Source of the DNA: a virus | Taxonomy: Duplodnaviria; Caudoviricetes | IMG/VR virus record: IMGVR_UViG_3300001598_000001 | Coordinates: 32,001-96,000 of that record | Length of the DNA stretch: 64,000 nt | Direction: 5' to 3' (one strand) | Shown: in pieces, positions 1-64,000 of the stretch | Layout of the letters: the number at the start of each line of letters is the position of its first letter | Numbering within the stretch: the stretch's first letter is position 1 | The notes under the pieces: generated by a model | What the model saw: only the letters and a program-made list of their open reading frames with translations | What the model was told of the DNA's origin: nothing | The model's database searches: none | Made by a program: the position numbers and the translations under genes

Positions 1-134
1 GTGGTAGTTTTCTCTTCTTTTTGTTTTAGAAGTTCACCAACCTCTCCTGAATTAAGTAATTTAGCAATTTGTGCTAGAGTTTTTACATCTACATCTTTTT
101 GCATTAATAATTCTTTTAATTCTTCTTTTGTCAT
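1..134 (-). CDS. Hypothetical protein, partial (runs off the left edge)
   Basis: ATG at 134 preceded by AGGAGG; MTKEELKELLMQKDVDVK... stays open to the window edge. Confidence 0.6.
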   Translation of the reverse strand, partial: MTKEELKELLMQKDVDVKTLAQIAKLLNSGEVGELLKQKEEKTT

Positions 135-150
135 ATTTTTCCCTCCTTTA

Positions 151-336
151 TTAATTTTCATCAATTTTAAATTCACCAACACGGTTGCCATTATAATCAA
201 TAATAGCTCCATTGGTACGACCATTTTTAATTTGCTCTACTATGGTTTGTAGAGTTATAGCAACAGCTTCGAGACAAAGGTTTTCATCTTCATCTCTAAA
301 AGCTGCATTACCAGTAGTAAATACTATAGTTACCAT
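151..336 (-). CDS. Small phage hypothetical protein
   Basis: 61-aa ORF, GGAGG RBS, TAA stop, tightly packed in the operon. Confidence 0.75.
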   Translation of the reverse strand: MVTIVFTTGNAAFRDEDENLCLEAVAITLQTIVEQIKNGRTNGAIIDYNGNRVGEFKIDEN

Positions 337-348
337 ATTTATACCTCC

Positions 349-2835
349 TTATCTATTAGCGCATAAAGCACCATATTGTCCTTTAATAGATGTCTCAACA
401 ACACTATTTTTATGAGCCTTAGCCCATCTTAATAAAAATTGTACAATTTCAGGTGTTGGATTACAATTTTGTAAACCATGAACTTGTCTTACAGTCCCGT
501 CATTTAAAATTTCCATAGTAAAATATGGAGTTTCAATATCATTTTTCTTACGAATAAATAATACATTAGTAGTACCATTTGCAATTGGTTCTACGAATCC
601 ACCTACACAATGATGTAATTCAGATCCTTCACGAGTTAAATTTGCAATTGATTTAGGAGGAATAATACAAAGATCTTCTTTTTCATCGATCCATTCCCAA
701 TCTTTAACTCTTTTAAGAGCTTTGTCAAAAGCAGCAGCTTTAGCAGCATCTTGATATCTTGTAATTATATCACTTATATAATCATGCAGATGTTGTAAGT
801 GCTTGTCATCATTTGGTCTAACAAGATAAACTTTAGGATCCCAAAGATCTGGTCTGTTGATTCTTGTTGCTAATAATTCTAAACGCTCTCTCATATTGAG
901 ATAATCATTATAAGTTGTAGGATCGGAGAATTTTACCATGAATTTAATTTTATCTTTTGGAGATAATTTATCCATGATTTCTTTGACCCCTCCACGAGAG
1001 TAATCAGACAAATTATGAGAACCATAATAGTTTCTTCGATTTACCATAGCCTCTCTATTATTTTTAATAAAATTTAATACTAATTGAAACGTATCTAAAT
1101 CTAAACAATTTAGATCTCCAATTATTTTACTTATATTATATAATGGTGGAATAACACTATCATCACTGAAACAATCTCCATCTGGATGATCAATCATTTG
1201 TTTATTAATTGATTCTTGACAAAAATTATTTACTAAACTTAATTGCTTATTAGATAGTAAAAATACTTCTTTCGCATTTTTACCCTTGGAATTAATTGCC
1301 ATTTGTCCATGGTAATCGCCATAATATTTCTTTGTATTGCTTAAGTCTCTTAAACAATCAGCAGAAGTTAAACCTCCTACTAACAATATAGCAGCTAATA
1401 ATCCAATATTGTTGGTTTTAATTAATTGTTCACACACAACATCTTTTTGGGAACATAATAAACTAAATCCAATACTAGACCAGGTATTAGGAGTAATTGC
1501 ATCTTGAATTTTAATCCATTTATTAGAAGATGTACTAACCCAATTACTCGTATCATTATATCTGTAAATATGTTTAGTAATAAATAATACTTCTGGTTTT
1601 TGATCTAATAATAATTTAATATTAGTATTGTCCCAAACTTCATCAAATGATTTTAAATAAGTTATACTATGTGGAATAACATTATCATATTTTTGATGCC
1701 AATTATTATCATTATTGTTTTTAGTGGCAGTAGAAAATAATTTTGTAATAGTTCTTTCACTAGCGACACTACTAGTATAACAACCATGAGGATTTCCAGT
1801 AATTATTTTCTTTTTACCTGTGATGGTATTTAAAAGTAATAAATTCTTTTGATGACTTTGTCCTGATATTTGAGTAATCAAGATATATTCATTTTGTCTA
1901 TCAAAATATAATTCTAATGTACGTTCTGGATATTGAATATTCAAAGAATTAATTAAATTGTCTAAATTAGTTTTTGCAGTTTGACTGCTTTGTGTTACAC
2001 TTGTTCCGTTAGGACAGTATAATAAAGTTAATAGGTCTGTCCAATTGGTAATAACTTCTTTATCAGTTTTTGCAACATAATTGGCACTAATAGTTGGTTT
2101 GTCATATGAACTTAGTTGAAAAAATTCTTTTAACTTTTCTTGAGTTTCTGGAGCAAAATCAAGATCTTTATCATTTTTATCGTATGATTTAACACCAAAA
2201 ACTTTGTTATTGGCCAAGTCTGGAATGTATCCATCATAAACCCCAACATATTTATTACCTTGTTTGCTTTTTACACGATAATATTCTGGAATTTCTTCGA
2301 CATTTTTAACTATAAGAAAAACTTTGTGTCCATTCTGATCTAACTTTTTTAACATTTCAGCATTACGCTGAGAAGTAAGAGATTCATTGTCTCTTAATCT
2401 ATTATAACGACTACCATTTGGAGAAATTACATATCTTACAATATCTCCATTAATATTAGTCATAGTTTTTAAAAAGACAGCAGTACCATCTTTAAAAATG
2501 ACTAAACCACCGCCATAATATCCTGGTCCAGAATAAAGATGAGGATTTTGTTTATAATCTCCGACTCTATTTAGAACCATATAACGCTGTATTTCAATAC
2601 AATTTTCATAAAATATAAAACTACAGCTTGTTAACGTCCAAAATCCTTGTGTTTGATGTATAACAATTGGATTCTTCAAATTTTTACAAACTCTTTGATT
2701 GAAATAGTCTGTACGAGACAAACGGCCAAAAGGTTCTTCGGATTTTTTGCTGCGATCAAACCTGTCTCCTTTACTGGTATAATAAATACCAGATTCTGTT
2801 ACTAAAACAGTGTCTCTTTTTGTAATATCTATCAT
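349..2835 (-). CDS. PcfJ-like domain protein
   Basis: 828 aa. C-terminal LCIIPPKS..LTREGSELHHCVGG..LFIRK..PYFTMEI..VRQVHG matches the PcfJ-like domain pattern. All 11 Trp are TGG. Confidence 0.75.
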   Translation of the reverse strand: MIDITKRDTVLVTESGIYYTSKGDRFDRSKKSEEPFGRLSRTDYFNQRVCKNLKNPIVIHQTQGFWTLTSCSFIFYENCIEIQRYMVLNRVGDYKQNPHLYSGPGYYGGGLVIFKDGTAVFLKTMTNINGDIVRYVISPNGSRYNRLRDNESLTSQRNAEMLKKLDQNGHKVFLIVKNVEEIPEYYRVKSKQGNKYVGVYDGYIPDLANNKVFGVKSYDKNDKDLDFAPETQEKLKEFFQLSSYDKPTISANYVAKTDKEVITNWTDLLTLLYCPNGTSVTQSSQTAKTNLDNLINSLNIQYPERTLELYFDRQNEYILITQISGQSHQKNLLLLNTITGKKKIITGNPHGCYTSSVASERTITKLFSTATKNNNDNNWHQKYDNVIPHSITYLKSFDEVWDNTNIKLLLDQKPEVLFITKHIYRYNDTSNWVSTSSNKWIKIQDAITPNTWSSIGFSLLCSQKDVVCEQLIKTNNIGLLAAILLVGGLTSADCLRDLSNTKKYYGDYHGQMAINSKGKNAKEVFLLSNKQLSLVNNFCQESINKQMIDHPDGDCFSDDSVIPPLYNISKIIGDLNCLDLDTFQLVLNFIKNNREAMVNRRNYYGSHNLSDYSRGGVKEIMDKLSPKDKIKFMVKFSDPTTYNDYLNMRERLELLATRINRPDLWDPKVYLVRPNDDKHLQHLHDYISDIITRYQDAAKAAAFDKALKRVKDWEWIDEKEDLCIIPPKSIANLTREGSELHHCVGGFVEPIANGTTNVLFIRKKNDIETPYFTMEILNDGTVRQVHGLQNCNPTPEIVQFLLRWAKAHKNSVVETSIKGQYGALCANR

Positions 2836-2855
2836 ATTGTTGTTTCCTCCTTATA

Positions 2856-3284
2856 TTATTGGACTCTAGTAAGTCCTCCTCCAAACGCTTGAACGCAAAT
2901 GGTTCCATATTCTGAAAAGTCAGGAACACTTTTATTCCAAACATAAGCATATGGAAAGAATTTTGTTCCATTGGCTTCTAATTTATCATCTACTTCATCT
3001 TCTCTATATTTAGAAACGATGAGTAATGAATAACATTCGCCAAATTCAAATATTTCGTGAGTAGCGGCATATACCATGTCTCCTGTTCTTTCTTCATAAG
3101 CACAAATATAATCTTCTAATTCTTTTTCGCCGTTATCAGCGGTTGCATAATAACCACCGAATCTTTCAAAAAAGGTAATTACACCCTTTTCTTCAAAAGC
3201 TTTAATATATGGTTTATAAATATCCATTTGTTTTAATCTAATTAAAGCTAATGTTTTTTGTTCTTCTTTTGTTAATAATTCCAT
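2856..3284 (-). CDS. Phage hypothetical protein
   Basis: ORF with AGGAGG RBS before MELLTKEEQ. Confidence 0.75.
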   Translation of the reverse strand: MELLTKEEQKTLALIRLKQMDIYKPYIKAFEEKGVITFFERFGGYYATADNGEKELEDYICAYEERTGDMVYAATHEIFEFGECYSLLIVSKYREDEVDDKLEANGTKFFPYAYVWNKSVPDFSEYGTICVQAFGGGLTRVQ

Positions 3285-3435
3285 AATTTTAATTTCCTCC
3301 TTTATGAAATGTAACAAACAACAAATGAACCTAATTGGTTCTTCAATCGTCTGTATAAATAAAACGTTCTTTTTATTCTGGGAACGTTATAGACCAGAGA
3401 ATATTTTTATAGAATATTCAAACTATTGATGAAAA

Positions 3436-4020
3436 TTACCAATCTTCTTCTTCATCATCGTCATAGTCGTCGTAATCATCGTCGTAACAATCATCACAAT
3501 CACAACTACAGGCAGCTCTTTCTTCAAGAATAGCAGTTTTTGCTTTTTCAACTAATAAAGCATCAATTGCTTCTTCTGGTAAAGTAATACCAGTTAATTC
3601 TTCTGGAAGGCAAGCAAGCTCTTCATTGTTAAGAGTGTAAATTTTATTAGTTTCATAACTAATCATTAATTTAACTCCTTCAACTTCAACTTCTTTGGAT
3701 GGTTTAATACCAGCTTCAGTAGTTTTACAAGCAGTTTGAATATAAGACATTGTTTTATAAACATTTCCACCTGTGGCTTTTAAAGCTTCTCTTAAAAGCT
3801 TTTCACAGGCTTTCTTATCACTTTCGGTAACATAACCAAAAGCTAAAGCTTTACATGGTTCACCATCAATAACTGGTGTACAATATCCATATCCATTGCT
3901 TTGAAATTGGATGGTAAATTCAGTTTGATTGAGTTCACCTTCATGTGTGTTGATTTCAACACTAGTTGCAGTTGCAACTGCTTCTTCTGCGTCAACTAAG
4001 ACTTTCTTTTCATTTTCCAT
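3436..4020 (-). CDS. Hypothetical protein with Cys/Asp-rich acidic tail
   Basis: 194 aa, GGAGG RBS, ends CSCDCDDCYDDDYDDYDDDEEEDW. Confidence 0.75.
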   Translation of the reverse strand: MENEKKVLVDAEEAVATATSVEINTHEGELNQTEFTIQFQSNGYGYCTPVIDGEPCKALAFGYVTESDKKACEKLLREALKATGGNVYKTMSYIQTACKTTEAGIKPSKEVEVEGVKLMISYETNKIYTLNNEELACLPEELTGITLPEEAIDALLVEKAKTAILEERAACSCDCDDCYDDDYDDYDDDEEEDW

Positions 4021-4206
4021 ATTAATACCTCCTATATTGTATCAGTTCTTGAAATTATCTCCGCTGCCTGGTCGAATGGATCGCCAGGATTTATTGCCTT
4101 ATTCTATGGTAACTGACATAAACCCATATTAATATTAATTATTTAACGACGCTAATATTAAAACGTCTATATAATAACAGAGATATAATCCCTGGGGTTT
4201 TAATAC

Positions 4207-4389
4207 CTATTGTATTGTAAAACCACTTTTAAGTATATCTACCAACTCCCAAACCATTAGTGTATCTGTTAAAATAGGACTATAGTTTTTACAAAACAAT
4301 CCATCATCCTGTTTAATAAAATCAGTTTGATCGTTGTGATATTTCAATATTGTACCATTTGGTAATGCTTTAATTTCTTCTAATGTCAT
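4207..4389 (-). CDS. Small hypothetical protein
   Basis: 60 aa, AGGAGG RBS. Confidence 0.65.
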   Translation of the reverse strand: MTLEEIKALPNGTILKYHNDQTDFIKQDDGLFCKNYSPILTDTLMVWELVDILKSGFTIQ

Positions 4390-4407
4390 AGCTTTTCCTC
4401 CTTATTT

Positions 4408-5988
4408 TTAATTTAAACTTTGTAAAATTAATTCTATTGGTTCATAATTTTCTGTTGAACCTATCAAAGTAATAATACCATTTTCAATATGATAATTATA
4501 ATTTGTTGTGGATAAAACATCAAAAGTTTGAATTGTTCTATTATTAATTAAAACCAAATCTTCTCCAATAATTTCAGACAATACTTCTTTTTCTCCACCA
4601 CTACAATGATCAATAATATTATAATAAGCTATAATACTATTATTACTGTATACTAATAAAATATCATCACTATGCATAAAACATGAATTAATAGCATAAT
4701 TATGTAAATCAAATGGATATATATCTTTTTGTTGATATACACCTGTAATTATATCAATTGTAGCAAACAATGTAGTAAAGACATTATATCCACTTTGATA
4801 ATGTTTATGTTGATTGGTTAAATAAATTAATCCATTTTCAATTTTATATGGATGTTCATTAACGAATCCATCTTCTAAAAATCTATTTGGAATTTTAAGT
4901 TGATCAAATATGTCGGTAGTAGTTAAATCGCGCATTGTGAAATCTTCTTGCATTAATTTAAAACTATCATATGCGTTTCCGTCCCAGTGACCTAAAATCA
5001 TTTCATGGGTATTAGTCATAAAAGGAATATTAGATACTGAACTAGTATTACAATTCTTTTCTTTTACAAAAACAAAGTGTTTTTCTGTATCTATTCTATC
5101 AATTTTATCATTCCAAATGTAATAGAACCCATATTTATCCTTCCAAATATCATAAACTATAACATTTGGATTTTGAATTACTGGAATGATTTTTAATTCA
5201 TCATTTTCTAAAACAAAATCATAATAACTATTACTATTTGATTGTATTTGAACCAAACCATTATAGATATTATAAATGTGTTCTTTGATTGAATAAATTT
5301 TTCCAGTAGTATTGTTTATCAAATATGATTGTCTAGTGTTATCAGAATAATAATCACATAAATCATATAAATCTATTCCATCATCATTCATTCCTAAACT
5401 ATGTCTTTGACTCATACCCATTGGTACAAATGACATAAATGTAAATTTAGTACCAACATAAAGTTTATCAATTTCAGAACTCAACTCCTCTTGAGTGATT
5501 TCAATTTGATCATCTGGATCAACTCCATTAACATCTCTAGAAATATTTGTAATAGTTTTAGTAAAAGTAATTTCTATTAATTGGTTGTTTTCAATTATTG
5601 GATCATCAGCAGTAATTTCTTCTGTTGATCCTACTAAAACATATCTTGGTAAAATTTCTTCTTCTGGAGTTTCTTCTTCGGATTCACTTTCATTACCCGA
5701 TTCTGGTTCAACTTCTGCACTTAGTTTTTTAATTCCAAGTTGTTTCATACCTGATATATTAGCAGTTAATCCTTCTAGGGTATCCAAGGTTTCGATTGAA
5801 GCATTAGATACTGTAGTTGTATTAGCACTAACATGGTCTTTTATTGTACTAATGGTATTGATAATTGTGGTGGTGTTGCTTGGTGTACAACATACACTTA
5901 TCATACTTAAACCTATTAAAGTACAAATAATTGAGTGTTGCAAAATTTTCTTTGCAATATTTGTGTTTGTATTATTTTTCTTATTCAT
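4408..5988 (-). CDS. Putative secreted or membrane-anchored (lipoprotein-like) protein
   Basis: 526 aa. Basic N-terminus, hydrophobic stretch ending in Cys (LIGLSMISVCC), Thr-rich and acidic linkers, beta-rich body. Confidence 0.6.
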   Translation of the reverse strand: MNKKNNTNTNIAKKILQHSIICTLIGLSMISVCCTPSNTTTIINTISTIKDHVSANTTTVSNASIETLDTLEGLTANISGMKQLGIKKLSAEVEPESGNESESEEETPEEEILPRYVLVGSTEEITADDPIIENNQLIEITFTKTITNISRDVNGVDPDDQIEITQEELSSEIDKLYVGTKFTFMSFVPMGMSQRHSLGMNDDGIDLYDLCDYYSDNTRQSYLINNTTGKIYSIKEHIYNIYNGLVQIQSNSNSYYDFVLENDELKIIPVIQNPNVIVYDIWKDKYGFYYIWNDKIDRIDTEKHFVFVKEKNCNTSSVSNIPFMTNTHEMILGHWDGNAYDSFKLMQEDFTMRDLTTTDIFDQLKIPNRFLEDGFVNEHPYKIENGLIYLTNQHKHYQSGYNVFTTLFATIDIITGVYQQKDIYPFDLHNYAINSCFMHSDDILLVYSNNSIIAYYNIIDHCSGGEKEVLSEIIGEDLVLINNRTIQTFDVLSTTNYNYHIENGIITLIGSTENYEPIELILQSLN

Positions 5989-6059
5989 ATTCTTTCCTCC
6001 TTTTAATTACAATAACAAACAGATTTTAGTTAACGTCGACAATCCTAACCGACACAAGA

Positions 6060-6245
6060 TTACCAACACTTTCTGTTATTCTTAGCTTTTTTCTTAGCTT
6101 TAATTGTTTTATCAAAGTTAATTTTTGCGTAATCTTTTTTACCGTAAGATTTTGCATTTTGTGCGGTTTTGGACCCAGATTTTCTGGTCTTTACAAAACC
6201 ACCAACTTCATAATCTTCATAATCTTCATAATTAAAGTACATCAT
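6060..6245 (-). CDS. Small protein with acidic N-terminus and basic C-terminus
   Basis: 61 aa, GGAGG RBS. Confidence 0.65.
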   Translation of the reverse strand: MMYFNYEDYEDYEVGGFVKTRKSGSKTAQNAKSYGKKDYAKINFDKTIKAKKKAKNNRKCW

Positions 6246-6360
6246 TGTTATTTCCTCCTATAGATGTATATAATTCTTTATATGGTAGAATTACACCACT
6301 TGCTATAACGGGCAGGTCCCAGTGTTGTTTCCAACACTAAAAAATATAATGTATAATAAA

Positions 6361-6690
6361 CTAATTCCAGTAGTCTGCTTCAACAGTTTCATAAAAACCA
6401 CCATCTTTTAACAGCTCTGTTTCTCCATATTCATTAATACGACTCAATGGTAGCATTAATGATTCATCTTCCTCATCATTAGATATAAGAGCAATCGATT
6501 CTCGATCAATATAAAATCTTATAACATCTTCTCCTAAAGTATATCCATTTATTTTATATACTTTGTATAAAAAACGCATAAATGCTTGATCAATTGAAAC
6601 GGCTTGTACTATCATTTCAATATAATAAGCATTTTCATGATAGTCATAATAATAGCCATTATAGCTATATGACTGTAGTTCTTTTTTCAT
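6361..6690 (-). CDS. Hypothetical protein
   Basis: Likely start MKKELQ at 6690 after AAGGAA; TAG stop. Confidence 0.65.
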   Translation of the reverse strand: MKKELQSYSYNGYYYDYHENAYYIEMIVQAVSIDQAFMRFLYKVYKINGYTLGEDVIRFYIDRESIALISNDEEDESLMLPLSRINEYGETELLKDGGFYETVEADYWN

Positions 6691-6701
6691 AGAATTCCTT
6701 T

Positions 6702-6878
6702 CTATTCGACAGGTTTTTCTTTCCATGGAATAAAAAATAAAATATTCTTTATTTCATTAAACAAAAACTTATTGAATTTTTTAAAGTCACCTGTAAACAA
6801 TGTGACTATTTCGATTAATACCAATGCAAATAAAGCATACATACATGCTATTAACCATAGATAGAATAAAGTTTTCAT
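6702..6878 (-). CDS. Small membrane protein (missed by the ORF track)
   Basis: MKTLFYLWLIACMYALFALVLIEIVTLFTG..., 58 aa, AGGAG RBS, fills the gap between neighbours. Confidence 0.55.
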   Translation of the reverse strand: MKTLFYLWLIACMYALFALVLIEIVTLFTGDFKKFNKFLFNEIKNILFFIPWKEKPVE

Positions 6879-6879
6879 T

Positions 6880-7197
6880 TTATTCTCCTTTCTTGTTTAC
6901 GCTTAAAAGCGTATAAATGTCGTGCATTTTGTGAACAGCGTTTTGATAGTGTTGTTCAATTTCTTCTAGTTGCATAATGGCAACATTGATGCCTAGTGTA
7001 GTTAAATCTACATTAAGACATTCAGTTTGTAGGAAATCTGGATGTTCATCTTTTAGTGTAAGACTATTATAATCCTTAATTTCCTTAGATTGTGGGTAAT
7101 TAACCCAGAGTTGAGCTTTTTCTGTGCCAAGTGTATTGGCTTTAATTGAAAAACCAAGCTCTTTTAATTTTTCAATCTTTTCTTTTAAAGTACACAT
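6880..7197 (-). CDS. Hypothetical protein
   Basis: 105 aa, GGAGG RBS. Confidence 0.7.
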   Translation of the reverse strand: MCTLKEKIEKLKELGFSIKANTLGTEKAQLWVNYPQSKEIKDYNSLTLKDEHPDFLQTECLNVDLTTLGINVAIMQLEEIEQHYQNAVHKMHDIYTLLSVNKKGE

Positions 7198-7597
7198 GTT
7201 ATATTTTTCCTCCTTTGTACTTATTGAGCTTTATTCGCTCATTAAAACCCTCAATATATTTTAATTGAAAGTTTTAATGAAGGAATAAATCCTTCATTTA
7301 AGCAATAAAATTATTAACTTCGGAATTATTTTGAAAACTCCAAAAGTTATTATTCCATATTAAATTTACTTCTAAATATTCGTTAGATTTAATTAGTGTT
7401 AAATCGGAGTGATTTTTATTTAAAACAAAATCAATATGGTTTTTGTTTAGCCACTCTATTAAACTTGCTAAACAACTTTCATTAAATACTCCATTAAAAT
7501 GTCTAATTTACATTTTTCATTTCATTAAATGATTCTATTTTATTCTTATCTGGTCTCCGTCTCCACCCGACATAAAAAAAAGAAGGGTTCTCCCCTT

Positions 7598-7780
7598 CTA
7601 TATCTCCTCGACTTCCCCTGTTACCTCTTCTAAGAATTCTGAAAGCAAAAGCATAATCATTCCTTCTTTACTGTATATTTCTTCTGAGTCATATTCTACC
7701 TTCCTTGGTAATTTAAATGTACGACCATAATATGTGACATTTGTAATATAGCGTTTTGATGATGTATTATTATCCTTCAT
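7598..7780 (-). CDS. Small hypothetical protein
   Basis: 60-aa ORF overlapping the upstream stop. Confidence 0.55.
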   Translation of the reverse strand: MKDNNTSSKRYITNVTYYGRTFKLPRKVEYDSEEIYSKEGMIMLLLSEFLEEVTGEVEEI

Positions 7781-8024
7781 AATCTTCCATCTCCGCTATT
7801 TCCATAGCTTCATTATATAACTCTTCAGGTGTAAGAAGAGAATAGTCTTCGTCATGATAAGATCCTATTTCCTCTCCATAAATATAAACTGTTAAATATC
7901 CGAAACGGTCAACAGAGTAAGTTACATCTGGGACATCATCTTCTAAATCAAACTCTGCATTTCTTTGTTGTGCGGTAAGATCAAAGATTTGTTGCTCCCA
8001 AGTTTTTTTCTTTTTTCTGCCCAT
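7770..8024 (-). CDS. Small acidic protein, apparent paralog of 8782..9018
   Basis: 84 aa; shares the Y-x-VD-x-x-G-x-L-x-VY-x-x-G-x-x-(I/L)G pattern. Confidence 0.7.
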   Translation of the reverse strand: MGRKKKKTWEQQIFDLTAQQRNAEFDLEDDVPDVTYSVDRFGYLTVYIYGEEIGSYHDEDYSLLTPEELYNEAMEIAEMEDYEG

Positions 8025-8025
8025 A

Positions 8026-8337
8026 TTATTTGGCCTCTTTTAATTTATCGATAATATGTTTAAGCATACTGTTTTCATCATCGCGTCTCCAACAATAATC
8101 TTGTAAATCGGAAATTTGATTATTTAAACCTTGAATACGACGTTGAGATTCTACCAATGCTGTTTGCTTGGTGGCAAGTTCTTCGACAAGCATTACTATA
8201 AGTTCTCTGTAATGTTGAATAGCAGCATAATCTTGATTGTAATCACTGCCGTTGCAACACTCGTTGCGTTGATATTTAGTGTCATCGTCGTCTATCAAGC
8301 CAAGTTCTTTGGCTAATTCATAATATTCATCATTCAT
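8026..8337 (-). CDS. Coiled-coil hypothetical protein
   Basis: 103 aa, heptad-like C-terminal half. Confidence 0.7.
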   Translation of the reverse strand: MNDEYYELAKELGLIDDDDTKYQRNECCNGSDYNQDYAAIQHYRELIVMLVEELATKQTALVESQRRIQGLNNQISDLQDYCWRRDDENSMLKHIIDKLKEAK

Positions 8338-8338
8338 A

Positions 8339-8686
8339 TTATTTTTCTTCCTCCTGATTAATATATAAAGTTCCTGTTAATTCTTGAGAAGTGTGATGTC
8401 CTTCTTTGACAAGAATGAATTGAGAATAACTTCCGTAGTCGCAAGAAATAACCGAATCACTAAATAAGATGGAACGGGTATAGTGAGACGATGCTTGAAG
8501 TTTTGGATCTAAAATTAATAATGGATTAACGCGGTGAATATTTTCTTCATAAACATAAGAAACTTTTAAAACCGTGTCAACATAATCAACAGATCCCGAA
8601 TACCATGCAACAGTATATTCTTTGAGTTCCGAAGATTCAAAATCTAAAAACTCGACTGATTTAAGTTGAACATTTTTCTCTGCCAT
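8339..8686 (-). CDS. Hypothetical protein
   Basis: 115 aa, AGGAGG RBS. Confidence 0.7.
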   Translation of the reverse strand: MAEKNVQLKSVEFLDFESSELKEYTVAWYSGSVDYVDTVLKVSYVYEENIHRVNPLLILDPKLQASSHYTRSILFSDSVISCDYGSYSQFILVKEGHHTSQELTGTLYINQEEEK

Positions 8687-8781
8687 AAATCGGATAACCT
8701 CCTTTGAGTATTATTTAAAACAAAACGTAATATACATTTATTGAAATAAAATGTAATTACAGTTATATAATATGCTAATTT

Positions 8782-9018
8782 TTAAAATAGAAAAGAATCA
8801 ATAATATCTTCAACCTCTTGTTCTAAATCTTGTTTAGTCATTGAAGCGTATTTTTTCTTTTTAAATGTGCCAAGTAATTTACCATCTAAATAAACATAGA
8901 GTACACCATTTTCATCTACATAGTATTGACCTGGGCCTGTGCTGTCCAAATCAGCAAAACCGCCTGTATTAACATCTTGAGTAGAACAAAGTAGGCGACG
9001 AAGTTGAAATATTAACAT
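8782..9018 (-). CDS. Small protein, apparent paralog of 7770..8024
   Basis: 78 aa, AGGAGG RBS. Confidence 0.7.
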   Translation of the reverse strand: MLIFQLRRLLCSTQDVNTGGFADLDSTGPGQYYVDENGVLYVYLDGKLLGTFKKKKYASMTKQDLEQEVEDIIDSFLF

Positions 9019-9104
9019 AAATAATTATCCTCCTGTATATGTGCTTTGAAACCTATATTTAATTATTTTTTTATTTTTTGAATTATATATAAGTAGTAAT
9101 TATA

Positions 9105-9158
9105 ATATACACGCGCATCGCGTATATGTGTGCGTATATATACGTACGCGCATACGTA
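9105..9158. repeat. Alternating purine-pyrimidine tract
   Basis: 9119-9158 is a perfect 40-bp YR alternation (cgcgtatatgtgtgcgtatatatacgtacgcgcatacgta). Confidence 0.8.
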
Positions 9159-9176
9159 AATGAAAAGTTAATTTAA

Positions 9177-9503
9177 TTAAATATCTGTACTTTGAACATT
9201 TACCAAACTAATACCCAATCTAACTAAATCACGAAAGATTGGATAATCATTTGCATCAACATAATCTATACAACGAATACCGACAGGACTTAAATATGCC
9301 CCTTCGTCTGCATCATAATAAATAAATGTTAAAACAATATAATTTGGTTCTTTGTCAGGATTAAAATGATTACAATTATATTCAATACTTAATCCTTCAC
9401 AAACAGGAAGGGTAACGAATCCTTCCGCATTGTCGCTGATTTTAGTAATATTACAAATACGGAAAGGACCTCTAATTATATCGATAGTAGAACCCGATAT
9501 CAT
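9177..9503 (-). CDS. Hypothetical protein
   Basis: 108-aa ORF within the operon. Confidence 0.7.
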   Translation of the reverse strand: MISGSTIDIIRGPFRICNITKISDNAEGFVTLPVCEGLSIEYNCNHFNPDKEPNYIVLTFIYYDADEGAYLSPVGIRCIDYVDANDYPIFRDLVRLGISLVNVQSTDI

Positions 9504-9505
9504 AA

Positions 9506-9724
9506 TTATTTACCTTCTTTTTTTACGGGATGATCAGCAGGTGCAACAGTTGGTTGAACTTCAACATAAGAATTAACAACTTGTTCAATTTGTGTTAAAG
9601 CATCTAAAGCACCAGCATAATAATCATAATTTTCTTTGGTACAATTACGATTACTAATAGAAGGGTAAATATTATTTCTTAAATTAGAAATAGTTTGTAA
9701 TAAAGTTTCTTTTAATGTGGCCAT
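9506..9724 (-). CDS. Hypothetical protein
   Basis: 72 aa, AGGAG RBS. Confidence 0.7.
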   Translation of the reverse strand: MATLKETLLQTISNLRNNIYPSISNRNCTKENYDYYAGALDALTQIEQVVNSYVEVQPTVAPADHPVKKEGK

Positions 9725-9747
9725 ATGTTTCTTCTCCTTTTATATGT

Positions 9748-10440
9748 TTAATTTAAAATATGCGAATCGACGCCATTATCATTTTCATGGTCGTCGTAAT
9801 CACTGTGATTGGGATCAACAGGTTTATTAAAATGTTTGTCAATATTATCTTGAAAAATTTTTAATTCATCGGTTGAAAATTCATATCCTTTACTTTTTAA
9901 CAAAGTTAGATATAATGGATCAAATTTTGTAATATCTAAAGACGTAATATACATTGGTTCTTCCTCGGGTGCAGCAAAAGAAAAATCTAACGGTACACAA
10001 TTATAAAACATTCTCATCATTGATGCAACCTCTACGGCAGATAAATGCATTTTAGCAATACTGTAAATATTTTTTGGATCATCTGGGTCTAAACAAGAAG
10101 TTAGATATTCATTCCAAAGTTCAGAAGTGTAAGACGGAATCTTTGTGTCATCTTTAACATGTTGCACACACCAGCTTTTAAAATGATCATAATTATTATA
10201 ATAAGTAAAACGACCGATAGCTTCTGTGGCTTCTTCTAATGAAGATACTACACATAATAATTTGTTAGAATTATGTGATGGAAAAATACCATAACAAATA
10301 ACGCTGTCTTTTGCAACAGCAGATGTTTTACCACGCTTCTTGGCTTTTTTAATATTCGATTTTGGCTTACAACGAAACAATGTGGATAATAACAATTTAA
10401 TTTTTACTAATGATATCATACTAATTTTTTCCTCCCACAT
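9748..10440 (-). CDS. Hypothetical protein
   Basis: Up to 230 aa; start may be the Met at 10419. Confidence 0.65.
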   Translation of the reverse strand: MWEEKISMISLVKIKLLLSTLFRCKPKSNIKKAKKRGKTSAVAKDSVICYGIFPSHNSNKLLCVVSSLEEATEAIGRFTYYNNYDHFKSWCVQHVKDDTKIPSYTSELWNEYLTSCLDPDDPKNIYSIAKMHLSAVEVASMMRMFYNCVPLDFSFAAPEEEPMYITSLDITKFDPLYLTLLKSKGYEFSTDELKIFQDNIDKHFNKPVDPNHSDYDDHENDNGVDSHILN

Positions 10441-11116
10441 TTTGAGTATCTATAATATATTTATAAATTATTTTAATAGTATTTGGAGTATAAGGTCCAA
10501 AATATATTTTTTCATCATCTTTTTGAGACTCTAATATATCATGACACCACTCCAAAGTAAAACAAGGAATTGGTTGCTTAGAACCCACTACTTCCATATT
10601 TAAATTATAATGGGAATGCAGGTAACTTGTCAATTGGTTTTGCTGAGTAGTGGACAAACGAGTAATATCTGCTAAATAGAATATAACTTTACGATCGTAA
10701 TATACTCAATGAGATGAGTGAAAAAATTTACGATAATATACTGTAAACGCAATTAATAATTGTAAAATTTTAGAATCAAAATTATGTGCAGGAGAAGAAT
10801 TATATAATTCTTGTGCAAAAGTTATTAATTGTTGTACATCACTATTATATAAAAATATTTGACCTTCATCGGACTGAGCGACATCTAAAAGACAGACGTC
10901 TAAAAATTTATCATAAAATTCAGGAGCTGTTAAACGATCATAAATTAAATTAGCTATTGGAGCAACAGAAGAAACTGGAAACGAATAATCTGTAGTAAGA
11001 ACAGAAATAATATTATTAACGGTTTCTTCTTTAGAAGTGTTAGCAGTTAAATGATTGCGTACTAAACGATACATTTGTTGTCATTCAACTGGTTGTAGTT
11101 CAATAAGTTCTTTCAT
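10421..11116 (-). CDS. Hypothetical protein (TGA=Trp)
   Basis: ORFs 10706..11074 and 10421..10657 join in frame through TGA at 11081-83 and 10706-08; GGAGG RBS; 231 aa. Confidence 0.75.
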
Positions 11117-11118
11117 AA

Positions 11119-14019
11119 TTATTCGCCTCCTTCATCATCATCTTCTTCAATATTTAAATCATCATCTTCCACGTTATTATAGTTTGATCAATTAAACATA
11201 GCTTCAATTAATCGATCTACCGCAATACTTGTGGTATCAGATACATCTTTTAAATAATATTTATTTCCTAAATATTCATATGTACCTTCTTCATTATCTT
11301 TAACAGGTGCAAAAGTTGGACCAGGAGGAATTAATTCAACAATCTTTTCTCCTATAATTTCCCAAGCAAATCCTCAGTTAAAATTAGACAATGTTTGAGA
11401 TAGTTTGTGACAATAGAATAAGAACTCCTCATATGATAAACCAGTATCTAATAATTGGATTTGTAATTCTTTGATAATAGCATCATAGATATTAGAACGT
11501 AATTCAATATAGTCATCATCAAAAGTGTCCTTATTATATAATGCAGTTAAACGTTTAATTTGTTTTTTAGATGTGTAGGATGAATACATCTTTTTAACCT
11601 TTGCTAATTTAATTTCGTCAAAACTATTTTCATAATCTTTTTCATATGTTGGTAGTTTTGATATTTTATATTTCTTATTTCCTGTTTGAACATCTTTTGC
11701 AAATTTAATATCAAAATCAATTGATTCAAATTCACGACAGAGTCTATTCATGGTACAATCAGAAGTGATTAAAGGAGAATATTTTTGATAACGACGAATT
11801 AACATTTTTTCTTCTTCTGTTTGATTTTCTTTCTTTAATAACTTTTTAAATTTAATTCCAAACATATCACGACTGATTTGATTATAAGAATCTTCAAAAC
11901 GTTTAAATTTTTGATTTAGTTCTGGATATAAATATCTAAAGAAATAAGGTTTTTTAGCAACAACAATAGCATTGTTTTTAATCTTTTTTAAACGGGTTTC
12001 AGCATCGTCTTCAGGATCTATTTTTTCAAATTTCTTTCATTCTGAAGGTAAGAATGGTTTATCTGCTCCTTTAATACGGTCAATTTCCTGTCCAACAATT
12101 TCACGTAATAATTTAATACGAGTCATGATGATATTATATTGATCTTCATGTCCTGGTTTATTAAAGATTGCAGCCATTGCATAAAGTATAGTTGCAGTAT
12201 TAGAAAATCCACCAACTCCAGTACCAAAACCTTTCATAACTGTTTTTGTAATATTGTTAACCGTCATTTTTGCTGGAACGGCTAATCCTTTTTCATAAGT
12301 GATAATACTGTGATCTTTATGAGAACCTTTAATAAAATATTCATTATCAGTAGATAATACAATATCTCCATCAAAGTCAGCGTCTTCGGCTCTAAATACA
12401 GCAGTGTCGTATGTAGAAAAAACAATACCACTGTTTAAATAACGCAACCAATAATCTGCTTCGTCATTATGTAACAAAACTTTACTTGGATTATGTTCAT
12501 GGACATCAATCATTGGGCTACGACATAAATCAACGATATCAGCATTTCTTTTATTTCAGAACGATGACCAAATAGTGTCTTTTGGAACAATACCAACTGG
12601 ATCTAATCCCAAAGCAGCTTGACACTGAGCTACAGGATCGCTAACCATAAATTGATAATTTCCTTTGATTCATATTTTTCCTAATTTAGCATGATTAATA
12701 GATTCGGCAATATTTTTATAAATTTTATATTGAACATAACTATCTTGTAAAAAATCAACATTTTTCACAACAGCTTTCATTGCTGATGTTTGAGCAATAC
12801 TGTACATTGAATCATAATCTACGTCATTGTCTTTTACACCAAATGAATATAATAATGTTGGTAATAATTCACCAGAACAAATTTGTTGAATTCAATTTAC
12901 TGTAGGTTGAATTAATTGCTTAATATCTTCTTTACTCAACTCAAGAGATTGAATATATTGATAATTAGCTAAAACATATTCTTCATCTTGACGTTTGTTG
13001 TATCTAGCTACACCTCAATGAATTTCACCTTGTTTAGCATATTCACAATATTCTTGCCAACTATTATAATATTTATAAGTTTTAAATTGTGATTCGGAAA
13101 GTAAAACATCAATATCATTGATATTGTATTCTACACCCCAACGATCTCTAATGGTGAAGATATTATGTTTATGAGCATATTCTTTAAAATCAAATGTTGC
13201 TAAATTACCTTTAATAAAACAAGATCTTGCTACAAATGAACAAGGGGTATAAGATAAATTCATATCTTGTGCCCAAAGCTCAGCAAAATAAGGATCAATT
13301 AATCCTTGTCCATCAGCACAGTTTAATTCTAAGTCCATAATTCTTGGATCAATATATGATTTACCATTTTCATCTTTACAAATAAAATCCACTTTTTCGT
13401 TTGGTAAAGTACGATAAAAATCTTTTATTACACAAACTCTTGGTGTTCTTACCCAAAGAATAGAGGAAAAAGCTAATGCAAAATAAGCACTATACTTAGC
13501 TAAAACAAATTGAGAAGTTTTTTCATCTAATCCACAATTTAATCTTTTAACTAAAAAATCATACAATTCTTCATTTACAAAAGTAGCTGTGTTACGTCTA
13601 ATTTGTCCAGACCCAGAACATAAATAAACATAATGAATTCCATTAACATTAAATCCATTGACACGAAATTTATGAAAGTCAGATTTTTTACCGTCTAAAT
13701 AAACGTTAATAATATCTTTAACAAATAATTTTTCAGTAATCGCTCTATCTAAAATATGTGCTTCTTTATACTTACCTTGCTTTTTATAAATATGCATGGT
13801 ACTACGTAATTGACTAATTTTATTAAAAAGTTTATTATGTTCTTGATAATTTCCATAGTAATATCTGATTTGTTGAAAAATTAGATTATCACCAATTGAA
13901 ACAATATTTTCTTCTTTTTCTCCACGTGATATGGTATAATTTTCAATTTGACAATTGTTAGCAACTATAAACGAAGCAGGTAATTTAAAGACTTGATATA
14001 AGTTTTGACAAACTGCCAT
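11119..14019 (-). CDS. YonO-like single-subunit DNA-dependent RNA polymerase (cellular RdRP fold), TGA=Trp
   Basis: Three track ORFs fuse into 966 aa through ~7 TGA. Motifs CADGQG, FIKG, RSP, DADFDGD, VGGFSN, GQEIDRIK. Context matches SPbeta yonO. Confidence 0.9.
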
Positions 14020-14030
14020 TGCTTTCCTCC

Positions 14031-14396
14031 TTAATTATTATCAATTGAAATTCAATCAGAATCTAATGCATCTAAATTTTCAGCATCATATTTTTTATAA
14101 TATATTTCTGTGTGTTGTATCATAAAATCTATCATCTCAGATAATTCTTTGTCGTTTTTAACATAAAAAACATTATCATAAATATTATTATTTTTATAAT
14201 TATTTAAAGGTGATATATTTAATAAAATAGTGTAATTGTTTTCTTCGAATGGTGTATTATTATTTAAAATAAAAATATATTCTTTGTCTGAACTAGCATC
14301 AATAATATTAATGTTTAATCAGGTATTTTGTAATTTTTGATTATATTTATTATTAATTTCATTTAACACGGTTTGTATTTCTTCTGGTGTAATCAT
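14031..14396 (-). CDS. Hypothetical protein (TGA=Trp)
   Basis: MITPEEIQ..., 121 aa with 2 TGA, GGAG RBS, TAA stop directly before the RNAP RBS. Confidence 0.65.
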
Positions 14397-14487
14397 AGTT
14401 ACCAATCTCCTCAAAATTTATATTTTATATCATAATTTGTTTGATTTTTTAATTAACTATATAATATAGTTAACCTCATCTATTAAT

Positions 14488-14516
14488 ATTATATTGGGAA
14501 AAATTTTATTGTGCAA
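14488..14516 (-). promoter_or_regulatory. Sigma70-type promoter for the leftward RNAP operon
   Basis: TTGCAC-17 nt-TATAAT with CCCAA immediately upstream of the -10. Confidence 0.7.
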
Positions 14517-14826
14517 GTAAAATTGAATAAAAAGAAAGAAAAAAAAGAAAAGTAACAAAAGAAATAAATAAAGAAATAAAAAAACAACTCATACTTCGTA
14601 TTCGTTGTAGTGCCTACGGCGTGGAGTGATTTTTTAAATAACTCATATATTCGTTATTATAAAAAATAACGTTATATTTGGTGGTGATTAATTATTATAT
14701 AAAATATATAAATAATATTAAAGATAATAAAAAAATTTTTAATTATTTTAATAATAATTAGATAAAAAACCTAATGTTTAAAAAAAGAAAAATAAAAAAA
14801 AGAAAAAAATAAAAAACTATTTTATC

Positions 14827-14855
14827 TTGACATTCTTGTAAAAACCCATTATTAT
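14827..14855 (+). promoter_or_regulatory. Sigma70-type promoter, probably giving a leaderless mRNA
   Basis: TTGACA-17 nt-TATTAT; ATG 8 nt downstream with no SD. Confidence 0.7.
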
Positions 14856-14863
14856 ATTGGTGT

Positions 14864-15694
14864 ATGATACTTGATTGGTATAGTTATTGTGAAACAGTTC
14901 ACAGTACAAAAAAATTATTAACAAAAGATCCTGCTGATCACAAGAGTTTATTTAAGCAGGAAATTTTCTATGTTCGTTATTTAATTTATAAAAAACATTA
15001 TACTAAATTACAATGTTATACAGAGTGGCGTAAAATTAAAAATGGAAGAGCAAATATTTTGAAAAAAGATCCCGATCAATTAGCTATAGAATTTTTTAAT
15101 ATTTATCAAGCCGCTAATAGGATAAATAGAATTCCTGGTCCTTTATCTGAAATTATAATTTTTAAAGATGAAGTAGATTATTTGAATTCTCTTCAAGTTC
15201 CTAAATGGATTAAAGAATTTTGGATGGCAGAGCTAATATATTATAAGTTTGCTACACAAATTTATAGTCAGGTAGAGTTAACACCAACAGTATTGTCTTG
15301 GTGTCTTAGACAGGTTACTGATTTAAAAGCTTCTAATAGAACATTTTTTGACCATCGAGATCAAATCGGAAAATACAATGCTCAGTTTGAAGTTATTAAA
15401 ATTAACAATTTAAACAATCATGAATATAATATTATGACACCAAAATTTTTAAACACCGACAATAAAAGTCCTGTATTAATTATTAATAACTTAGATCAAA
15501 TTAAGACAGGAATTAAATTAATTAAAGATAATTATGAAATTTGTGAAAATTGTGGTAAAAAATTTATTAAAAGTTCCAAGAGTCAAACACAATTATGCAC
15601 AGGATGTTATAAAAAATATCGTCGAAAATACAAAACCGAAAAACAAAAAAAATATGACGATCAAAAAAGTCTTGAAAAAATCAGAGAAAATTAA
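14864..15694 (+). CDS. Zn-ribbon-containing putative DNA-binding or regulatory protein
   Basis: 276 aa, C-terminal CENC...CTGC plus basic tail; no TGA. Confidence 0.65.
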   Translation: MILDWYSYCETVHSTKKLLTKDPADHKSLFKQEIFYVRYLIYKKHYTKLQCYTEWRKIKNGRANILKKDPDQLAIEFFNIYQAANRINRIPGPLSEIIIFKDEVDYLNSLQVPKWIKEFWMAELIYYKFATQIYSQVELTPTVLSWCLRQVTDLKASNRTFFDHRDQIGKYNAQFEVIKINNLNNHEYNIMTPKFLNTDNKSPVLIINNLDQIKTGIKLIKDNYEICENCGKKFIKSSKSQTQLCTGCYKKYRRKYKTEKQKKYDDQKSLEKIREN

Positions 15695-15817
15695 GTTTTC
15701 TGGACAGCTAAATCATGTTTACTCTTTTATGGAAGAGGAGTAATAAAAATTGGTTTTATATTTATATAAAACCTTACGAAATGAAAAGAAAAAAGGATAA
15801 AAAGGAGAAATAAACAA

Positions 15818-17053
15818 ATGACAAAAAAAGAATTTTTAGAGTATGTTGACTCTTTTGATAGAGATACTGGTGAATTTACTGAAGAAGAATTATATGCTAT
15901 TGGAACACAATATAAGGAATTACCAGTTTCAGAAAAAAATTGGGAAGAATTGGTTAAAATACTTGGTGTTAATAAAACAGGTGAAAATTTTAGAACTTGG
16001 ATTAAAAGCAGACAATATGCCGATGGAACAATTAAAAAGAATATTCAATTATTATCTGGTCAGACAGTTGAAGATTTAAGTTTTCCAGAAGCTGAAGAAA
16101 AAATTGAAGAAATTAAAAGAGATTTATACAAACAACAAGTAAAAACTAGAGATACTTGAAACGCTTATAGAAGAGATGTACGTAAAGATGCTCGTGAAGA
16201 AAATTTTTATGATATGTTTGCGGAAGCTGTTAAAACATATCCAGCATTACCTCAATATAAAACATTACCAGTTATTTCTACTGATAACGAGGCTGTAATG
16301 TTATTATCAGATATTCATTTGGGTATGGAAATTAATAATTTCTTTAATCATTATAATTTAGAAATTGCTAAAAAAAGATTTGATACTTATATTGATGAAG
16401 TTATTAAAATGTGTCAATTACATCAAGTTCGTAGATTAAATATTTGTAATCTTGGTGATTGTATTCACGGTATTATTAATGTTACTGGTAGAATTGAAGC
16501 CGAAATGAATGTAATTGATCAAGTTATGCAAGTTGCAGAAATGTTAGCTCAAGGATTAAATAAATTACAAAATGCAGCTTCTGAAGTTATTTACAGAAGC
16601 GTTACTGATAATCATAGTAGAGCTATGGCCAATTTCAAAGAAAATATGGAATCTGAAAATCTTAGTAGATTAATTGATTTTTATCTCAAGCCAAGATTAA
16701 AAGATACTTCTATTATTTTTGCTGAAGATAATTTAGATTACGATATTTCATTCTTTGAATTATTAAATGGTCAAAAGGTTATTTGTTCTCATGGTCACCG
16801 TGATAATATTAATGTAGCGGTACAAGGATACTTAGGTGCCACTAAACAATTTGTTGATTATATTTGTTTAGGACACTTCCACGAAAGCAAAATGAAATCG
16901 TTCCAAGGCGCTAAAGTAATTGTAAATGGTAGCGTTTGTGGTTCTGATTCTTATGCTCAATCTAAGAGATTATATGGTGATCCAGAACAAACTTTAATAA
17001 TTATAGATAATAATTCAGTTATTATAGATAATGTTAAGCTAAATATTCAATAA
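15818..17053 (+). CDS. Calcineurin-like metallophosphoesterase (YonJ-like), TGA=Trp
   Basis: Two ORFs join through TGA at 16157; motifs SDIH, LGD, DNH, SHGH, GHFH; 411 aa. Confidence 0.85.
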
Positions 17054-17056
17054 AAC

Positions 17057-17084
17057 AAAACCTCTCGATATCGAGGGGTTTTTA
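17057..17084 (+). terminator. Intrinsic terminator
   Basis: aaaacctctcg-atat-cgaggggtttt followed by a T run. Confidence 0.7.
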
Positions 17085-17106
17085 TTATAAAAGGAAGTGA
17101 AAAGGT

Positions 17107-18204
17107 ATGATAGAACAAGAAAAAGAAATAAATGAAAATATTGAAGTTGCTGAAGAATTAGAAGAAAACGTTACAGAAACACACATTGAGACGCCAGAAC
17201 ACCAAGAGTTTGCTCAATTATATTCTAAGAACAACGAGGATTTTGCTAAAGCTGTTTTTGAATATTGTTTTTTACACAACCTTTTCTTTCATGAAGTTTA
17301 CGTTAATAAGATTATTAGTAGTGATATAGAAAATAAATTTTTTAATATGCCTGAATTATATATTGATATGATTAATAATGATTTTCGTTGTAATGGTTTA
17401 AATTTTTTTGATCAATTAAAGATTGAGAATTTTGAAAAAATTTATAGTGAAGATTTAAATTTATTAATGTTATCAGAAGATGATAAAAAAAACAGACAAG
17501 CATGTCTTGATATTATTGGCTATGATCCTTTTAAAGATGAAGCTATTGAAGATCGTCCACAATTATATAGAGATTTAACAGGTATGTTGACTGATGCAAT
17601 GAGAAAAGATATTGCTAAGTCTAAAGCTGCTTTATCAATTGTTCGTTCATATCAAAATATTGAAAAATATCAACGTAAGGTTACTGAACTTACGTCTAGT
17701 GGTAAAGTTGATGAAGATACTCAAAAAACTTTAGATCAATATTTAAAAGTTATTGCCACCATACAAACCACTATTAACCAAACAGCAGAAAAAAATAATT
17801 TTACTGTTAGAGGTATTGGTTCTAATGGCAAGGGTATGTTGTCAGATGTTATGAATCAAATAGAAGACATGGGAATTGATGAGGGTATTACAAATTTTTA
17901 TGATATTGAAACCTCTAAATCTATTGAAGAAGTTGCTAATATTAGTTTTAAAGCTCAATTAAATCAATTAAATTTATCTAAAACTGATTATGTAGAGATT
18001 TTATCTGCTCAAGCACAAGCTGTTAAAGAAGCACAAAAGACAGCAGCCAAAGCAAATGAAGCATTACGATTAGCTAAAGAAAAAATTACTAAACAAGAAT
18101 TGTTAATTGAACTTGAAAAAGATTATCGTAAAAAAGGAATATCAGAAGAAGAAATTACAGAGTTTATTGGTAGAGAATATAAATTATATGATGGAGAAGA
18201 ATAA
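17107..18204 (+). CDS. Pre-terminase protein (terminase small subunit / YonG-like)
   Basis: 365 aa directly upstream of the large terminase; GYDPF motif and helical body. Confidence 0.5.
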   Translation: MIEQEKEINENIEVAEELEENVTETHIETPEHQEFAQLYSKNNEDFAKAVFEYCFLHNLFFHEVYVNKIISSDIENKFFNMPELYIDMINNDFRCNGLNFFDQLKIENFEKIYSEDLNLLMLSEDDKKNRQACLDIIGYDPFKDEAIEDRPQLYRDLTGMLTDAMRKDIAKSKAALSIVRSYQNIEKYQRKVTELTSSGKVDEDTQKTLDQYLKVIATIQTTINQTAEKNNFTVRGIGSNGKGMLSDVMNQIEDMGIDEGITNFYDIETSKSIEEVANISFKAQLNQLNLSKTDYVEILSAQAQAVKEAQKTAAKANEALRLAKEKITKQELLIELEKDYRKKGISEEEITEFIGREYKLYDGEE

Positions 18205-18206
18205 TT

Positions 18207-20126
18207 ATGATTAGTATTTATAAACGTAAAATTAATAATAATTTAACCATACGTGATTATGACTCTATGAAGAAATATATTCGACTTATACAATGGGGAC
18301 GTAAGAATCCTGTACAATTTATAGAAAAAATTTTTGGTATCACTTTAATGGATTATCAAAAATGATTAATTGCAGAGTCTTGGACCAAAGAGTATGTTGT
18401 TTGAGCTTGTAGTCGTAATGCTGGTAAATCATTTTTAATTGGTTTGTTTATTATGGCTCGTAATTTGTTATTTCCAAAATTACAAACTCAAATTATTTCT
18501 GAAAACTGACAAACTTGTAATGATACTTTTTTAACAATGGAAAAAATTGCCACAAACAATATCAAAACCATTATTAATGACAATACTGTATTTATTGATG
18601 AATTATATAAAACTAAATCTGATTCAGACGGATTTATTCACGATGCCAAAGGTGGAAACAAGTGTAAATTATCAAACGGATCATCTATTTCGGCAATTGC
18701 TGGATCATCTAGATCTGCCAGAGGCCGAAGATCAAACTTAAATGTTTATGATGAAGCTGGTTTTATTGGTAAAGATACTTTTGATATTACTGAACCTTAT
18801 ATGGGTCAATCTTCAGAATTTAAATTAGGTTCTTCTTATGATCCAGAAGTTTACCCAAGAGAAATACCTAATATTCGTTTGTATATTGGTTCAGCATCTG
18901 ATACTAATTCATTGTTTTATGAAAAATACAAAGAAGGGGTTAAACAAATGTTAGCTGGAAGTAATAAATATTTTGTTGCTGACATTAGTTGTGAAATTCC
19001 TAAACATCCTACTGTTAAAGGAAAAGAAGCCAAACCTTTGCTTTCTCAAGAAGAAATTGATCGTAAGATGAGAGAAAATGAAATTGTCGCTATGAGAGAA
19101 TATTACAATATTTTTGATCATTTTGATTTAGAAGATTCTATTGTAACTCGTTCTGACATTTTTACAAATACTGAAACATTTGTTCCAGCAATTACTTGGG
19201 GTGGTAAAAAACATAAATATATTATTTCATATGACCCAGCATCTAAAAACGATAACGCGCCTGTACTAGTTACAGATATGTTTAAAAATGAAGATGGAGA
19301 AATTTGTGGTCGCTGTGTCCATATGGAGAATTTGATTGTTACTTATGGTGATGGATCTAAACGCCCCATGAGAATTGATGAACAAGTTCAGAGATTACGA
19401 GAAATGATATATGAATATAATGGTCGAGAAAATATTGCACCATATGAAAATGTTGTTGTCTTATTAGATTTTGGTGTTGGTGGACAAGCTAGTTCTATTT
19501 GTCAAGAGTTATGTAAAGATTGGACCGATAGTAAAGGAAAGGTTCATCCAGGAATTTATGATGAAGAAAATGAATTTAGCAGATTATGGGCTGAAAAATT
19601 TCCTCATGCAGTTCCAGGGTGTCTAAAAATGGTTGAGCCACGTAAATTTAGAAATGATTTATTTACATCTGCAAAAACATTGGTTCCAATGGGTGCTATT
19701 AAATTTTCACCAAAATGCCCAAAATATGATATTTTGGTTTTAGATGATGGTACTGAAAGAAAATTAGGTAAATCTGAACTAAACTCTTTAATTCAGATGG
19801 ATTTAATGAAAGAAGAAATAGCTTCAATTGTTAGAATCAAAAACCCAACTGGTAATATCACTTTTCAGTTACCACCAGAAAAACGTGGTAAAATGCATGA
19901 TGACCGTTGTTATGTTTTTGTATTAGCATGTTGATGGATTCATCAACAGAGAACTAATGAAACTTTTGGAGATGATGGTGTAGGTTTAGATTATAGTAAA
20001 TTAATCGGTGCTACTCCTGTTAGGTCTCAAGTTTCTAATGATGATCCTTGATTAAAAGGATTATCGGGAAATAAATCTACTATTAAAAGGAGTCCGTTCC
20101 AGGGTAAATCTCCATTTAGTAGATAA
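18207..20126 (+). CDS. terL: Terminase large subunit, TGA=Trp
   Basis: 639 aa. Walker A VV[W=TGA]ACSRNAGKS, ARGRR, Walker B VYDEAG, nuclease SYDPA...HDDR. Confidence 0.9.
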
Positions 20127-20373
20127 ATTTCATTTTAATAATTTCAGTATAAAAAATATACTGTTATTATATATTATTAATATCATTGATGTACAGATGA
20201 TATCGCTTTTTATTGTAAAAAATAAAAAGAATAGAATATATGTTGCCCTTAAATATTTATTATTTTTGGGCAACAGTGTAATATTATTAATTAATTGATT
20301 AAAACAAATGAGAGTAGTTGTTTGTTTTACTGAATTAATTAATATATTTAAGAAAGTAAAAAGGAGTAGAGAT

Positions 20374-20766
20374 ATGATTTGTTGTAAAATTATTTTTGAT
20401 TATCAAAATCCTCAAGGGGATTTTAAATTATTATTAGAAAAATTAGGATCTTATGGTGATGTTCTATGAGATCAACATACTTTATATTTTAGTGACACAT
20501 CTGGCAATATAACTGAACAACAAATTGTATCGGTTATACAAAGCTGTAAATATAGTAAAATTTTTATTGACAGTTATGATCGTAACAATCAACCAAATTA
20601 TGAAAACGATTATGTGATGGGATGACTTACAGATCATTTAATGAAAATTTCTTATAATTTATGTGAGCAAGCTAGTCAAAAAACTTTTCAAGACATATCT
20701 AAAGGATTAGACATTTTAAATGAACAATTAGATAAACAATTAAGTGAACAAAAAAACAACATTTAA
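20374..20766 (+). CDS. Hypothetical protein (TGA=Trp)
   Basis: 130 aa, AGGAG RBS, two TGA, TAA stop. Confidence 0.65.
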
Positions 20767-20795
20767 AATAGATCAATACTATAGGAGGTTACAAT

Positions 20796-22628
20796 ATGGA
20801 AAATGAACAAGAAAAGAAAAAAGTTGGACGTCCAAAAAATAACCCAATAGTTCAAGAAGTCGTCGATGAAAAAAATCAAGATCGTTTAGATATGGAAAAA
20901 CGATCTCAAGAAGAATATATCACTATTGATGATTTGGGAAAACGTTGGAGTGCTACTTTTCAAAAAATTGCTGCATTAGATCAAACTACTGGTATTGGTA
21001 CTGTAGCAACACAATGAAATAAATTAAATCCATTTTTACAAAATCAAAGAATTAAAAATTTATATAGTACAGCACGTACTTATAACAAAGCTAATATTAG
21101 TGAATTTTTAGCTAATCCAGCTAATTTTGAAAAAGAGTTACGTAGTCTTAGCTGGGCTAATAGTAGTAGTCAACAAATTTATTATAATATTTTAAGACGT
21201 GCTAGTGATATTCCATTATATAATTATTATTTAATACCAGAATTATTAGATATAGAAGAATATAATGATAAAGATTTTCAATCTGAAGATAGACTAATTC
21301 ATGAATGGGTTGAAACTTTTAATATTCCTAATACTTTTAAAACAATGGCTTTAGAAATTAAGAGAGAGGGAAAGTCTAGCTATTTATTACGAAATAAATT
21401 TATTGGAGAAGGTAAAAACAAACATGTTGGTTTTACTACTTTACAAAAGTTACCAAGTGATTGAGTAAAAATTACTGGTAAATCACAATTAGGTTTTACC
21501 ATCTCATTTGATATGATGTATTTTCTTAACATTGCTAATTCACCAGCAGATTTTGGTGATTTTATGGTCAAAGCTTGAGCTGATATGGTAAATAAAGGTA
21601 TTGTTACTAATACTGACAACCAAGGAAAATGAGAATTTAATTCTGGTAAAGCTGCAAATTATAGTTTTAATTATGGTAATAATAATTATGCTTCTACGAT
21701 TGAAATTATGAAGAAAGGTCGTAAGATGAACTACATGTTCTGGTTAAAATTACCTTTTGATATTTGTTATACTTTTGGAAGTGATAATTCACAACCTTGG
21801 GTAGCGCCAGATACTATGGGATTAATGTTGAAATTACAAGAATTAACTGACTATGGACAATTAGCTGGTTTAATAGCTAGCACACCTTTAACTGCTGTAT
21901 TAACTGGAGAAATTGAAACAATTGATAATCCAAGAGCTGGTAAAAATGAATCAGTATATAGTCCAGAAGTATTACAAGGATATATGACTCAATTTAATCA
22001 AGCCACATCAACAAATGTTGAAGCCTGGTTATGGCCAGCAAAAAATATTAAATTACAACAATTATCTTCAGATGTTAATTCATCTGAAATAATTTCTTCA
22101 GCAACTGAAAATTTTGTTTCTACAGCTGGAGAAGGTGGTTTAACTATTACTACTGAAAAACCTAACGTTGCACAAGTTACTGTTACAAAACAATTAGCTG
22201 CGGCACAACAAAATTATGTTACTTTACAATTTGAAAATGTTTTAAATTATATTATTAAACATAAATTAGGTTTTTCTTATGCATGAAAAATTAAAATTTG
22301 AGGAGATGTTTTTAATCACGAAAGCGATCGTAAATTTTTAAAAGAAGTTGTCGCTAATGGTAATATTGCATTATTACCAAAACTAATGTCCGCAGAAGGA
22401 ATTTCTATTCGAGATACTAAAGCAATGACGGAGTATATCAAAACATTTGATTTTTATAAAGATTTTATGACTTATACTCAAACAACTCAAATTGCTCAAA
22501 AAGAAGAAGATGAAGCACAAGGAGCGGTTGGAAGACCTGGTTTAGACGATGAAGAAATAGACAATGATGCAACAGCTGCATCTAAAGAAGCTGGTACTAA
22601 TACTAGTGATAATCGTGACCAGGAGTAA
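20796..22628 (+). CDS. Portal protein, TGA=Trp
   Basis: Three track ORFs in one frame fuse to 610 aa; position after terminase; C-terminal GRP motif typical of SPbeta-like portals. Confidence 0.75.
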
Positions 22629-22641
22629 TGGGGGTATAAAT

Positions 22642-23136
22642 ATGAGAATGACAGAAGAAACTTATAATAAGTTAAATTTATTAATGGCCGAATGTTTTGA
22701 TGGAAATGCGGTAATTGATAATTTGGCATATAATTTAGATTTTTATTATTTTAATGAAATTGCTGATATTGTACATCATCAAATTGCACACATATTACCT
22801 GAATGGGCTGATATGATTAGTAATAAAATGTTAGAATTATCTGCAAGACCAATTAGATTAGACATTGGTGGTTATCAAGATGATATATCAAATTTAACTG
22901 AAATTTTTACTATTTTGTATAATACAATAAGAAAAATTTTAGAAGATACAAGGTCATTAATCGCCACAGCAGATATGAACGGTGACGATGAAGTTAGAAT
23001 TTTTGCAGAAAGTTTTTTAGAAAAAGTGAGTTCCTATGTAAAACAAGGAGAAGAGTGGGTTAATTCTTCAAAAACATTAACTCCTGCTGAAATGAATATA
23101 CACATTAAACAGTATACTCATTTTATTAAATTGTAA
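22642..23136 (+). CDS. Ferritin-like four-helix protein
   Basis: 164 aa, helical, with HHQIAH and E/D spacing plus ADMNGDDEVRIFAE resembling the ferritin-like fold. Confidence 0.5.
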   Translation: MRMTEETYNKLNLLMAECFDGNAVIDNLAYNLDFYYFNEIADIVHHQIAHILPEWADMISNKMLELSARPIRLDIGGYQDDISNLTEIFTILYNTIRKILEDTRSLIATADMNGDDEVRIFAESFLEKVSSYVKQGEEWVNSSKTLTPAEMNIHIKQYTHFIKL

Positions 23137-23140
23137 AACT

Positions 23141-23590
23141 ATGGAAGCTAGTCAAATTATTTCACTAGTTATAAGCATTTTATCTTTTTTCGGAATAGGC
23201 ACTATATTTGCCCAATTTTGAAAAGATAAATATGAAAAAAAACAACAAGAAACTCAACAAGCTAAAGAACAACAAAAAAGACAAAAACAAGAAGAAATGC
23301 GTGAAGTAATTCATCAAGAAAATGTTGAGATTATCAAACGTATTGAAAAAATTGAAAGAAATACAGATTTGTCTCTTGAAGCTGATGTATTAGCTTTAAG
23401 ATGTAATATGAAAGCTATTATGGAAAGATGTAAACACCAAGGTTATTCAGACATTGGAGATAAATCAACTATGAAACAATTAAGGAAAAAATATGAAGAA
23501 CTTGGTGGTAATGAATTTAAAAATTACGTTGATCATTGGTGTAATTTAGTAAAAACATTACCAGATAGTAAAGAAGAAGGAGGAAAATAA
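23141..23590 (+). CDS. N-terminal TM, coiled-coil, holin-like protein (TGA=Trp)
   Basis: MEASQIISLVISILSFFGIGTIFAQF[W]K... joins ORF 23297; YEELGGN motif. Confidence 0.55.
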
Positions 23591-23592
23591 TC

Positions 23593-25212
23593 ATGGAAAC
23601 TAAAAAATTATATTTTGATATTGATGCTAGTACCATAGATATTAAGCCTCTATTACGTAAAGATTTTTTAGAGTTGTCAATGAAAGCTATCAGTAGTGCA
23701 AATCCTAATAGAAACAATTCTTGGTTTACTAGAGAATCTATGGAAAAATCTATTGACACCTTTAGAAACAAACCAATTTTAGGTTATTTTGAAAACGGAG
23801 ATTTTGTTAGTCACAACGGTGAATGAACCAGTGATTCCGAAACTCAAATGGAATATTGGGACACATTAGGTAAAAAAGGAGAAAGAATTTTAGGACTTAT
23901 TCGTAGTGAAGATGAAGTTAAAATCGTTGAAGATAAAAACGGATTATCTTGAATTTGTCTTTCTTGTGCTTTATGAACTCAATATAGTTTTAAACAAGTT
24001 AAGCGTTTATTAAAAGATGCAAAACGAGCAAAGCAAACAGGTGAAGCTACTAAAAATGTTTCGGTAGAAGTAGATATCACTGATTATGAAATGCTTGAAA
24101 ACGGCGTTATGAAAATTAACGCGTTTAATTTAATCGGTATTACTATTCTTGGTTCTAGAAATGGTGTAAAAGTAGAACCAGGTATTGAAGATGCTGAATT
24201 ATCTGTTGTTGATATCATGGGTAGAGAATTATATGAAAGACAGGCAAATAGTATAAGACTTGCTTATGAAAGATTAGACAACAAAGTACAAAAGGAGGAA
24301 TTTTCTCAAATGGATAACGAATTAAAAACAGAAAACATTGAACAACCAGTTGTTCCAGAAAATTCTGATGTCATTGTTAACGATGTTATAGTAGAAGAAC
24401 CAAAAGAAGAAAACATTGTTATCGAAGAAGCTGAATCCACAGAACCTGTTTCTGAAGAACCAAAAGCAGAAGAAGTTATCATGGAAGAAAAAACTGAATC
24501 AATTGAAAATGTTGAAACAGATAATTCTGTAAACGATTCAGAAAACGTTCCAGAAGAATCTACAGTTATTGTAGAAGAAAAAACTGAAGAAATTAATGAA
24601 CATCTAGAAGAAAACAACGATTGTCATTGTGAAGAACATGATGAAAATCCCGATGAAGAAGAAAAAGATGACGAAGATGAAGATGAAGATGAAGAAGAAA
24701 TAGAAGAACCAAAAGAAGAGGAACATGAAGAAGAAGAAATTTGCCCTGGATGTGGTAAAAATCCTTGTGAATGTGAAAAACATACTTGCGAAGAGCAAGT
24801 AGATTCTGTTGATTCTATTGAAGTCATTAATTGGGAAGAAAAATATGGTATTCTAGAGCAAGAATTTAACACTTTAAAAGAACAATATGAAAATGTTGTT
24901 AAAGATTTAAGTATTTATAAAAAAGCTGAATTTTTAAGTCATGCTAAAGAATTATTAATTCAATCAAAGATTACTGAAAAAGCTGTTGAAGATTTTTACA
25001 CAGCATGTGAACAAGATGAAATTACTAATTTAGATGATTTAAAAGTTAAAGTTGCTTTGTATATGCTTGATAAAACTATTAAAATTGAAGAAGTTGGTTT
25101 TGAAACTTCTGCAATTATTACACCAGACACTAAATCTGCTTTTGAAACAAACAAAGGCAAAGAAGCAAAGAAGACAAATTGGTCCACTTTGCAAGAATAT
25201 ATTGGTAAATAA
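23593..25212 (+). CDS. Prohead protease-scaffold fusion (YonD-like), TGA=Trp
   Basis: 539 aa. NRNNSWF, KPILG, SH, VSVEV and GITILG protease-like N-terminal half; long acidic linker; coiled-coil C-terminus. Confidence 0.75.
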
Positions 25213-25231
25213 AAAAGATCTTTTATTTAAT

Positions 25232-25260
25232 TTGCATTTTTTATAAAAACCCAATATAAT
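25232..25260 (+). promoter_or_regulatory. Promoter upstream of the capsid genes
   Basis: TTGCAT-17 nt-TATAAT with ACCCAA before the -10. Confidence 0.6.
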
Positions 25261-25447
25261 ATTATTATATTAGAGCTAGGAACTCGTTAAACTCATCTCG
25301 TATATTTTATTTATACGTATATTTATGGATTAAAACATTAATTATATTAATTATTATTTTTTATAGAGCCGAACTATAAAAAATTTTGTATTATATATAA
25401 TAATGATTTTAATATTTTTAAAAAATTTTTTAAAAGGAGAAACAATT

Positions 25448-25987
25448 ATGGCATATGTTTTTAAAAGAGGCAAAATGGCTAGTGGCGTTTTAGATGTCAT
25501 GTTAGCTAATGCTGTTTGTACAAGCGGTGTAAAAGATGGTTCTTTACTAGTTCTTGGAAACTTAGCTTCAGATACTACTTACAGTGCTACAGGTGTTGAA
25601 TATGACACTTATGTTGCTACTGCTCCAGCTGCAGCAACAAACGAAGTTGTTATTTGTGATTATGCTGGAATTTCAGAAGGCATTATTTCAGGTAACGAAT
25701 ATAAAATGGGAAATAAATTATATGATTTAGAAGTACCAGCAGGTGAAATCTTCAGAGTTAGAAGATTAGGATTACATGATAAATTCTGGTTAGGCGAACA
25801 TAACTTTGTTGGAAATTCTCCAGTTGTTGGCGAATATGCAACTGCAACTGCAGGTGACTGCAGACATACTCCAGCTGCATCATTACCAGCATCAGGTTAT
25901 GCAGTTAAAATTTTATTATCAGAAGATTTAACAGCAGGTATGGCTTCAAAAGGATTAATTTATCTTTGCGAAGTTGTCCAATTATAA
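25448..25987 (+). CDS. Capsid decoration / minor head protein
   Basis: 179 aa, Ala/Gly-rich, between scaffold and MCP; AAGGAG RBS before MAYVFK. Confidence 0.6.
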   Translation: MAYVFKRGKMASGVLDVMLANAVCTSGVKDGSLLVLGNLASDTTYSATGVEYDTYVATAPAAATNEVVICDYAGISEGIISGNEYKMGNKLYDLEVPAGEIFRVRRLGLHDKFWLGEHNFVGNSPVVGEYATATAGDCRHTPAASLPASGYAVKILLSEDLTAGMASKGLIYLCEVVQL

Positions 25988-26006
25988 TTAGGGAGGGCTT
26001 AGAGTT

Positions 26007-27834
26007 ATGAAAAAATATTTTGGATACACAAAAAGCTCTGATGAAGTTTTTAATTCATTAGTTGAAAATACCCTTGAATTAGCTAGAGAAGCTCACGAAG
26101 GTAAAAAATCAGCAAATTATGCTGAAAAGAATTCTGACTTACTTGTTGCTATGGGTAAGAAAGCTATTGAAGGTACTAGATTTGAAGCTGATTTTGAAGC
26201 TGAAGGTTTAGCTATCTACAATAAGCCAATGGTAAAATCTAACACCACAGTTAGAGAAAACTTCAACGCAGTTATTGCACAAGTTGTTACTGCAATAGTT
26301 CCTGAAGTTGTCAACGATACTTTCTCACAATTTATCGCTGAAGTTCACCAAGTTGGTTATGGTGAAACTGCAAGATTCATTATTGAATCTAACGATTTAT
26401 TCAAAGTCAATTCTAAAGCTGAAGGCGTTAGAAAAGGCGTTGATCAACCTATGTTTGATGATGAAATTACTGTAAATGCAAAACCAGTCACAGTCGATTA
26501 ACCTGTTTACTGTCAAGTAAACTAACCAGTCGGCATATACAGAAATGTGTATGTAGTGCTAAGAGTTATTAGTCTTAGCCAACACTATCTTAATTGCTGG
26601 AAATCCCTAAAGCTATATAAACTACAACGTAAAACCTATTATTAGGTTTAAGCGTGAATGTTACGAAAGTAGAAAAAATTATATAGATGGCGCATGGTCA
26701 AATCCTAAACGCATATCCAATCATAAAATGGGAAATCAGCATCCAAGCTCGAAAGAGAAGGTTCAACGACTATCTCCCGTGAGGAGAGTAGGATCAAGTG
26801 ATCCGAAAGAGATAGGCCTTAACGTGTCATGACGAAGGATATAATATAGTCTATGCTTATATGAGAATATAAGAAGTTCACTAAAGAACTGTGTGAAAAA
26901 TAACGAATTCACATGAATTATGAAATATTTGAATATATGAATAAATAATCTTTATATATATTACAATTAAAAATAAAATAAACCCACTATAAAATGAAAT
27001 ATAGTAGTGGGACAGCAGGTTCGAAACTGTTTTCAATGACTTATCTAGTTGAATTACCACTATTATTATATTTACCTGATAAACAGTCTGCTGGAGAAAA
27101 TAAACGTATGCATGATTTAGGTTATCACAAACTTTGTGATTGTGGTACAAAAACTTGGGTGTATACTAAATATTGCAATTAATAACAATAATTAATTGTA
27201 GTATATATAAAGATTATTAAATATATTCAAAATTTCTCAGTGTTGTATTGATTGGTACCCATTTGCTGCTGGAATTTTCGACATGGGTAACTTTGCCCTA
27301 AAGATCGGTAGATCTTTCATGGCATACATTTTCTTAAAGGCTGTTAGAGGTATGACAGCTGCAACTAGTGCTTATGGTGCTGCTTATACTGTTGCTGGTG
27401 TTACACCAACTTTATTTGGTACTTTAAGAGAAAGAGTATCAGCTGCTAATGGTGGTATGAATGTTATTGCCATTGGTACTGCTGTTGCTTTAAGCCAATG
27501 TTCATTAGGTGGAAACTATCAAGTTGAAATTGGTGAAGAAATGAACAAAGTTGGATACTTAGATCAATATCTTGGTGTTCCATTAATTGGTTTAAAGAAC
27601 GTTTTAGTTCCAGGAACTACTAACACTACTGCTCAACTAGCTTTACCAGATGACAAGATTTATATGATTCCTGTCGGTGGAAGCAGACCAGTTAAGATCG
27701 TCTTCGAAGGCGACGAAGTTAGCGTTATGTTCAACCCAGAAACTACTTCTGACAAGAGATATGGATTATCTGTTGAATTAAGAGTTGGTGTTGAAGCTGT
27801 CTTAGGTGCGAAGTACGGAACTATCACTTTATAA
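26007..27834 (+). CDS. Major capsid protein, spliced (exons 26007-26498 and 27241-27834)
   Basis: Exons join in frame as ...KPVTVD|CCIDWYPF..., giving 361 aa; position and composition fit an HK97-type MCP. Confidence 0.8.
26499..27240 (+). mobile_element. Group I intron (IA-like) in the major capsid gene
   Basis: Exon ends in U and intron ends in G. P1 is GUCGAU/GUCGGC (26529-34) with U.G. Core elements AATTGCTGGAAA, AATCAGCATCC, TTCAACGACTA, AATATAGTCT. Confidence 0.85.
27077..27182 (+). pseudogene. Remnant of an intron-encoded homing endonuclease (C-terminus only)
   Basis: KQSAGENKRMHDLGYHKLCDCGTKTW matches QAAGEVARMHNKGYYRICDCGTKTW at the end of 27962..29497. Confidence 0.8.
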
Positions 27835-27835
27835 T

Positions 27836-27928
27836 TTGTAAAATTATAAAAAACCCGTTATAATATAAATAAGTGGGACAGTGGGTTGCAAACCATTTCT
27901 AAATACCTATATTATTTAGATTACCACT
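27836..27928 (+). promoter_or_regulatory. Promoter and structured leader of the endonuclease gene
   Basis: TTGTAA-17-TATAAT, then an AGTGGGACAG...TTACCACT three-way-junction motif that also occurs at 27006-27061. Confidence 0.65.
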
Positions 27929-27961
27929 TTTTTAAAAATCTATATAGGAGAGGAAAATACA

Positions 27962-29497
27962 ATGATAACCGTTGATAAAGAAGACATAGTAGAATATTAT
28001 ATTAATCAAAACCATTCAGTCCAACAAACAGCTGAACATTTTAATATTAATTGTAAAACTTTTTTTGGATGGCTACACAGATTAAATATTCACAAAGACA
28101 AAACATTAAGTCAACAAAATGCACAAAAAGCATTAAAAGATAAGCACATTATGGAAAATAATCATCCAACTAAAGATGAATTATATCAATATTATATTGT
28201 TCAAAATCATTCTGAAACAGAATGTTGTCAATATTTTTCAGTATCACGTTCGTCTATTCAACGTAGGATTAAAAAGTATCAATTAAATAAAGATACACAA
28301 CAAATTCAAAAATGTACCCAACATACTGTTTTAAATAAATATGGTTATAATTTTGTTTTACAAGATCCACAAATACAAAAAATAAATAAAGCACGACTAC
28401 AAGAAAAATACGGTGTACAAAATATTGCACAGCAATATATTCAACATTTAGATATATGGAATGATAAAGATAAATTTGTAAAATTTTTAAAACAGCAAAA
28501 TGTAAAAATGACAGCAGTAAGTTTGGGTAGATATTTTAATGCTCATATAAGTACTTGTTTGAGAAAAATCCATAGTTTGGGGTTAGAAAATCTTATTGAT
28601 ATTAAGCCTGCTACATCGCAATATGAACAAGAAATTATTGATTTATTACATAATGAGTTTAATATTGATAATATTATTCAAAATGATAGAACAGTATTAA
28701 ATGGGAAAGAAATTGATATTTATTTACCAGATTATAATTTTGGAATTGAATTTAATGGTGAATATTGGCATTCAGAAATTGGTCACCCTCATTATGCTGA
28801 AAGAAATGGTAGATCCACTTATCACCAACAAAAATCTTTAGAGGCAGAACAAAAGAATGTTTTTTTATTTCATATTTTTGAACATGAATGGTGTGAACCA
28901 TTTACAACTGTAAATCCTAAATTTACAAATAGTCGTAAAAAAATTATTAGTCGTTTAAGATCAATATTACATTATAATGAAAAGACTATAGGTGCTCGTC
29001 AATGTGTAATAAAAGAATTAAGTTATGATGAAAAAACACAATTTCTAGATTGTAATCATTTTCAAGGTAATGATATATCTAGTAATTATTATTTAGGATT
29101 ATTTTATCAAAATGAGTTGGTTAGTTGTATGACTTTTGGTAAATCTAAATACAAAAAATATACCTGGGAACTAAGTAGATTTTGTAATAAAGAAAATTAT
29201 CAAATTCTTGGTGGTGCCTCAAAGTTACTTAAATATTTTGTAGATAATAAAATGTGTAAAAATGATATTTTAGTTTCTTACAGTGATATTACTAAAACTA
29301 GTGGAAATTTATATAAAACATTGGGTTTTACTAATACTCAAATTAATGATCCTAATTATTGGTGGGTTAATTTTAATACTGGTGATGTAAGAACTAGATA
29401 TCAAGAACAAGCTGCTGGTGAAGTAGCGCGTATGCATAATAAAGGATATTATAGAATCTGTGATTGTGGTACAAAGACATGGATTTTGAAAAAATAA
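27962..29497 (+). CDS. Free-standing homing endonuclease (Hef/Vsr-like PD-(D/E)XK) with N-terminal HTH repeats
   Basis: EIDIYLPDYNFGIEFNGEYWHS, FHIFEHEW, WELSRFC, GGASKL, DCG motifs; two N-terminal YYI..NHS HTH repeats; no TGA. Confidence 0.8.
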   Translation: MITVDKEDIVEYYINQNHSVQQTAEHFNINCKTFFGWLHRLNIHKDKTLSQQNAQKALKDKHIMENNHPTKDELYQYYIVQNHSETECCQYFSVSRSSIQRRIKKYQLNKDTQQIQKCTQHTVLNKYGYNFVLQDPQIQKINKARLQEKYGVQNIAQQYIQHLDIWNDKDKFVKFLKQQNVKMTAVSLGRYFNAHISTCLRKIHSLGLENLIDIKPATSQYEQEIIDLLHNEFNIDNIIQNDRTVLNGKEIDIYLPDYNFGIEFNGEYWHSEIGHPHYAERNGRSTYHQQKSLEAEQKNVFLFHIFEHEWCEPFTTVNPKFTNSRKKIISRLRSILHYNEKTIGARQCVIKELSYDEKTQFLDCNHFQGNDISSNYYLGLFYQNELVSCMTFGKSKYKKYTWELSRFCNKENYQILGGASKLLKYFVDNKMCKNDILVSYSDITKTSGNLYKTLGFTNTQINDPNYWWVNFNTGDVRTRYQEQAAGEVARMHNKGYYRICDCGTKTWILKK

Positions 29498-29569
29498 ATA
29501 TAATATTGTACTATGCCTTCTTTATTGAAGGTGTTTTTAATTAAAAGGAAACAAAAGGAGAAAAAAATT

Positions 29570-30250
29570 ATGGCTGAAACAAAAAATACTACTGCAGTAA
29601 AAACTGCAACTACTAAAACTACTACATCTACTAAAGAAAAACAATTAGAAGAACAAGTTGCTCAATTAATGGAACAAGTTAAAATTTTAACTTCTGCATT
29701 AAATGCAACTGCACAATCTAGCAATGTTGTAACTACTCCAACAGCAGTTAACAGTAATTCAGATGTTTCTTTAGTTTATATGTCTGATAGTTTAGGTGTT
29801 ATTCGTTATGGTAATGGCATTGAATTAAATTGCACTAGATTTGGTGAAGAATTTGTCATTACTCGTTCTGCTTTCGATGAAATCGTTGGAAGATATAGAA
29901 AGTGGTTCGATGCTGGTATGTTAGCTGTCTCATATAAAAATGTTGATGTAGCTGCTGCTAAAGGTGTTAGAACTGATAAAGAATATGCTTTAAGTGCGGA
30001 AAAATTACATGATTTAGGTAAAATATCTGTTCAAGATATTGAAAAATTATGGGAAGAAAACCCTACTGAAGCACATAGATTAAGTATTGTTACTTATTTT
30101 AAGAGAAAATTTATTGAAGGTAAAGAATCTGGATTCCGTGATAGAAGCAGAGTCGATTGCTTAAATAGATTAACTAACGGTGGATTTGCTCAAGAAAGCA
30201 GAGAATTAGGTGGAGATTATAAAATCAGACCTACTAATATGAACGATTAA
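29570..30250 (+). CDS. Head-associated structural protein
   Basis: 226 aa, AAGGAG RBS, follows the MCP/HEG. Confidence 0.6.
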   Translation: MAETKNTTAVKTATTKTTTSTKEKQLEEQVAQLMEQVKILTSALNATAQSSNVVTTPTAVNSNSDVSLVYMSDSLGVIRYGNGIELNCTRFGEEFVITRSAFDEIVGRYRKWFDAGMLAVSYKNVDVAAAKGVRTDKEYALSAEKLHDLGKISVQDIEKLWEENPTEAHRLSIVTYFKRKFIEGKESGFRDRSRVDCLNRLTNGGFAQESRELGGDYKIRPTNMND

Positions 30251-30315
30251 TAATAGTATTATAAAAGATAGATTATATAACTTAAATAACTCTTGTTAAG
30301 TAGGGGGTAGAGCAA

Positions 30316-31008
30316 ATGATTTATTTTTATGATATTTTCGAACGCGCTTTCAATTTATTTGATGACCCCGACATAAGTCGTAAATATTTTTGTGACCAAG
30401 CAGGTTTTCAACATGATATGTTGGATTATTTAATTAATGGCAAAAATAAATTTACTTTCCCTACAGCTATTACAGATAAATTGGTTATTTGTGATGAACC
30501 TGAGGGACGACAAGAAATTATTGAGGGTGAAGGCACAAATACTTATGTACTAGTTACTACGCCAAAAGAGGGATCGGGTTTCACTTATCGAATTGGTGAA
30601 GAATTAGTTCAAGGACAATATATTCCAGAAACTAATTCAGTGGTTTTTCCACGCACTATTGAAGTTGGTCAAACCTGTTCTGTAACGTGGTACTATGCTG
30701 GTGCGTTTTCAGCGGACTTTTCTAATTGTTTACGTTCTGATTTTCCTATAGATGCAATAATAGAAAAAGTAATTACTATATTAGCATACGGATTATTATC
30801 AGCATGAGGAGATAAGGAAGTAGGCAGAGTATTAGAAGTTCGTAATATATTAACTGATACAGATTTTAATATGTATTCGCCAGCGAATTCGGCAAAAGCA
30901 AAAGTAGAGTGGCGAGATAAGATGAATGAAAACATGGATACCTTGATTTCGGAGTTAAATTGACGAATCATGGCTACTCCTAGAGGAGGAACTCGTTTTG
31001 GAAAATAA
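30316..31008 (+). CDS. Head-tail adaptor-like protein (TGA=Trp)
   Basis: 230 aa via two TGA; DFNMYSPAN motif lies after the first TGA. Confidence 0.6.
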
Positions 31009-31357
31009 AGAATGTTTAGATACAGAAATCAGTTCAGTCTCAATTCGTTTCTCTCTAGAAGAAGAAAAGGAATGATATATTAATTTACGTGGACAATTAA
31101 TTAAATTATTGTATATGATCGAAGCGGAACAAAAGGGCGAGTGTACAGCAGATTTATGATTTTATGGATTTATGCACGAACTTACATCATCAAATTCGCT
31201 TTGTCAAAATAAATTAACAAAAGTTGTTGTAAAAATTTTTGGTTTATTTGAAGACAATAAATATAAAACCATGTCTCACGAACAAATTAAACGTCAAATC
31301 ATGGAATCGAGAGGAATTGTTGACCATTTAATTAAAGAAATGGAAAAAGAAAAATAA
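30998..31357 (+). CDS. Hypothetical virion-module protein (TTG start, TGA=Trp)
   Basis: GGAGGA RBS, two TGA, joins ORF 31172. Confidence 0.6.
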
Positions 31358-31380
31358 GTAGTACAGGGGGAAGAGCTAAT

Positions 31381-32649
31381 ATGGCACGTAAAGTTATCGA
31401 TGTTACTCGTTCTGTTGATAAATACGACATATTATCACAGACACCTAATAACTACAATTCTCAAAATTATTATTTAAAAGAATTACAAGATAAAGTTAAC
31501 GCTGAATGGAATTATCGTCCAAACAGAGTTACGGTTGAATATGAACATATTTGGGGCAGTCAGCAATATTCCCCACTCGAAGTTGTTGTACAAACTGTAA
31601 AATCAGAAAAAGGTACAGTAATTTCGGATGATTGTAAAAGTTTGGTTTTTAGAGATATTTCTGAAGACAGATTTAAAATTGGTAGTAAATTTAGATTTGC
31701 TCCTAATTTTAACAATCGTGCTGATCAAGTTCTTGGAGTCGATATTAAAAAGAATGTTGATGATATTGATGAATATGAAGATGTTTATATGGAGAATGAT
31801 GGTACATTAGTTGAAGATCTCATTCCTGTAAAATATCGTACTAATATTAAATATAAAAATGTATGGTTAGTTACAAATACTAATACAGCTAAGATGACTT
31901 CTAATGTCATCATCCAACGTTGTAATGGTACTCTTGGTAGTACTTATAAAGACAGCCAAGGAATTTCACACAGACATTATGAACCTGTTATTCAAGGCCA
32001 AGATGTTTCTAGTACCGCTTTGCGTTACAGTGAAACTGCTGTATTACCACAATCTCAGTTATTGATAATTTGTCAACATAATGAAACTACCAAAAACTAT
32101 TTTATAAACCAACGTTTTATTATTGGATATGATAAAGTTTATAGAATTACTGCAATTAATAAATTTTATAGTAATTCTACTTATGATCCTGAAAATGTTG
32201 GATTAATGCGTATATATTTAGAATTAACAGAGGCTTCACCTTATGATGATTTTAAGAAACGCATTGCTTATCAAAAAACACCTGAAGTTATTATTGATAC
32301 TGATGATAATTTAGCCGCACTTAGTATTAAATTTACTAAGCCAGATAAAATTCCTACAACTTTAACTGAAGAACCTATTACATTTGTTCCTGTTTTATAT
32401 GATGAAGATACTAAAAAAGAATATAATGGTAGTAAGGTTGAGTTAGAGTATGTATTAGAAAATTTACCAGAATCTATTGACCCTAGTATTTATATTAATT
32501 GTCAAGATAATGGTGATAATACATTCACTTTATCAAGAAAACGTATATATTTAAATGGAAGTTTAAAATTAACATTTAAAGTATTAGCAACAAATTCACC
32601 TTCAGGGGAAGATATAAGTGTAACATTTACTATGTTAACACGTGGATAA
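31381..32649 (+). CDS. Head closure / neck protein
   Basis: 422 aa; WLV...IQRCN..L and NQRFII patterns; synteny. Confidence 0.55.
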   Translation: MARKVIDVTRSVDKYDILSQTPNNYNSQNYYLKELQDKVNAEWNYRPNRVTVEYEHIWGSQQYSPLEVVVQTVKSEKGTVISDDCKSLVFRDISEDRFKIGSKFRFAPNFNNRADQVLGVDIKKNVDDIDEYEDVYMENDGTLVEDLIPVKYRTNIKYKNVWLVTNTNTAKMTSNVIIQRCNGTLGSTYKDSQGISHRHYEPVIQGQDVSSTALRYSETAVLPQSQLLIICQHNETTKNYFINQRFIIGYDKVYRITAINKFYSNSTYDPENVGLMRIYLELTEASPYDDFKKRIAYQKTPEVIIDTDDNLAALSIKFTKPDKIPTTLTEEPITFVPVLYDEDTKKEYNGSKVELEYVLENLPESIDPSIYINCQDNGDNTFTLSRKRIYLNGSLKLTFKVLATNSPSGEDISVTFTMLTRG

Positions 32650-32667
32650 TCAAGGGGGTATGTAACT

Positions 32668-33396
32668 ATGGCTAATAACGAACCTTATGATTATAGTGAA
32701 TTTAGTGAATTCAATCGATTTCAAAATATCGATGGAATAGAATGAAAAGTGATTGATCATTTGGTTAAGTCTAAATCCAAACACGCAGATTTACTTTGGA
32801 AAATTTTAAAATATGATACATTAGATGCATTAAGCAAACCTAGTGTGCCAGAAAATGAACGAAGAGAATTAGTGTGCACTGACAATGGCGACCAAACAAC
32901 AAAAAGACTATTTATGTCTCCAATTATGGATGATGCGCTCACACAACAATGTAGCTTTGTCCGTATTTATGTTGAAGATATTTTTCCTATAGATCACTTA
33001 AAAGCTACAGTTGGTGTTACGGTTGAGGCGATTACACATCAAAAGGTATCTTTAGTCACAGGAGATGGAGATCCATTTCTTAATCCTAAAGCTAATCCTA
33101 ATGATTATGCTGCCGATGATCAAAGCTCCATTGTTGTGTGATACAAAAATCGTTTAACAGTTTTGTTAAAATGTATTTTAGCAGAATTAAACGGTTTGTA
33201 CTTGGATGGTATCGGATACTTACAATTAAATGATAAATTGCAATGATATAATGATAATAATACACCAAATAGTGGTAAATCATTTGATGGTGGATATTTA
33301 CGTTATGATTCATTCTCAGAAGCTTTTTATAGATATCGAGTTACTTTTGGTATGGTAATGGCTGGAATGTCTAGTAATTCAGATATAGGTTATTAG
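32668..33396 (+). CDS. Tail completion / terminator-like protein (TGA=Trp)
   Basis: 242 aa through TGAs to TAG; position before tail genes. Confidence 0.55.
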
Positions 33397-33411
33397 AAGG
33401 AGGCTTTACTT

Positions 33412-34371
33412 ATGGCAGAAGTAGAAGGATTTGATAAATATAAAGGTTTACCGCAAGATATTGCGGAAGAAATACGTGGTTATGAAACTACTTATTTCAA
33501 AACTGATAAACCAATTCCATTTTGTGGATTGTTAATTTATCCAGTTACCGTAGAAGACTATGAAATTTTTTCTAGTTGTTCTACTTGTCTTACATTAAAA
33601 AAGAATGAAGATCCGAAAGGAATCGTGATGTCACATTTAGATTATTTAATATCTAAAACTCAAGATCCTCAAGAAGGATCTTTATGATCATATAAAATTC
33701 AGAAATTATTTGAAATTATATTTCATATTAAAAATGGATTAAAATGTAAGGGTTGTGGTCAAATTATTGAATATTCTAGTAATGAATTTAAAAAATTTAT
33801 TCATGATATTCAAGAGGCCCAACAAAATAATACTCCTATTCAAACACTTCAATGTCCAGGGTGTAAAGGAGAAGATTTTTTAGAAATGATTAAAATTTTT
33901 AAAGATGAAACAACCAATAAATATTCTTTATTGATTGATGGACATATAATTACTAAACAAGATTTTGATAGATTAAGACAAATTATATTATTTCAAAATT
34001 TTCCAGACTATCAAGATGATTCATGGGTTGATCCAGAAGTTAAGAAGGATTACGAAGAACGTGTACGTCTTGAAGCCCAGAAAAATGATACTCATGCAAC
34101 TATTGAAAAAAAGATTGTATGTTTATCAATAGCAACTAATTATAAATTTGAAGATATTTATCGAATGAGTATTAGGAAATTTACAATGGCTTTAGCCACT
34201 GTAGATGATTTGATTAATTATAAAATTACTCGACAAGCTATGATGAGTGGTTTTGTGTCTTTTCCAAAAGATTATAAACCAGAACACTGGATTTATAAAC
34301 CAGACAAAGATATGTATGGTGATGGATATAAGAGCACAGATCAAGTTCACAATGATATGAGTAATTTATAA
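33412..34371 (+). CDS. Tail-region protein with CxxC...CxxC insert (TGA=Trp)
   Basis: ORFs 33412 and 33886 join through TGA at 33685; 319 aa. Confidence 0.6.
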
Positions 34372-34400
34372 TAAATAAATATTAAAAAGGAGAAAAAATT

Positions 34401-35384
34401 ATGGCAAAATATTTTTTAGGTTCTGTTGGTAAAGCAGAAGCTTTCCGTTTTAATGGTGAATCATTAGAATTAGCTTTTGTCTCTAAAACTTTAACAGATT
34501 CAGGTTTAAATATTTCTACAACCAAAGACGATATCCGTGGTGGAGAAGGTGCTCCTATTCAATTCAGCTTCTACCATGATCCAAATGTTGAAATTACATT
34601 AACAGATATTCAATGGAAGAAAGAATATTTAACAGCACAATTAGGTGCCAAATTTGATAAGGAAAGAGTTTCTTATCAAACTAAAGAAATTACTCTTAAC
34701 GCAGCAGGAAAAATTACTGTTGCAGAAGCAAAACCATTACCTATCTCTTGTGGAGATAGCGACATTGCTGCTTTATGGGCTGCTAAAGCAGGTACTGAAG
34801 ATTGGTTTATTGTTGATCCAGAAGAAGACTACGCTGTAGGAAAATACTGTGTACGTTATTTAGGAGATGACGACAGAGCAGAAGTTGCTGAAATTACTTC
34901 AACAATCATTCCTGAAGAATTATTCTTAATCATCACTGCTCCTATTTTTGCTGGTGATGCTTGTGCTGCTTCTAACGGAAGAGCTGCTGGACACATCACA
35001 TTTGAAGTTCCAAGATTCTTATTAAATGGTGGACAAGAATTCTCAATGAACATGAGTTCTAATCAAACTATGTCATTAGCAGGTATTGCCTTAGCCTCTG
35101 AATCTGCAGAATGTGAAGCTAACGGTGGTAAATTATTAAGAGTTATCGAAGTTATTTACGATCGTAAATATTCTGATGGTGTTGAACAAATCATGGCTGA
35201 CCCAGATTGTTTACACGAAGGATATGTTCCAGAAATTTATGGTATTAAGAAAGATGGTAGTGTTACTAAGATGGATAACAAAGATTTAACTTTCACTCCA
35301 GCTTTAACTAGTGGTAAATTTGCTACAGGAAACTATACTATTGCTTTCGGATTAGTTGATTCTATTCAAGTTACTGTTGAATAA
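34401..35384 (+). CDS. Major tail tube protein
   Basis: 327 aa; SKTLTDSGLNIST..DIRGG..FYHD pattern; strong RBS; no TGA. Confidence 0.7.
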   Translation: MAKYFLGSVGKAEAFRFNGESLELAFVSKTLTDSGLNISTTKDDIRGGEGAPIQFSFYHDPNVEITLTDIQWKKEYLTAQLGAKFDKERVSYQTKEITLNAAGKITVAEAKPLPISCGDSDIAALWAAKAGTEDWFIVDPEEDYAVGKYCVRYLGDDDRAEVAEITSTIIPEELFLIITAPIFAGDACAASNGRAAGHITFEVPRFLLNGGQEFSMNMSSNQTMSLAGIALASESAECEANGGKLLRVIEVIYDRKYSDGVEQIMADPDCLHEGYVPEIYGIKKDGSVTKMDNKDLTFTPALTSGKFATGNYTIAFGLVDSIQVTVE

Positions 35385-35404
35385 ATAAATTAGGATAGTT
35401 ACTT

Positions 35405-35554
35405 ATGTGTAAATATGTTCAAGGTAACGGTACAACATGATATACATGCTCTTTATTTAAAAAGAAGTGCAAATATCAACAATATTGTACTGTAAAACAC
35501 CAATATGTATTAGACAAGTGTAAGAACTGTCCCGCTTATAAACCTAATAAATAA
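35405..35554 (+). CDS. Small Cys-rich protein (TGA=Trp)
   Basis: MCKYVQGNGTT[W]YTCSLFKKKCKYQQYC...CKNCPAY, 49 aa. Confidence 0.55.
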
Positions 35555-35559
35555 ACGTT

Positions 35560-35596
35560 TGGGCTTGGGTATATCCCAAGCTCATTTGTTTATTTT
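35560..35596 (+). terminator. Intrinsic terminator
   Basis: tgggcttggg-tatat-cccaagctca followed by a T-rich tail. Confidence 0.65.
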
Positions 35597-35663
35597 CTAC
35601 ACAAGGTTATCAAGCGAGTTAAATAATTTTGTGTAGAAAGTAAATAAATAGGAGGAAACTATA

Positions 35664-36038
35664 ATGTTTATATTATCAATAGAGAACATTTCAAATATTT
35701 GCACTTTAATTGGTTTAATTGTTGGTTTAGTTGGTGCTATTGCTGCATTAATTCCAACACTTATTAAACTTGGTAAAGCATTAAAAGAAATTATTAACGA
35801 TAAAAATTGGACTAAGATTAAAGAAATTGCAGATGCTGCAATGAAAGTTGCAGAAGAAACTGGCGCTAGCGGAGCTGATAAATTAACTATGGTTATTGCT
35901 TCTGTTAAAGCAGGTTGCGAAAAATGTGATATTATATTAGATGAAAATTTAGTAAATAATTTAATCACTTATATTAATAATACTATTGCATGGTTTAATA
36001 GTATGAAAGAAATTACAGAACAAACAGAAGGAGAATAA
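35664..36038 (+). CDS. Holin, LL-H family-like
   Basis: One N-terminal TM helix, then A..AM..AE..G.SGADK. Confidence 0.65.
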   Translation: MFILSIENISNICTLIGLIVGLVGAIAALIPTLIKLGKALKEIINDKNWTKIKEIADAAMKVAEETGASGADKLTMVIASVKAGCEKCDIILDENLVNNLITYINNTIAWFNSMKEITEQTEGE

Positions 36039-36043
36039 CTATT

Positions 36044-36328
36044 ATGACATTAGCAGAATTGTTAAAAAAACAAAAACTATATGAGGATCAACACAAAGAA
36101 AAAAAGCCTATTAAGGAACCAAAAAAGAAAATAGAGCCAAAAGTTGAAGAAAAACCAATAGATATAGAGGAAAGTAAAAAGGAAGAAGAAAAAAATATAG
36201 ATGATAAACCTGTGAAAAAGGAACCAAAAAAGAAAGTTGAAAAACCTGAATCACGTGTTTATATGGTAACAGAAGATATTGATCACGTTAATGAAGAAAA
36301 AGTAGAAGAAGATCACTTTGAATTTTAG
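36044..36328 (+). CDS. Lys/Glu-rich low-complexity protein
   Basis: 94 aa, GGAG RBS, duplicated KP.KEPKKK.E. Confidence 0.6.
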   Translation: MTLAELLKKQKLYEDQHKEKKPIKEPKKKIEPKVEEKPIDIEESKKEEEKNIDDKPVKKEPKKKVEKPESRVYMVTEDIDHVNEEKVEEDHFEF

Positions 36329-36337
36329 TTTACCATT

Positions 36338-36370
36338 TCCTCTCGCCTAAGGGCGGGAGGATTTTTATTT
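36338..36370 (+). terminator. Intrinsic terminator
   Basis: tcctctcgcc-taag-ggcgggagga followed by a T run. Confidence 0.65.
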
Positions 36371-36389
36371 ATTACAGGAGGGCGATTTT

Positions 36390-37334
36390 ATGGATAAAAT
36401 CAGAGAAAATAAAGCTGCTGATGAACTTGTAACTATTATTCGTGAAATCGTTCAAGAGCAGTTAAATCAAAAAGATACAACCGTATTAGGCGAGGTTATT
36501 CAAAACAAAGGCAATAATCATGTCGATGTCTATATTTATCCTGATCGTGAGACAGTGGTACATAATATATTAAATAGTAGTGGATATAATTTATTACCAG
36601 GAGATTTTGTTCATATTTATAAGGTTGGAAATCAAATTTCAAAAGCTTTTATTATTAGTAAAATTGTTCCATATACTGGTATTATTAATAACACAATTAA
36701 TCCAGTTGGAAACTCTAATACTGTTATATCTATAACTTCTGATTATTGGATTAGTTGAGAGAACAATCAATGGATGTTAAATATATCTCCAAAATTAATT
36801 AATAATATAACTAATTCTACTAATGTAGAATTTGGTATTATTCGTTATTTGACATCACAAACACACCAAGGTAACAAATATCGTAATTATAATAAAAAAG
36901 GTTATACTAAAACCAAAATAATTAATTTTGTTAGTAATCAAAAACAGACACGTCCACGTGCTCAAGATTGGGTTGGCGGGACCTTTAAGAACATTGTTAT
37001 AGATGTTGTATCAGGAATATATAAACTGAATATTACTGATTATATTAATAATTTAATTTATTATGATATAGGCAGTACTCGTAAAAGATCTTGGATTAAT
37101 AAGAATTCACGTGCGCGATATAATACTTATTTAAAACAGGGATATTGATATCGTAAATATGGATTTTGATTTAAAATTAACAATGGTAGAGAATATGTTG
37201 AAAATCAAAAAATTTTTGAAATTAGAAATTTTGATCAAAAAGTATTAAAACATATAACTGATTATGATAATTATATAATCGAGAATAATAATAATCTTGA
37301 ACAAAATATAATTATCAAATTGATTAAAAGATAA
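36390..37334 (+). CDS. Hypothetical protein with N-terminal OB-like domain (TGA=Trp)
   Basis: ORFs 36390 and 36774 are in frame; 314 aa to TAA. Confidence 0.6.
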
Positions 37335-37474
37335 TTATTAAAGAAAGAATATTTTGTAAGCGCGCCAGGCGTCGGCCAGTAGTAGTCATTTTTGTTTTCA
37401 CACATGAGGGGTGGGGTTTAAATTATATTCTTTCTTAATATTATTATATATGAAATAAAAGGAGCATTTTATTT

Positions 37475-38152
37475 ATGGAGATTAAATTTAAAAAAAATAT
37501 TGATCAATATAAATATTTAGTTATGTTTGATTTAGCCAGTAAAATTACTGGTGTCTGTTTATGAGATATTCAAAATCATAAACCTATAGAAACACAAATA
37601 TTAAAAGTTACAGGAAAATACGAATTACCTGTTGCAGAATTATTTGAATTAATTCATAATTATTTTGGTTATTTACAACACGAATATCATATTGATTTAA
37701 AAGATGTTCTTGTTGGAAAAGAAGCTATGCCAAGTCAATTGCATGGCGGATCATCTACTGTACAAACATTTATTGCACTTTCACGTAGTCACAGTATTTT
37801 AGATAATTATTTATATCAACATAATATTGATTGTTATGATTATAAAGGTGTCGCTCCAATTACAACACATGCTTATTATAAGCAACTAGCAAATCTTGAT
37901 AGTAAAGCTAAAGTAGATAAAGAAATGATTAGACAATATTTGTATAATTTATATAATTTGACTACAATTACATTAGATGAATCAGATGCTATATTTTTAG
38001 CGAAGACTTTATTAGAAGTTAAATGAAATCGAGATTTAGACGAAGCAATTCGCGAAGAAAAAAGACACCGTAAAACATTAAAAGCGGCTCATGCGATTAA
38101 TTTATCAGAAGAAGAAATAAAACGTCTTAAATCGCTTAAAAATGCGTTTTAA
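37475..38152 (+). CDS. RuvC-like Holliday junction resolvase (TGA=Trp)
   Basis: MFDLASKITGVCL[W], GKE, DK..I, DESDA; 225 aa. Confidence 0.75.
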
Positions 38153-38183
38153 GAGCATATTATAATTTACAGGAGGCCAGTTT

Positions 38184-39191
38184 ATGGGACGTAGTACAGT
38201 ATATAATGATAATTTGACTCAAAATTGGTCAAATGTATCACAACAAAATAAAAGATTAGTTAAAGACTTTTTACAATATTGTAAATCCAATGATAAAAGT
38301 CCACAAACTCTTCATCAATATGAAGAGTGACTTAAAGTTTTCTTTTGTTGAAATTTTCAAGAAAACGAAGATAAATTTTTTATTGATTTAAAAAAGAGAG
38401 ATTTTGTTTATTATTTTGGATGATGTAGAGAGTTAGGAATGAGTGCAAATCGTATTGCCGCACTTAAGTCTGTTCTTAGTAGTTTATCATCTGAAATTGA
38501 ATTATTATATGAAGATTTATATCCTAATTTTCATAATCAACTTAGAGGATTAGAACCTGTACATATTACTACTGTTCGTGAAAAAACAGTTTTATCAACA
38601 GAAGAAATTAATAACATTCTACAAACATTGGTAGAAAAGAAAGAATATCAATTAGCTTGTTATTTAGCATTGTTGTGTGCTTCTGGTGCTCGAAAAGCAG
38701 AAATGCTACAAATGCGACCTGATTTTTTCACTGAAAGCCACGAAGTTTTCGATGGATATATGTATTGCACTCCACCTATTAGATCTAAAGGAAGGGGAAA
38801 ACAAGGAAAAATTATTAAAAAATATGTGATTAAAGAATTTTTTAAACCTTTTTTTGATTTATGAATGGAAGAACGTGAAAAAGAAAATATTACATTGTCG
38901 AATTTATTTGTAACTAAAAAAGATGGTCAATACGTGGAAGCTACCACATCAACAGCTAATAGTTTTGCTGCAAAAATTTCGAAAATGTTTAATATAGATT
39001 ATTATAACCACTCTGGTAGACATTATTTTTGTACATTATTAAAATCAATGAATTTACCAGATGATGTTATAGTACAAATTTTTAGTTGAAGTGACGGATC
39101 CATGGTTAAAATTTATGATGATACGCCAGTCGAAGAAAAATTAAATAAATTTTTTATGCAATTTAAAAAGGAAGAAATAAAAGGAGAATAG
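38184..39191 (+). CDS. Tyrosine recombinase (YomM-like), TGA=Trp
   Basis: 335 aa. SGARKAE, RSKG, HSGRH, IFS[W=TGA]SDGSMVKIY give an R-K-H-R-W-Y catalytic set. Confidence 0.85.
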
Positions 39192-39193
39192 AT

Positions 39194-39832
39194 ATGGAAG
39201 AAAAAATTTTATTATCAGAGATATTATCTTTAGCTGTTCAAATGAGAACCAATCCTTCTGATGAAACAGCTAAACAATTAGATTCTATTATTAATAAGTT
39301 AATAGTACGTACATACATACCTACCGCTAGCAAAGGGACAATAGCTGCTGCGATTATTGATTTAGTTGTTACACAACCTGAGCTTGATGCTATTACTGGA
39401 AGTATGCAATTATATATTGGTAAATATTTTTATGGAATTCTAGGTTATTTAGTTAATTGTGAAGACGATGTTAGTGTAAAACCAATTACTACAGGTGTAG
39501 TTGATAATATGTTTTCTTCTGGTTTAATTGATTATGTTTTAAGATTTTGTAATAATGATTTCCAAAAACTAGAACATATGATTGATGATTGTATGAATTT
39601 TAATAATATATTACGATTATTAGAATCTTGTTCTTATTTTAATAATGATAATTTAAATAAATATGAACAATTAATAAAGGATTTCCAAGAAACATTAACA
39701 GAACCTAAATTAAAATATTTAAATGATTTATTTATTAATCAATCAGATGATTTTAAGCAATTAAAGCAGTTATTAAGTGAAACTGCAATGGATAGAGTAA
39801 ATAATATTGAATTAGATTCTGTTAAAAAATAA
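39194..39832 (+). CDS. Hypothetical protein (possible tail assembly chaperone)
   Basis: 212-aa helical ORF, AAGGAG RBS. Confidence 0.55.
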   Translation: MEEKILLSEILSLAVQMRTNPSDETAKQLDSIINKLIVRTYIPTASKGTIAAAIIDLVVTQPELDAITGSMQLYIGKYFYGILGYLVNCEDDVSVKPITTGVVDNMFSSGLIDYVLRFCNNDFQKLEHMIDDCMNFNNILRLLESCSYFNNDNLNKYEQLIKDFQETLTEPKLKYLNDLFINQSDDFKQLKQLLSETAMDRVNNIELDSVKK

Positions 39833-39855
39833 AATATAATTTAAGGAGATTTTAT

Positions 39856-40173
39856 ATGATTTACCTCGGACCAATACAAAATTATGCTCCGAAAAAAGCG
39901 AAATATATTAGTTATCTATCACGTAAAATGGTAGATTCTTATGCGCAATTAAAATATGAAGTTTATCAAAATAAAAATAATACGCAGATTAAAGAATTTG
40001 TAATTATTTGGTTTTGAGTTGACGACGGAGTATATTATTCTCATGTAATTCAATGAAACGAAAAGCATAATCATTGTATTAAGCACAAAGTTCATGAAAT
40101 TATAACTGGAACAAATGATAATGATGAAAAAATATACGCATTTGTTAAAAGGAATTGAAAGAAGATTTGGTAA
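39856..40173 (+). CDS. Hypothetical protein (TGA=Trp)
   Basis: 105 aa with 3 TGA, AAGGAG RBS, TAA stop. Confidence 0.55.
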
Positions 40174-40220
40174 AAAAAGGTAAAAACAAACAAGAAGGAA
40201 AACTTGTAAAAACCATTTAT

Positions 40221-40294
40221 GTTGATTTAATTTAATGGAAGAATAGTTGTTCAGTAAACAATGCACATTGGTTCGATTCCAATAATCAACGCCA
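40221..40294 (+). tRNA. Atypical tRNA, anticodon AGT (Thr by anticodon; identity uncertain)
   Basis: GTTGATT/AATCAAC acceptor, ATTGG-TTCGATT-CCAAT T arm, GTTGT-TCAGTAA-ACAAT anticodon arm, G-CCA end; C at position 33. Confidence 0.65.
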
Positions 40295-40311
40295 TTATAA
40301 AAAAAATACAC

Positions 40312-40340
40312 TTGACAGTTTTTTAATTACCCAATATAAT
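40312..40340 (+). promoter_or_regulatory. Consensus sigma70 promoter of the tRNA(UCA)/ncRNA operon
   Basis: TTGACA-17 nt-TATAAT with ACCCAA before the -10. Confidence 0.8.
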
Positions 40341-40547
40341 ATTAATGTAACCGTTAAAAGGTTAAAATATTTATCAATACTTTTACTTATCGAAATGAGT
40401 TTGATCAACTATGTTAATTGATAAGAGAGAACGCTGTAGAGTTGACACTACACTGGTATGAAAATTCGTATCAGATAAAAACAGAGGTTCGGATATGAGA
40501 AGAGTAATTATCTTCCTAAAAGATTAGTTCAAAGATAAATATTATAT

Positions 40548-40642
40548 AGGGGCTTAGTGTAGTGGTAGCACACGAGACTTCAAATCTCGGGTAACAGCGT
40601 CCAAAGCTGCGGGTGTGGGTTCGATTCCTACAGCCCCTGCCA
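40548..40642 (+). tRNA. Opal-decoding tRNA-Trp(UCA) with a 25-nt variable region
   Basis: AGGGGCT/AGCCCCT-G-CCA acceptor (Trp-like), GTGT/GCAC D stem, CGAGA-CTTCAAA-TCTCG anticodon arm, GTGGG-TTCGATT-CCTAC T arm. Confidence 0.9.
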
Positions 40643-40650
40643 TATATTTA

Positions 40651-41183
40651 AACAGTATAAATTTAAATATATTAGATCTCGGTGTAAACCAGACAATCTG
40701 GCCGAGAGTTACAAAGTAATGGATAGGTTTAGAGGATACCCTAAACTGAAAACCAAGATTATTATAGTGATATAATATGAGAAGATACCAACTAGTATCA
40801 ACAACGGGTAACGTGCTAATATAATATCGGAGATAAAACCTAAATCCAACGCTCTCGTAATAACTCGTCCATATGCTCATACCAGGTGGTGCTGATGGTC
40901 AACATATGGAAAAACCAACAAGAGAGAATGCCTTGATGTCTAGTAAGTAGACTATAAGTTGGGATAAGGACAAGTAGCTGAATGGCGGTTCGTATGAAAA
41001 AGTACATATTTCAAAATCTGAAAGTCGGTGAAAGTTAGAGGTACCCAGTCCTCTCGATGGTAAAAAGGGCAAGAAGCTTTATGGTCGCAACTTAAAGCTC
41101 AGACTTGTTCTATTCGTAGTTTAACAATCAGATATTATAAGTGGTAAGACGAAGGTCTCTAATACATTTAAATTTATACTGTT
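40651..41183 (+). ncRNA. Large structured ncRNA, ROOL-like
   Basis: ~530 nt closed by a 26-bp near-perfect terminal stem; many internal hairpins; no credible ORF; tRNA-adjacent. Segments resemble ROOL from memory only. Confidence 0.65.
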
Positions 41184-41202
41184 AAAGAGCAGTTTAAGAT
41201 AT

Positions 41203-41272
41203 GGTTTTGGCAGGATTCAGTTAAGACATCTGCAGTAAATCTTAATGGTTGGTTCAACTCCAACAAAAACCA
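41203..41272 (+). tRNA. D-armless tRNA-like element
   Basis: GGTTTT/AAAACC acceptor, perfect GTTGG-TTCAACT-CCAAC T arm, TTAAGA/TCTTAA stem with 13-nt loop; no D stem, no encoded CCA. Confidence 0.45.
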
Positions 41273-41339
41273 CTTATTCGGGTTCGGGATATGTCCATAA
41301 GCATATCAGCTCGTTAGTCCTAAGGAGAAAAACAAAGTT

Positions 41340-41606
41340 ATGGATGAAAACAAAATTTTAACAGCAGTTGAAGCTCGTACATTAGTACAAAAATCAACAA
41401 CATTAAGAAATCGTATTTACAAGTTTATTAATGAAGAAGCTCGTGAAGGTAGAACAACTCTTGAATATGGTCTTACTTATGAAGATTTTAATTTAAGACA
41501 AAGTTTAATCGCAGATTTAAGATCTAATGGTTACACTGTAGATTTAATTATTGAAGAACCATTTGATAGCGGTTTTGCTATGATGAAAATTTCTTGGGCA
41601 GAATAA
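41340..41606 (+). CDS. Hypothetical protein
   Basis: 88 aa, AAGGAG RBS. Confidence 0.7.
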   Translation: MDENKILTAVEARTLVQKSTTLRNRIYKFINEEAREGRTTLEYGLTYEDFNLRQSLIADLRSNGYTVDLIIEEPFDSGFAMMKISWAE

Positions 41607-41679
41607 TAAATAATAGTAATAAATATCGACAAGATCTCTAAGATGAGATCTTGTTTTTATATCTAAGGAGGTAATTCTT

Positions 41680-42891
41680 ATGAGTAAAAAAATTAAATTA
41701 AATGAAATGAAAAATGTGGATCGTAAATTAGAAACTCCACTATTTGGAAGAAATGCTTATGTGCAATTATCTCCAATATCACAATTTCTATATGATATTA
41801 CAATTGATTGTGTAGATTATGATTATGCTAATAATTATTTTAAGCAACGTCAGGTTCCAATCAATAATAGTGGTTGTAGTGTAGTTTGTACCGATAATTT
41901 TACTGGCAGAGATTTAGATTGGTTTTACAATTGAGATTGTGAATTTTGGGTTCACACACCAGCATGTGATGGACGTTATGCCTCAAATGGTACAGCTAGT
42001 TCTGTTCCTGGTCTTACTAAACAAATGGTAGAAAGCGGGCAATATTTATCTGCTTACAATATTTTACCATTTTTTATGGTAGATGGTATTAATGAATATG
42101 GTGTTTATTGTAGTACTAATGTTGTTCCTGAAGAAAAAGGTAATACTACTATAACTATACCTACTGAATCAAAGACAGCAGAAATTTCTATGAATATGGT
42201 AGTACGTTATGTTTTAGATCATTATAAAACCGCTCAAGAAGCTGTTGAAGATTTACAAAAACATATAGCAATTTATAAAACCACTGGTTTAAAAAAAGTT
42301 GGATATGATGCTCATTATGAAATTCGTGATACACAACATAAATATGTAGTAGAAATTATTGATAATCAAGTTCAATATCAAGAACAACCTTATATTACTA
42401 ATTTTCATTGTATAGGTGTTACTACTAATAGTGATGGAAAAGTTTACACTCCAGCCACTCAAGATGATAGTCACAATGCATATATTACTAATCATATTAC
42501 CAAGCACGGTAGTGGACTAGAAAGATGAAATGTAATAGTTGATAATTACAATACAGCGGATAATAAAGAAAACATGGTTGCTTTAATGAAAGATTCTCTT
42601 AATTATAAAAAAGCATATAGTACTTTTGAAGAAGTATCTGACCCATTTTGGAATACAGAATTTGTAGGGGTTAACTCTCATGGAGATTTATGTGTAGATA
42701 GTCCAGAGGCTGATTATGATTATATTAAACAATACACTGGACAGTTGTTTATTAATAGAAATAGAAATCAAGATAAAATTGGTACTTGACATACCACTCA
42801 CACTTGTATTTATGATCACATAGAACATAAAACATATTTTTATGATTCTAGCGAAGATGGTGTTGAACATATAATTACTTGAGATTTTTAA
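41680..42891 (+). CDS. Ntn-fold linear amide C-N hydrolase (choloylglycine hydrolase / acid ceramidase-like), TGA=Trp
   Basis: 403 aa. G|CS nucleophile site, GRDLDW, DGINEYG, AHY.I.D, TNF, GLER. Confidence 0.75.
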
Positions 42892-42907
42892 AATTTTCCA
42901 TTATAAT
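42879..42907 (+). promoter_or_regulatory. Sigma70-type promoter for the second RNA cluster
   Basis: TTGAGA-17 nt-TATAAT with TCCAT before the -10. Confidence 0.55.
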
Positions 42908-43168
42908 AATATTAGATAAAAATAGGTGAAAACATACATAACTTAACAATAGACCCTATAATAGTATAAGATGGTAAGAGGCTTGTACTGATAGTTATGA
43001 CGAAAGTATAATTCAAGATGGAGATTAGATCCTCGTTCAATTATATCACATCGGTGAAAAGGGTTTCCCTATATTAGGTAGACAAACACCGTAAGAAACA
43101 TCTATTATTTGGTGAACTGTTGAAGGTTTTAAATGTAAGTTAGGTTGACGTGCTTACAGCCAAATCAT

Positions 43169-43241
43169 GGGGATGCGTAGATCGTCTGTTATATTCATGT
43201 ATAACAAAAACAAGAGGGGCAGCTCCTCTTCATCTCCACCA
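43169..43241 (+). ncRNA. tmRNA tRNA-like-domain mimic lacking the mRNA domain
   Basis: GGGGATG/CATCTCC-ACCA acceptor with G3.U70, no D stem, one 7-bp hairpin, T arm AGAGG-GGCAGCT-CCTCT. Confidence 0.6.
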
Positions 43242-43440
43242 AAAAGCTGACCGACAAAAGTCATTAAACTGCTCCATACATACTTTCATGCGATGGTTAA
43301 TTGAGAAGAGAAAGCGAAGTTAGAAGATTAAAATATCATTCTTCAAATTAGGTACTTTGGATAATTAAAAGCCTATATTTCATTATATGTAATAAAAATA
43401 GGATTTTATTACAATCATTAATCAACAGGAGGATTTAACA

Positions 43441-43776
43441 ATGAAATATTATAGTGAAAAAGTAAAAAAACTTTTTGATTCTGAAAAAGAATTAGAAACA
43501 GCAGAAAAAGAATTTGATGCTAAAGAATTAGAAGAAAAGAAAAAATTAGAAGCTAAAAAAGCTAGAGCAACTGAAGTAGAAGATGCCTATAAACATTCTA
43601 TTGAAGTTAGAAAAGAAGCGCAAAAATTAATTGATGAAGCTGATAATGCTTATTATGATTTAAGAGATGCTTTTGTTAAAGATTATGGTTCTTTCCATAT
43701 GACATACAAAGATTCTAGCGAAAAACCAGTTACATTATCTTCTTTTTTTGATATTTTTGATAAATTTTGGTTTTAA
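43441..43776 (+). CDS. Coiled-coil phage protein
   Basis: 111 aa, AGGAGG RBS. Confidence 0.75.
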   Translation: MKYYSEKVKKLFDSEKELETAEKEFDAKELEEKKKLEAKKARATEVEDAYKHSIEVRKEAQKLIDEADNAYYDLRDAFVKDYGSFHMTYKDSSEKPVTLSSFFDIFDKFWF

Positions 43777-43780
43777 TTAT

Positions 43781-44332
43781 TAAAGTGGTGTTCCGCTACC
43801 ATTAAAGGCGAATTATGATGATGAATTAAAATTGGTGAAAACAACCAACCATTTCTCAGGTAGAGATAGACTGAATCGTTAGCGAAGGATAGGTCGAGAA
43901 CAAGTGTGATAGCATGCATACCAGAGGACCGAATGAGGGTGCATGTGCTGGCTAGAGGCAGAGAGCCCTGAAGAATATGCCGATGAGGAACTTGCAACTA
44001 ACTTTGATATTTTATGTGGTTGAGAACAAGTTTAGGTAGATGCTGAATTCCACGTTATAGCGAGATTACAAAATCACGTGCGAACCCATAAAGCAGCCAA
44101 AAATATCTCAATTCTTCTGAATGATCGTTGACGGTCTATAATAGATAGGACTTATAGAAGAGAGATTCAGCCAAGAGGTGTTTGTGAGAAGGAAAACTCA
44201 CCCTATCAAATAAACCTCTCAAATTGGAGCAAAGTAGTGACCACTTACGGCATAGCGGAATGGACTGCTGTATAAAAGGTCGGTGTTATTCCTACCCGCT
44301 TTCATGGCAATGCAAAAAGGAATTACGTTTTA
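43781..44332 (+). ncRNA. Second large structured ncRNA, family unassigned
   Basis: ~550-nt GC-enriched interval without a credible ORF; nested helices such as CTGAATC/GATTCAG and GATATTTT..TGGTTG/CAGCCA-AAAATATC; ends 6 nt before tRNA-fMet. Confidence 0.6.
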
Positions 44333-44338
44333 ATATAT

Positions 44339-44412
44339 CGCAGGGTAGAGTAGTGGTTACTCAGTGGGCCCATAACCCACTCAGGCGAGTTCAATTCTCA
44401 CCCCTGCAACCA
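44339..44412 (+). tRNA. Initiator tRNA-fMet(CAT)
   Basis: C1:A72 mismatch, GGG/CCC anticodon stem, CAT anticodon, ACCA end. Confidence 0.85.
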
Positions 44413-44553
44413 ATTATTATTATTTTTCCAAAGGAAAGATAATGAATATTAATTTTTTGTGGAAAAATAATAATTATTTAAATAATTATTAATATAATAT
44501 AAGTCGCTTAAATAAAAGCGGCTTTTTATTTAGTAAAATAGGGGGTATAGACC

Positions 44554-47500
44554 ATGAAAGAAAAAATAATTGAATATACAAACCTTAGTGATATTGATTT
44601 TAGTAAAAATAGCACGTTATACAAAGATATTAGTAGTATGGATAAGAAAGTCCGTGCTTTTGACGCTAGATCCAATGAAATTAATGATAAAATAAGTAAA
44701 GAAATATTCAGAGACGCTTTAGTAAGTGGTGGTAACAATAGTATTTTAGATTCTTTACATGGTATAGAAAACCTATGTCGTAGTAACGGAATTCAAACTA
44801 AAGTAACAGTAACAAACGATGGAATTAGTTTAGTGGCTTATGATGAAAATAATCAAGTTGTACCAGTTATCTCTTATATGGCTGGTTCAGATGGATTAGT
44901 AATTCGTGATAATTTAGTAGTATTAGATTCTTTGTATTATAGTCAAAATAATGCCACTGGTAAATCTCAATTAATTAATGGAACAGTTGCTTATTTAAAT
45001 GAGTTTAATAAAATTTTAAAAACTAATTGAAGTAAGTTAAAATCACAAAAACAAGATTTTAGTTCTATTTTACAGTTTGCTCGTAATGAAGCTAATAAAC
45101 AAATTCCTATAACTAATCAAGGAACTTATAAATTTGTTGGTAATTCTGGAAAAGAGATTTTATCAAACTTAAAAAAACAAAAAAATGTTTTTAAAAACAA
45201 GAGTAAGAGTTTCGATGTTGATCCTAGTGCGTTTTGAGAAAATATTATTTATGACACTGTTAGAAAATCGGTAGCTCCTGGGGTTACTTCACAAGATCAA
45301 TCTTGAGCACAAAAAGAACGTGAAATTCGTCCAATAATAGAAAAACTTGCTAAAGAAGCTTCTAAACTACCTTCTGTAAAACAAGCAACTCGATTATTTA
45401 GTGAAGATTATGATATTAGAAAATTAATTACTAAAGACAGTAATCTAAAAGCTAAGATTATGGAAGCGGTTAGATTTTTTTCTGAAATTACTTGAAATCA
45501 ATCTAATATGTCTGAAGCTGATGCCCATAAAGGTAAAGTGGCAATATTTGGCGATAGTAGAACTGGTATTTCTGGTCAAGAATCAATTACTAAAAAAGAT
45601 CAAGGTAGTTCATATTTAAAACGAACTAAAGCTGGTCAACACAATACTTATGCACATGTAGCTGGTGGTATTTTAACTTCTAAAACAGGTTTTAAAGGTA
45701 ATTCTGCAGATTATGATTTATTTACTATTGCTCCTGTTGAATCTGAAGCAATTTCTGAAGGTATGAATAATATGTTTAAAGCAGCCGTAGAACACGAAAA
45801 GGTTGCTCGTGAAAACATTAAAAAATACGGAGAAAATATCAAACACAAGGCAGAATTAATTAAAATATTAAAAAATAAACTTGATACTATTAAAAAAGAT
45901 GACTATAGTGATTTAGAACATGAAATGATTTCTCAAATTATGGAAATTTATGAAAATTATCGCACTGTTCATGATACAGGTAATAATCAAGTGCAATTTG
46001 ATACTCCTGAAGAATTTAGAGATTATTTAGTTAATGAAGCTAATAAACGTTTTGCTCAAAAAGTAAAACAACGCAAAACTTATAATAAAGAAAGAAAGAA
46101 ATCTTTAACTAGTGAAATTGCTGATATTAAAGTTGCAAACACAGACGCTAAATATAAACAAGCAGCAGCTAAAGCTTATCATAAAATTAATGAAGAATCT
46201 GTAGAAGATTTTGCTTTAGACAAATTGCGCAAACAATATCATATGGATTTTAATCCTAATAAGCCTCATTCTGATGTGTTGGATGATCAAATCATTATAG
46301 TTAAAGAAGCATTAGCTGAAATACAAACACAATTAATGCAACAACAAGTTTTTACAGAAAAAGATATTAAAAAAGCTATGAAAGCTGGAAATTATCAAAT
46401 TTCTGAAGAAGCTGTGTTGGCTAAAATAAACGAACAACGAAAACAGCAAGGTTTAGATCCTGTTTCTATGAAAGACCTAAAAGTTGGACTTAATAAAGAA
46501 AAAGGTGTATTTACAGCACAATATACTGAAGATTTTATTATCAAAGAAGGAACTAAATTATTAAATTATTTAGGTAGAGAACGTTGATCTTCTTCAAGTT
46601 TACCAGCAGATGTAATGAAATCTGTCTTAAAAGCACAAGCACGATTAATTGCTTCTGTTAAATCTGGTACTAATGATGTTAATGACACTAAATATCAAAA
46701 AGAATTTGCAAAAGCCAATTCTATGTATTTTGATTCCAATGATAATCTTAAAGTTGCAGGCGTTAGTGGAATTAGTTCATCTATTAAAGGTGAAAAATTT
46801 TATGGTTGAAGCCAAGGTGTTATGTCCTATGCTTTAGGTGAATTGTTTAATCAAAGTTATAAAAAGAATATTTCTAATGGTCAAGAAAAAGCAGTAGCTA
46901 AGTCTGAAGCTATTAATAAAGTTCGTGAAAAATGAAATGAATCTGTAGATAAACTAGTCGCACAAGGACAATTAACTACAGAACAAGGTGAAAAATTTAA
47001 ACAATTAGTTACAGGTGTTAATGAAAAAACTGGAAAAGTAAATTTTAATACTGATTCAAAAATTACAGATTTTGTTAATAAAAATTTAGTACATTACGTC
47101 AAGTTAATTAATACTGTTTACAAAGATAATACAGGCCGTAAACTTGGTACTTATAAAAATAATAAAAATGAAGGAGAAGTTTTTGAACTTGATCCTTATG
47201 CTTTATATGATATAGGTATTAATCCGTCTATAGTTGCCGAGGGAGATTGGGATCCACATAAGAGAGTTTCAATGGCTCATAATGAAAGACAAATTAAAGA
47301 AAGAGAAAATGAACGTTTAGCAGCTATGGGTAAAGACGTCACTGTTGAAAGAGCTATGCTTGATGTTCAATATGAACAAGCTATTGAAAAAAATACTAAA
47401 TATCAAAATAAATTAAAAGCTGTTAGAGACGCAGTTACTAATAATTTTAATGCTGATAGAATTGATGTTGAAGACAAAGATAAAGATATCACAGCTATTG

Positions 47501-50500
47501 TAAATTTAGCTGATTTAAATAATGCTAAAAATGTTGAAAGAGATGTTATTGACCCTGCTACATTTAATTCTAAAGATTTTACTCAAACTAAAGAGGGTAT
47601 TATTTGGACAGCACAACAAAATAAATATCAAGAATTATTAAATGAGTTTATTGATCCAAATAAAATTAAAGAAATTGAAGAATTGCGTAAAGCTAAAAAA
47701 TATAAAAAAGCAAAAGAATTAGAGGTACTAGAACAACAAAGAGTACAAAAAGCCGTATTAGATAAATATAAAGTTGAAAGTGCCAAAGATATTAAAATTG
47801 CTGGAAAAACTAATATTCAAGGATATTTAAATAAGAGTGTATCTGGATTAGATTATGATGCTATGACAGGAGAGCTTTTAGATCTTGCTGGATACGATAT
47901 AGAACAAGATGAAAATGGCAATTATCGTATTAACAACACAGCAGACTATGAATATAATCGTAGTATTCTGAGATCTTATGAAAACGCTCTTAAAGAAGAT
48001 ATTTTAGAAGATAGACAAGCAAAATTTGGAACTGGAATTTATAAAGCTGGTCTTGAACGTGAGCGAGCTTACGTAGAGAAAAAAGGTTCGGAATTTGAAA
48101 AATTTGCTAAAAAAGAAAGAACACATAGTAAATTTTTAAAAACTAAAGATTTAAATAATGCTGAAAAAGATACATTATATACTAGTAAGAGTGATATTAA
48201 TGAAATGATTTCTCAACGAGAGAATGAAACTGATGAGGAATATAATAAACTTATTAAAGGTATATACAAAGATACTTTAGGTGTTAATAATGCTCCAAGA
48301 AGAAAACAAAATGAAACTCTTCAAGATTATAATACTCGTATTAAAGATAGTGTATTAAAAGCTATTATAGAAGACGATAAAGATCTTATCATGGATGTCA
48401 CTAGAGATCCTAATAATACAGCTATGGCTGGTATGAAAGTTAAAATTAAACATTTAACTGGTATAGGCGAAGGTGTAGTTGGAGGAGATCCAGCTTTAAT
48501 TAAATTTCTTAAAGGTGACTATGATGGTGATAGATTAGGTTTAGCTTTAGATGCTGATGGTAATATTATTGGTGCTGTTCGTATGACTCAAAAACAAGTT
48601 GACGAACATATGCTAAAAGAAAGAATATTAGCGGAAGAAGATGCTGAAGTATTACGTTTTATTACCAATCAAAAAGGTGGAAGTACTTTACCGTCTGCCA
48701 GCACAGCTATTAAAATAGACAAAAATGGTAAAAAATATATTGAAAATACTACGTTAGATGTAGCTGATTTAACAGGACTTGAACGTAATGCTTCAACACA
48801 ATTATTATCATTTGAAGCAAAACAAAATAAGGATGACTATGTTGGACTATATTCTAATTTTAGAACTAGTGCAACTACTGGATTAGAAGAAAAATTTGGA
48901 AAAGGTTTAGGTAAAACAGTAAATACTGCTAAAACTGGATTAGCTATTGAAGCCTTATCTTTATTATTGGCTCGTCCAGAACAAGCTGCAATTTCTTCTA
49001 AACACTTGAAAAATTTAGCAGCCACTGATCCTGAATTATTTAAACAGTGATTTGAATGAGAAGAAAATGAAAATGGTGAACTTATTCATAAAAAAGATGA
49101 AAATGGCAATGTTATTTTCAAACAAGCTTATTTAGATCGTTATGAAAAATTAGCTAAAGATTTAAAGAATTCTGATAATTGAAACAGTGAAACTCAAAGA
49201 GAAGCATTATTACAAGAAATGGTTAATCTTGGAATGATTGAAGGTAGTGGTAAATTTACTGACGATCAATTCTTTGGTGAATTTTGAAAACTTGCTAATA
49301 CTGAATTAGGACGTAAAGGTTTAACTGGTATTAACAAACGTTATAATAAATTATACGGAAAAGATGGTAAATTAAAAGCTGGTGCTGATTTAAGTATCAT
49401 GGATCTTGATTTTATCAGAGATATGTTAAATTGGTTATCAGTTCAAAGTGCAGAACTTGCTCCTAATGAAACATTGGGACATATAGTAACTACTGGTAGA
49501 CAATCTGCTCTTGATAAACAACGTGTTTATGATCAAAAAAATTTAATTGAAAAACCAACTGAAAAACAAATCAAAGAACACAAAGAATCCTTGGGTAAAG
49601 ATGTCGAAGTAGAAATTCTTAAATCTATTAATTTATTAATTGATACTATTAGACAGTCTAGTGGAGTCATTGCTCAAGCAGCAGGTATTAGTGGTGGTAA
49701 TGGAAATCGTTTTGCTTATAATATTTCTAATATTACAGATAATAATAAGAGAAATGTTTTAGCTGCTGCATCCAGAGCTGGTGGCTATACTAATAAAATT
49801 ACACCTACTGAGATTGCTCGAGTGAATGCTCGTAGTGGGGATAAAATTTATAGTAATTGAGATGAAATAATTAAAATTTTAGAAGATCCTACTGTAGATG
49901 TTAAAGAGAAACAACGTATTATTGGTCAAATGTCCGATGCTGACAAAAATTGGGCATTAGCCACTCGTCGTGGTAAATTAGTTCACCAATTTAGTGAAGA
50001 TCAACGTTTAATTGAAAAATATAATTTAACTAACGTAGATCCAAATAAATGAAATGAAACATTAATTAATCAATTTAAAAACACCAATGATATCAATGAA
50101 AGAAAAGAAATTTCTCAATTTTTAGGTATTTTAAACAAAAAATCTGACGAATTAAATCATGAAAATGGTGGTTTTGTAAAACAATATAAAGAATTTAGTG
50201 AATTAAGTAAAATTTTAGATATCAAAGATACAGATTGATTATCTAAAATTATAGCATCAGCTCAAATTTTAAATAAAATGTCTTCCAATGAAACAGTTAT
50301 TGGTAAAGAAGTTGGTATGCATAATTATATTAATGTTAATGGTGAAGATACTGTTGAACATGGATATATTGACCAAATTACCAGAGCGGCTGTTAAGAAG
50401 GCCCAAACAGATATTAATGGTGAAAAATATGAAGTAGATGCTAATCGTTATACAATGGAAGATTTAAAAACTACTTCTGGAACAGGGGTTGATCTTTCAT

Positions 50501-53500
50501 TAAAAGACGCAGAACAAGTTCTTCGTTATATTAATTATGGTAGTCAGGCTAATAAACAGTTTAAAGAGGAATTAGGTGGACTTGCAAAAGTTCCTACCAC
50601 AGCCAAAGAGTTAAAAGATTTTTTAGCCAATGAAAAAGATTTAAATAAATATGCTGCAATTCGTCAATTTGTTGATGATATTGAAGAAAATGGTGGGGTA
50701 CTTACTGACGATCAAGTTCAAATGTTAGCAGATAAAAATGCTATTTTTGAAGGACGTATTAAAAAAGTAGATACTCAAACAAATGAAGCTGCATCGTATC
50801 GTATTGGTGCAAGTCAAGCTAAAGAACTTATTCAAAGATCACAAAACGGAGAAGATATTAGTGGATTTTTAGGTAATTTTGTTGAAGAAAGACAATTTTA
50901 TCAAGCTGGTAATTCTGTTTCTGAACTTAAAGAAGAAATTACTTTATTAAAACAAAAATATGAATTACAGTTAAAAATTAATAAAGCTTTATTAGAAGGA
51001 AAAGATAATGAAGCTGCTGTTCTACAAGAACAAGAAAAAGAAGTTGATCTAAAACTTAAAGAAGCTCAGAAATCAACTAATAAAATTGCTGACACCACAG
51101 AAAGAAAAAAATATGTTCGCGATACTCGTAAGGAGATTGAAGAACAATTACAAAAAGAAAATGATCAAGCTTTAAAGTTGTTACAAGCTCAAAAGAATGA
51201 TAAACAAAAAGCTGGTCCTAATAAAAATATATTAGCTCGTTTGAGCACGGGATTTGATGAGGGAATTACTCAACGTTTGAATCGTGCATTTAGTGGTTAT
51301 GCTATTTTTGCTAAACTTACTCAAGGGATCCAAACCGTTAAAAAGAATGTTATTGATTTAGATAAAGTTTTGACTAATCTTCGTATTGTCACTCAACAAA
51401 ATGAAGAAAGTACTCGAAACTTGATTAAGGGGTATTCAGAACTTGCAGGAGAATTAGGTGTGTCAACAACAGCTGTTGCTACAGCTGGACAAGAATGGCT
51501 AAGACAAGGCTATGATATAGCAGAAACCAACAAATTAATTGAAGCTTCAACTAAATTAAGTATTTTAGGTATGATGTCTTCTGCTGATGCTGTTAAATCA
51601 TTAACCAGTGCAATGAAAGGATTTAAAATGGAATCCTCAGAAGCAATAGATATAGTAGATAAATTAACCAAATTAGATGTTAATGCTGCTACTACTGCTG
51701 GTGAAATTGCTAGTGCATTATCAGAATTTGCAAACGCTGCAAGTTTAGGTGGCTTAAATATTGATCAAGCTTCAGCAATGGCAACTACTATCATGGATGT
51801 TACTCAAAATAGTGGTTCTCAAGCTGGTAATGCTCTGAAAATGATGTTATCAAGATTTGGTAATGTTAAATCTGGTGCCTATTCAACTCTTAATATTTCT
51901 GGCGATGCAGATACGGAAAGTGCTAGTCTAAACGATGTAGAAAAGGTTTTAAAGAATATTGGTGTATCATTAAGATCATCAAATTTAGAATTCCGTTCAT
52001 TTAGCGAAGTTTTAGATGAAATTAGTGAAAAATGGGTTAATTTAGATAATGTTAGTAAGAATGCAATTGCAACTGCTTTTGCTGGAACAAGACAACGTGA
52101 ATCTTTCCTTGTCTTGATGGAAAACTATGATAAATATCAACAATTACTAAAAGTATCTGAAAGTGCCGCTGGAACTTCTGAAGAAAAAATTAAATCTTAT
52201 CAAGAATCTATTGCTGCTTTACAAGAAGAAATAAAAGCCGCATGGGAAAATTTAGCTAATAATAAATCTATTTCTGACTTCTTAAAACTTATACTTAGTA
52301 CTACAACCCAACTTATTAAATGATTACCGTGAATAGTTAATATATTAAAACCATTATTAGCTACTAAAACAATTAGTATCGCTTCCAACTTTTTTGGTAA
52401 TGGGTTAAAAAATGGATTTTCTGGTTTATTTAAAAATGTTACTGCTACACAAAAGAATACAACAGCAATTGAAAAATTAACTACAACTTTAGAAAATACT
52501 TCGAACACTTCTGGAAACGGCGTATATAGTCGTAATAATATTGCAGTTGGTGCTGCGGGTATTACATCTACAGGTGCATTAACTTATGGTAATAAATCTG
52601 TCGGTCTTGGTGATGATGGTAAGTATTATTATTTAAAGAACGATGGTTCTTTATCTAAAAGATCAGTTAGTGCTGCGGGACAAAAAGAAATTCAACAAAC
52701 CGCAGAAAATAATAAAAAGCTTAAAAAAGCTGGTAGTTGAAGAAATAAAACGGGTGGTGAAAAAGTTGCTGCTGGTGCAGCTGCTGGATTATTAGCTGGG
52801 TTAACAGCTGATACCGATACCAAAGATATATATGGTACAGGAGACACAACCGTTAATTCTACATTACAAACTATAGATAAAGTTGCTACTGGTGCGGTAA
52901 CTGGTATAGCTACAGCAATTGGCGGACCTATTGTTGGGGGTATTGCTAATATATTAATGGAAGTTGCTACAAAATATGCAATGCCATGATTAGAAAAAAT
53001 TTTCTTCAAACGCGATTTTGAATTAAAACTTTTAAATAAAAGTATTAATGAAGCAAAAGAAAATATTGAAAAAATTAATAATATTCAAAACTCTTTAAAT
53101 ACTTTAGTAGAATTATCAAATAAAAACATTTTAATTGGTGAAGATTATACCAAAGCTGTTGATGAATTCAATAAAATATCTGCAGCACTGGTTGATGACC
53201 CTAAAACACTTAGTGTTTGAAATGAAATTTTACATAATACAGATGATTTATTAGATGGTGTAGATAATGAAACGCTTTCTTTGTCTACTTTACGAGAAGC
53301 TTATTTAACTGGTAGTGCTCAAGAGAGAGCTGAAATAGCTACTGCTTTACGTGCATCATCAGAATTAGTTGAAGCTAGAGAATTCCAACGAACTTATTCG
53401 GCAAAAATGTATGAAGTTAATGAAACTATTAATAGTGCTCGTCAATATGATGCTGAATTTTTAGAGAAAAACGGAGTTTTAGATCAATATAAACAATATG

Positions 53501-56289
53501 CTAAAAATAAATATGCACAAATGAGTGATGCCGAAATTATTAAACAATTTGGCAGTGTTGCAAGCGAATTAAAGTATGGAATAAATTGACTTGGTGGTTG
53601 GACAAATTTTAACACTAATAAAATGACTTCTTTAGACGTTGTTGCTCAGGAAGTTAGAAAATATTTAGAAGATAATGTTGATAAAACTTTCCAAGACAAT
53701 TTTAACTCTGATGTTCATTTACGCGAAGAATTATCTACTTTATTAAATGAAAGTGTTCTTGTTGATTATTGAAACCAAACTATTGAAAGTTTAACTAAAC
53801 AATTGGAACAAGGTGAAAATGTTAGTGAAGAACTACGCAAAGCTAATAACGAACTAAACAAAGTTCAAAATGCTATTAATTTAAAACAAAACTATACAGA
53901 TGAAATTAATTATAAATATGCTCAAGCAGCATTATCTGCTTCTGGTTTAGAAAATTTAACTCAAGCACAATTAAATAATATGGGTTATAAAGATAAACTT
54001 AATAAAATTGCAGAAAATATGGAGTCTTATGGTTATTCTGTTTATAATTCTGATGGTGTGTTATCAGCTCAAGCTCAAACATATATTGAAAATGCTATTA
54101 GAAGTAATAGTAAAATATATGGATCTGTTAGTGGTCAAGTCTATTCATTAGCTGAAGTTTTAAACAAAGATAATGAAAATTTATTTAGAAATTATCAAGA
54201 AATTCTATGGCAGTGATCAGAAGCTTTGGGTGTAAGTGTTGATGAATTAGATGATTTAAAAGATACTTTAGGAGATATTACCTTAGCTCAAGTTTTAAAA
54301 ACTCCAGACGAAACACGTCAAAATATTTCTGAACTAACTTCTATGTTCACATCTATTTCTTCTTCTACTGGTATTACCGCTGAAAATATAGAGAACATTA
54401 TTACAAAGTTCCCACAATTATTACCTTATGCAAGTAGTGTTGGTGATTTAATTGGGGGGTTAACCAAAGGCATAGAACAGTATAGTAAATTATATGCATA
54501 TCAGATCACTAATCAAATTTTAAATAGTGAATCTGTACTTTCAGATATTCAAAAAAATATGAGAGAGGGTACTGTAGATGTTGATATAAGTGAAGATGAT
54601 CAAAAACAATTATATGAAACATTGTTATCTAACTATTCATTTGGTAATGGAAGTGTTTTAAATGATATGCTTGGTTTAATATGGGGTAATGCTGAAGAAA
54701 ACGGTATAAGTGAGGAAAATCAAGAAAAATTACGAACTATTGTAGAATCTTATTTACCAGATATAGAAAATACGCTTGAGCGAGATTCTATTAAGCAACA
54801 AATAGATTATCAACAAAAATTATTTGATCAACAAATTAATAATTTACAAGAACAAAAAGAAATGTTAGATAATATAAATCATCAACGTGAGTATGAAAAT
54901 AAATTAATCGAAGCTAAACTCAAATTAGAAAATTCTCAAAAAGAAAAGAAAAGAGTTTGAAGATCTGGAGTTGGTTGGACTTATGAAGCTGATCAAAACA
55001 GTATTTTAGAAGCCCAAAAACAATTAGAAGATGTTGAAAATGAAAAGAACGTCTCTAAAATTGATCAAGAAATTCAATTATTGAATTCACAAAAAGAGTT
55101 ATTAGCTAATATTGCTAGTAGTGAAGAATTTGAAAATATGCGAGATTCGTGAAAAGGTTGGTCTGAACAAATGAAGCTTTATAATGAAGATCAAGAAACC
55201 ATAATCACTAATTTATCAACTTTATATAGTTCAATTAGCAAAATTTCTACTAAGGATATAGCTGAAGACATAGCTGATGCTGGAGTAAATAATGCTGATG
55301 AAAAATTAAATACATTAGATACTTTATATAATACAGCTCAATCTTATATAACTGGCGAAAATAAAAATGCTCCAACTACAGTAACTGCTTCCCAAGAATA
55401 TGCAGATTGAGAAAATAATCGAAATAATGCTCTAACAGCTTATCAAACAAAAGCCAATGAGTATAAGAACGTTATTACTCAAGATTGACAAACCAAACAC
55501 TCAGATCATGCAGCCATTATGAAAGCTTCTCAGCTTCATAATCAACAAGATACTATCATGATTGATGGAAAAGCCTATACTGTTGGCAATCAACCATTAA
55601 GTGACACAGATCCTTACTATCAATGAGTACAAGATGACCTTCGCGCAGGCGAAAAAGGCCCTCAAGACAGTAATGGTAAGGGTAAAGGTAAGTATGTTAA
55701 AGTATTTGATCCAAAAACAAGTACAGAGACAAACGAAGATGGAATATTAAATTATTCTCGAAGTAAAAGTAAAACATATGGAGAGGTTAATGGTTCTGAT
55801 GATAAAAAAGATTATAGTAGTTTAGTGTTATCAGATGTGGCAGCAAGTTTGAGTGATGGTACTATTTTAAGTAGTGAAAGTGGAACCGTAGAATATGTTA
55901 TGGTTATGAACCATCAACTTAGACAATTAGATCCGAAGGCCAAAGGAACTTTAGATTTAAATAGTCATGGCGTTTTATTGAATGAATTAGGAACAGAAGC
56001 AATTGTAACACCTCAAGGTACAATTACAGCTCTTCCTTCTCACTCAGGTATTGTGCCAGCTGATATTACTCGTAATTTATGAGAATTAGGAGAAATTTCT
56101 CCTACACTTACACATTTGCTTGATCATTTGAATAATCAAATGGTTCCTGGAAAGAGTGTATTTGGTAATGATGAATCATTTAATATTAATACTATTAATA
56201 TGACAGTTAATGCTGATAATAGTTTTGATGCTCAAAAATTTATTGAGAGTGTTAGACAACGCGCAGCTTTAACAAAACATAATCGTTAA
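44554..56289 (+). CDS. Giant tape-measure protein with N-terminal RNA-polymerase-like and PD-(D/E)XK nuclease-like domains (TGA=Trp)
   Basis: All track fragments share one frame: 3911 aa with ~28 TGA. TP901-type TMP core at ~51340-52260 (EWLRQGY, GNALKMMLSRF). GDYDGD at 48514; DLKT at 50461. Confidence 0.85.
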
Positions 56290-56316
56290 AAAAAGAAATA
56301 CAAGGATGGTGGTAAT

Positions 56317-57231
56317 ATGATTAAAGATTATTATATTTATGATGGTACAACTTTATTAGGATTGTTGTATATTCCCGTTGGAGTAAGTTCAGATAAAATT
56401 ATTCCTTCGTTTATTACAACACTTGGTAAAGGATGTTTTAAAAATCAAAATTTTTCTACTATCATTATACCACCATCCATAAAAATTATTGAAGATAATG
56501 TTTTTGAAAATTGTAAATTTTTAACATCACTAGAAATTCCATCTACAGTTGAAACTGTTGGAAATAATATTTGTTGTAATTGTAACAAATTACAAACTTT
56601 TAAATATTCATCCACAACACAAATGGGTAAATTTATTTTACAAAATTGTTATATGTTAAAAGAGTTAATCATTAATGATGAAAATTTTCGTGTTTGATAT
56701 CACAATTCTGAAAAAGTATTCGGAATAGGTGTTTTAGATTATGTTACAGATAATGGATATAAAATTTATAAAGGACACTGAAGTATTGAAGAATTATTAG
56801 GTTGGGGATTACCAGTCGGTAAAGAAAATTTAATTTATTTTGTAGAATATAATAATAAAGTTTGGTATGATCCTTCTTTAGAACAAGCTTATAAAGGATG
56901 TCAATATCTTAATAGTAATATGTCGATTTGTGATTTTTTTCATAAAAAATTTTTACCTATGGATACAATCACATGATCGGAATTTTCTATTATATTGGGC
57001 ATTTGTTCGCAAGGAAAACCATTCTGAGATTTAATGTGTCATAAAGATTTAAATACTAACAATGATAATATTTCTGTAAATGACTTAATCAAAGTTTTAC
57101 AAAAACATCAATTTTTATCTCCTATATTGTTAAGATGAGTAGAAGTGTTACAACATAAAAATGAATGTTTTACAAAGTTTACAGATATTAGTTATGAAAA
57201 TATAAATTTATCTCAATATTTTCAATTATAA
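56317..57231 (+). CDS. BspA-type leucine-rich-repeat protein (TGA=Trp)
   Basis: IPSFITTLGKGCF / IPPSIKIIEDNVFENC..L / IPSTVETVG repeats; 304 aa. Confidence 0.7.
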
Positions 57232-57485
57232 TTTAGAGCGAGATAGTTAATTCTATCTCCTCTAATATGAAATTTTATTTTTACTTAAAATATCTATATA
57301 TTATATTAGTGGTAAAAATCGTTAGTAACTAACCTTATACGGTAAATTACTTGATAAAATTTCCACTATTAATATCAAGATGTTTTAATTAGACTATAGA
57401 TATTTTAATTAAATATATAATTTATATTATAGACTCAATAAAAGAGTCATTTTATTATACGCTTAAGGGCAAGGAGGAAAAAATT

Positions 57486-60400
57486 ATGGCAGTTTATAAA
57501 CCAACATATTGTTACCCTTTTTTAAACACAATTGATATTCGTTTAGGTATAACACAAGATAATAATCTTCCTTGCGAATTTTTAAAATGTAAAGTAGATT
57601 CATCTAATATAAATATTACGGGTTATAAAATTAGATTATTAGATGGTAATAACAACCAAATTTTCCCTATAGCTAACAATGGTGAAGGATATATTTCTTC
57701 CGTTGATGGATTATCAGGTGAAAGTGGTAGCGCTATTGTACCATTTGATAGACAAGGAATAAATTCTGGATTAAACGGAACATATTTACAAATACCTTTT
57801 TTCCAAAATTATAATCACCCAATATATTTTAAACATCCTAAAAACGAACAATCTGCTGCTGCTTATAGTTCTCATAATGCTATATATTATCGAGGAGATT
57901 ATGTGGTTGATTATGTTATAGGTTTCGACTCAGAAGATCGACAAAGCGGTGATGACGCAGCAAATCCAAATAATTGGGTAGTTAGTCCTACAGATAATAA
58001 TATACTTTACTATAAACCAAGTGTTGAAAGTGAAACTCCTTTTGATAATTTTCAAATTAATGGAGACACTCCTATTTTAGGTCAAACTATTTTATACATA
58101 GGTCCGATATCAAATGAAGAAACATCAGAAACCCCTAATAATGAATACAATGGGGTTTATCGTTTGGGTAAAACCACTTATGAGGATAAAATTATTGTTA
58201 CTTTAACCAAAGTATTTAATTTATTTCACGCTGTTGGTAAATGAAGTATTATTAATACCAGTACTTCTATTACTCCAAAAGAAGGGGTGCTTTGGAACGA
58301 TTTACGTGTTGAACAAACAATTGGTCTAGACACTGGTTTAGGACAATTGCAACAATGAACATCTGGTGCATGAGCACCTGTACCTGTAGAAGATTTTTTC
58401 CAAGTTACAGACAACGTATTTACCCCTGATCGTCGTTGAAATCCACCTTCTGGTGCTATTTGGGCTAATAAAAATAATCTTTCAGAAAACAATGATGCTT
58501 TTCGTTGGCAATATAAAAAATATTCTTCTGGATATGAATATATTACTGTTTTAAAAGGTTATATGCACAATACTATATTTAAATCATCTGGAAGTAATAT
58601 GGTTAAAGATTCAACAATAGTCATGTGGGTAGATTCTGAAGGCAATGACTTGCCAGGAATTGCTTCTGATTTACGTAGTTATAAATGAGAAATAACTTTA
58701 TATCAAGGCAATTATGAACCTGGTCACGAATCTAATTATAGAAGTATTCAATATACTAATATTAATCCACAATATTTAGACATGGTATTAACCAGTGGAA
58801 CTATTTTAGGTTCAAGACCATCTCGTATTCAAATTGCTAGTTCAAACGAGGATAATGCAATTTTACCTGGTAACAATAAAGATACTTTAGTATTACAAAC
58901 ACGTTATATGCAATTGTATAATTTTGCACCTACAGACAATAATCCTGAAAATTTATCTAATATTGGTAACAGGTTTTATGTATCATCTTATGATTCTGCC
59001 TATGGACATGTTTATCCATTAGAAGGTAGTATTGATGGTAATATTTTATCGAACATTACTTCTCCTGGTAACGGAAGATGTCAATTTTTCAAGCATTCAA
59101 ATGATCCAACTGCTATTTTAGATGGCGAAATTGTAGATTATTGTATTGATATTGATAATAAAAACATTGTCTTTAAAGGATGAGAAGATCAAAGTGTTAC
59201 TAGTGCTCGTTTAGTACCTGTTAATCCTAATGATGCAACTTCTCCTGATGTTACTTTATCTACTTATGGTTTAGGTTATACAGTTAAAACAGGCGATCGT
59301 GTTTTACTTATTAATCAAACTAATCCAGAACAAAATGGAGTTTATAGAGTTAATATTGAAAAAACTGGTTCTGGATCGGCTGTTACTGATTATACAGGAT
59401 GATCTAGAGATGCTTCTTACGACTCATGGGGCAAGTATTTAGGAGCGATTATTTATGATCGCTATACTCATAAAAATTATGAATCTTTAGCTAATTCTGG
59501 TGGCACTTTATGAAATCCTAAAGCACAAGGTAGTGGAGATTCTTATTTATTCTTCTCTGAAGAAAAACCTATTATCTTGTTTAATGATAAAATTAAAACT
59601 GTTGTTACTTTTCTAGGAACTTTAAAAGAACCTACTATTGACAGTATAAAAGTTCAAACTGGAAATAGATTATTAATTAATGAAAATGGCCAATGAAAAA
59701 TTTATACCGCAACAGTAAATGAATCTATAACACCAAGTACTGTTGATTGAACTGAAGATCAAAGTGCAAAAATTACTAATACTGATTATATTCAAATTAC
59801 CGATGGTCGAGTATATGGTCATAATATTGTTCAAAATGGTGTTGTTACAGACGCTTTAAGTACAGCATGTGTATTACAAAATACAGTAAACTATACTTAT
59901 ATTTCACCTTATATTAGTATTACTAAAAACATGTATTTAAAAATAATTGGACATAATATTGATTATGCTAATAAAACACCAAGTGCATGGTTAAAAATTA
60001 ATGATATTGATACTAAGATATGAAGAATTAAACACGATACATTGTCTCAACCATTATTATCATATAGTAATGAAGATAATAATATACCTTATAAATATGA
60101 AGTTCGTTCATATTTTAAAGTTTCAGATGAGAACCCAGTATATTTTTATGAGACACCATATTTAACTATAGAAATCAATGGTAAAAACGGTGAGTTGTTA
60201 ACTGGTACTACTTATGGACCTTTATTAACTGCTGAGCAATTAGATACTTATGCAGTTCTTGAAGGTGGAGAAATATATAATCCTTTTTATACTATTATTT
60301 ATTTATCAAAAGCAAATGTTAATGGTCGAGCTGTTCGTTTAACTGCTCATTATACTCAGTTTGAATCAATTTCTTGGGAAAATTATCGCTGAGTTTTATT

Positions 60401-62033
60401 AGATTCTAATGGTAATATTTTACAAGATACAGGTAAACGCTATGATAAAAATATGGAAGTTATTTTCTATGGTTTATCTAATGATCATGTTAATTCAAAT
60501 AATAATTATTATAGTGTTATTTATGTAGAAGACAACGCAGGTAATATATTACGTTATACTTTGAAATTAGTAATTACGCCTCCACAAAATACTGGAGACA
60601 ATCTTGTACCATTTACAGCATGTTTTGATCAAGCTACTCATTCAGTTAAATTAAATTATCAAGATTATTATTTAACTTTACCTACTGTAAAAGATAGTGA
60701 AAAAGCTTTTATTAATGATCAAAGCGAATTATTTAGACAAGATAAAAGTATTATTTATGAAACAGATAAAATTTTAGATAATGATGTGTCATATATGAAA
60801 ATTACTCATTATCAAGCTGATACTGGAGTTCCTATTTATTTTGGAAATTTAGGTGAAGATTATCAAAGTTCATATAATACTTCATTGGGTCTTGCTAATT
60901 TTAAAGGAATTAATTATCAATATGGTTTTGTAAGAAATGAATATACTATTGACCCAAATTATGTTTTAACTTTATCAGGCGATGATAATGGTCAATTATA
61001 TTATCAAACTGAAATTGAGCTCAATGATAATTATTGTGGTCAAATTTTTGATTTATCAATAGATAAAAGTGAAAACAGTCCAACTAAATTACATTTAATT
61101 ACATTTTTACCTGATAATTTTAGTGATGATGTTAATAACGAATTAAATTCTTTGAGAAATCAAATTGGGTTATTTGTAGACACTACTGAAGCTGATAATA
61201 TTACAATTGATTTTGATCGTGCTCAATATAGCAACGATTTAAATTTATTTAATATTAATACTGAAGATGCTGTTCCATATTATTATTTACAACCATCAAC
61301 TGCTACAGTTAATATAGAAAAAGGTGAATTTTTACATTATAACTTAAGTGATTTTGATTCTAGTGATGAAATTATTAAAAATAAAAATTTATACATTTTG
61401 GGTCAAAATGATAGTAAATTTAATTCTGAAATATTAAATGGACAAACTTTTAGTAATATTAATATATATAATAGTGCTACTAAATTTTTTGGAAATTTAA
61501 ATTTAATTTGTGAAAATGACGTACCTGATAATTATTTTATATTAAACAATAATAATAAAAATATATCTAATATAAGTACAAATGCTCCTTCATATTGAAT
61601 GGAAAATAATAAATATATTATTATGGATTCAAATCAATATATGGGTCAAAATAATAACGATAATATTTTCCTAAATTATGAAGTTACTGATACAGATGGA
61701 AATATATGGCCAAGCTCTAATGAAGAAAACTATTATTGGAATGAAAATAGTGAAACAATTACACCTAATCTTAATGCACCTAGTATTAAAAAATTTTTAT
61801 TAAATTCTAATAAAGATGAGACTAGCGTTGTTCAAATGATACCTTATGCTCGTCATAATGGTTTGCATAATAAAACAATAAGTTTTATAGTAAAACTTTA
61901 TGATGTTCGACAAATTTGTAATTTATTAGATGCTGGTACTTGCGATATTGTTTATGAAAACAATAAATTTATAATTAGCGATGCTAGCAATAATAAAGAA
62001 TTAGGTGTTTGTATTATACAAATTAATATATAA
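57486..62033 (+). CDS. Large tail tip / baseplate protein (TGA=Trp)
   Basis: Five track ORFs in one frame give 1515 aa; contains GDRVLLINQTNPEQNGVY, a phage tail motif. Confidence 0.7.
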
Positions 62034-62047
62034 GGAGGACAAGAATA

Positions 62048-63217
62048 ATGGCAAATATGCGAAAAGTTAAATTAACATTATCTAATGTTTCTTCTAGTAT
62101 GTATCACGATGGTCAACTTAAAAGTTTATATAATTATTTATGAAACGATGCTGATGCTGACCAAATTATTAGTGGAATCACAAATTCGAATGGTAAGTAT
62201 ATAAAAAATACTAATTACGAATCATTGATTTCACAATCATCTAATAAAAGTCCTATTATATTAAATTATCAAAAAGACGAAGCACATAATATTGATTTAT
62301 ATGGTGGCTATGTTCAAAATAATTATAATACTGGCATGTATATGAGTTATTATCGTCGTGAATATGATAAATATACTTATGACGGTAATAACTTTGAAGA
62401 ATATAAAGGTGAATGAGAACCAGTAGCAGTTAAATTTTCTAATGGATATTTTAGAGATTTTAATATTAAAAACGATCATATTTATCAATATATTGCTTAT
62501 AATCACATTAGTTTAGAACCTAATGTGATAGAAACAGATGTTATACAAATTTTTGCTAATAATATAGATCCTCAACAATCAGCTTTGTTTGGAGAGCCTG
62601 TGTTTTGCAAATGAAATGAATGAAGTATTATTGAATTGTTACCTGTCGAGAATCCTATCGATGCTCCAATAGTTAAAAAAGCTTATAAAGCTAATTTAGA
62701 TCAACTATGATTATTTAAATACGATCTTCAAGTTGGACCTCAAACTCAGAATATTTCTCGAAATGATATTCAAACATTAGGTCAATTTAATAAATTAGGT
62801 TATAGTGAACAGAATTTTATTTCTGGGGATGTAACCGCATTAATGGGTTCAGAAATTGTTGCTTGAAATAAACAAGTATATACTGAGCGACTATGGCGTA
62901 GTCGTGAGAATCCATTATCTACCAATGAAAAAGTAAAAATGTTAGAACAATGAAGAAAACTTGTTGCTTCTAAAAATCCTAAATTATTAAAAGATATGAA
63001 GGGACAAAGTTGAATTGTTCAAATCGTTGGTAGTTCAAATACGCCAAAAAATGGTTATTATCAACAACCAGATTCAATAAGTTTTCAATGAAAGCAAATA
63101 GAGTCTTTAGATCACGTAATTATTTATGGAGATTCTGTTGATATTCCTAAATCTGGATGTTCTAATTCAAAAAAATATACTTCTTTTTATCGCAATCCTT
63201 CCTGTTGTCAAAAATAA
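62048..63217 (+). CDS. Tail protein with fibronectin-like and distal-tail-like parts (TGA=Trp)
   Basis: 389 aa, AGGAGG RBS; YYRRE..F.DFN...YQY and PKLLKDMKG patterns. Confidence 0.6.
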
Positions 63218-63320
63218 AGAAGTTAATATAAAACAGGAATATTTTTAAATATAAAAATAAGATGGATAGAAAGTTTGCGATTAGAAATAAAAGGTTTAGA
63301 ATTTAATAAGGAGGATACTT

Positions 63321-64000
63321 ATGGACAATATAATATTACACCATGGTTTTGATGCTAAAACAAAAATTACGATGGCCAGTGGTTCTCGTAAGAATATTGA
63401 AAATTTAGTTGTTGGTGATAAAATTAAATCTTATGATATTCAAACTGGTGAAAACTCCATTGGTGAAGTAATGAATGTCACACGACAAATATGTCCAAAT
63501 GTAGTCAAGTTTGTTTTTGAGTCTAAAGAATTAATAGGATGTAGAGACACTTTGTTTAGAATAGATGAACAATGAAAACAAATAGAAATTGGCGATTTGG
63601 AATTAAAAGAAATTATTATTTTAGAAGAACAAGAACTAATTGAGTTAACTGTTGAGCCTAACCATAATTATTATGTAAATGGTTTGTTGGTTCATAATAG
63701 TGGCGAACCATCTCCAAACGATGTTGTCAGTAAAAAAATTCAATTAAAAAATCGTAGTGGAGAAATTTTATTTCCAACTACAAAATTAGAATTAGTTGAA
63801 GGTTTATTATCAGCTTTGACAGGAAAACAACCTACATTAGATTTTCAAACACCTTATACTCAAGTAGGTAGTAAAAATAAAATACCTCAAATTACGACTA
63901 ATAATTTAGGACAAGTTACTAGTATTACTGAAATAGAAATTGAAGGTGGGGGTGGTGGTACTCCTAGTAGTTATCTTAAAAATGCTTTTGTCAATCAAAG
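63321..64000 (+). CDS. Hint-domain protein / tail fibre, partial (TGA=Trp)
   Basis: GFDAKTKITMASG..K.IE.L.VGD.I and ELTVEPNHNYYVNGLLVHN|S; open to the window end. Confidence 0.75.

Follow-up and report, generated by a model that had tools for sequence, protein, structure and literature searches.

The phage genome analyzed here is complete and terminally repeated (131,489 bp, 29% G+C) and of rumen type. The window, by which we mean the whole stretch of DNA under study, comprises positions 1-64000, equivalent to genome positions 32001-96000. Its main features, in window coordinates, are listed below; promoters are predictions based on consensus match only.

1-10440, minus strand: window share of the TGA-free early block, with PcfJ-like proteins, an ORF of 526 aa and numerous small ones; stops are TAA or TAG
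349-2835, minus strand: PcfJ-like 828-aa ORF (11 TGG, 0 TGA)
10604-10633, minus strand: perfect sigma-70-type promoter (TTGACA, 18-nt spacer, TATAAT; 12/12 consensus match), at the border with the recoded RNA polymerase (RNAP) operon and directed into the TGA-free block
10421-14414, minus strand: recoded RNAP operon, comprising a 231-aa ORF (2 TGA), the RNAP, and a 127-aa ORF (2 TGA)
11119-14019, minus strand: YonO/RdRP-like two-barrel RNAP, 966 aa (7 TGA, 7 TGG)
18207-20126, plus strand: large terminase, TerL (5 TGA, including those at 18363 and 18402)
20796-22628, plus strand: portal protein (6 TGA, 7 TGG)
27962-29497, plus strand: HNH homing endonuclease, TGA-free (8 TGG) within the recoded region, and probably a mobile insert
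38184-39191, plus strand: tyrosine recombinase (integrase; 5 TGA, 1 TGG)
40312-40340, plus strand: perfect sigma-70-type promoter (TTGACA, 17-nt spacer, TATAAT), 208 nt 5' of the suppressor tRNA
40548-40642, plus strand: suppressor tRNA(UCA), 95 nt (Rfam tRNA model, 59.9 bits)
40654-41177, plus strand: ROOL RNA (233 bits vs. a gathering score of 99), directly 3' of tRNA(UCA) and probably co-transcribed with it
41628-41655: terminator-like hairpin downstream of tRNA(UCA)-ROOL
44339-44412, plus strand: tRNA-Met(CAU)
44554-56289, plus strand: 3911-aa tape-measure-type protein with a PhageMin_Tail domain (28 TGA, 12 TGG)
56317-64000, plus strand: further recoded late genes, namely a BspA-type LRR protein (5 TGA), a 1515-aa protein (13 TGA), a 389-aa protein (9 TGA, 1 TGG), and the first part of a 679-aa protein

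Many late proteins remained without an assigned function in PHROGs and Pfam searches, and terminase matches in INPHARED were limited to distant Bacillus siphoviruses (partial-length alignments at 27-35% identity). A crAss-like affiliation was considered and dropped, given a terminase that is not crAss-like and an RNAP that is a 966-aa enzyme of the YonO type. Shine-Dalgarno-like motifs precede 69% of genes, vs. 7% of random positions. Three related phage genomes were available for comparison. G001 and G002 are standard-code genomes with 13 and 26 TGA stops, respectively, and no tRNA(UCA); G003 is recoded, carries tRNA(UCA), and shows the same module split of TGA described below. When 25 shared genes were compared in quartets, the three possible topologies drew 255, 191, and 143 informative sites, which weakly favors grouping G003 with this phage.

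Greedy coding density over the whole genome rose from 0.783 under code 11 to 0.917 under code 4, i.e., with TGA as sense, compared with 0.808 under code 15, in keeping with the recoding proposed in an earlier note on this DNA. Window ORFs merge into long code-4 frames of 966 aa (across 7 TGA), 3911 aa (28), and 1515 aa (13), and in-frame sense TGA codons exceed 170 genome-wide. The merged frames have the lengths expected of intact genes: the median ratio of code-4 ORF length to standard-code orthologue length was 1.00, and the longest TGA-free pieces reached just 0.54. In G001, the RNAP orthologue (969 aa) and the tape-measure orthologue (an open frame of 4512 aa) are both encoded in the standard code.

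Codon alignment with the standard-code relatives matched TGA to TGG. At ungapped columns holding a phage TGA, TGG was found in 48 of 100 cases for G001 and 38 of 72 for G002, with the next commonest codon at six counts or fewer; the TGG-to-TGG control stood at 73%. Other residues were not favored, and glycine codons were not among the 12 commonest at these columns. The claim of the earlier note that TGA falls where tryptophan is expected was borne out in individual proteins. All five TGA codons of TerL lie opposite TGG in four to five non-recoded relatives, and the one reported near the Walker A motif, at 18402, is two residues ahead of CSRNAGKS. The five integrase positions (38328, 38349, 38421, 38862, and 39087) are all tryptophan in both G001 and G002, the last being the H/W position that the note had singled out ahead of the catalytic tyrosine. 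Weakly supportive is NrdD, in which one of three TGA codons falls on tryptophan in an alignment to a distant solved structure in the PDB (29% identity). Taken together, the alignments strongly support the reading of TGA as tryptophan in this phage, with both the residue inserted and the timing of its use deduced from sequence. It is also true, as had been stated, that no gene ends in TGA, but for code-4 ORF calls this holds by construction. TAA is the stop here in seven genes whose G001 or G002 orthologues terminate at TGA, and in the roughly 70 genes of the TGA-free early block the first stop of any kind is TAA or TAG.

Usage of TGA is sharply divided among modules. The 41-kb early block (genome 1.3-42.4 kb), which encodes a RecD2 helicase, a sigma factor, DprA, PcfJ, and others, contains three doubtful TGA codons vs. 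172 TGG, as compared with 146 TGA vs. 114 TGG in the RNAP/structural block (p = 2e-38); the replication block falls between, with 10 vs. 63 (p = 4e-11). The early and RNAP/structural blocks have equal densities of out-of-frame TGA. Within the window, the genes at 1-10440 use TGG only, as first described, with 0 TGA vs. 28 TGG (all 11 tryptophan codons of the 828-aa ORF being TGG), and the remainder has 113 vs. 102 (Fisher p = 8e-9). Because out-of-frame TGA occurs at the same density in both parts (72.7 and 71.3 per 1000 codons, respectively), the absence of in-frame TGA is selective rather than mutational. The partition is real, but a strictly positional reading of it did not hold, since the boundary follows genes or modules. 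The replication module is mostly TGA-free (DnaB, primase, DnaE), with a nuclease and two small genes as exceptions, and several genes of the late region, e.g., the HNH endonuclease, lack TGA. The recoded set comprises the YonO-like RNAP, terminase, portal, tape measure, and recombinase, along with the majority of the remaining virion-side genes. Genes free of TGA, in which the codon is avoided both as sense and as stop, read identically under the two codes.

Four perfect 12/12 sigma-70 promoters were predicted in the whole genome. One heads the TGA-free block, another opens the replication block, and a third lies 5' of tRNA(UCA). The tRNA promoter looks constitutive, and its immediate firing would favor a code change that is gradual over one that is sharp.

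ARAGORN labels the suppressor tRNA "SeC." A tRNA-Sec has an acceptor/T branch of 13 bp (split 8/5 in bacterial and 9/4 in archaeal and eukaryotic forms) and a long D stem, and serves rare UGA codons. We rejected this identity given the 7-bp acceptor, 5-bp T stem, and 4-bp D stem of the phage tRNA, together with the number of sense TGA codons in the genome. The acceptor is instead of the tryptophan type (A1-U72, G2-G5, G73, encoded CCA), and satisfies the set reported for bacterial tRNA-Trp: G73, A1-U72, and G2-C71 to G5-C68 (PMC9976931). Bacterial-genome matches to the 3' half of the molecule were tRNA-Trp(CCA) genes in 23 of 23 cases. It departs from bacterial tRNA-Trp in its anticodon, UCA rather than CCA, and in a variable region of 26 nt in place of a short one. 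Besides the working anticodon arm at 40573-40589, this region holds a second anticodon-like arm, CAGC-GUCCAAA-GCUG, at 40595-40609, with a stem of 4-5 bp and a 7-nt loop containing U-CCA-A.

Such armed tRNAs recur in phage contigs, where 42 distinct sequences were found; their acceptor stems are very different and nearly all have G73. None of the 51 records with an armed tRNA contained a TrpRS-family gene, and all three records with an arm-less Trp-type tRNA(UCA) (220-237 kb) did, so that the second arm is anti-correlated with a phage-encoded TrpRS. Around the other armed tRNAs, 35 of 41 loci gained at least 0.05 in coding density under code 4 and 26 of 41 gained under code 15 as well, in a comparison that is noisy because the loci are short and many are tRNA/tmRNA/OLE/ROOL islands. 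Searches of this phage and G001-G003 found neither a TrpRS-family gene nor an RF-1-domain release-factor gene. In published work, all 13 phage tRNA(UCA) species tested in E. coli extract inserted tryptophan. We tentatively propose, at slightly less than even weight, that the tRNA is two-headed: the UCA arm would decode TGA, and the N-U-CCA-A-N arm, on a 5-bp stem, would present CCA identity to the host TrpRS.

The possibility that in-frame TGA codons are true stops, reflecting pseudogenes, errors of assembly, or programmed readthrough at a low level, has a negligible probability. Nothing specific speaks for it beyond a few single TGA codons located in doubtful N-terminal stretches of ORF calls; essential genes, i.e., terminase, portal, and tape measure, hold 5-28 TGA each, and the same pattern occurs in a second genome. 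With TGA coinciding with conserved tryptophan and readthrough frames matching full-length orthologues, the real-stop reading is effectively refuted by the alignments to TGG and the readthrough lengths. That TGA encodes some other residue, be it Gly (code 25), Ser, or Cys/Sec, is very improbable, if marginally less so. The ARAGORN label and the UCA anticodon would suit such a reading, as would the long variable arm and G73, which resemble seryl identity, and phages using code 25 exist. Against it, TGG occupies about half of the ungapped TGA columns and Gly, Ser, and Cys codons have a few counts each; the tRNA combines a 7/5 acceptor/T architecture with the tryptophan set and a 3' half matching tRNA-Trp genes only; the extra arm, with its 4-5-bp stem and 7-nt U-CCA-A loop, is unlike Ser-type arms; and more than 170 in-frame TGA codons are far too many for selenoproteins.

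A more substantial alternative, which we nonetheless consider unlikely, is that the host is a code-4 rumen mollicute (Mycoplasmatales) and that TGA as tryptophan is an adaptation to it, the TGA-free blocks stemming, e.g., from an ability to begin infection under either host code (4 or 11) or from recent standard-code ancestry. The bacterial tRNA-Trp genes sharing the 3' half of tRNA(UCA) belong to rumen Bacilli MAGs and to Mycoplasmataceae and Malacoplasma MAGs, the low-GC rumen members of the latter two sharing the T arm and acceptor 3' half. Among five tRNA-matched MAGs, the two assigned to Mycoplasmataceae/Malacoplasma have no prfB and show TGA within prfA, as this explanation would have it, but the other three encode prfB. 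G+C content, Shine-Dalgarno use, and sigma-70 promoters suit the class Bacilli generally; among 106 genomes from the order to which one tRNA-matched Bacilli MAG belongs, a TerL search gave one weak partial match. A code-4 host would not impose avoidance of in-frame TGA and TGA should then be used throughout all modules, yet 41 kb is essentially without it, and the 172 TGG vs. at most three doubtful TGA codons, at normal out-of-frame density, imply strong selection. The avoidance extends to G003, the sister phages terminate at TGA, and a phage-borne tRNA(UCA) with a CCA decoy arm would be needless in such a host.

Indirect support for the proposal of the earlier note, a code-11 host in which the phage changes code in the course of infection, comes from the TGA avoidance, the split in G003, the TGA stops of G001 and G002, the phage's own tRNA(UCA), and the promoters, the temporal switch itself being our inference. 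This is an already published model (Borges et al., bioRxiv 10.1101/2021.08.26.457843), and the partition is not new. As a whole, the data are quite probably best explained by two coding regimes and a suppressor-tRNA-driven switch in a TGA-terminating host. In such a host, which would terminate at TGA, the sigma-70 RNA polymerase would initiate at consensus promoters heading the TGA-free modules and lying 5' of the tRNA(UCA)-ROOL unit. The suppressor tRNA would build up, charged by the host TrpRS, the second hairpin acting as a copy of the CCA anticodon arm that tRNA-Trp carries and supplying an identity that the enzyme would miss in a UCA tRNA. Accumulated charged tRNA would then make TGA-bearing messages translatable, that of the phage RNAP among them, such that late expression would be locked at translation and probably at transcription too.

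The partition adds one more well-controlled case of a published phenomenon, in which natural standard-code and recoded relatives permit codon-by-codon comparison. New here are the promoter placement, the recoded YonO-like RNAP, the lack of TrpRS and release factor, and the second tRNA arm. The code switch may be tied to host-type promoters, with the phage RNAP behind a translational lock. The tRNA architecture offers a direct and cheap test of how a UCA tRNA is charged with tryptophan by a host synthetase that normally reads CCA, a question that also matters in practice for the design of UGA-suppressor systems. If the two-headed reading is true, TGA can be reassigned to tryptophan in a standard-code cell without a phage synthetase, by a widespread and undescribed route that is an alternative to the TrpRS-carrying solution of "Jade" phages.

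Known tryptophan reassignments and synthetase mimics offer points of comparison. As in the code 4 of Mycoplasma and Spiroplasma, TGA is tryptophan and the UCA tRNA has Trp acceptor identity; there, however, TGA is used in the whole genome and the host, whereas here early genes are kept free of it, and the phage tRNA differs from their tRNA-Trp(UCA) in its additional CCA arm. Recruitment of an aminoacyl-tRNA synthetase through mimicry of an anticodon arm occurs in the E. coli thrS mRNA operator and in viral tRNA-like structures. The proposed role of the second arm, a hairpin copying the cognate anticodon loop as a synthetase handle, is similar, but the putative mimic lies inside the variable region of a decoding tRNA, beside a different working anticodon; "anticodon-like" elements are mentioned in a review (PMC9976931). 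Among recoded gut phages, for which crAss-like and Lak reports precede (cited in Borges et al., bioRxiv 10.1101/2021.08.26.457843), "Jade" phages are TGA-recoded and carry a code-change operon of TrpRS, RF1, and tRNA(UCA) (Borges et al.). The present phage would face the same task of making a standard-code cell read TGA as tryptophan late in infection, but has neither TrpRS nor a release factor. Closest are the TGA-recoded "Agate" phages of cattle (~127 kb), for which the code-switch model was published (Borges et al.). The likeness, drawn by size (~127-131 kb), source (ruminant-type samples), and code only, includes TGA aligned with tryptophan, a suppressor tRNA(UCA), standard-code replication machinery with recoded structural genes, near standard-code relatives with few TGA stops, and the same proposed switch in a standard-code host. 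The intron endonuclease is preferentially recoded in Agate, in contrast to the TGA-free homing endonuclease found here. The recoded set here further includes the phage's own YonO-like RNAP, and both the tRNA and the TGA-free modules are marked by sigma-70 consensus promoters; RNA polymerase, promoters, and an extra tRNA arm all go unmentioned in Borges et al.

The virus record is a single 131,489-bp genome with a G+C content of 29%, classed in IMG/VR as bounded by direct terminal repeats and estimated by CheckV to be 100% complete; the window spans its bases 32001-96000. Transcription diverges from around window 14.4-14.9 kb, at the turn of cumulative GC skew. Over the whole genome, greedy non-overlapping ORFs covered 91.7% of the sequence with TGA read as sense vs. 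78.3% under code 11 and 80.8% with TAG as sense, and genes became fewer and longer; the earlier note had proposed comparing coding density under codes 11 and 4 as a check. Within the window, fragments were joined under code 4 into frames of 966 aa (7 TGA), 3911 aa (28 TGA), 1515 aa (13 TGA), and many more. Judged by gene length, these predicted frames are not artefacts, because the 23 TGA-containing genes with a standard-code orthologue had a median length ratio of 1.00 to that orthologue, with the longest TGA-free piece reaching only 0.54 of its length. The orthologue of the 3911-aa protein, at 4512 aa, is open under the standard code.

A terminase search of IMG/VR returned relatives at 62-74% identity, from which three near-complete genomes were used. 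G001 (150 kb) and G002 (155 kb) follow the standard code, with no gain in coding density under code 4, 13 and 26 TGA stops, respectively, and no tRNA(UCA) found in either. G003 (145 kb) shares the recoding of the present genome (coding density rising from 0.81 to 0.92) and also encodes a tRNA(UCA). Orthologues were aligned with TGA masked as X and the codons then read back. Of the ungapped columns holding a TGA of the present genome, TGG stood opposite in 48 of 100 for G001 and in 38 of 72 for G002; the second-commonest codon was counted at most six times and glycine codons were absent from the top twelve; the control, TGG opposite TGG, gave 73%. Tryptophan lay opposite all five TGA codons of the terminase, including the one two residues before Walker A, and all five of the recombinase, including that at the H/W position (window 39087), the two sites that the earlier note had singled out in reading TGA as tryptophan. 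Seven orthologues end in TGA in G001 or G002 and in TAA in the present genome. Given the codon alignment, the tryptophan positions in terminase and recombinase, and the TAA-for-TGA ends, sequence evidence could hardly place the assignment of TGA to tryptophan on firmer ground. In a published screen of phage tRNA(UCA) in E. coli extract, 13 of 13 inserted Trp.

In-frame TGA is distributed very unevenly among the modules of the genome. The counts below exclude eight short antisense ORFs judged spurious-looking.

In-frame TGA and TGG codons by genome region, with representative genes
Genome 1.3-42.4 kb, early block: 3 TGA (all in doubtful small ORFs), 172 TGG
Genome 42.4-108.8 kb, RNA polymerase (RNAP) and structural genes: 146 TGA, 114 TGG
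Genome 108.9-125.6 kb, replication: 10 TGA, 63 TGG
TGA-free, early block: RecD2-type helicase, class-V aminotransferase, four-region sigma-70 factor, GP88, DprA, two PcfJ-like proteins
TGA-free, replication block: Rad52-like protein, DnaB, Toprim primase, DnaE, metallophosphatase
Recoded: RdRP/YonO-like two-barrel RNA polymerase, terminase, portal, recombinase, tape measure, BspA-type LRR protein, radical-SAM enzyme, NrdD, PD-(D/E)XK nuclease

Both the early block (Fisher p = 2e-38) and the replication block (p = 4e-11; at least one of its 10 TGA lies in a false N-terminal extension) differ from the RNAP/structural region. Out-of-frame TGA occurs at 68.7 per 1000 codons in the early block vs. 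68.9 in the RNAP/structural region; the missing in-frame TGA therefore reflects selection acting within the reading frame rather than base composition. The earlier note had set an early block lacking TGA against recoded RNAP and late genes. The early avoidance held within the window (TGA/TGG 0/28 in the early-block part vs. 113/102 in the rest, p = 8e-9), but the partition is not purely positional: as the gene lists indicate, it follows gene and module, not coordinate alone. G003 repeats the pattern, with seven TGA in its RNAP, a TGA-rich structural side, and almost no TGA across some 70 kb of genes for early functions and replication.

Among the recoded structural genes, an HNH homing endonuclease (window 27962-29497, + strand) stands out with eight TGG and no TGA, which suggests that it arrived recently as a mobile element from a source using the standard code. 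The TGA-free early block also encodes, outside the window at genome 19037-19891 on the - strand, an entire sigma-70-family factor (regions 1.2, 2, 3, and 4), so that the phage possesses a sigma factor as well as its recoded YonO-like RNA polymerase.

The decoding of TGA may be linked to a compact group of RNA genes and to consensus promoters:

Window 40548-40642, + strand: tRNA with anticodon UCA, ROOL RNA directly 3'
Window 40654-41177, + strand: full-length ROOL RNA (233 bits), beginning 12 nt past the suppressor tRNA
Window 40312: perfect promoter match upstream of tRNA(UCA)
Window 10633, - strand: perfect promoter match at the block boundary, at the start of the TGA-free genes
Genome 108806: perfect promoter match, with the first replication gene 139 nt downstream
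Within the early block: fourth perfect promoter match

All elements of the bacterial Trp identity set (A1-U72, G2-C71 to G5-C68, G73; reviewed in PMC9976931) are present in the acceptor stem of the tRNA, and all 23 bacterial genes matching its T-arm and acceptor 3' half were tRNA-Trp(CCA). An additional 22 nt make up the hairpin CAGC-GUCCAAA-GCUG (window 40595-40609), and the 7 nt of its loop are those of the tRNA-Trp anticodon loop. A first scan, keyed on T-arm and acceptor alone, gave 12 phage loci, 10 with the extra arm (UCCAA in the loop of all 10) and two without. A second scan, requiring TCCAA, gave 48 loci with highly diverse acceptor stems and 42 distinct sequences, in which G73 was almost always conserved. 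In 40 of the 42, the TCCAA motif lay symmetrically in a loop of 7 nt, or of 9 nt where the closing pair was mismatched. Stem pairs 2-5 were canonical in 95-98% of sequences, with four to six pair types each (0 of 1000 shuffles reached this level; slid registers gave 14-67%). With the motif not required, the matches listed in a third scan included many already-known armed loci and at least 11 other long-arm tRNA(UCA) loci whose acceptors are of the G1 type and whose arms are of the usual Ser/Sec-like kind, so that the CCA arm marks one class, not every long-arm UCA tRNA. Those further tRNAs (at least 11, L234-L323), with long variable arms lacking CCA, may form a separate class of Ser- or Sec-type opal suppressors.

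A gene of the TrpRS family was present in none of 51 armed-tRNA records (12 of them ≥90% complete) and, among records with an arm-less Trp-type tRNA(UCA), in three of three; over all arm-less vs. armed records the counts were 3/15 vs. 0/51 (p ∼ 0.01 by hand calculation, the three positives being interrelated). We propose that the CCA arm replaces a phage TrpRS by presenting CCA to the host enzyme. No class-Ib synthetase gene was found in the present genome or its three relatives, which suggests that charging of tRNA(UCA) would have to depend on a host enzyme. We found no literature description of such an arm on a tRNA; the available text of Borges et al. (bioRxiv 10.1101/2021.08.26.457843) says that detection may miss non-canonical suppressor tRNAs, and nothing further on the point.

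An intron-like insert also splits three of the 10 armed tRNAs from the first scan. In the relatives L040, L041, and L046 (IMG/VR contigs, 51-126 kb), an insert of at least 200 nt, group I intron-like in appearance, breaks the armed gene within its anticodon loop or close to it, and ARAGORN reported no tRNA at these loci. Armed tRNA(UCA) accompanies very large tRNA arrays and tmRNA, OLE-like, and ROOL RNA genes in L040-L050, L088, L101, L106, and L115, with 189 Rfam matches in 116 kb.

The four perfect TTGACA-N17/18-TATAAT sites compare with ∼0.5 expected by chance (a rough figure from base composition), and a Shine-Dalgarno-like motif precedes 69% of genes, features that would fit a Firmicutes/Bacilli-type host. 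Suppressor tRNA and ROOL RNA are probably one transcription unit driven from 40312; a terminator-like hairpin lies at window 41628-41655, beyond the ROOL RNA end. Just downstream of this unit is a 403-aa protein (window 41680-42891, + strand, 4 TGA) with a weak acyltransferase/choloylglycine-hydrolase (Ntn hydrolase) match, possibly a lysis-related amidase.

Genomes matched through the tRNA were low-GC MAGs of Bacilli and Mycoplasmatales from rumen and gut, together with Patescibacteria. Three of the five tested have prfB; the other two have only a prfA-like gene, itself with in-frame TGA, which indicates that they use code 4. That the host of this phage is likewise a code-4 organism has a low probability, and such a host would account neither for the standard-code sister phages nor for early genes avoiding TGA in a conserved manner. 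No RF-1-domain gene was found in the four phage genomes. For a code switch during infection, we infer from gene and promoter layout that host RNA polymerase would transcribe the code-neutral modules and the tRNA, and that TGA suppression would come first, the phage RNA polymerase and virion genes becoming translatable only afterwards.

Borges et al. describe TGA-recoded 'Agate' phages of ∼127 kb from cattle that have close standard-code relatives and combine standard-code replication genes with recoded structural and lysis genes, and they propose a code switch in mid-infection. The present genome matches that description in its standard-code relatives and its replication/structural split, so the TGA partition is a further case of something already known and is not itself new. 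The available text of that paper says nothing about recoding of a phage RNA polymerase, the arrangement of promoters, or a tRNA with a CCA arm.

Follow-up and report, generated by a model that had tools for sequence, protein, structure and literature searches.

Stop-codon reassignment in phages may be a regulatory device or a by-product, and the locus analyzed here speaks to this question because it would form a compact circuit, comprising a suppressor tRNA, a single-chain RNA polymerase (RNAP) requiring that tRNA, and late genes requiring both. The locus lies in a 64,000-nt window, to which all coordinates refer unless stated otherwise, which covers bases 32001-96000 of an IMG/VR genome that is complete at 131,489 bp, carries terminal repeats and has a G+C content of 29%. 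The source, labeled G000 below, has been described as a gut or rumen phage; relatives are labeled G001, G005-G007 or with L-numbers. Recoding of stop codons in phage late genes was reportedly described by Ivanova et al. in 2014. The late-gene recoding of gut phages has been hypothesized to time late expression (Borges et al., bioRxiv 10.1101/2021.08.26.457843), in a study that mentions RNA polymerases 0 times, and SPbeta YonO transcribes the late structural and lysis operon of its phage (Forrest et al. 2017, PMC5467207). Our literature search found nothing combining YonO with recoding.

Under translation table 11, the region 11119..14019 (minus strand) breaks up into fragments, which become a single 966-codon ORF once TGA is read as Trp. 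The ORF encodes an intact, single-chain YonO-type two-barrel RNAP of 966 aa, in agreement with the preliminary description of this DNA, which had called it YonO-like. The protein matched the Pfam RdRP family PF05183 at 32.8 bits (E = 4e-8; curated cut-off 23.8) and phrog_8308 at E = 4e-89. Annotated yonO genes of SPbeta-like Bacillus phages were recovered by tblastn at E of about 4e-30, along with RNAP genes of Enterocloster, Thomasclavelia and Clostridium phages. The DFDGD motif occupies residues 548-552 (12364-12378), and D548, D550, G551 and D552 are invariant among 27 orthologs; the DxDGD metal-binding loop of the beta-prime-like barrel is present. PDB sequence searches with the protein and with a profile returned 0 matches, and a fold search was needed. 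An AlphaFold2 model derived from the 27 orthologs (pLDDT 85.2) retrieved RDR2 and QDE-1 in Foldseek (E 1e-17 to 1e-12), as well as the phage RNAPs P74 gp62, P32 gp64 and phi14:2 gp66 (E 2e-6 to 4e-5); the predicted fold is that of two double-psi beta-barrels in one chain.

Seven in-frame TGA codons are spread over this ORF, at residues 335, 376, 450, 488, 661, 882 and 944 (13015-13017, 12892-12894, 12670-12672, 12556-12558, 12037-12039, 11374-11376 and 11188-11190, minus strand). Four of the seven precede DFDGD (aa 548), matching the count given before. Residues W335, W376, W488 and W661, each encoded by TGA in G000, fall on Trp columns that are invariant in the 27-ortholog alignment and align with TGG in standard-code phage homologs. 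Because four TGA codons coincide with invariant Trp columns, TGA is read as Trp in this gene. The codon positions support the view that full-length RNAP, including the catalytic DFDGD, could not be made under the standard code, and RNAP synthesis very probably depends on the phage tRNA(UCA).

This tRNA was located by ARAGORN at 40548..40642 (plus strand; Rfam 59.9 bits) and combines the anticodon UCA with a Trp-like acceptor (A1-U72, G73) and a 25-nt variable arm. Directly 3' of it lies a ROOL RNA (40654..41177, plus strand; 233 bits, the gathering score being 99), and the two RNAs are probably carried on one transcript. The tRNA is the sole code-changing part found in the phage genome; a genome search for release factor 1 (RF1) and tryptophanyl-tRNA synthetase (TrpRS) found neither, whereas the TGA-recoded Jade phages of Borges et al. 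carry both.

The two codes are partitioned along the genome. Over a stretch of about 40 kb that carries the early and replication genes (genome 1.6-42.4 kb), more than 160 TGG codons are used and in-frame TGA occurs only in a few short ORFs, which are probably spurious. Past 42.4 kb, TGA accounts for 63% of Trp codons among the TGA-using genes, structural genes included; these later genes contain more than 150 TGA codons, and the whole genome contains 186 in frame. The TGA-free set, made up of the 40-kb block and promoter-delimited islands, encodes a RecD-like helicase, a DnaE-type polymerase, DnaB, DprA and a sigma factor, and the early gene set is readable under the standard code. Within the window, the boundary between the codes on the minus strand is marked by the first TGA-free gene of the leftward block (9748..10440; 230 aa, 3 TGG). 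A rightward, TGA-rich late block with TGA-free islands spans 15818..63217 (plus strand) and holds the presumed targets of the RNAP. It includes an exonuclease, the TGA-using terminase (18207-20126) and portal (20796-22628) genes, and a tape measure gene of 3911 aa with 28 TGA (44554-56289), all on the plus strand. A candidate RNAP module in the N-terminus of the tape measure protein was rejected, as neither BLASTP nor hhalign against a YonO-like profile (probability 4.5%) supported it.

From the TGA-free block and the standard-code relatives, we infer a host that uses TGA as a stop. Were the host itself to use code 4 (TGA = Trp), there would be no code switch and the TGA-free block would have some other cause. 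A G+C content of 29% is compatible with Mollicutes-like hosts, and some related contigs are binned with uncultured Bacilli, but the promoter-delimited TGA-free genes contain more than 240 TGG and 0 TGA codons despite AT pressure, and tRNA(UCA) is encoded by the phage itself, downstream of a strong promoter. Moreover, its nearest relatives are standard-code or TAG-recoded, and TGA ends no gene anywhere in the genome, as expected of a code-switching phage. A code-4 host is therefore very improbable.

The polymerase gene is the middle member of a three-gene unit in which every gene bears TGA: a 121-aa gene with two, the RNAP gene with seven and a 231-aa gene with two. This operon heads the otherwise TGA-free leftward block. 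Its first gene (14031..14396, minus strand) has no TGG and no family match, and its third (10421..11116, minus strand) is the last TGA-bearing gene on its strand. The 121-aa ORF sits between the promoter and the RNAP gene and the 231-aa ORF 3' of it; neither was mentioned in the preliminary description. Similarity between the 231-aa gene and the syntenic genes of PMBT24 and BUCT082 was undetectable, so a conserved cofactor cannot be claimed.

Transcription of the operon can be assigned to a sigma-70-type promoter at 14488..14516 (minus strand), consisting of TTGCAC, a 17-bp spacer and TATAAT, with a phage-specific CCCAA just upstream of the -10 element. Its core, CCCAATATAAT at 14488-14498 (minus strand), recurs at 40330-40340 (plus strand), about 200 nt upstream of tRNA(UCA), as part of the TTGACA-17-TATAAT promoter of the tRNA transcription unit (40312..40340, plus strand). 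The two promoters have the 17-mer CCCAATATAATATTAAT in common. The 231-aa gene itself contains a further member of this class (TTGACA-18-TATAAT with CCCAT; 10604..10633, minus strand), an internal promoter 164 nt ahead of the first TGA-free gene, so that the boundaries of code and transcription unit coincide. The class as a whole, TTG-N15-CCCAWTATAAT (equivalent to TTGNNN, a 17-bp spacer and TATAAT), is present in 21 genome copies, nearly all of them intergenic, and the 11-mer core occurs five times in the window compared with 0.13 expected. A generic sigma-70 scan, yielding 65 matches versus 50 +/- 7 expected and hence no enrichment, is uninformative in such AT-rich DNA.

In 14 out of 16 cases, the first protein gene 3' of a class promoter is free of TGA; the remaining two cases are the RNAP operon and an ORF of 54 aa, itself doubtful, in a structured-RNA region. 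When the recoded zone is considered by itself, the link between this promoter class and genes free of TGA is no more than suggestive (Fisher P = 0.08), and the class is missing from the TGA-bearing late genes. A k-mer search for a late promoter motif in 15 regions upstream of TGA-bearing genes returned AT-rich words only.

That sigma-70 promoters precede both the RNAP and the tRNA had been noted in the preliminary description, and the two promoters belong to one shared class. Their designation as host-type is uncertain, because the phage has its own sigma factor and each related phage its own promoter flavor. The phage factor belongs to the sigma-70 family (284 aa; genome 19037-19891), is encoded without TGA and comprises regions 1.2, 2, 3 and 4, with divergent orthologs in G001, G005, G006 and G007. 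About 2 kb ahead of the sigma gene stands the only plain consensus TTGACA-17-TATAAT that lacks the CCCA element. The phage sigma, and not host sigma-A, may thus recognize the promoter class, and a sigma-driven late program is a live rival to polymerase-driven late transcription.

Taken to its full extent, this rival would have host core RNAP and the phage sigma transcribe the late genes, leaving the YonO-like protein with another job, for example in the virion or in priming, and the TGA codons as mere marks of a late product. A complete sigma-70-family factor conserved among relatives and encoded in the TGA-free block fits such a division of labor, as do the late-like codon use of the RNAP gene and the outcome of the late promoter search in the 15 upstream regions. 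There is also precedent in the virion RNAP genes of crAss-like phages, QDE-1/YonO-like two-barrel genes that likewise contain in-frame reassigned stops (Yutin et al. 2021, PMC7886860). Those polymerases, however, are made late, packaged and transcribe the early genes of the next infection; their recoding follows from late synthesis, and the polymerase is not downstream of the tRNA within one infection cycle. In G000, sigma-70-type promoters on early genes would make an injected polymerase unnecessary, and the RNAP operon has a sigma-type promoter whereas the other TGA-bearing genes, the late ones included, lack this class. The closest characterized homolog, SPbeta YonO, is moreover a non-virion late-gene RNAP. 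Overall, we consider a role other than late transcription improbable.

A function as late-gene transcriptase is likely by analogy, its sole basis being homology to SPbeta YonO. Like YonO, the G000 enzyme is a single-polypeptide RNAP with two predicted double-psi beta-barrels, a DFDGD metal loop and membership in the Pfam RdRP family, and its gene is located next to the boundary between early and late genes in a large, siphovirus-like genome (about 130 kb). The match amounts to about 27% identity over half the length. Unlike yonO, the gene studied here carries seven reassigned stops, is known from sequence alone, and is divergent from the late block rather than upstream of it. A search for public sequencing runs covering 10400-20399 listed none.

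Together, these elements are best explained by an intact, tRNA(UCA)-dependent YonO-type RNAP embedded in a coherent feed-forward loop, a reading to which we assign a probability of roughly 0.55. Sigma-dependent transcription, by host sigma-A or the phage sigma, would first generate early mRNAs, the tRNA and the RNAP mRNA. Without charged tRNA(UCA), ribosomes of a standard-code host would halt at codon 335, far upstream of DFDGD, and full-length RNAP would appear only once the charged tRNA outcompetes release factor 2 at each of seven UGA codons in turn. RNAP yield would then scale with approximately the seventh power of suppression efficiency. The finished enzyme would transcribe the rightward structural genes, as homology with SPbeta YonO suggests, and the resulting late mRNAs would again need tRNA(UCA), closing the loop. 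The internal promoter would start transcription anew for the TGA-free genes downstream and, while the operon is untranslated, may shield them from polarity.

Should this gate be real, not only translation but also transcription would be under the control of a genetic-code change, and the phage would provide synthetic biology with a natural example of a polymerase whose lock is a suppressor tRNA. Phages in which an early-made factor or polymerase turns on the late genes are well known, T7 RNAP and the SPO1 sigma cascade of gp28 and gp33/34 among them. G000 resembles these in its phage-made transcription switch, with a phage sigma and a phage RNAP coexisting, but the T7 and SPO1 switches are purely transcriptional, whereas translation of the polymerase here would also need the code change. 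The arrangement is also akin to that of the phages of Borges et al., with a standard-code-compatible early set, recoded structural genes and a suppressor tRNA. The recoded polymerase gene extends known phage stop-codon recoding and is not a new principle.

To place the G000 arrangement among its relatives, we ran the RNAP alignment against IMG/VR, metagenome contigs and GTDB genomes and obtained about 140 loci. Only three genomes among them are recoded: G000 and G001 with TGA, and G006 (three identical contigs) with TAG. Nearly all of the loci are standard-code, many of them interrupted by insertions just past DFDGD, and the RNAP genes of the close standard-code relatives G005, L046 and L047 contain 0 in-frame stops. 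Terminal TGA codons in L002-L004 and similar loci were considered as possible recoding and rejected, as they are true stops of standard-code phages. In the RNAP tree, G000 and G001 branch without resolution at the base of a well-supported ten-row clade, which also holds the standard-code L049, L047, G005, L046 and L061 as well as the TAG-recoded G006. Some of the related contigs have been binned with uncultured Bacilli.

The same layout is seen again in the other TGA-recoded phage, and a weaker version of it in the TAG-recoded one. G001 (144.9 kb) encodes a homologous tRNA(UCA) and an RNAP that is about 65% identical and contains seven TGA, within an equivalent three-gene unit whose small upstream gene has three. 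Its promoter class, CTTGACT-N14-16-TCTATAAT, is present in 15 copies compared with 2.3 in shuffles, and precedes both the RNAP operon and a tRNA-Gly/tRNA(UCA) pair; a copy is also found inside the third gene. In G006 (133 kb), TAG readthrough raises coding density from 72% to 89%, and a tRNA(CUA) is present. Its RNAP gene carries a lone TAG at codon 20, in the conserved N-terminus, which is identical in three contigs from different samples, and the small upstream gene carries two. Cores of the form CCACATATAWT stand before the RNAP operon and the tRNA cluster of G006, although this match is suggestive only, the motif having been derived from those same two sites.

Whether the reassigned codons set the timing of late expression is a separate matter from dependence on the tRNA. 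We see about an even chance that they affect timing at all, and consider it doubtful that they represent a selected timer. In the RNAP operons, TGA makes up 0.58 and 0.60 of Trp codons (0.58 in G000), and since this equals the share of 0.63 in the late genes, the codons look like the outcome of neutral drift in a TGA-permitted gene. Over 12 common Trp columns, G000 and G001 have three TGA positions in common (3.5 expected; P = 0.88), and the single TAG in the G006 RNAP compares with six expected at late-gene density (P = 0.018), lying near the early-gene density of that phage. Chance-level overlap, a late-like TGA share and one TAG in G006 are no less consistent with a gene that tolerates reassigned stops because it is not needed early than with a tuned timer. 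Reassigned stops are retained in recoded orthologs (seven TGA in G001, one TAG in G006), while their positions are not conserved between G000 and G001.

These data bear directly on the possibility of a dependency without regulatory effect, in which RNAP is not needed until the tRNA is abundant and TGG-to-TGA drift under AT pressure is tolerated. Late timing would then be set by transcription, through the phage sigma and promoter strength, with the tRNA outpacing translation of the RNAP mRNA. Beyond the chance-level sharing of TGA positions, the late-like TGA frequency and the single TAG of G006, such an account draws on the existence of the phage sigma and on the single promoter class, by which tRNA and RNAP would switch on together. 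A yield that depends on approximately the seventh power of suppression would nevertheless make some delay hard to avoid. The RNAP operon is, moreover, the sole credible TGA-bearing unit behind the promoter class in G000, and the arrangement is found in three recoded phages, including one with independent TAG recoding. On balance, a dependency free of any regulatory consequence appears possible but rather unlikely. Less likely still is the converse, more ambitious version of the feed-forward loop, in which recoding acts mainly on the polymerase throughout this phage clade. The run of UGA codons or the codon-20 TAG in the RNAP operon would convert the increasing amount of a single suppressor tRNA into a sharp, ultrasensitive switch for late transcription, and that tRNA would go on to permit late translation, a feed-forward timer that would have arisen independently with TGA and TAG.

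The preliminary description had proposed a cascade in which recoding controls both transcription and translation. The tRNA dependency and the shared promoter class speak for this cascade, whereas the chance-level TGA positions and late-like TGA frequency argue against a selected timer as part of it. Its further suggestion of a lock in a lysogen was not upheld. No prophage copy was found, the search returning an exact N-terminal fragment on one other assembly contig only, where a bacterial flank was not seen. The only tyrosine integrase of the phage itself has five TGA codons, whereas the integrases studied by Borges et al. avoid recoded stops.

The phage encodes its own sigma-70-family factor with regions 1.2-4 (genome 19037-19891, minus strand; L011:1037-1891), which lies outside the window, is free of in-frame TGA and has orthologs in four related phages, including the TGA-recoded G001 and the TAG-recoded G006 as well as G005 and G007. 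Inspection of promoters revealed a sole copy of the plain consensus TTGACA-17-TATAAT, at genome position ~21906 on the minus strand. Since the sigma gene is located 2 kb downstream of this promoter, the arrangement suggests that a sigma tier precedes the tier of the YonO-type RNA polymerase (RNAP). The RNAP operon and the rightward genes diverge from a stretch (window 14520-14860) that has a G+C content of 23% and is full of A-rich and T-rich runs of the AAAGAAA type; the equivalent site in G001 carries short tandem repeats.

The variable arm of the suppressor tRNA(UCA) (window 40548-40642) comprises 25 nt and folds as a hairpin, with a CAGC/GCTG stem and a 7-nt loop, GUCCAAA, that contains CCA, the normal Trp anticodon. 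This hairpin may serve as an anticodon mimic for TrpRS. GUCCAA is conserved in the suppressor tRNA of G001 (contig 45455-45554, minus strand; L027:5455-5554), as are the acceptor stem and T arm; the D arm of that tRNA differs. A ROOL RNA (window 40654-41177; 233 bits) begins 12 nt past the suppressor tRNA, and the two are apparently part of one transcript. Immediately upstream of the suppressor tRNA promoter lies a second tRNA-like gene (window 40221-40291; 54.7 bits in Rfam), which ARAGORN detects at a lowered threshold only; it is then called as Thr(AGU), and its position 33 is C. Three long intergenic stretches (window 26502-27282, 42892-43166 and 43777-44065) are richer in G+C and look like structured RNAs; none of them reached an Rfam gathering score. 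In the TAG-recoded relative, which belongs to the same phage clade (L048/L065/L084; IMGVR_UViG_3300029705_000055), a tRNA(CUA) is present and 42 late genes hold 131 in-frame TAG codons, the early block being mostly devoid of TAG.

Dozens of RNAP orthologs (L061, L072-L089, L093, L095 and many metagenome loci) are broken directly after DFDGD by insertions of 0.2-1.1 kb, the ORF ending at aa ~545-587. Likely causes are the insertion of introns, inteins or homing endonucleases, or splitting of the gene, as seen in phage Goe14. No support was obtained for a proposed RNAP module at the N-terminal end of the 3911-aa tape measure (window 44554-49653): comparing the YonO-like profile with aa 1001-1700 in hhalign yielded a probability of 4.5%, and a BLASTP search with aa 1-1600 gave no significant match.

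Garnet and Topaz recoded phages avoid reassigned stops in their integrases (Borges et al., bioRxiv 10.1101/2021.08.26.457843); in contrast, the tyrosine integrase or recombinase found here (window 38184-39191; Pfam Phage_integrase) contains five in-frame TGA. Outside the window, a small serine invertase with a Resolvase domain (genome 107128-107766, minus strand; L012:13128-13766) is encoded without TGA, inside the late block but on the opposite strand. Its promoter shares the 17-mer core of the RNAP operon and suppressor tRNA promoters, and the gene may mark an invertible tail-fibre segment.

Follow-up and report, generated by a model that had tools for sequence, protein, structure and literature searches.

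We found that a gut phage, which spells about a third of its tryptophans with the stop codon UGA, encodes a UGA-reading tryptophan-type tRNA that carries two anticodon-type arms in tandem, of which the second is a conserved hairpin replicating the CCA anticodon arm of ordinary tRNA-Trp. In our best reading, which is inferred from sequence comparison and to which we give a probability of roughly 0.55, this extra arm presents to the host tryptophanyl-tRNA synthetase (TrpRS) the C34 that a UCA anticodon lacks. The gene lies in a 64,000-nucleotide stretch of DNA (the window, positions 32,001 to 96,000 of IMG/VR record IMGVR_UViG_3300001598_000001), which belongs to a 131,489-bp virus record with direct terminal repeats that is rated complete. 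The phage is tailed, with a large terminase, a portal, a tape-measure protein and a YonO-type RNA polymerase. The features discussed below, in window coordinates, are as follows.

40548..40642 (+), the whole tRNA gene (95 nt, CCA encoded), an opal suppressor tRNA-Trp(UCA) with two anticodon-type arms
40548..40554 (+), acceptor 5' strand AGGGGCU, pairing with 40632-40638 (AGCCCCU), with G73 at 40639
40573..40589 (+), decoding arm, stem CGAGA/UCUCG and loop CUUCAAA, with anticodon UCA at 40580-40582, joined to the D stem through a single nucleotide (position 26) as in any tRNA
40590..40593 (+), 5' linker GGUA between the two arms (2-7 nt across the family)
40594..40610 (+), pseudo-anticodon arm, stem (A)CAGC/GCUG(C), 4 bp plus an A-C mismatch, and 7-nt loop GUCCAAA with CCA at 40601-40603
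40611..40614 (+), 3' linker GGGU, with the length and sequence type of the normal variable loop of tRNA-Trp, leading into the T arm (40615-40631; GUGGG-UUCGAUU-CCUAC)
40312..40340 (+), perfect sigma-70 consensus promoter (TTGACA-17-TATAAT), of inferred function, about 200 nt upstream of the tRNA and the likely start of a tRNA-ROOL transcript
40654..41177 (+), ROOL RNA, starting 12 nt after the CCA of the tRNA
18207..20126 (+), large terminase gene with 5 in-frame TGA
11119..14019 (-), YonO-type single-subunit RNA polymerase gene (PF05183) with 7 in-frame TGA
44554..56289 (+), gene for a 3,911-aa tape-measure protein with 28 in-frame TGA

The tRNA is real and lies at the stated coordinates. ARAGORN reported a 95-nt tRNA at 40548-40642 (+) with anticodon tca and labelled it SeC, the Rfam tRNA model (RF00005) scored it 59.9 bits against a gathering score of 29, aligning every canonical arm and placing a 22-nt insertion in the variable region, and ViennaRNA folded it as a five-arm cloverleaf. 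The observation made in the preliminary description therefore holds: the 7-bp acceptor, G73, the encoded CCA, the 4-bp D stem (GUGU/GCAC), the UCA anticodon loop and the 25-nt region with its CAGC/GCUG hairpin are all present. What that description missed is that the 7-nt loop of the hairpin is the anticodon loop of ordinary tRNA-Trp(CCA). The acceptor pairs A1-U72, G2-C71, G3-C70, G4-C69 and G5-C68, together with G73, match the bacterial Trp identity set (PMC9976931), and the AGGGG acceptor is that described for B. subtilis tRNA-Trp. In contrast to a bacterial-type tRNA-Trp, however, the arm stacked under the D stem carries UCA, CCA is present only on the second arm, and the molecule does not have the class I architecture of a 4-5-nt variable loop and about 74-76 nt.

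To determine what TGA encodes in this phage, we aligned the terminase with 36 full-length homologues and found that at four of the five TGA positions 29-33 of them have W. Three homologues were confirmed to translate under table 11, so their W is TGG. We then wrote TGA as X and compared all shared genes with these three standard-code relatives; of 76 residues opposite in-frame TGA, 57 are W (against a background of 1.25%), 3 are C, 2 are S and 1 is G. Non-overlapping coding density rises from 0.63 under code 11 to 0.866 under code 4. In 91 genes of at least 150 aa there are 153 TGA and 272 TGG codons, i.e., 36% of Trp codons are TGA; 35 of these genes contain TGA and 56 do not. The many genes without TGA and the host-type consensus promoter of the tRNA fit, but do not prove, a host that uses the standard code, in which the tRNA would change the code during infection. 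The complete genome has a single tRNA(UCA), no PF00579 (class-Ib synthetase) gene and no release-factor gene, so charging by the host TrpRS is presumed. We hold with high confidence that this gene is the Trp-inserting UGA decoder of the phage, although the support for its charging with tryptophan is indirect, resting on the W residues opposite TGA and on its being the only UCA tRNA in the genome.

The second arm is far beyond chance and recurs in related tRNAs. A pattern of a UCA loop, then UCCAAA, then a T-loop found 75 IMG/VR contigs, about 60 of them with tRNAs of the same build. Because this pattern demanded UCCAAA and was circular for loop conservation, we repeated the search with the arm left free, fixing only GGU-CUUCAAA-ACC, a spacing of 20-42 nt and the T-loop; the anticodon-stem ends (GGU/ACC) and the T-loop thus remained fixed. 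The 63 distinct sequences split into about 20 genuine tRNA-Sec, with 8-bp acceptors and unrelated arm loops, and 43 7/5 tRNAs with G73. Of these 43, 42 have UCCA in the arm loop: 35 have UCCAAA and 7 have near variants (UUCCAAC, GUCCAUA, GUCCAAG, GUCCAA), while one Trp-like relative (locus L100) has a long insert without CCA.

Pooling both searches gave 61 distinct G73 members with 41 different stem strands. The loop consensus is N-U-C-C-A-A-A, with positions 33-36 invariant and 37-38 nearly so; position 32 is most often G, whereas real tRNA-Trp has C. The five flanking positions pair in 4.64 of 5 cases with their own partner, against 2.64 +/- 0.12 (maximum 3.05) when partners are permuted among sequences, although the copy in the window has only 4 of the 5 pairs. 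On a MAFFT alignment, compensatory double changes were found at all five pairs of this helix and 89.9% of cells are paired, within the range of the canonical arms, and the whole structure beats all shuffles and slid controls. RNAalifold predicted the arm unaided. IMG/VR sequences are related, so these counts are not independent events. The same two classes appear in bacterial genome contigs, where true dual-arm tRNAs occur in contigs assigned to Bacteroides, Parabacteroides, Prevotella, Bacilli/Bacillota, Coriobacteriia and Treponema; assignments of phage contigs to metagenome bins are unreliable, but one copy lies in a 1.48-Mb scaffold of the cultured Bacteroides neonati MS4, where a provirus (locus L158) carries it next to a normal host tRNA-Trp.

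Both arms can be traced to the single anticodon arm of ordinary tRNA-Trp. BLAST of the window tRNA against deposited phage genomes found only genes annotated as tRNA-Trp, with each half aligning separately: positions 8-41 of the tRNA (D arm plus UCA arm) align to the 5' half of tRNA-Trp including its anticodon arm, and positions 50-93 (CCA loop onward) to the 3' half including its anticodon loop. Searches with the window tRNA and three other family members returned only such half-length matches, and no deposited phage genome carrying the dual-arm design. Deleting the UCA arm and its linker in silico leaves 74 nt that align end to end with the tRNA-Trp(CCA) of Streptomyces phage Alone3, 56/74 identical with two 1-nt gaps. 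The molecule is thus a normal tRNA-Trp with a 17-nt UCA hairpin and a 4-nt linker inserted between position 26 and its original anticodon arm, or equivalently a tandem duplication of that arm, and each arm keeps one canonical junction, the UCA arm to the D stem and the CCA arm to the T stem through a normal 4-nt variable loop. Acceptor stems follow host-type Trp identity. In B. neonati, a strict pattern re-found only the phage-type tRNA, whereas a relaxed one recovered the host tRNA-Trp (ACGGGAG...CUCCAAA...G73), with which the resident dual-arm tRNA shares A1-U72, C2-G71, G4-C69, G5-C68 and G73.

Bacterial TrpRS uses G73, the first acceptor pairs and the anticodon C34-C35-A36 (PMC9976931), and we therefore examined four predictions of the idea that the arm serves as a handle for this enzyme. 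The arm should accompany UCA and not CCA: a control pattern with a real CCA loop gave 10 hits, none a dual-arm tRNA, against about 60 with UCA. Carriers should be recoded: they gain a median of 0.119 in coding density under code 4, against 0.022 in control phage loci (p = 5e-6), whereas the sum of six-frame ORF lengths with TGA read through did not discriminate, since controls rose just as much. Carriers should lack their own TrpRS: PF00579 was found in 0 of 50 dual-arm records (0 of 16 that are at least 90% complete), as well as being absent from this phage, and in 3 of 17 records with a plain short-loop UCA tRNA (2 of 6 complete). This contrast is only suggestive (p about 0.014 by Fisher calculation on 0/51 vs 3/17), because many records are fragments.

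The design should also generalise. Among the long tRNAs in our loci, we found a 91-nt tRNA(UAU) in two contigs that also carry a dual-arm Trp tRNA, and an unconstrained search for long-armed UAU tRNAs returned at least 120 rows; tRNA-Ile(UAU) with a GAU-displaying extra arm is seen in IMG/VR loci L242 onward and L062/L187. Among 52 distinct variable regions of A73 tRNAs from this search, at least 31 have a hairpin with a 7-nt loop C-A-G-A-U-N-R, which carries the anticodon GAU of the major tRNA-Ile, and their stems covary, at 4.55/5 against 3.16 +/- 0.15. In both families the decoding anticodon has U34 (UCA, UAU), the displayed one differs from it only at position 34 and has the cognate nucleotide there (CCA, GAU), and both belong to class I synthetases that read position 34. 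The Ile family differs in having A73, A at position 33 and a variable position 37 of the pseudo-loop, and in reading a sense codon (AUA) instead of a stop.

Our analysis thus demonstrates the reading of TGA as Trp, the single tRNA(UCA), the lack of TrpRS and release-factor genes, the Trp acceptor identity set and the two tandem arms, while the aminoacylation of the tRNA by host TrpRS, any contribution of the second arm to it, and the order of expression are inferred. In this view, the second arm would present an intact CCA loop to the host TrpRS so that the suppressor is charged efficiently with Trp, while the UCA arm would decode on the ribosome. The arm might work as a side handle, or the two arms might swap places under the D stem. 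Geometry is a problem for this view, since in an L-shaped tRNA the tip of a variable arm lies far from the anticodon, and the engineered suppressor tRNAs with a "pseudo-anticodon arm" (Mukai 2020, PMC7590224) needed a synthetase with an extra appended anticodon-binding domain. The arm is also not indispensable in principle, since ten short-loop G73 UCA tRNAs exist in phages, most without a detectable TrpRS in their often fragmentary records, and plain tRNA-Trp(UCA) opal suppressors are charged in E. coli according to Borges et al. (bioRxiv 10.1101/2021.08.26.457843). An unlikely but more far-reaching possibility is a natural two-headed tRNA that uncouples identity from decoding, in which the two arms compete for the stacking site under the D stem, one conformer presenting a perfect tRNA-Trp(CCA) to the host synthetase and the other a UCA decoder to EF-Tu and the ribosome. 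The same principle would then have evolved independently for TrpRS and IleRS, as a general viral way of rewriting or extending the host's code without bringing a synthetase.

The interpretation offered in the preliminary description is partly supported. Its opal suppressor of tryptophan type is supported, but its long variable arm is not a class II arm, and there is no dedicated phage synthetase for the arm to recruit. Its concern about Ser mischarging is contradicted by only 2 Ser in 76 residues opposite TGA, and its suggestions of competition with RF2 and evasion of anticodon nucleases have no positive evidence. A selenocysteine-type or serine-accepting tRNA, as suggested by the ARAGORN label, the UCA anticodon, the long arm and G73, is very unlikely, since the molecule has a 7/5 geometry and a 4-bp D stem instead of the bacterial Sec 8/5 form with a 6-bp D stem, its arm has a 7-nt anticodon-type loop on 4-5-nt linkers unlike class II arms, 153 in-frame TGA in 35 genes are far too many for Sec, and the residues opposite TGA are W 57 times, Cys only 3 times and Ser only 2 times in 76, whereas Sec sites normally align with Cys/Sec. 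The excised insert that the preliminary description also proposed is similarly unlikely, because the loop is invariant and the stem covaries like the canonical arms: removing 21 nt in silico gives a canonical tRNA, but removal of the UCA arm would leave a CCA tRNA that cannot read UGA efficiently, removal of the CCA arm would make the conservation of its loop pointless, and no bacterial splicing system is known for a 21-nt hairpin at this site.

Among the remaining alternatives, the arm could bind something other than TrpRS, such as a phage or host protein, an enzyme that modifies the tRNA-Trp anticodon loop, or a host anticodon nuclease or toxin directed at tRNA-Trp, for which it would act as a decoy or shield. 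The conserved loop and covarying stem show only that some partner reads a Trp-type anticodon loop, and the loop keeps A36-A37-A38, the motif of loops that receive A37 modification. However, a general decoy would not require the restriction to tRNAs with a real UCA anticodon, the parallel Ile family points to a cause common to changes at position 34, and no candidate partner gene was found next to the tRNA, so we regard this as unlikely, though less so than the other rivals. Still less likely is a two-headed decoder in which either arm can stack under the D stem and enter the ribosome, so that one tRNA reads UGA with UCA and UGG with CCA; the canonical junction of each arm and U33 in 61 of 61 pseudo-loops would fit, but a UCA anticodon normally reads both codons, the host supplies tRNA-Trp(CCA), and A at position 33 in 28 of 31 Ile pseudo-loops is incompatible with a decoding U-turn. 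A neutral relic of a tandem duplication, in which the 5' copy mutated to UCA and the 3' copy is carried along without function, would account for the resemblance of the two arms in several members (for example, GCGGU-CUUCAAA-ACCGU and CGGGU-CUCCAAA-ACCCG in locus L017), but is disfavoured by the invariant loop positions and the compensated stems, which indicate purifying selection on both structure and loop.

Phage-encoded suppressor tRNA(UCA) genes are already known from TGA-to-Trp recoded gut phages, for example the ~127-kb "Agate" phages of Borges et al., which, like the phage studied here, are large and low in GC, have structural genes with in-frame TGA aligned to Trp and no synthetase of their own. 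That work reports suppressor tRNAs in 35% of code-4 phages, suspects that non-canonical tRNAs are missed, does not describe the architecture of the tRNA, and states how host synthetases charge it as an open question; a conserved copy of the Trp anticodon arm suggests a concrete mechanism that can be tested by mutation. Seki et al. (PMC12636597) tested 31 phage tRNA-UCAs, of which 9 were highly active with the own enzymes of E. coli and all 13 analysed inserted Trp, with no mention of architecture. The engineered tRNAs of Mukai share the concept of a stop-reading anticodon with a variable-arm hairpin mimicking the cognate anticodon arm, which enhanced aminoacylation, but that system is synthetic, for HisRS and on an allo-tRNA chassis, whereas the present design is natural, for Trp, and presumably works with an unmodified host TrpRS. 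Our literature searches, from which subscription journals were largely absent, found no description of either natural design, and this would be the first natural tRNA we could find in which a synthetase identity element is moved to a separate arm. The architecture also explains why tRNA finders mislabel these genes as SeC or miss them, which probably contributes to the low reported fraction of recoded phages with a detected suppressor, and it could supply compact chassis for genetic-code expansion at UGA.

The tRNA is probably made by host RNA polymerase together with the ROOL RNA, which would then allow translation of the recoded genes, including virion genes and the phage's own polymerase, whose gene needs the suppressor; this order of events is inferred. 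The upstream promoter matches the consensus at 12 of 12 positions, the ROOL RNA scores 233 bits with Rfam RF03087, and the next terminator-like hairpin is at 41628-41655.

We found that the region upstream of the suppressor tRNA holds a further tRNA-like gene, followed by elements that look like one host-transcribed tRNA-ROOL unit, and that the gene of the phage's own RNA polymerase lies elsewhere in the window:

11119-14019 (-), YonO-type single-subunit RNA polymerase gene (PF05183)
40221-40294 (+), tRNA-like gene with encoded CCA
40312-40340 (+), perfect sigma-70 consensus promoter
40654-41177 (+), ROOL RNA
41628-41655 (+), terminator-like hairpin

The tRNA-like gene was scored at 54.7 bits by Rfam's tRNA model, while ARAGORN found it only at a lowered threshold, as tRNA-Thr(AGU). 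Its anticodon loop is UCAGUAA, so that position 33 is C instead of the universal U and position 34 is A. The promoter is followed by a leader of ~200 nt, the suppressor tRNA, the ROOL RNA (233 bits) 12 nt later, and the terminator-like hairpin; that these form a single unit transcribed by the host is inferred from sequence. The YonO-type polymerase gene contains 7 in-frame TGA, so the phage's own polymerase would not be made before the suppressor tRNA works, an order of events that is likewise inferred. Relatives carry SPbeta-like YonB and YonD genes.

Extra arms were also found on other tRNAs. A very common phage tRNA(UAU) with A73, present in the IMG/VR loci L062 (370-460, +) and L187 and in IMG/VR loci from L242 on, has an extra hairpin whose 7-nt loop is C-A-G-A-U-N-R, where GAU is the major Ile anticodon, and whose stems covary. 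L062 and L187 carry both this tRNA and a dual-arm Trp tRNA. A subfamily (L245, L247, L305, L311, L324, and L330) instead has a CCCU-NNCA-AGG arm without GAU. A different kind of extra arm on a class I tRNA was found in locus L125 (6586-6672, -), where an 87-nt tRNA(UCU, Arg) has an arm GCCA-GAAA-UGGC that is capped by a GNRA tetraloop.

Among the 43 relatives from the search that left the arm free, the one exception is a Trp-like UCA tRNA in locus L100 (2905-3002, +), which has the acceptor AGGGGCU and G73 but carries a 28-nt insert with no CCA and no clear hairpin. Genuine tRNA-Sec of Caulobacteraceae and others, found at L138, L142, and many other loci in bacterial genome contigs, happen to contain UCCAAA in their long arm, but not in a hairpin with a 5-bp stem and 7-nt loop (0-3 of 5 paired); these were picked up only because the search pattern asked for that hexamer.

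Phages with plain short-loop UCA tRNAs, in the records of loci L120, L121, and L124 (G003, G004, and G007), also encode a class-Ib synthetase of ~330 aa, and two of these tRNAs have A73 rather than G73. They may be self-contained synthetase/tRNA pairs like the AP1 pair of Seki et al. (PMC12636597). In the cultured strain Bacteroides neonati MS4 (loci L158 and L236, at about 130,900-131,000 of contig G001:C2), a provirus carries a dual-arm Trp tRNA but is only weakly recoded, gaining 0.05-0.06 in coding density under code 4, and it may be a standard-code phage that has already acquired the suppressor.

Follow-up and report, generated by a model that had tools for sequence, protein, structure and literature searches.

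Bacteria rely mainly on trans-translation for the rescue of ribosomes and the tagging of proteins. Among phages, a tmRNA that consists of the tRNA-like domain (TLD) alone is known from the mycobacteriophage DS6A, which is listed with a "TLD only" tmRNA (Hudson, Lau, Williams; PMC4131195). Where PMC4131195 and PMC11915505 refer to Mao et al. (2009), a DS6A-like TLD-only molecule is described as a strong inhibitor of tmRNA in Escherichia coli that perhaps acts by titrating SmpB. The 2025 tmRNA database paper (PMC11915505) repeats the DS6A case and adds forms that lack a coding sequence (CDS-less) in the plastids of the Mallomonadaceae. The part of PMC3968760 that deals with the TLD states that it is charged only with alanine, that SmpB binds the TLD elbow, that interplay between the D-loop and the T-loop is required for SmpB binding, and that stalled ribosomes can accommodate a TLD fragment along with SmpB and EF-Tu (after Gutmann 2003, Bessho 2007, and Neubauer 2012). 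In the literature, DS6A provides the only phage RNA of the TLD-only type on record, and both ARAGORN and the Rfam thresholds miss such genes. The DS6A RNA itself was located at approximately 28478–28560 of JN698994 (tmRNA Website tmID 11587), where it is unannotated in GenBank; its score against the Rfam tmRNA model (RF00023) is 43.2 bits, which is under the cut-off.

The DNA analyzed here (the window, 64,000 nt) comprises bases 32001–96000 of a complete phage genome of 131,489 bp with direct terminal repeats (IMG/VR record) and a GC content of about 29%. It is highly probable that positions 43169–43241 of the window represent the gene of a tag-less phage mini-tmRNA that belongs to a tmRNA subtype with a GGCAGCU T loop and that would act against the host tmRNA by the decoy steps proposed below.

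The mini-tmRNA Gene Is Located in an Island of RNA Genes

TGA is a sense codon in the late genes of the phage, and code 4 opens a 3911-aa ORF at 44554–56289. Under the same code, the gene upstream of the mini-tmRNA encodes a 403-aa Ntn-hydrolase-like protein (P0001, 41680–42891). The mini-tmRNA sits inside a 549-nt gene-free stretch (42892–43440) belonging to an RNA-gene-rich island, and the following features were identified around it:

38439–39089: integrase-like gene, about 4 kb upstream of the mini-tmRNA
40221–40291, plus strand: tRNA (Rfam tRNA match with 54.7 bits, missed by ARAGORN)
40548–40642, plus strand: tRNA with a UCA anticodon and a long variable arm (labeled SeC by ARAGORN)
40654–41177: ROOL RNA, directly preceded by a tRNA
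41203–41275, plus strand: tRNA-like element of 73 nt directly after the ROOL RNA (ends GGTTTTG / CAAAACC, T arm GTTGG-TTCAACT-CCAAC)
43441–43776, plus strand: gene for a charged protein of 111 aa, downstream of the mini-tmRNA
44339–44412: tRNA-Met, within the RNA-gene island

The phage also encodes a true tRNA-Ala(GGC). No SmpB gene was found in the phage genome, so that any SmpB partner of the mini-tmRNA must be that of the host. The anticodon loop of the tRNA at 40221–40291 reads TCAGTAA by eye, with C instead of U at position 33, and the molecule would thus be a non-canonical tRNA. The UCA-anticodon tRNA has a counterpart at 4578–4673 of a related contig (L244), suggesting that the suppressor tRNA is a lineage trait of these SPbeta-like recoded phages. 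The 73-nt tRNA-like element was called neither by the tRNA model nor by ARAGORN; with this element, the ROOL RNA would be bracketed by a tRNA on one side and a tRNA-like element on the other.

The 111-aa protein has no PHROG family match but is conserved in other large phages with 38–45% identity (L244:17449–17802 and L025:523–837), and its homologues are located beside tRNA genes in each case, including tRNA-Ala(UGC). A second gene-free stretch of about 560 nt (43777–44338, plus strand) lies directly upstream of tRNA-Met and is comparatively rich in GC, with a peak of 56% near position 43916. This stretch has no Rfam match, shares a 98-nt block with L244:7543–7640 (82% identical), and might be a further large structured RNA of the phage within the ROOL-containing island.

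Structure of the 73-nt RNA

The mini-tmRNA can be divided into the following parts:

43169–43241, plus strand: whole mini-tmRNA (TLD-only) gene, 73 nt with the CCA encoded (based on the sequence, the Rfam tmRNA ends, and the covariance model R1 described below)
43169–43175, plus strand: 5′ strand of the acceptor stem, GGGGATG, including G3 of the G3:U70 pair (7 out of 7 positions paired with 43231–43237)
43176–43186, plus strand: stemless D-loop analogue CGTAGATCGTC, 11 nt, with no D stem
43187–43206, plus strand: hairpin TGTTATA-TTCATG-TATAACA with a 7-bp stem and a 6-nt loop (from the fold)
43207–43211, plus strand: junction AAAAC, the counterpart of the tmRNA GGAC before the T arm, of which only the final AC is kept
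43212–43230, plus strand: T arm AAGAGG-GGCAGCT-CCTCTT with a stem of 6 bp, not 5, and a 7-nt loop
43231–43241, plus strand: 3′ strand of the acceptor stem, CATCTCC (43231–43237), with U70, followed by A73 and CCA (ACCA, 43238–43241)

The G3:U70 pair and A73 are alanine identity elements. The 11-nt single-stranded segment, which in RNA letters reads CGUAGAUCGUC, starts with CGUAGAU. The hairpin at 43187–43206 occupies the place of helix 2, the pseudoknots and the tag ORF of a full tmRNA. Between the D-loop analogue and the T arm there are only 25 nt, which leaves no room for a tag reading frame; this segment holds a single hairpin and neither a resume codon nor a stop nor a pseudoknot. Without a resume and a stop codon, the mini-tmRNA is unable to append a degradation tag. 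The stacked acceptor and T stems amount to 13 bp compared with the usual 12, and the UCGAC (5′) and GGAC (3′) motifs that flank helix 2 are lost: the mini-tmRNA reads CGUC and AAAC and keeps only the G and the final AC of the two motifs. An earlier reading made from the sequence only had described tmRNA-like ends, G3:U70, A73, the absence of a D stem, the GGCAGCT loop and one hairpin, and both the sequence and the fold agree with this description.

Evidence for a Real RNA Element

The element at 43169–43241 is real and not a chance pair of hairpins. Its fold energy is −23.6 kcal/mol (z = −3.6) and none out of 200 shuffles folds as well. An architectural filter (7-bp acceptor stem with G3:U70, ACCA, an adjoining T stem of 5–6 bp with a 7-nt loop, and a length of 50–150 nt) returned only two matches within the 131,489-bp genome, the mini-tmRNA and the true tRNA-Ala(GGC), and no match in 20 shuffled genomes. 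The GC content of the mini-tmRNA is 45% compared with the genome mean of 29%, which corresponds to the 97.8th percentile among 73-nt windows.

Standard models recognize the element in part. RF00023 aligns exactly the ends 43169–43241 with 14.6 bits (E = 0.003 in 2.3 kb), a score that comes from the acceptor stem and the ACCA only. With 14.6 bits, the alignment is far under the gathering score of 47 bits. ARAGORN made no call at 43169–43241, and the Rfam tRNA model (RF00005) had no match at E values up to 10 within 42300–44600 except for tRNA-Met.

The Mini-tmRNA Is Related to a GGCAGCU Subtype of Full-Length tmRNAs

The first 14 nt of the mini-tmRNA are identical to the 5′ ends of two full-length tmRNAs (L345 and L319, with 94 and 107 bits against RF00023), which then read TCGAC. 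A single compensated pair is the sole difference between the mini-tmRNA and L345 within the T arm and the 3′ strand of the acceptor stem, and the D-loop sequence CGUAGAU is identical at the same positions in the full-length tmRNAs L345, L319, and L260. The 6-bp T stem with the GGCAGCU loop was found in eight full-length standard one-piece tmRNAs (L294, L273, L289, L304, L319, L345, L288, and L260; 89–136 bits against RF00023) with 5′ ends that read GGGG.UG-CGUAGAUUCGAC or a near variant. The full-length tmRNAs of this type (L345, L319, L260, and those of some Bacillota and Eremiobacterota MAGs) have the acceptor stem, the 6-bp T stem, the GGCAGCU loop and the ACCA in common with the mini-tmRNA. 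They are, however, 343–412 nt long and contain helix 2, pseudoknots, a tag ORF and the UCGAC and GGAC motifs, whereas the mini-tmRNA has 25 nt instead and has lost both motifs. Because its 5′-terminal 14 nt match L345 and its T arm and 3′ strand do so except for one compensated pair, the mini-tmRNA is, as judged by homology, made up of the two ends of a GGCAGCU tmRNA joined by a hairpin, with approximately 300 internal nucleotides replaced.

The GGCAGCU-type T arm is rare among the GTDB species genomes, where it was found in ten species from Bacillota MAGs and the Eremiobacterota. The exact T arm and 3′-end pattern of the mini-tmRNA is absent from the GTDB species genomes and points to no host. 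Within viral contigs, a full-length GGCAGCU tmRNA (412 nt, 88.9 bits) is located at L260:11281–11692 in a 139-kb contig with 30% GC, and three tRNA genes are present elsewhere in the same 12-kb locus. Accordingly, both the full and the TLD-only versions of the subtype occur in phage contigs.

The GGCAGCU tmRNAs combine a 13-bp acceptor/T stack (canonical 12) with a D-loop GUAG in place of the usual GGAU. Compared by sequence, this combination looks like a co-varying elbow variant, of which no description was found in the tmRNA literature cited here. The related loop GGCAGUA is the regular T loop of the alpha-type permuted tmRNAs: 118 out of 121 pattern matches have a perfect T stem after GGAC, and out of 20 loci scanned, the 15 with this arrangement match Rfam RF01849 and/or RF04321. 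The earlier statement that GGCAG-type T loops occur in some tmRNAs is thus borne out, with GGCAGUA in permuted and GGCAGCU in standard tmRNAs.

A Conserved Subfamily of GGCAGCU Mini-tmRNAs

Searches were made with two patterns, one that combined the D-loop core, the T loop and the 3′ end and a second one that consisted of the T arm and the 3′ end only. These searches identified five other distinct minis of 76, 77, 88, 89, and 131 nt in unrelated viral or metagenome contigs with 46–61% GC. Beyond the second pattern, the five share a 5′ strand that is complementary to the 3′ strand with G3:U70, a hairpin, and the 6-bp T stem, and all of them (5/5) carry the motif R-G-Y-A-G-A-W-M-G directly after the 5′ acceptor strand. 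The hairpin has the same position in every member of the subfamily and varies in length and sequence. The AC of the junction is invariant; the other five members read UAUAC, GAAAC, UAAAC, UACAC, and GUAAC (N-A-H-A-C in general), and they too are without the full UCGAC and GGAC motifs.

A covariance model (R1) was built from the five other minis with the mini-tmRNA left out. R1 scored the mini-tmRNA with 59.7 bits (E = 7e-12 in the window), part of which is not independent since the search pattern had dictated the T loop and 3′ end of the five sequences. The next match in the window reached 12.2 bits, the mini-tmRNA is the only significant match across the whole phage genome, and canonical minis scored at most 24 bits. 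Independent of the search pattern are the 5′ half and the covariation. In an alignment of the six sequences, 78 out of 78 stem cells pair and 6 out of 13 pairs are changed on both sides, with such changes in both stems, compared with only 50–64% paired in slid controls (partner shifted by 1–3 columns). Acceptor pairs 5 and 6 covary, G3:U70 is invariant, and compensatory changes are present in four out of six pairs of the T stem, including the outermost one, which indicates that the sixth T-stem pair is real. Judged by this alignment, the GGCAGCU TLD-only minis constitute a small, structurally conserved subfamily in unrelated phages. Together with the homology to the tmRNA subtype, the conserved subfamily upholds the earlier claim of a tmRNA tRNA-like domain without a tag frame. 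One of the viral contigs with a subfamily mini-tmRNA (7 kb) also contains a group I intron (L258:5914–6130, 84 bits).

Comparison with Other TLD-Only RNAs and tRNA-Ala

When viral contigs were scanned for this acceptor stem, most matches were 76-nt tRNA-Ala genes. The same scan revealed many RNAs of 60–74 nt composed of a tmRNA 5′ end (..GG.UUUCGAC), one hairpin, GGAC, a T arm and CCA, suggesting that TLD-only mini-tmRNAs are common in phage contigs. One canonical mini (L098) passes the RF00023 threshold with 62 bits; a BLAST search of L098 against phage records found only the 3′ ends of Streptomyces phage tmRNAs.

The mini-tmRNA in the window resembles the DS6A TLD-only RNA in that both are phage-encoded, approximately 70–85 nt long and sub-threshold in Rfam, with a 7-bp acceptor stem that includes G3:U70, a stemless D-loop analogue, a short remnant of helix 2 and a T arm, and with neither a tag ORF nor pseudoknots. 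The two differ in the details of these parts: DS6A has the canonical GGUCGAC and GCAC, a 5-bp T stem, a UUCGAUU loop and no encoded CCA, whereas the RNA described here has its own 11-nt D-loop, the junction AAAAC, a 6-bp T stem, a GGCAGCU loop and an encoded CCA. The RNA is a divergent new member of the TLD-only type known from DS6A and not a new kind. The CDS-less organellar tmRNAs of jakobid mitochondria and of Mallomonadaceae plastids (about 65 bp; PMC11915505) likewise consist of the tRNA-like domain only and are without a tag frame, but they are resident genes in organelles that keep SmpB, with a presumed role in the organelle's own rescue, whereas the gene in the window belongs to a virus without SmpB. 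The similarity to tRNA-Ala consists of G3:U70, A73, CCA and the stacked acceptor/T helix; unlike tRNA-Ala, the mini-tmRNA has neither a D stem nor an anticodon arm, its T loop is not that of a tRNA, and it has no Rfam tRNA match.

The Upstream RNA and Related Loci

Three features were identified directly upstream of the mini-tmRNA:

42879–42907, plus strand: promoter-like site TTGAGA-17-TATAAT, 11/12 (from a consensus scan only, not evidence of function)
42915–43165, plus strand: separate upstream non-coding RNA with no ORF under code 4 and no Rfam match
43079–43108, plus strand: weaker promoter-like site TAGACA-18-TATTAT, 10/12, about 60 nt upstream of the mini-tmRNA (from a consensus scan only)

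The upstream RNA ends in a hairpin 6 nt before the mini-tmRNA. Its last 52 nt (43111–43162) are 90% identical to L244:8684–8735, where a T-run follows and then no mini-tmRNA. The counterpart of the upstream RNA covers L244:8585–8735 and shares further blocks with it, for example, AACAATAGACCC. This comparison indicates that 42915–43165 forms a non-coding RNA in its own right, which is conserved and belongs to no Rfam family. The site at 42879–42907 is a candidate start of a transcript that covers both the upstream RNA and the mini-tmRNA, and co-transcription of the two is plausible from their arrangement.

L244, a related phage contig of 154 kb, encodes counterparts of the Ntn-hydrolase-like and 111-aa proteins as well as a UCA-anticodon tRNA of its own. 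A first search for relatives among the viral contigs by means of P0001 returned none; homologues of P0001 at up to 46% identity led to the loci L242, L244, and L245, and no mini-tmRNA was found in these loci within the 21 kb fetched. A BLAST search of the intergenic sequence 42790–43440 against 50,697 phage records gave no match, and neither did scans of the viral contigs for the exact patterns of the 5′ half of the candidate or of its T arm and 3′ end. A search of sequencing runs returned no RNA run and one DNA run (0.05 share of words), which has no bearing on expression.

Alternative Explanations

The position of the mini-tmRNA 6 nt past the terminal hairpin of a conserved upstream RNA is what would be expected if the tRNA-like fold mainly served to define the 3′ end of this RNA through RNase P cleavage at 43168/43169, analogous to mascRNA behind MALAT1 and to the tRNAs that flank large phage RNAs. 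The same hairpin precedes a T-run terminator and no mini in L244, and the ROOL RNA in the same phage is likewise directly preceded by a tRNA. A processing handle, however, needs the stacked acceptor/T helix only and not G3:U70, A73, CCA and the tmRNA-specific D- and T-loops, and the alanine elements and tmRNA-type loops are conserved across the subfamily in other genomic contexts. As the main function this is considered unlikely; a secondary function of this kind, with RNase P separating two co-transcribed RNAs, would be compatible with action as a decoy. The sequence-only reading had proposed a link to recoding, in which a tag-free rescue RNA would keep trans-translation away from ribosomes that pause at recoded UGA codons. 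TGA is indeed a sense codon (Trp) in the late genes of the phage, as in the 3911-aa ORF under code 4, and one of the phage tRNAs has a UCA anticodon. The targets of tmRNA are ribosomes whose mRNA channel is empty and not those with a codon in the A site, and pausing at a sense-recoded codon does not create a classical tmRNA substrate. For most of the mini-tmRNA loci examined, neither code 4 nor code 15 extends the longest frames, so that most of these loci look like standard-code phages, and 21 kb of the related L244, with its UCA-anticodon tRNA, contain no mini and a T-run at the homologous site. No support was found for the recoding link, which is judged to be quite improbable.

Phages often integrate into ssrA, an integrase-like gene is present at 38439–39089, and the T arm and 3′ end of the mini-tmRNA closely resemble a real tmRNA; its 3′ part might accordingly be a copy of the 3′ end of a host ssrA gene that serves as the attachment core (attP) for the phage integrase. 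An attachment core would need the 3′ segment only, but the element also has the complementary 5′ strand, the tmRNA-type D-loop and a closing hairpin, other phages contain the entire architecture with compensatory changes, and the exact 3′ end is found in no GTDB species genome, all of which makes an integration remnant very unlikely. An origin as a decayed tRNA-Ala could be suspected because L244 and L025 contain a tRNA-Ala(UGC) beside the homologue of the 111-aa protein; in L025 this tRNA-Ala has the same acceptor stem, although the L025 locus was picked by the acceptor pattern. There is no Rfam tRNA match at E values up to 10, the loops are those of the tmRNA subtype and not of tRNA-Ala, and the layout is conserved in unrelated phages with purifying selection on pairing. 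Given the tmRNA-specific loops, the lack of a match to the tRNA model, and the conservation in unrelated phages, the pseudogene explanation was rejected as extremely improbable. No intermediate forms linking the element to tRNA-Ala(UGC) were seen in close relatives. The chance that the element is an intrinsic terminator on the minus strand combined with fortuitous complementarity, or a small protein gene, is close to negligible. The T-arm hairpin is followed by GTTTTTGTT on the minus strand, and short ORFs overlap the element, among them one of 57 aa (43150–43323). Both flanking genes are nevertheless on the plus strand, and the other subfamily members are without a T-run at this position; the terminator was rejected because the pattern of hairpin and T-run exists on the minus strand only, where no gene precedes it. 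The full architecture is not produced in shuffles. The 57-aa ORF was considered and rejected as a small protein gene.

Proposed Function and Significance

The preferred explanation remains a tag-less mini-tmRNA that interferes with the tmRNA of the host. By the precedent of DS6A, its likely role is to draw SmpB, AlaRS and stalled ribosomes away from the host tmRNA. The mini-tmRNA would be transcribed together with, or just after, the upstream non-coding RNA; RNase P would cut its 5′ end and the 3′ end would be trimmed to the encoded CCA. Host AlaRS would then charge the RNA with alanine by way of G3:U70 and A73, and the mini-tmRNA, either free or bound to host SmpB and EF-Tu, would compete with host tmRNA for SmpB, EF-Tu and stalled ribosomes. 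In infected cells, SsrA tagging and trans-translation would be lowered overall, in line with what is reported for the DS6A TLD-only RNA in E. coli. The earlier suggestion of an SmpB decoy is plausible in this respect and agrees with the published DS6A case.

Binding of SmpB cannot be assumed for the subfamily, given the loss of the UCGAC and GGAC motifs, the need for D-loop/T-loop interplay and the 13-bp stack. There is a small chance that the GGCAGCU subfamily is no longer an SmpB ligand and instead represents an alanine-charged, minihelix-like RNA with another use. Such an RNA could be a processing and stability module of the adjacent non-coding RNA, or it could serve a non-ribosomal enzyme, or AlaRS itself, as an Ala-RNA donor or decoy. 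If so, it would represent a class of tmRNA-derived phage tRNA mimics with a new function.

With respect to the TLD-only type as a whole, the mini-tmRNA indicates that the unusual GGCAGCU subtype of tmRNA is a further source of such genes and that they can be located in the non-coding RNA islands of large low-GC phages, here together with a ROOL RNA, a UCA-anticodon tRNA and two unknown RNAs. If SsrA tagging is blocked by the mini-tmRNA, it would be a compact natural inhibitor of trans-translation of only 73 nt and a useful probe of what SmpB and AlaRS recognize in the TLD.

Follow-up and report, generated by a model that had tools for sequence, protein, structure and literature searches.

A probable new family of pseudoknotted non-coding RNA upstream of an initiator-type tRNA in a phage tRNA/ROOL island

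Between a small protein gene and a tRNA gene of this gut phage lies a GC-rich interval without genes, which raises the question of whether it encodes a large structured RNA and, if so, whether that RNA belongs to a known class. The window (the whole stretch of 64,000 nucleotides that was analysed) covers positions 32001-96000 of a phage genome that is complete at 131,489 bp, bears direct terminal repeats and has an overall GC content of ~29%. The gene-free interval (43777-44338, 562 nt) extends from the stop codon of a 111-aa ORF (43441-43776) to tRNA-Met(CAT). Within 43781-44332, no open frames were found under translation table 11, table 4 or with TAG read as Gln, the longest being shorter than 95 aa and overlapping the tRNA. 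A spurious 74-aa minus-strand ORF, used as a protein-database query for genes miscalled over homologous RNAs, gave no match. GC content reaches 0.44 at 43800-44100 compared with 0.22-0.30 in the flanks (~27% nearby), and the plus strand is purine-rich. With no ORF, this GC excess and a gap of 6 nt to the tRNA, the locus matches the initial annotation, which had placed an ncRNA in a GC-enriched interval just upstream of tRNA-fMet. The tRNA carries a C1xA72 mismatch and three G-C pairs (GGG/CCC) that close the anticodon stem, which are hallmarks of bacterial initiator tRNAs and make it an initiator-type tRNA-Met. The terminator downstream of it is the sole plus-strand terminator-like site within 43300-44700.

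The surrounding island brings together a suppressor tRNA, a ROOL RNA and tRNA-fMet (Table 1). Reading frames of the window phage open up under table 4, and ARAGORN reports a tRNA with a UCA anticodon (40548-40642); this long-armed tRNA, labelled 'SeC' by the program, resembles an opal suppressor. As ROOL begins 12 nt past it, ROOL was probably excised from a tRNA-ROOL precursor. The Rfam tRNA model gives 54.7 bits at 40221-40291, where ARAGORN calls no tRNA. A second GC-rich (0.37-0.39), ORF-poor patch lies at 43000-43300, upstream of the 111-aa ORF; neither ARAGORN nor Rfam at its gathering thresholds has a match in it.

The initial annotation had listed nested pairings across the interval, and we located CTGAATC/GATTCAG (43871 and 44164), GCATGCAT/GTGCATGT (43912 and 43939), GATATTTT with TGGTTG (44006 and 44017) facing CAGCCA with AAAATATC (44094 and 44100), CACGT/ACGTG (44051 and 44076) and the nested GAGG-TGTTTG-TGAG hairpin (44174-44219) where they had been placed. 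A stem proposed to join the ends (43786-95 with 44320-27) exists but is weak, with only UUCC/GGAA contiguous, and is unconserved in relatives. As the minimum free energy of the interval is no better than that of dinucleotide shuffles (z = -0.21 and +0.09 for the two strands), support for the RNA is comparative. By themselves, the listed pairings are within chance; their credibility comes from conservation and compensatory changes in relatives.

Four sequencing studies yielded Logan contigs with ~85-97% identity to the core of the interval; in the sequencing runs, of which the shares were small, 44260-44440 (including the tRNA) was without contig cover. One of these contigs, from the metatranscriptome of run X1, is a single RNA-library contig that gives neither ends nor strand and could reflect DNA carry-over. 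An invariant 18-mer derived from the Logan contig data was used as a query, and the sole other IMG/VR record found with it is a complete, distantly related 115,863-bp phage (G001), in which a homolog of the full core at L062:10184-10515 matches helix by helix. Over 157 nt of the 5' domain (window 43830-43982, L062:10184-10339), the two copies share 78% identity. The two phages have one common syntenic block of structural genes (30-72% protein identity), and most of their proteins are 30-50% identical or without detectable similarity. Their best shared protein gene reaches 67% DNA identity over 1.7 kb. Bar one 46-nt match, the 5' domain of the RNA is the most similar substantial stretch between both genomes.

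Table 1. Features of the RNA locus and contigs matching it. Positions are those of the window.
Feature	Position	Strand	Details
ROOL RNA (RF03087)	40654-41177	+	233 bits versus gathering score 99.1; 2.6 kb upstream of interval
5' flank	43777-43826	+	Small hairpin 43786-43803; unrelated sequence in G001 and X1
Conserved core	43827-44170	+	5' domain P1-P5, 3' domain P6-P8, closing helix Pb, pseudoknot PK
P1	43833-47	+	Hairpin UGGU/ACCA; invariant in G001, X1, X3
P2	43854-66	+	Hairpin UCUC/GAGA; invariant in G001, X1, X3
Pb	43871-43877 / 44164-44170	+	CTGAATC with GATTCAG; perfect 7 bp; closes core, brackets P3-P8
P3	43877-84 / 43978-85	+	Encloses J3/4, P4, P5 (43877-43985)
Invariant junction	43896-43912	+	GAGAACAAGUGUGAUAG
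P4	43912-43946	+	Hairpin GCAUGCAU / GUGCAUGU; variable loop
P5	43953-43970	+	Hairpin UAG.GGC AGAGA GCC.CUG; inside invariant stretch 43940-43967
PK	43989-44032	+	AACUUG 43989-94 with CAAGUU 44027-32 (inside P6)
P6	44006-13 / 44100-07 (44006-44107)	+	GAUAUUUU/AAAAUAUC; encloses P7
P6b	44017-22 / 44094-99	+	TGGTTG/CAGCCA; encloses P7
P7	44051-44080	+	Hairpin CACGU/ACGUG; conserved loop GUUAUAGYGAGA (44054-44065)
P8	44106-44165	+	UCUC..UCUUCU / AGAAGA GAGA (AGAAGAGAGA); loop motif UCUGAAKGAU
3' extension	44171-44332	+	Includes nested hairpin P9 (44174-44219); not alignable with G001
Initiator-type tRNA-Met	44339-44412	+	6 nt 3' of RNA; ARAGORN and Rfam tRNA model, 44 bits
Intrinsic terminator	44501-44534	+	9-bp stem, 6-nt loop, T run
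Run X1 contig	43827-44082		97% identical; metatranscriptome
Run X2 contig	43899-43965		
Run X3 contig	43834-44067		
Run X4 contigs	43918-44105 and 44121-44259		Latter 96% identical

The limits of this conservation define a unit smaller than the ~550 nt of the initial annotation. Homology with G001 begins at 43826-43830, the X1 contig diverges upstream of 43827, continuing for 78 nt into unrelated sequence, and neither 43777-43826 nor 44171-44332 has a counterpart in G001. The conserved unit is therefore ~345 nt long (43827-44170), with the outer closing stem and the last 160 nt being lineage-specific.

The core comprises ten helices and one pseudoknot. In the 5' domain, P1 and P2 are joined by an invariant CCAUU stretch; as neither hairpin varies among the relatives that cover it, this best-conserved sequence is uninformative on pairing. 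Seven pairs of P3 are kept in G001, with one two-sided and three one-sided changes, and a 43884 G>A substitution in the X3 contig turns a G-U pair into A-U. Part of the neighbouring junction, GGUYGAGAACAAGU, recurs at 44018 as a direct repeat with 126-nt spacing, which is lineage-specific as G001 has the first copy only. In viral contigs, this two-copy GAGAACAAGT pattern returned chance matches only. P4 reads GCAUAUAU / GUAUAUGU in G001, so that two adjacent pairs are compensated, and variation in X2, X3 and X4 clusters in its loop (43920-43939). P5 is identical in G001 bar one G-C to G-U change, and X4 breaks its outermost pair.

In the 3' part, the PK helix crosses P6 and therefore forms a pseudoknot. 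Two substitutions in X4 (43992 U>C and 44029 A>G) amount to a double compensation in it, and G001 has GAAUAA/UUAUUC at the equivalent positions, a 6-bp match of a kind expected about once by chance. P6 reads GGAAAUUU/AAAUUUCC in G001, with three of eight pairs compensated. The conserved P7 loop sequence is displayed by a GUCAUU/AAUGAC hairpin in G001, and the X4 changes are confined to the non-conserved half of the loop. P8 has its equivalent in UCUCUCCC/GGGAGAGA at the corresponding position (stem z = -2.1), and both P6 and P8 were recovered by folding each sequence separately. For Pb, seven of eight pairs form in G001 at the equivalent position relative to P3 and P8, a result that 31% of shuffles match. 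In the P9 hairpin of the 3' extension, X4 keeps a pair through 44185 U>G and 44200 A>C, and one further change breaks a pair. The P8 loop region (44115-44125) also holds an 11-nt sequence, UUCUGAAUGAU, that equals part of the ROOL consensus, with G001 having UCUGAAGAU there; this may reflect a tertiary or binding motif common to both RNAs or be coincidence, the chance expectation being ~0.07 by rough estimate.

Taken pair by pair, the comparison of the window with G001 covers 41 positionally matched pairs, of which 31 are identical, four changed on one side, six compensatory and none broken. For the 5' domain (43822-43990), RNAalifold returned five helices, in which 34 of 34 pairs form in both sequences compared with 31-46% after a shift of the 3' partners by 1-3 columns; four pairs changed on both sides and four on one, in a structure derived from those same two sequences. 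RNAalifold gave no structure on a partly gapped pseudo-alignment of the read-derived variants, for which explicit pair bookkeeping was used instead. This counted two double compensations, four one-sided compatible changes and one indel among the Logan relatives, with three of 12 evaluable changes breaking a proposed pair. Read on the opposite strand, several of the conserved G-U pairs would become A-C, indicating that the fold belongs to the plus-strand RNA, and indels of 1 and 2 nt in the window-G001 alignment exclude coding. Collecting homologs, a check that the initial annotation had suggested, thus yielded compensatory changes in both G001 and the Logan contigs, but just two divergent full members, and covariation among these and the near-identical fragments is suggestive. 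A compensated structure on one strand with no coding potential, the generic mark of a structured ncRNA gene, is found in two divergent members. Overall, a level of conservation that no shared protein gene reaches, the compensatory changes, G-U pairs that hold on the plus strand only and a promoter in G001 (see below) support a structured ncRNA, and it is very probable that the interval encodes a genuine folded ncRNA.

To place this RNA among known classes, all 4227 families of Rfam 15 were searched with permissive filters (E<=10) against 43300-44900 and against the G001 copy (L062 9300-10700). In 43300-44900, the tRNA was the single match, with none inside 43781-44332; at gathering thresholds, ROOL and tRNAs were reported in the window and none in the interval. 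The ROOL model (RF03087, gathering score 99.1 bits) gave no match at E<=10 in either region, although it scored 233, 322, 316 and 278 bits on positive controls, and neither copy (interval 562 nt, core 345 nt) was matched at E<=10 by the GOLLD model (RF01998). No covariance-model match was seen for OLE, raiA, HEARO, group II introns or other large bacterial RNAs in Rfam 15, nor, inside 43781-44332, for RNase P RNA, tmRNA, T-box or tRNA-like elements (Rfam models, with ARAGORN for tRNA and tmRNA). The group I intron model (RF00028) found none in the interval, and the same model does find an intron in G001, 550 nt upstream of the RNA there (L062:9444-9716, 59.5 bits). Directly after that intron comes a tRNA-like match of low score (18 bits, E 1.4), in a phage otherwise without an ARAGORN tRNA gene, so that the locus could be an intron-bearing or decayed tRNA. 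A match of the manA-II motif (RF04315), likewise a phage-associated structured motif, to P6-P7 of G001 (20.7 bits versus a gathering score of 100, E ~1) was rejected as chance, and the window's own copy gave no match to this model. These searches support the absence of the RNA family from Rfam 15. They agree with the initial annotation, which had noted no obvious similarity to the ROOL-like RNA and no core motifs of RNase P or group I introns, and its check against GOLLD, ROOL and OLE leaves the novelty standing with respect to Rfam 15. Of its assignment as 'GOLLD-related or new class', the second part is supported with respect to Rfam 15 and the first is not, with no GOLLD match and a reversed pattern of conservation. 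We found no published description of the RNA in a comparison that lay outside the 10,006 candidate viral RNAs of PMC10690425.

How widespread is the RNA? The motif GGCTAGAGGCAGAGAGCC occurred in viral contigs in G001 only, with chance matches only in JGI metagenomes and GTDB genomes, and the motif pair CCAACCATTTCTC..GGTAGAGA found G001 alone. No GenBank phage was matched by blastn ('distant') with either copy as query. A covariance model (R1), which recovered G001 as a positive control at E=2.5e-39, detected no copy in 91 further whole viral records bearing ROOL or the neighbouring small ORF, and nhmmer and R1 found the RNA in none of the 76 ROOL loci fetched from one motif scan; it is therefore not a general ROOL companion. 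One R1 match (L006:3708-3912, E=0.56) lies inside a 216-aa ORF and a tRNA and was discarded as spurious. The RNA never follows homologs of the upstream 111-aa ORF (20 viral loci, 85 proteins), viral contigs gave no relatives of the 158-aa, 359-aa and 167-aa neighbours, and homologs of the YunG-like ORF downstream of the G001 copy are flanked by tRNAs or ROOL and never by the new RNA. It is thus present in two of 93 related viral records. Judged from these collections, the family appears real but rare, with two divergent full members and a few near-identical metagenome fragments, and its absence from the 91 other records and every collection scanned points to a cassette that is accessory and rare, within a tRNA/ROOL island of variable content.

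The loci compared show how variable this island is, with tRNAs, ROOL, group I introns and small ORFs gained and lost. A closer relative of G001 (G002) is without a 2.9-kb block that includes the RNA, and in G001 itself ROOL lies 350 nt downstream of the new RNA. The ~100-aa Lys/Glu-rich protein encoded upstream of the interval (43441-43776; L062:12153-12452; L146:10001-10306) recurs in the tRNA islands of large gut and rumen phages (85 homologs). It is found 0.2-2.3 kb from ROOL in several phages, but as it flanks only four of 75 ROOL loci, it is not a general ROOL partner. Most phages with homologs of this small ORF (L002-L021) appear to recode TAG, with CUA tRNAs and frames that open under TAG=sense; the window phage recodes TGA instead.

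What the RNA might do is best approached through the genes around it. In G001, a sigma70-type promoter (TTGAAT-17-TATAAT) ends ~10 nt before the conserved start. It is among three copies of one promoter element in G001 (L062:8020-8065, 10130-10186 and 10915-10975), another of which precedes ROOL. This conserved element (~45 nt; TTGnnn-17-TATAnT, then ATTTATA), seen also in L103, L100, L153, L157 and L158, heads separate RNA and small-gene cassettes in this phage group. For the window copy, a promoter-like site at 43757-43786 is weak (9/12 match), and none there is convincing. Downstream of the G001 copy, the last ~100 nt before the next ORF (Pfam Phage_YunG-like) are common to kin that have promoter, leader and ORF without the RNA, indicating that this stretch is the leader of the ORF and lies outside the RNA. 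The conserved leader of this 93-aa ORF (L062:10540-10643; also L120, L153 and L157) has a long-range GCGCGC/GCGCGG stem before the ribosome-binding site and may be a small cis-regulatory element.

These arrangements bear on whether the RNA acts in cis or in trans. As a cis-acting leader, it would form the extended, structured 5' portion of the precursor or mRNA and govern processing, stability or read-through towards the downstream gene; in both phages it does sit directly upstream of a same-strand gene with no terminator between, and the G001 copy lies between the promoter and the ORF leader. However, the genes downstream are of unrelated types (a tRNA gene in one phage, a protein gene in the other), relatives of G001 have the ORF with the same promoter and leader and are without the RNA, and a 345-nt, ten-helix pseudoknotted fold far exceeds known phage leaders, so that we consider a cis-acting leader unlikely. 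Because the downstream gene differs in kind and kin keep ORF, leader and promoter without the RNA, trans action is favoured. Our preferred reading, which we hold to be probable, is that 43827-44170 on the plus strand forms the core of a gene whose product is a stable, pseudoknotted ncRNA that acts in trans and represents a new family.

The cassette-like make-up of the island, where elements come and go, suggests a second possibility, in which P1-P5, P6-P8 and the P9 extension are a string of smaller modules, processed apart and shuffled between phages. Conservation of the 5' domain (78%) far above that of the rest and a lineage-specific 3' extension would fit such a string, but both domains co-occur in the same order in both phages, and neither ~1.2 Mb of related loci nor the 91 viral records yielded a module on its own. 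Moreover, Pb brackets P3-P8 with 7 bp and PK ties the linker to the P6 domain, both pairings being at chance level in G001. On balance, separate modules seem rather improbable.

A highly divergent ROOL or GOLLD member would share this habitat, in phages, beside tRNAs and with ROOL within a few kilobases in both genomes, and would account for the 11-nt identity to the ROOL consensus in the P8 loop region. We regard it as very improbable, as neither copy matches either family at E<=10 where true ROOLs score 233-322 bits, R1 matches none of ~80 ROOL sequences, the 11-mer has to be read against its rough chance expectation, and GOLLD is conserved at its 3' end and variable at its 5' end (PMC12286853), which is reversed here. 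That the interval is a non-functional spacer or a decayed gene with accidental pairings, as a folding-energy z of ~0, the very narrow distribution and the absence from close G001 kin might suggest, is most unlikely given the top nucleotide identity between two phages otherwise at 30-70% protein identity, no broken pair and six compensated ones among the 41 compared, and a GC content 15 points above background.

Returning to the stable trans-acting RNA, a model can be proposed for how it would be made and used in the window phage. The RNA, the core of which carries a private 3' extension to ~44332 in this phage, would be co-transcribed with tRNA-fMet as far as the terminator, and cleavage by RNase P at the 5' end of the tRNA (44338/44339) would create its defined 3' end. 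By analogy with ROOL and GOLLD, it might build up in the infected cell as a compact, folded particle working in trans, in the form of an RNA-only or RNA-scaffold body that helps the phage to take over tRNA supply and translation, and not as a cis regulator. Any specific activity assigned to it is doubtful at best. One such assignment, which we think has only a slim chance of being right, is a third ornate phage RNA class alongside ROOL, a compact pseudoknotted particle, inherited jointly with ROOL in a variable RNA island, that self-assembles or docks tRNAs or ribosomes and helps to reprogram translation in a TGA=Trp phage. For such a particle, the invariant AGAGA and AGYGA loops and the D-arm-like UCUC-AGGUA-GAGA hairpin might be candidate T-loop-type contacts to the tRNA elbow.

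Large, intricately folded RNAs without a protein partner are rare, the known few being ROOL, GOLLD and OLE; these have recently been proved to build RNA-only cages, the purpose of which is still unknown. The locus described here would add another conserved pseudoknotted RNA of several hundred bases, found beside ROOL in the tRNA/ROOL islands of gut and rumen phages, and with it an independent object for asking what large RNAs do in infection. Its compact 345-nt core is a target for structure work, and its presence or absence across related phages offers natural comparisons with and without the RNA. The rarity of the RNA and the lack of a functional clue limit the immediate impact.

Among known systems, the closest in character are ROOL and GOLLD. 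Both are large phage RNAs of tRNA islands, and the RNA-only cages that they form may serve to hold tRNAs or to bind ribosomes (PMC12286853). Like the new RNA, ROOL (RF03087) is a large phage RNA (~0.5 kb) of unknown function, built of multiple helices and pseudoknotted, that lies in tRNA islands abutting a tRNA, and it is present in the same two phages. It differs in having a different helix layout, with no similarity to the new RNA in sequence or by covariance model, and in being far more common (76 loci from one motif scan, compared with two of 93 related viral records). GOLLD (RF01998) is likewise a large ornate RNA of phages and prophages, often located by tRNAs including tRNA-Met, of which one half is conserved and the other variable (PMC12286853). 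In contrast to GOLLD, which exceeds 800 nt, the new RNA measures 345-550 nt and has no match to the GOLLD model, and whereas the conserved half of GOLLD is at the 3' end, that of the new RNA is at the 5' end.

Follow-up and report, generated by a model that had tools for sequence, protein, structure and literature searches.

The front half of a giant tape measure protein (TMP) encoded by an uncultured phage is likely to carry a very diverged catalytic module of a two-barrel RNA polymerase (RNAP). We place this beta'-type module at about aa 1280–1650 of a 3911-aa protein and assume that it is delivered with the virion. The phage has a genome of 131 kb with 30% GC; the stretch of DNA analysed here, 64,000 nucleotides in length, is referred to as the window. 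In the putative module an R-x-P strand would be followed by a Mg-binding loop (DYDGD) and then, in this order, by two blocks that resemble a bridge helix and a trigger loop.

Reading frame and gene context

The original prediction, made from the sequence of the window, was that a single gene is hidden here by recoding of TGA. Translated with TGA as tryptophan (table 4), the region does form one uninterrupted ORF with 28 in-frame TGA codons, 12 TGG codons, no TAA or TAG and a terminal TAA, and neither a stop nor a frameshift separates the RNAP-like region from the TMP core. With table 11 the gene is split into 11 or more plus-strand pieces, as had been anticipated for standard annotation. A strong ribosome-binding site (Shine-Dalgarno sequence AGGGGG at 44540–44545) is located 8 nt upstream of the ATG. 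The assignment of TGA to tryptophan is upheld by two homologues, L003 and L004, in which the TMP gene is readable throughout with the standard code: where the window has TGA, at aa 3012, 3469 and 3843, both align with an invariant tryptophan. The following features were mapped on the window:

44554..56289, plus strand: 3911-aa ORF (translated with TGA=Trp) comprising an N-terminal extension, the RNA-polymerase-like module and the tape measure core
44554..47436, plus strand: aa 1–961, K/E-rich, mostly helical N-terminal stretch containing IKEGTKL
48403..48531, plus strand: R1284-D-P1286 followed by D1322-Y-D1324-G-D1326, candidate catalytic-barrel signature (beta'-type DPBB-A motif)
48424..49275, plus strand: aa 1291–1574, span matched by a family profile made without the window
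48835..49497, plus strand: aa 1428–1648, the only confidently modelled part (pLDDT 60–87)
48841..48858, plus strand: VGLYSN (aa 1430; G1431 invariant), candidate start of the bridge helix, aligning with VGGFSN of the YonO family
48979..49005, plus strand: EQAAISSKH (aa 1476; Q1477, I1480 and K1483 invariant), candidate N-terminal trigger-loop helix
50362..50529, plus strand: aa 1937–1992, RecB-type motif string (GxhD...DhK...QhxxY), candidate nuclease located past the RNAP module and ahead of the TMP core
51316..55401, plus strand: tape measure core, phrog_4211 at aa 2255–3616 (E = 6.4e-38)
51439–52086, plus strand: PF10145 within the tape measure core, aa 2296–2511 (E = 2.3e-27)
40548..40642, plus strand: tRNA of 95 nt with anticodon UCA, which reads UGA, and a long extra arm
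11119..14019, minus strand: YonO/QDE-1-type single-chain RNA polymerase gene, 966 aa with 7 in-frame TGA codons, candidate non-virion polymerase (PF05183, E = 4e-8; phrog_8308, E = 4.5e-89)

The PF10145 and TMP PHROG matches as well as the position in the tail gene block identify the 3911-aa protein as a tape measure, of which only aa ~2000–3600 are recognisable as such. The N-terminal stretch of aa 1–961 is neither conserved in sister phages nor matched by a Pfam or PHROG family. The polymerase module and the TMP core thus lie in one polypeptide with the polymerase on the N-terminal side, an arrangement also seen in sister ORFs. Standard pipelines overlook the module for two reasons: TGA splits the gene into fragments, and there is no family model for the module.

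Both polymerase genes of the phage contain TGA, and the UGA-reading tRNA is therefore needed for the translation of both; new phage polymerase could not be made before this suppressor tRNA acts. The minus-strand block at 349–10440 is free of any TGA.

The RecB-type string behind the module was a separate observation. In the window it has no Pfam or PHROG match, the family as a whole does not share it, and a string of this type occurred in 1.9% of shuffles. In the sister ORF L043 PF12705 is found at +443 to +650 from the motif, and the string in the window is comparably placed at +615 to +670.

A conserved motif set in a family of giant ORFs

All motifs quoted in the prediction were located where expected (RDP at nt 48403, GDYDGD at aa 1321 and nt 48514, VGLYSN at nt 48841, EQAAISSKH at nt 48979), and the distance from R1284 to D1322 is 38 residues as described. 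Likewise, the 966-aa enzyme of the phage carries the strings RSP, DFDGD, VGGFSN and GQEIDRIK that had been listed for comparison. Over its six frames the window has only two occurrences of D-x-D-G-D, one in the 3911-aa ORF and one in the 966-aa ORF.

The same ordered set of R-x-P, D-x-D-G-D, VGxxSN and QxAISSK is shared by 10 sister giant ORFs from metagenomic phages and is placed about 1000 aa ahead of the TMP core, which is present in the same ORF in at least 6 of the 10 (L003, L004, G001, G002, L041, L043). The sister ORFs use the standard code or are TGA- or TAG-recoded. Since L004 (4258 aa) and G002 (2574 aa) carry the fusion in unbroken standard-code ORFs, it is not an artefact of recoding. 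Across the 11 members R, P, D.DGD, G and Q..I..K are invariant, with identical order and spacing, so that the Asp motif is conserved in the homologues as the prediction demanded. The canonical form NADFDGD is present in most members; in the window the two residues before the first Asp are K-G instead of N-A.

We built a leave-out profile from 8 sister sequences, excluding the window. It matched the window at aa 1291–1574 with 24.8 bits (E = 6e-10), the best of 300 shuffled controls reaching 7.7 bits. As the profile finds exactly this region, the motif set represents more than chance. BLASTP of the sister L045 against the window also covered the barrel (E = 0.002). Judged by these sequence features, the module belongs to a fast-evolving, hitherto unannotated family situated ahead of TMP cores in large uncultured phages, and the 11-sequence profile can be used for finding further members.

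Searches with the window sequence recovered no relatives. Using phmmer with aa 600–1790 against 1.84 billion representatives yielded the self-match only, and there was no match in a word-indexed search of 5.8 billion clusters with the module at near and shorter lengths, in tblastn against 50,697 phage records or in a pattern scan of IMG/VR. When further family members were sought, the sister modules of L004 and L043 had no tblastn match in deposited phages, no prophage relatives were found among 185,579 species genomes, and two more IMG/VR scans gave nothing new.

The lysine of IKEGTKL (aa 663, 46540–46560), which had been proposed as the second-barrel lysine, lies about 300 aa outside the family-conserved region with nothing marking such a role, and we rejected it as a candidate because of this position.

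Similarity to catalytic subunits of RNA polymerases

The family profile was compared with 177,635 PDB sequences. RNAP catalytic subunits accounted for 20 of the 23 matches at E < 1, among them vaccinia Rpo147 (7e-4), phiKZ (0.006), AR9 (0.011), gp96 of phage P23-45 (8h2n, 0.041) and also Thermus beta'. These matches are marginal and extend over ~60–70 columns only, at the R-x-P...NADFDGD double-psi barrel. Here the R-x-P strand ahead of the Asp loop, the equivalent of beta' NRAPTLH, is aligned with the same element of solved RNAPs. Further downstream, HMMER pairs the family block containing EQAAISSKH with the trigger loop of vaccinia Rpo147; the spacing of 7 from Q to H is the same as in the beta' trigger loop. 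For two members PF00623 is the top Pfam match, below threshold. A phmmer search of PDB with aa 1–2000 of the window protein alone gave no match. The claim of an RNAP module is thereby supported for RDP, DYDGD, VGLYSN and QAAISSKH, all of them invariant family columns in a profile that matches RNAP catalytic barrels, but not for the lysine of IKEGTKL.

A second, beta-type barrel N-terminal to the catalytic one was not detected: a profile of the region upstream does not find the window, the upstream alignment of the family has neither an invariant column nor an RNAP match in PDB, and hhalign of this region against YonO returned nothing.

The proposed parallel to the YonO-type enzyme holds in its order: when the profile of the module is aligned with that of the YonO family, R-x-P, DxDGD and VGxxSN fall into register along 112 columns (E = 0.0017), the match itself being weak with an hhalign probability of 15%. 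PF05183 gave no match at E ≤ 10 for the TMP module or any of 8 sister modules, and in BLASTP the module and the phage's own YonO-type enzyme had no significant match. With a positive control included, the TMP-module profile did not match five deposited phages encoding YonO (BUCT082, PMBT24, TR-TP1, c-st and MT835481).

Structure prediction

The AlphaFold model from a single sequence reached a pLDDT of 37 and did not fold the barrel. With an alignment of 11 sequences, AlphaFold2 gave a mean pLDDT of 48.8 and again left the barrel unresolved; aa 1267–1388, the barrel region, stayed below 50 with one sequence as well as with 11, and the region upstream was modelled without confidence too. The confidently modelled part, aa 1428–1648, had weak structural matches to the span from bridge helix to trigger loop of RNAP largest subunits. 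Foldseek against PDB and BFVD produced no meaningful match.

Alternative explanations

We consider it unlikely that the module is a relic which has lost polymerisation and whose role in the TMP is structural, in DNA binding or related to ejection. A relic would be in line with the undetectable second barrel, with the replacement of N-A by K-G ahead of the Asp triad in the window and with an extreme sequence turnover: sister phages whose YonO enzymes are 61–70% identical share no BLAST-detectable similarity in the module. However, the N-A positions vary in gp96 and YonO as well, and the Asp triad, the Arg and Pro of R-x-P and Q..I..K are the sole invariant columns in 11 very divergent members. 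This is the pattern expected when catalysis is under selection.

Less probable still is an active nucleotidyl transferase of the two-barrel type with another job, for example a QDE-1-like RNA-templated enzyme, a primase-like enzyme acting on the incoming genome or a PolD-like DNA polymerase. The N of beta' NADFDGD selects ribonucleotides, and this position is K in the window. In addition, a protein-language-model look-up returned a cluster of PF05183, a family named after RdRP, among the neighbours (score 0.88), and the sequence does not tell which template such an enzyme copies or what it makes. The top profile matches are nevertheless transcription enzymes, and the characterised phage members (YonO, gp96, crAss gp66, phiKZ, AR9) are all DNA-dependent RNA polymerases (PMC10770324).

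The readings that the motifs arose by chance in a long protein of low complexity, or that a wrong code or an assembly error has joined separate genes, are effectively refuted: D-x-D-G-D alone is expected in ~5% of proteins of this length (estimated from composition), but the shuffle control is clean, the motifs are kept in 10 sister ORFs, L004 and G002 carry the fusion with no recoding, TGA aligns with invariant Trp, and 3911 codons are devoid of TAA and TAG despite 30% GC.

Proposed role in infection

Returning to the reading as a diverged RNAP catalytic module, the polymerase would be made late with the aid of the UGA-reading tRNA of the phage and would be built into the tail as part of the TMP. 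At infection it would leave with the TMP and transcribe the first genes of the incoming DNA, and the separate YonO-type enzyme would act later. By analogy to gp96, we infer that the enzyme is stored in the virion and enters the host together with the DNA, so that the phage would probably bring its own polymerase into the cell. Such a delivery may explain how infection starts in stop-codon-recoded phages.

More speculatively, and as a whole rather doubtful, the TMP-borne polymerase could be the enzyme that acts at time zero in a relay of three steps, coupled to a switch of the genetic code. Polymerase from the previous cycle would be injected and, independently of the host polymerase, would transcribe the early block, which is free of TGA and uses the standard code. 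The UGA-reading tRNA, the YonO-type polymerase with its TGA codons and the recoded late genes would come into use only after this. The fusion would also have come about independently of the Thermus case, in a Bacillota-type phage lineage and possibly from a duplicated YonO-like gene.

Comparison with known systems

Multisubunit RNAP large subunits (beta', Rpb1, Rpo147 and the split beta' of phiKZ and AR9) are the best sequence-profile matches of the family, with E = 7e-4 at best. In contrast to these, the module lies in a single chain and has no clamp, detectable beta partner or other conserved regions. YonO of Bacillus phage SPbeta and the PF05183 enzymes show the same order as the module, R-x-P, DxDGD, a VG(G)FSN-type block and then a Q-containing block. 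They are free-standing proteins whereas the module is part of the TMP, and the spacing from DxDGD to VGxxSN is ~50 aa in YonO and ~108 aa in the TMP module.

In crAss-like phi14:2 (gp66, PDB 6VR4) and N4 the same concept is realised, a polymerase in a very large packed protein that is ejected for the early genes (PMC10770324). Yet these are podophages with no tape measure, the N4 enzyme is T7-like with an unrelated fold, and the module family had no sequence or profile match to 6VR4.

To our knowledge, TMPs and RNA polymerases were regarded as unrelated functions before 2024, and we know of only one experimentally proven fusion of the two, that of the small Thermus phage group of P23-45. P23-45 gp96 carries an N-terminal RNAP in a TMP of 5002 aa; it was shown to be ejected with the TMP and to transcribe the first genes of the phage DNA as this enters the cell (Chaban et al. 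2024, PMC10770324). TMP-fused virion RNAPs of this type also occur in P74-26, G20c and TSP4, and structures are available (PDB 8H2N, 8H2M; PMC10770324). P23-45 has a second, non-virion RNAP in addition (PMC10770324). Both gp96 and the window protein are giant TMPs (5002 vs 3911 aa) with the polymerase module N-terminal and upstream of the ruler core, in both R-x-P lies exactly 38 residues ahead of D-x-D-G-D, and each phage has a second, separately encoded single-chain RNAP, which is of YonO/PF05183 type in the window phage and of gp64 type in P23-45. The DxDGD motif is located at aa 1322 in the window protein and at aa 779 in gp96. Unlike gp96, the window protein has no metallopeptidase domain that we could find, and unlike P23-45 its phage has a mesophilic host, probably of gut type, and a TGA-recoded gene. 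Activity and virion location are established for gp96 only.

Homology to gp96 residues 327–1124 did not extend beyond the catalytic loop: BLASTP found nothing, hhalign of the two families aligned 69 columns with a probability of 9.6%, and tblastn with gp96 returned Thermus phages only. By these comparisons, there is no specific kinship between the module and gp96 beyond the catalytic barrel. The concept has already been published for P23-45 (PMC10770324), and what is new here is that this architecture recurs in large uncultured phages of a lineage unrelated in sequence. Long-tailed phages in general may therefore use the tape measure to inject a polymerase.

Reading frame and genetic code of the giant ORF

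The tape measure protein (TMP) gene had been predicted to be a single frame with TGA=Trp that a standard-code annotation would split into more than 10 fragments. Both claims were borne out: under translation table 4, 44554-56289 comprises 3911 open codons with 28 TGA, 12 TGG and no internal TAA or TAG, and ends with TAA, while table 11 yields >10 pieces. Since the GC content of the window is only ~30%, an accidental open frame of 3911 codons is out of the question. Reading TGA as Trp is justified because, at three of these codons (aa 3012, 3469 and 3843), homologous TMP genes that read through in the standard code have an invariant Trp. A strong Shine-Dalgarno sequence is located 5' of the ATG, and the source viral record is complete (131,489 bp with terminal repeats). 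The relevant features are:

349-14414, minus strand: genetic-code partition, with ten ORFs at 349-10440 lacking in-frame TGA
11119-14019, minus strand: 966-aa ORF, YonO/QDE-1-type polymerase (PF05183; phrog_8308, E 4.5e-89)
40548-40642, plus strand: tRNA with anticodon UCA, 95 nt, long extra arm (labelled SeC by ARAGORN)
44339-44530, plus strand: tRNA-Met gene, then a 9-bp hairpin with T-run (44501-44529), directly 5' of the ribosome-binding site of the giant ORF
44554-56289, plus strand: giant ORF; TMP core by Pfam (PF10145, aa 2296-2511) and PHROGs (phrog_4211, aa 2255-3616) matches

The UCA-anticodon tRNA is presumably a suppressor reading TGA as Trp. Its long extra arm is unusual for a tRNA-Trp. 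In-frame TGA is found in both polymerase genes, the giant ORF and the YonO-type gene. The three minus-strand ORFs following the TGA-free block (10421-14414) carry it, the YonO-type gene among them with 7 TGA, as do most plus-strand late genes. The YonO-type gene has 723 relatives, with 53-70% identity among the 120 matches listed, on contigs up to 155 kb.

The TGA-free block also contains an 828-aa PcfJ-like protein (PF14284, 349-2835). Two ORFs among the plus-strand late genes are homing-endonuclease/HNH-like (511 aa, 27962-29497; phrog_3339, E 7e-80) and integrase-like (335 aa, 38184-39191; phrog_1, E 1e-22), respectively. A BspA-type leucine-rich-repeat protein (PF13306, 56317-57231) directly follows the TMP gene.

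Motifs and sister modules

Tape measure models match the giant ORF only at aa ~2000-3600, and its first ~2000 residues gave no match in Pfam, PHROGs or PDB. The five motifs quoted for this part (IKEGTKL, RDP, GDYDGD, VGLYSN, EQAAISSKH) were each recovered at the positions originally assigned to them, including the distance of 38 residues from the Arg of RDP to the first Asp of DYDGD. Across the six frames of the window D-x-D-G-D occurs twice, in the giant ORF and in the 966-aa ORF.

A search with aa 600-1790 found nothing but the query itself, whether among 1.84 billion representative proteins or among 5.8 billion clusters. The conserved TMP core and the YonO-type gene served as anchors for retrieving sister phages, and additional module members were taken from metagenome scans. 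The sister giant ORFs carry R-x-P followed after 38-44 residues by NADFDGD, NADVDGD or GDMDGD, at aa 1188-1250 and ~1000 residues N-terminal to the TMP core. Two of them are open without recoding (L004, 4258 aa; G002, 2574 aa), that of G001 is TGA-recoded, and L040 and L044 are from TAG-recoded phages, TAG being the only stop in the ~2300 codons of L040:2191-9123, where it occurs ~30 times in frame.

The sister modules are related to one another from ~-350 to +260 around the motif (E 1e-20 to 1e-5). BLAST of these modules against the window gave almost nothing, the exception being L045 (E 0.002 over the barrel). A profile from eight members, the window left out, matched window aa 1291-1574 with 24.8 bits (E 6e-10); the top of 300 shuffled controls was 7.7 bits. 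On this profile evidence we assign the window module to the sister-module family. At the sensitivity of tblastn, the family was not found in any of 50,697 deposited phage genomes, and five YonO-encoding phage isolates gave no match either.

In the 11-sequence alignment the sole invariant columns are R1284, P1286, D1322, D1324, G1325, D1326, G1431, Q1477, I1480 and K1483. Because RDP, DYDGD, VGLYSN and EQAAISSKH hold these columns, four of the five quoted motifs are exactly the conserved ones. The fifth, IKEGTKL (aa 663), proposed as the second-barrel lysine, lies outside the conserved region and was left without support; a beta-type second barrel was detected neither by the upstream profile nor by PDB search or YonO comparison.

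Several further observations concern the polyproteins themselves. Residues 1937-1992 of the giant ORF (50362-50529, +) include a string of RecB-type motifs (GxhD...DhK...QhxxY); the region gave no profile match. The sister ORF L043 contains a Pfam-verified PD-(D/E)XK nuclease (7300-8400; PF12705, 26.5 bits) in a similar placement, +443..+650 from the motif vs +615..+670 for the window string. Extra N-terminal stretches matching phrog_192 (DNA polymerase exonuclease subunit) occur at L043:1426-2000 and L038:5130-5515 (E 5e-4 and 5e-9); these sister polyproteins therefore collect several nucleic-acid enzymes. In two sister phages (G001:C1:89349-92111 and G002:C1:107545-109926; L031, L032) the TMP-core match falls into pieces ~0.3-1.3 kb apart with the ORF ending within the core, a pattern pointing either to a genuinely split TMP or to the insertion of an element such as an intron, intein or homing endonuclease.

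Relation to RNA polymerases

Compared with all PDB sequences, the family profile gave hits that were for the most part catalytic subunits of RNA polymerases, with E-values of 7e-4 for vaccinia Rpo147, 0.006 for phiKZ, 0.011 for AR9 and 0.041 for P23-45 gp96; Thermus beta' was also among them. Every alignment was located at the R-x-P...NADFDGD barrel. PF00623 was the best, sub-threshold Pfam match of two family members. HMMER aligned the QxAISSK block to the trigger-loop segment of Rpo147, and the Q-to-H spacing of 7 in this block is also found in the beta' trigger loop. The single-sequence AlphaFold model was uninformative (pLDDT 37); when the 11 aligned sequences were supplied, pLDDT remained <50 in the barrel region and rose to 60-87 for aa 1428-1648.

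The sequence itself establishes the fusion, conserved catalytic residues, a second polymerase gene and a tRNA predicted to read UGA. Beyond this we infer that the module would be synthesised late, be carried by the tail within the TMP, be ejected at infection and transcribe early genes before new phage polymerase is translatable. Early transcription could instead be done by the host polymerase. For transcription by an ejected module there is a precedent: the concept of a TMP-fused virion polymerase is published for Thermus phage P23-45 (PMC10770324), the only published case found in our literature search. The likeness of gp96, the P23-45 enzyme, to the module family is confined to the barrel (probability 9.6%), whereas that of YonO is somewhat longer (112 collinear columns) and weak (probability 15%). 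Because kinship is limited to the barrel for gp96 and weak for YonO, the module is not a gp96-family member; it is regarded as a putative polymerase that would work like gp96 from outside that family.
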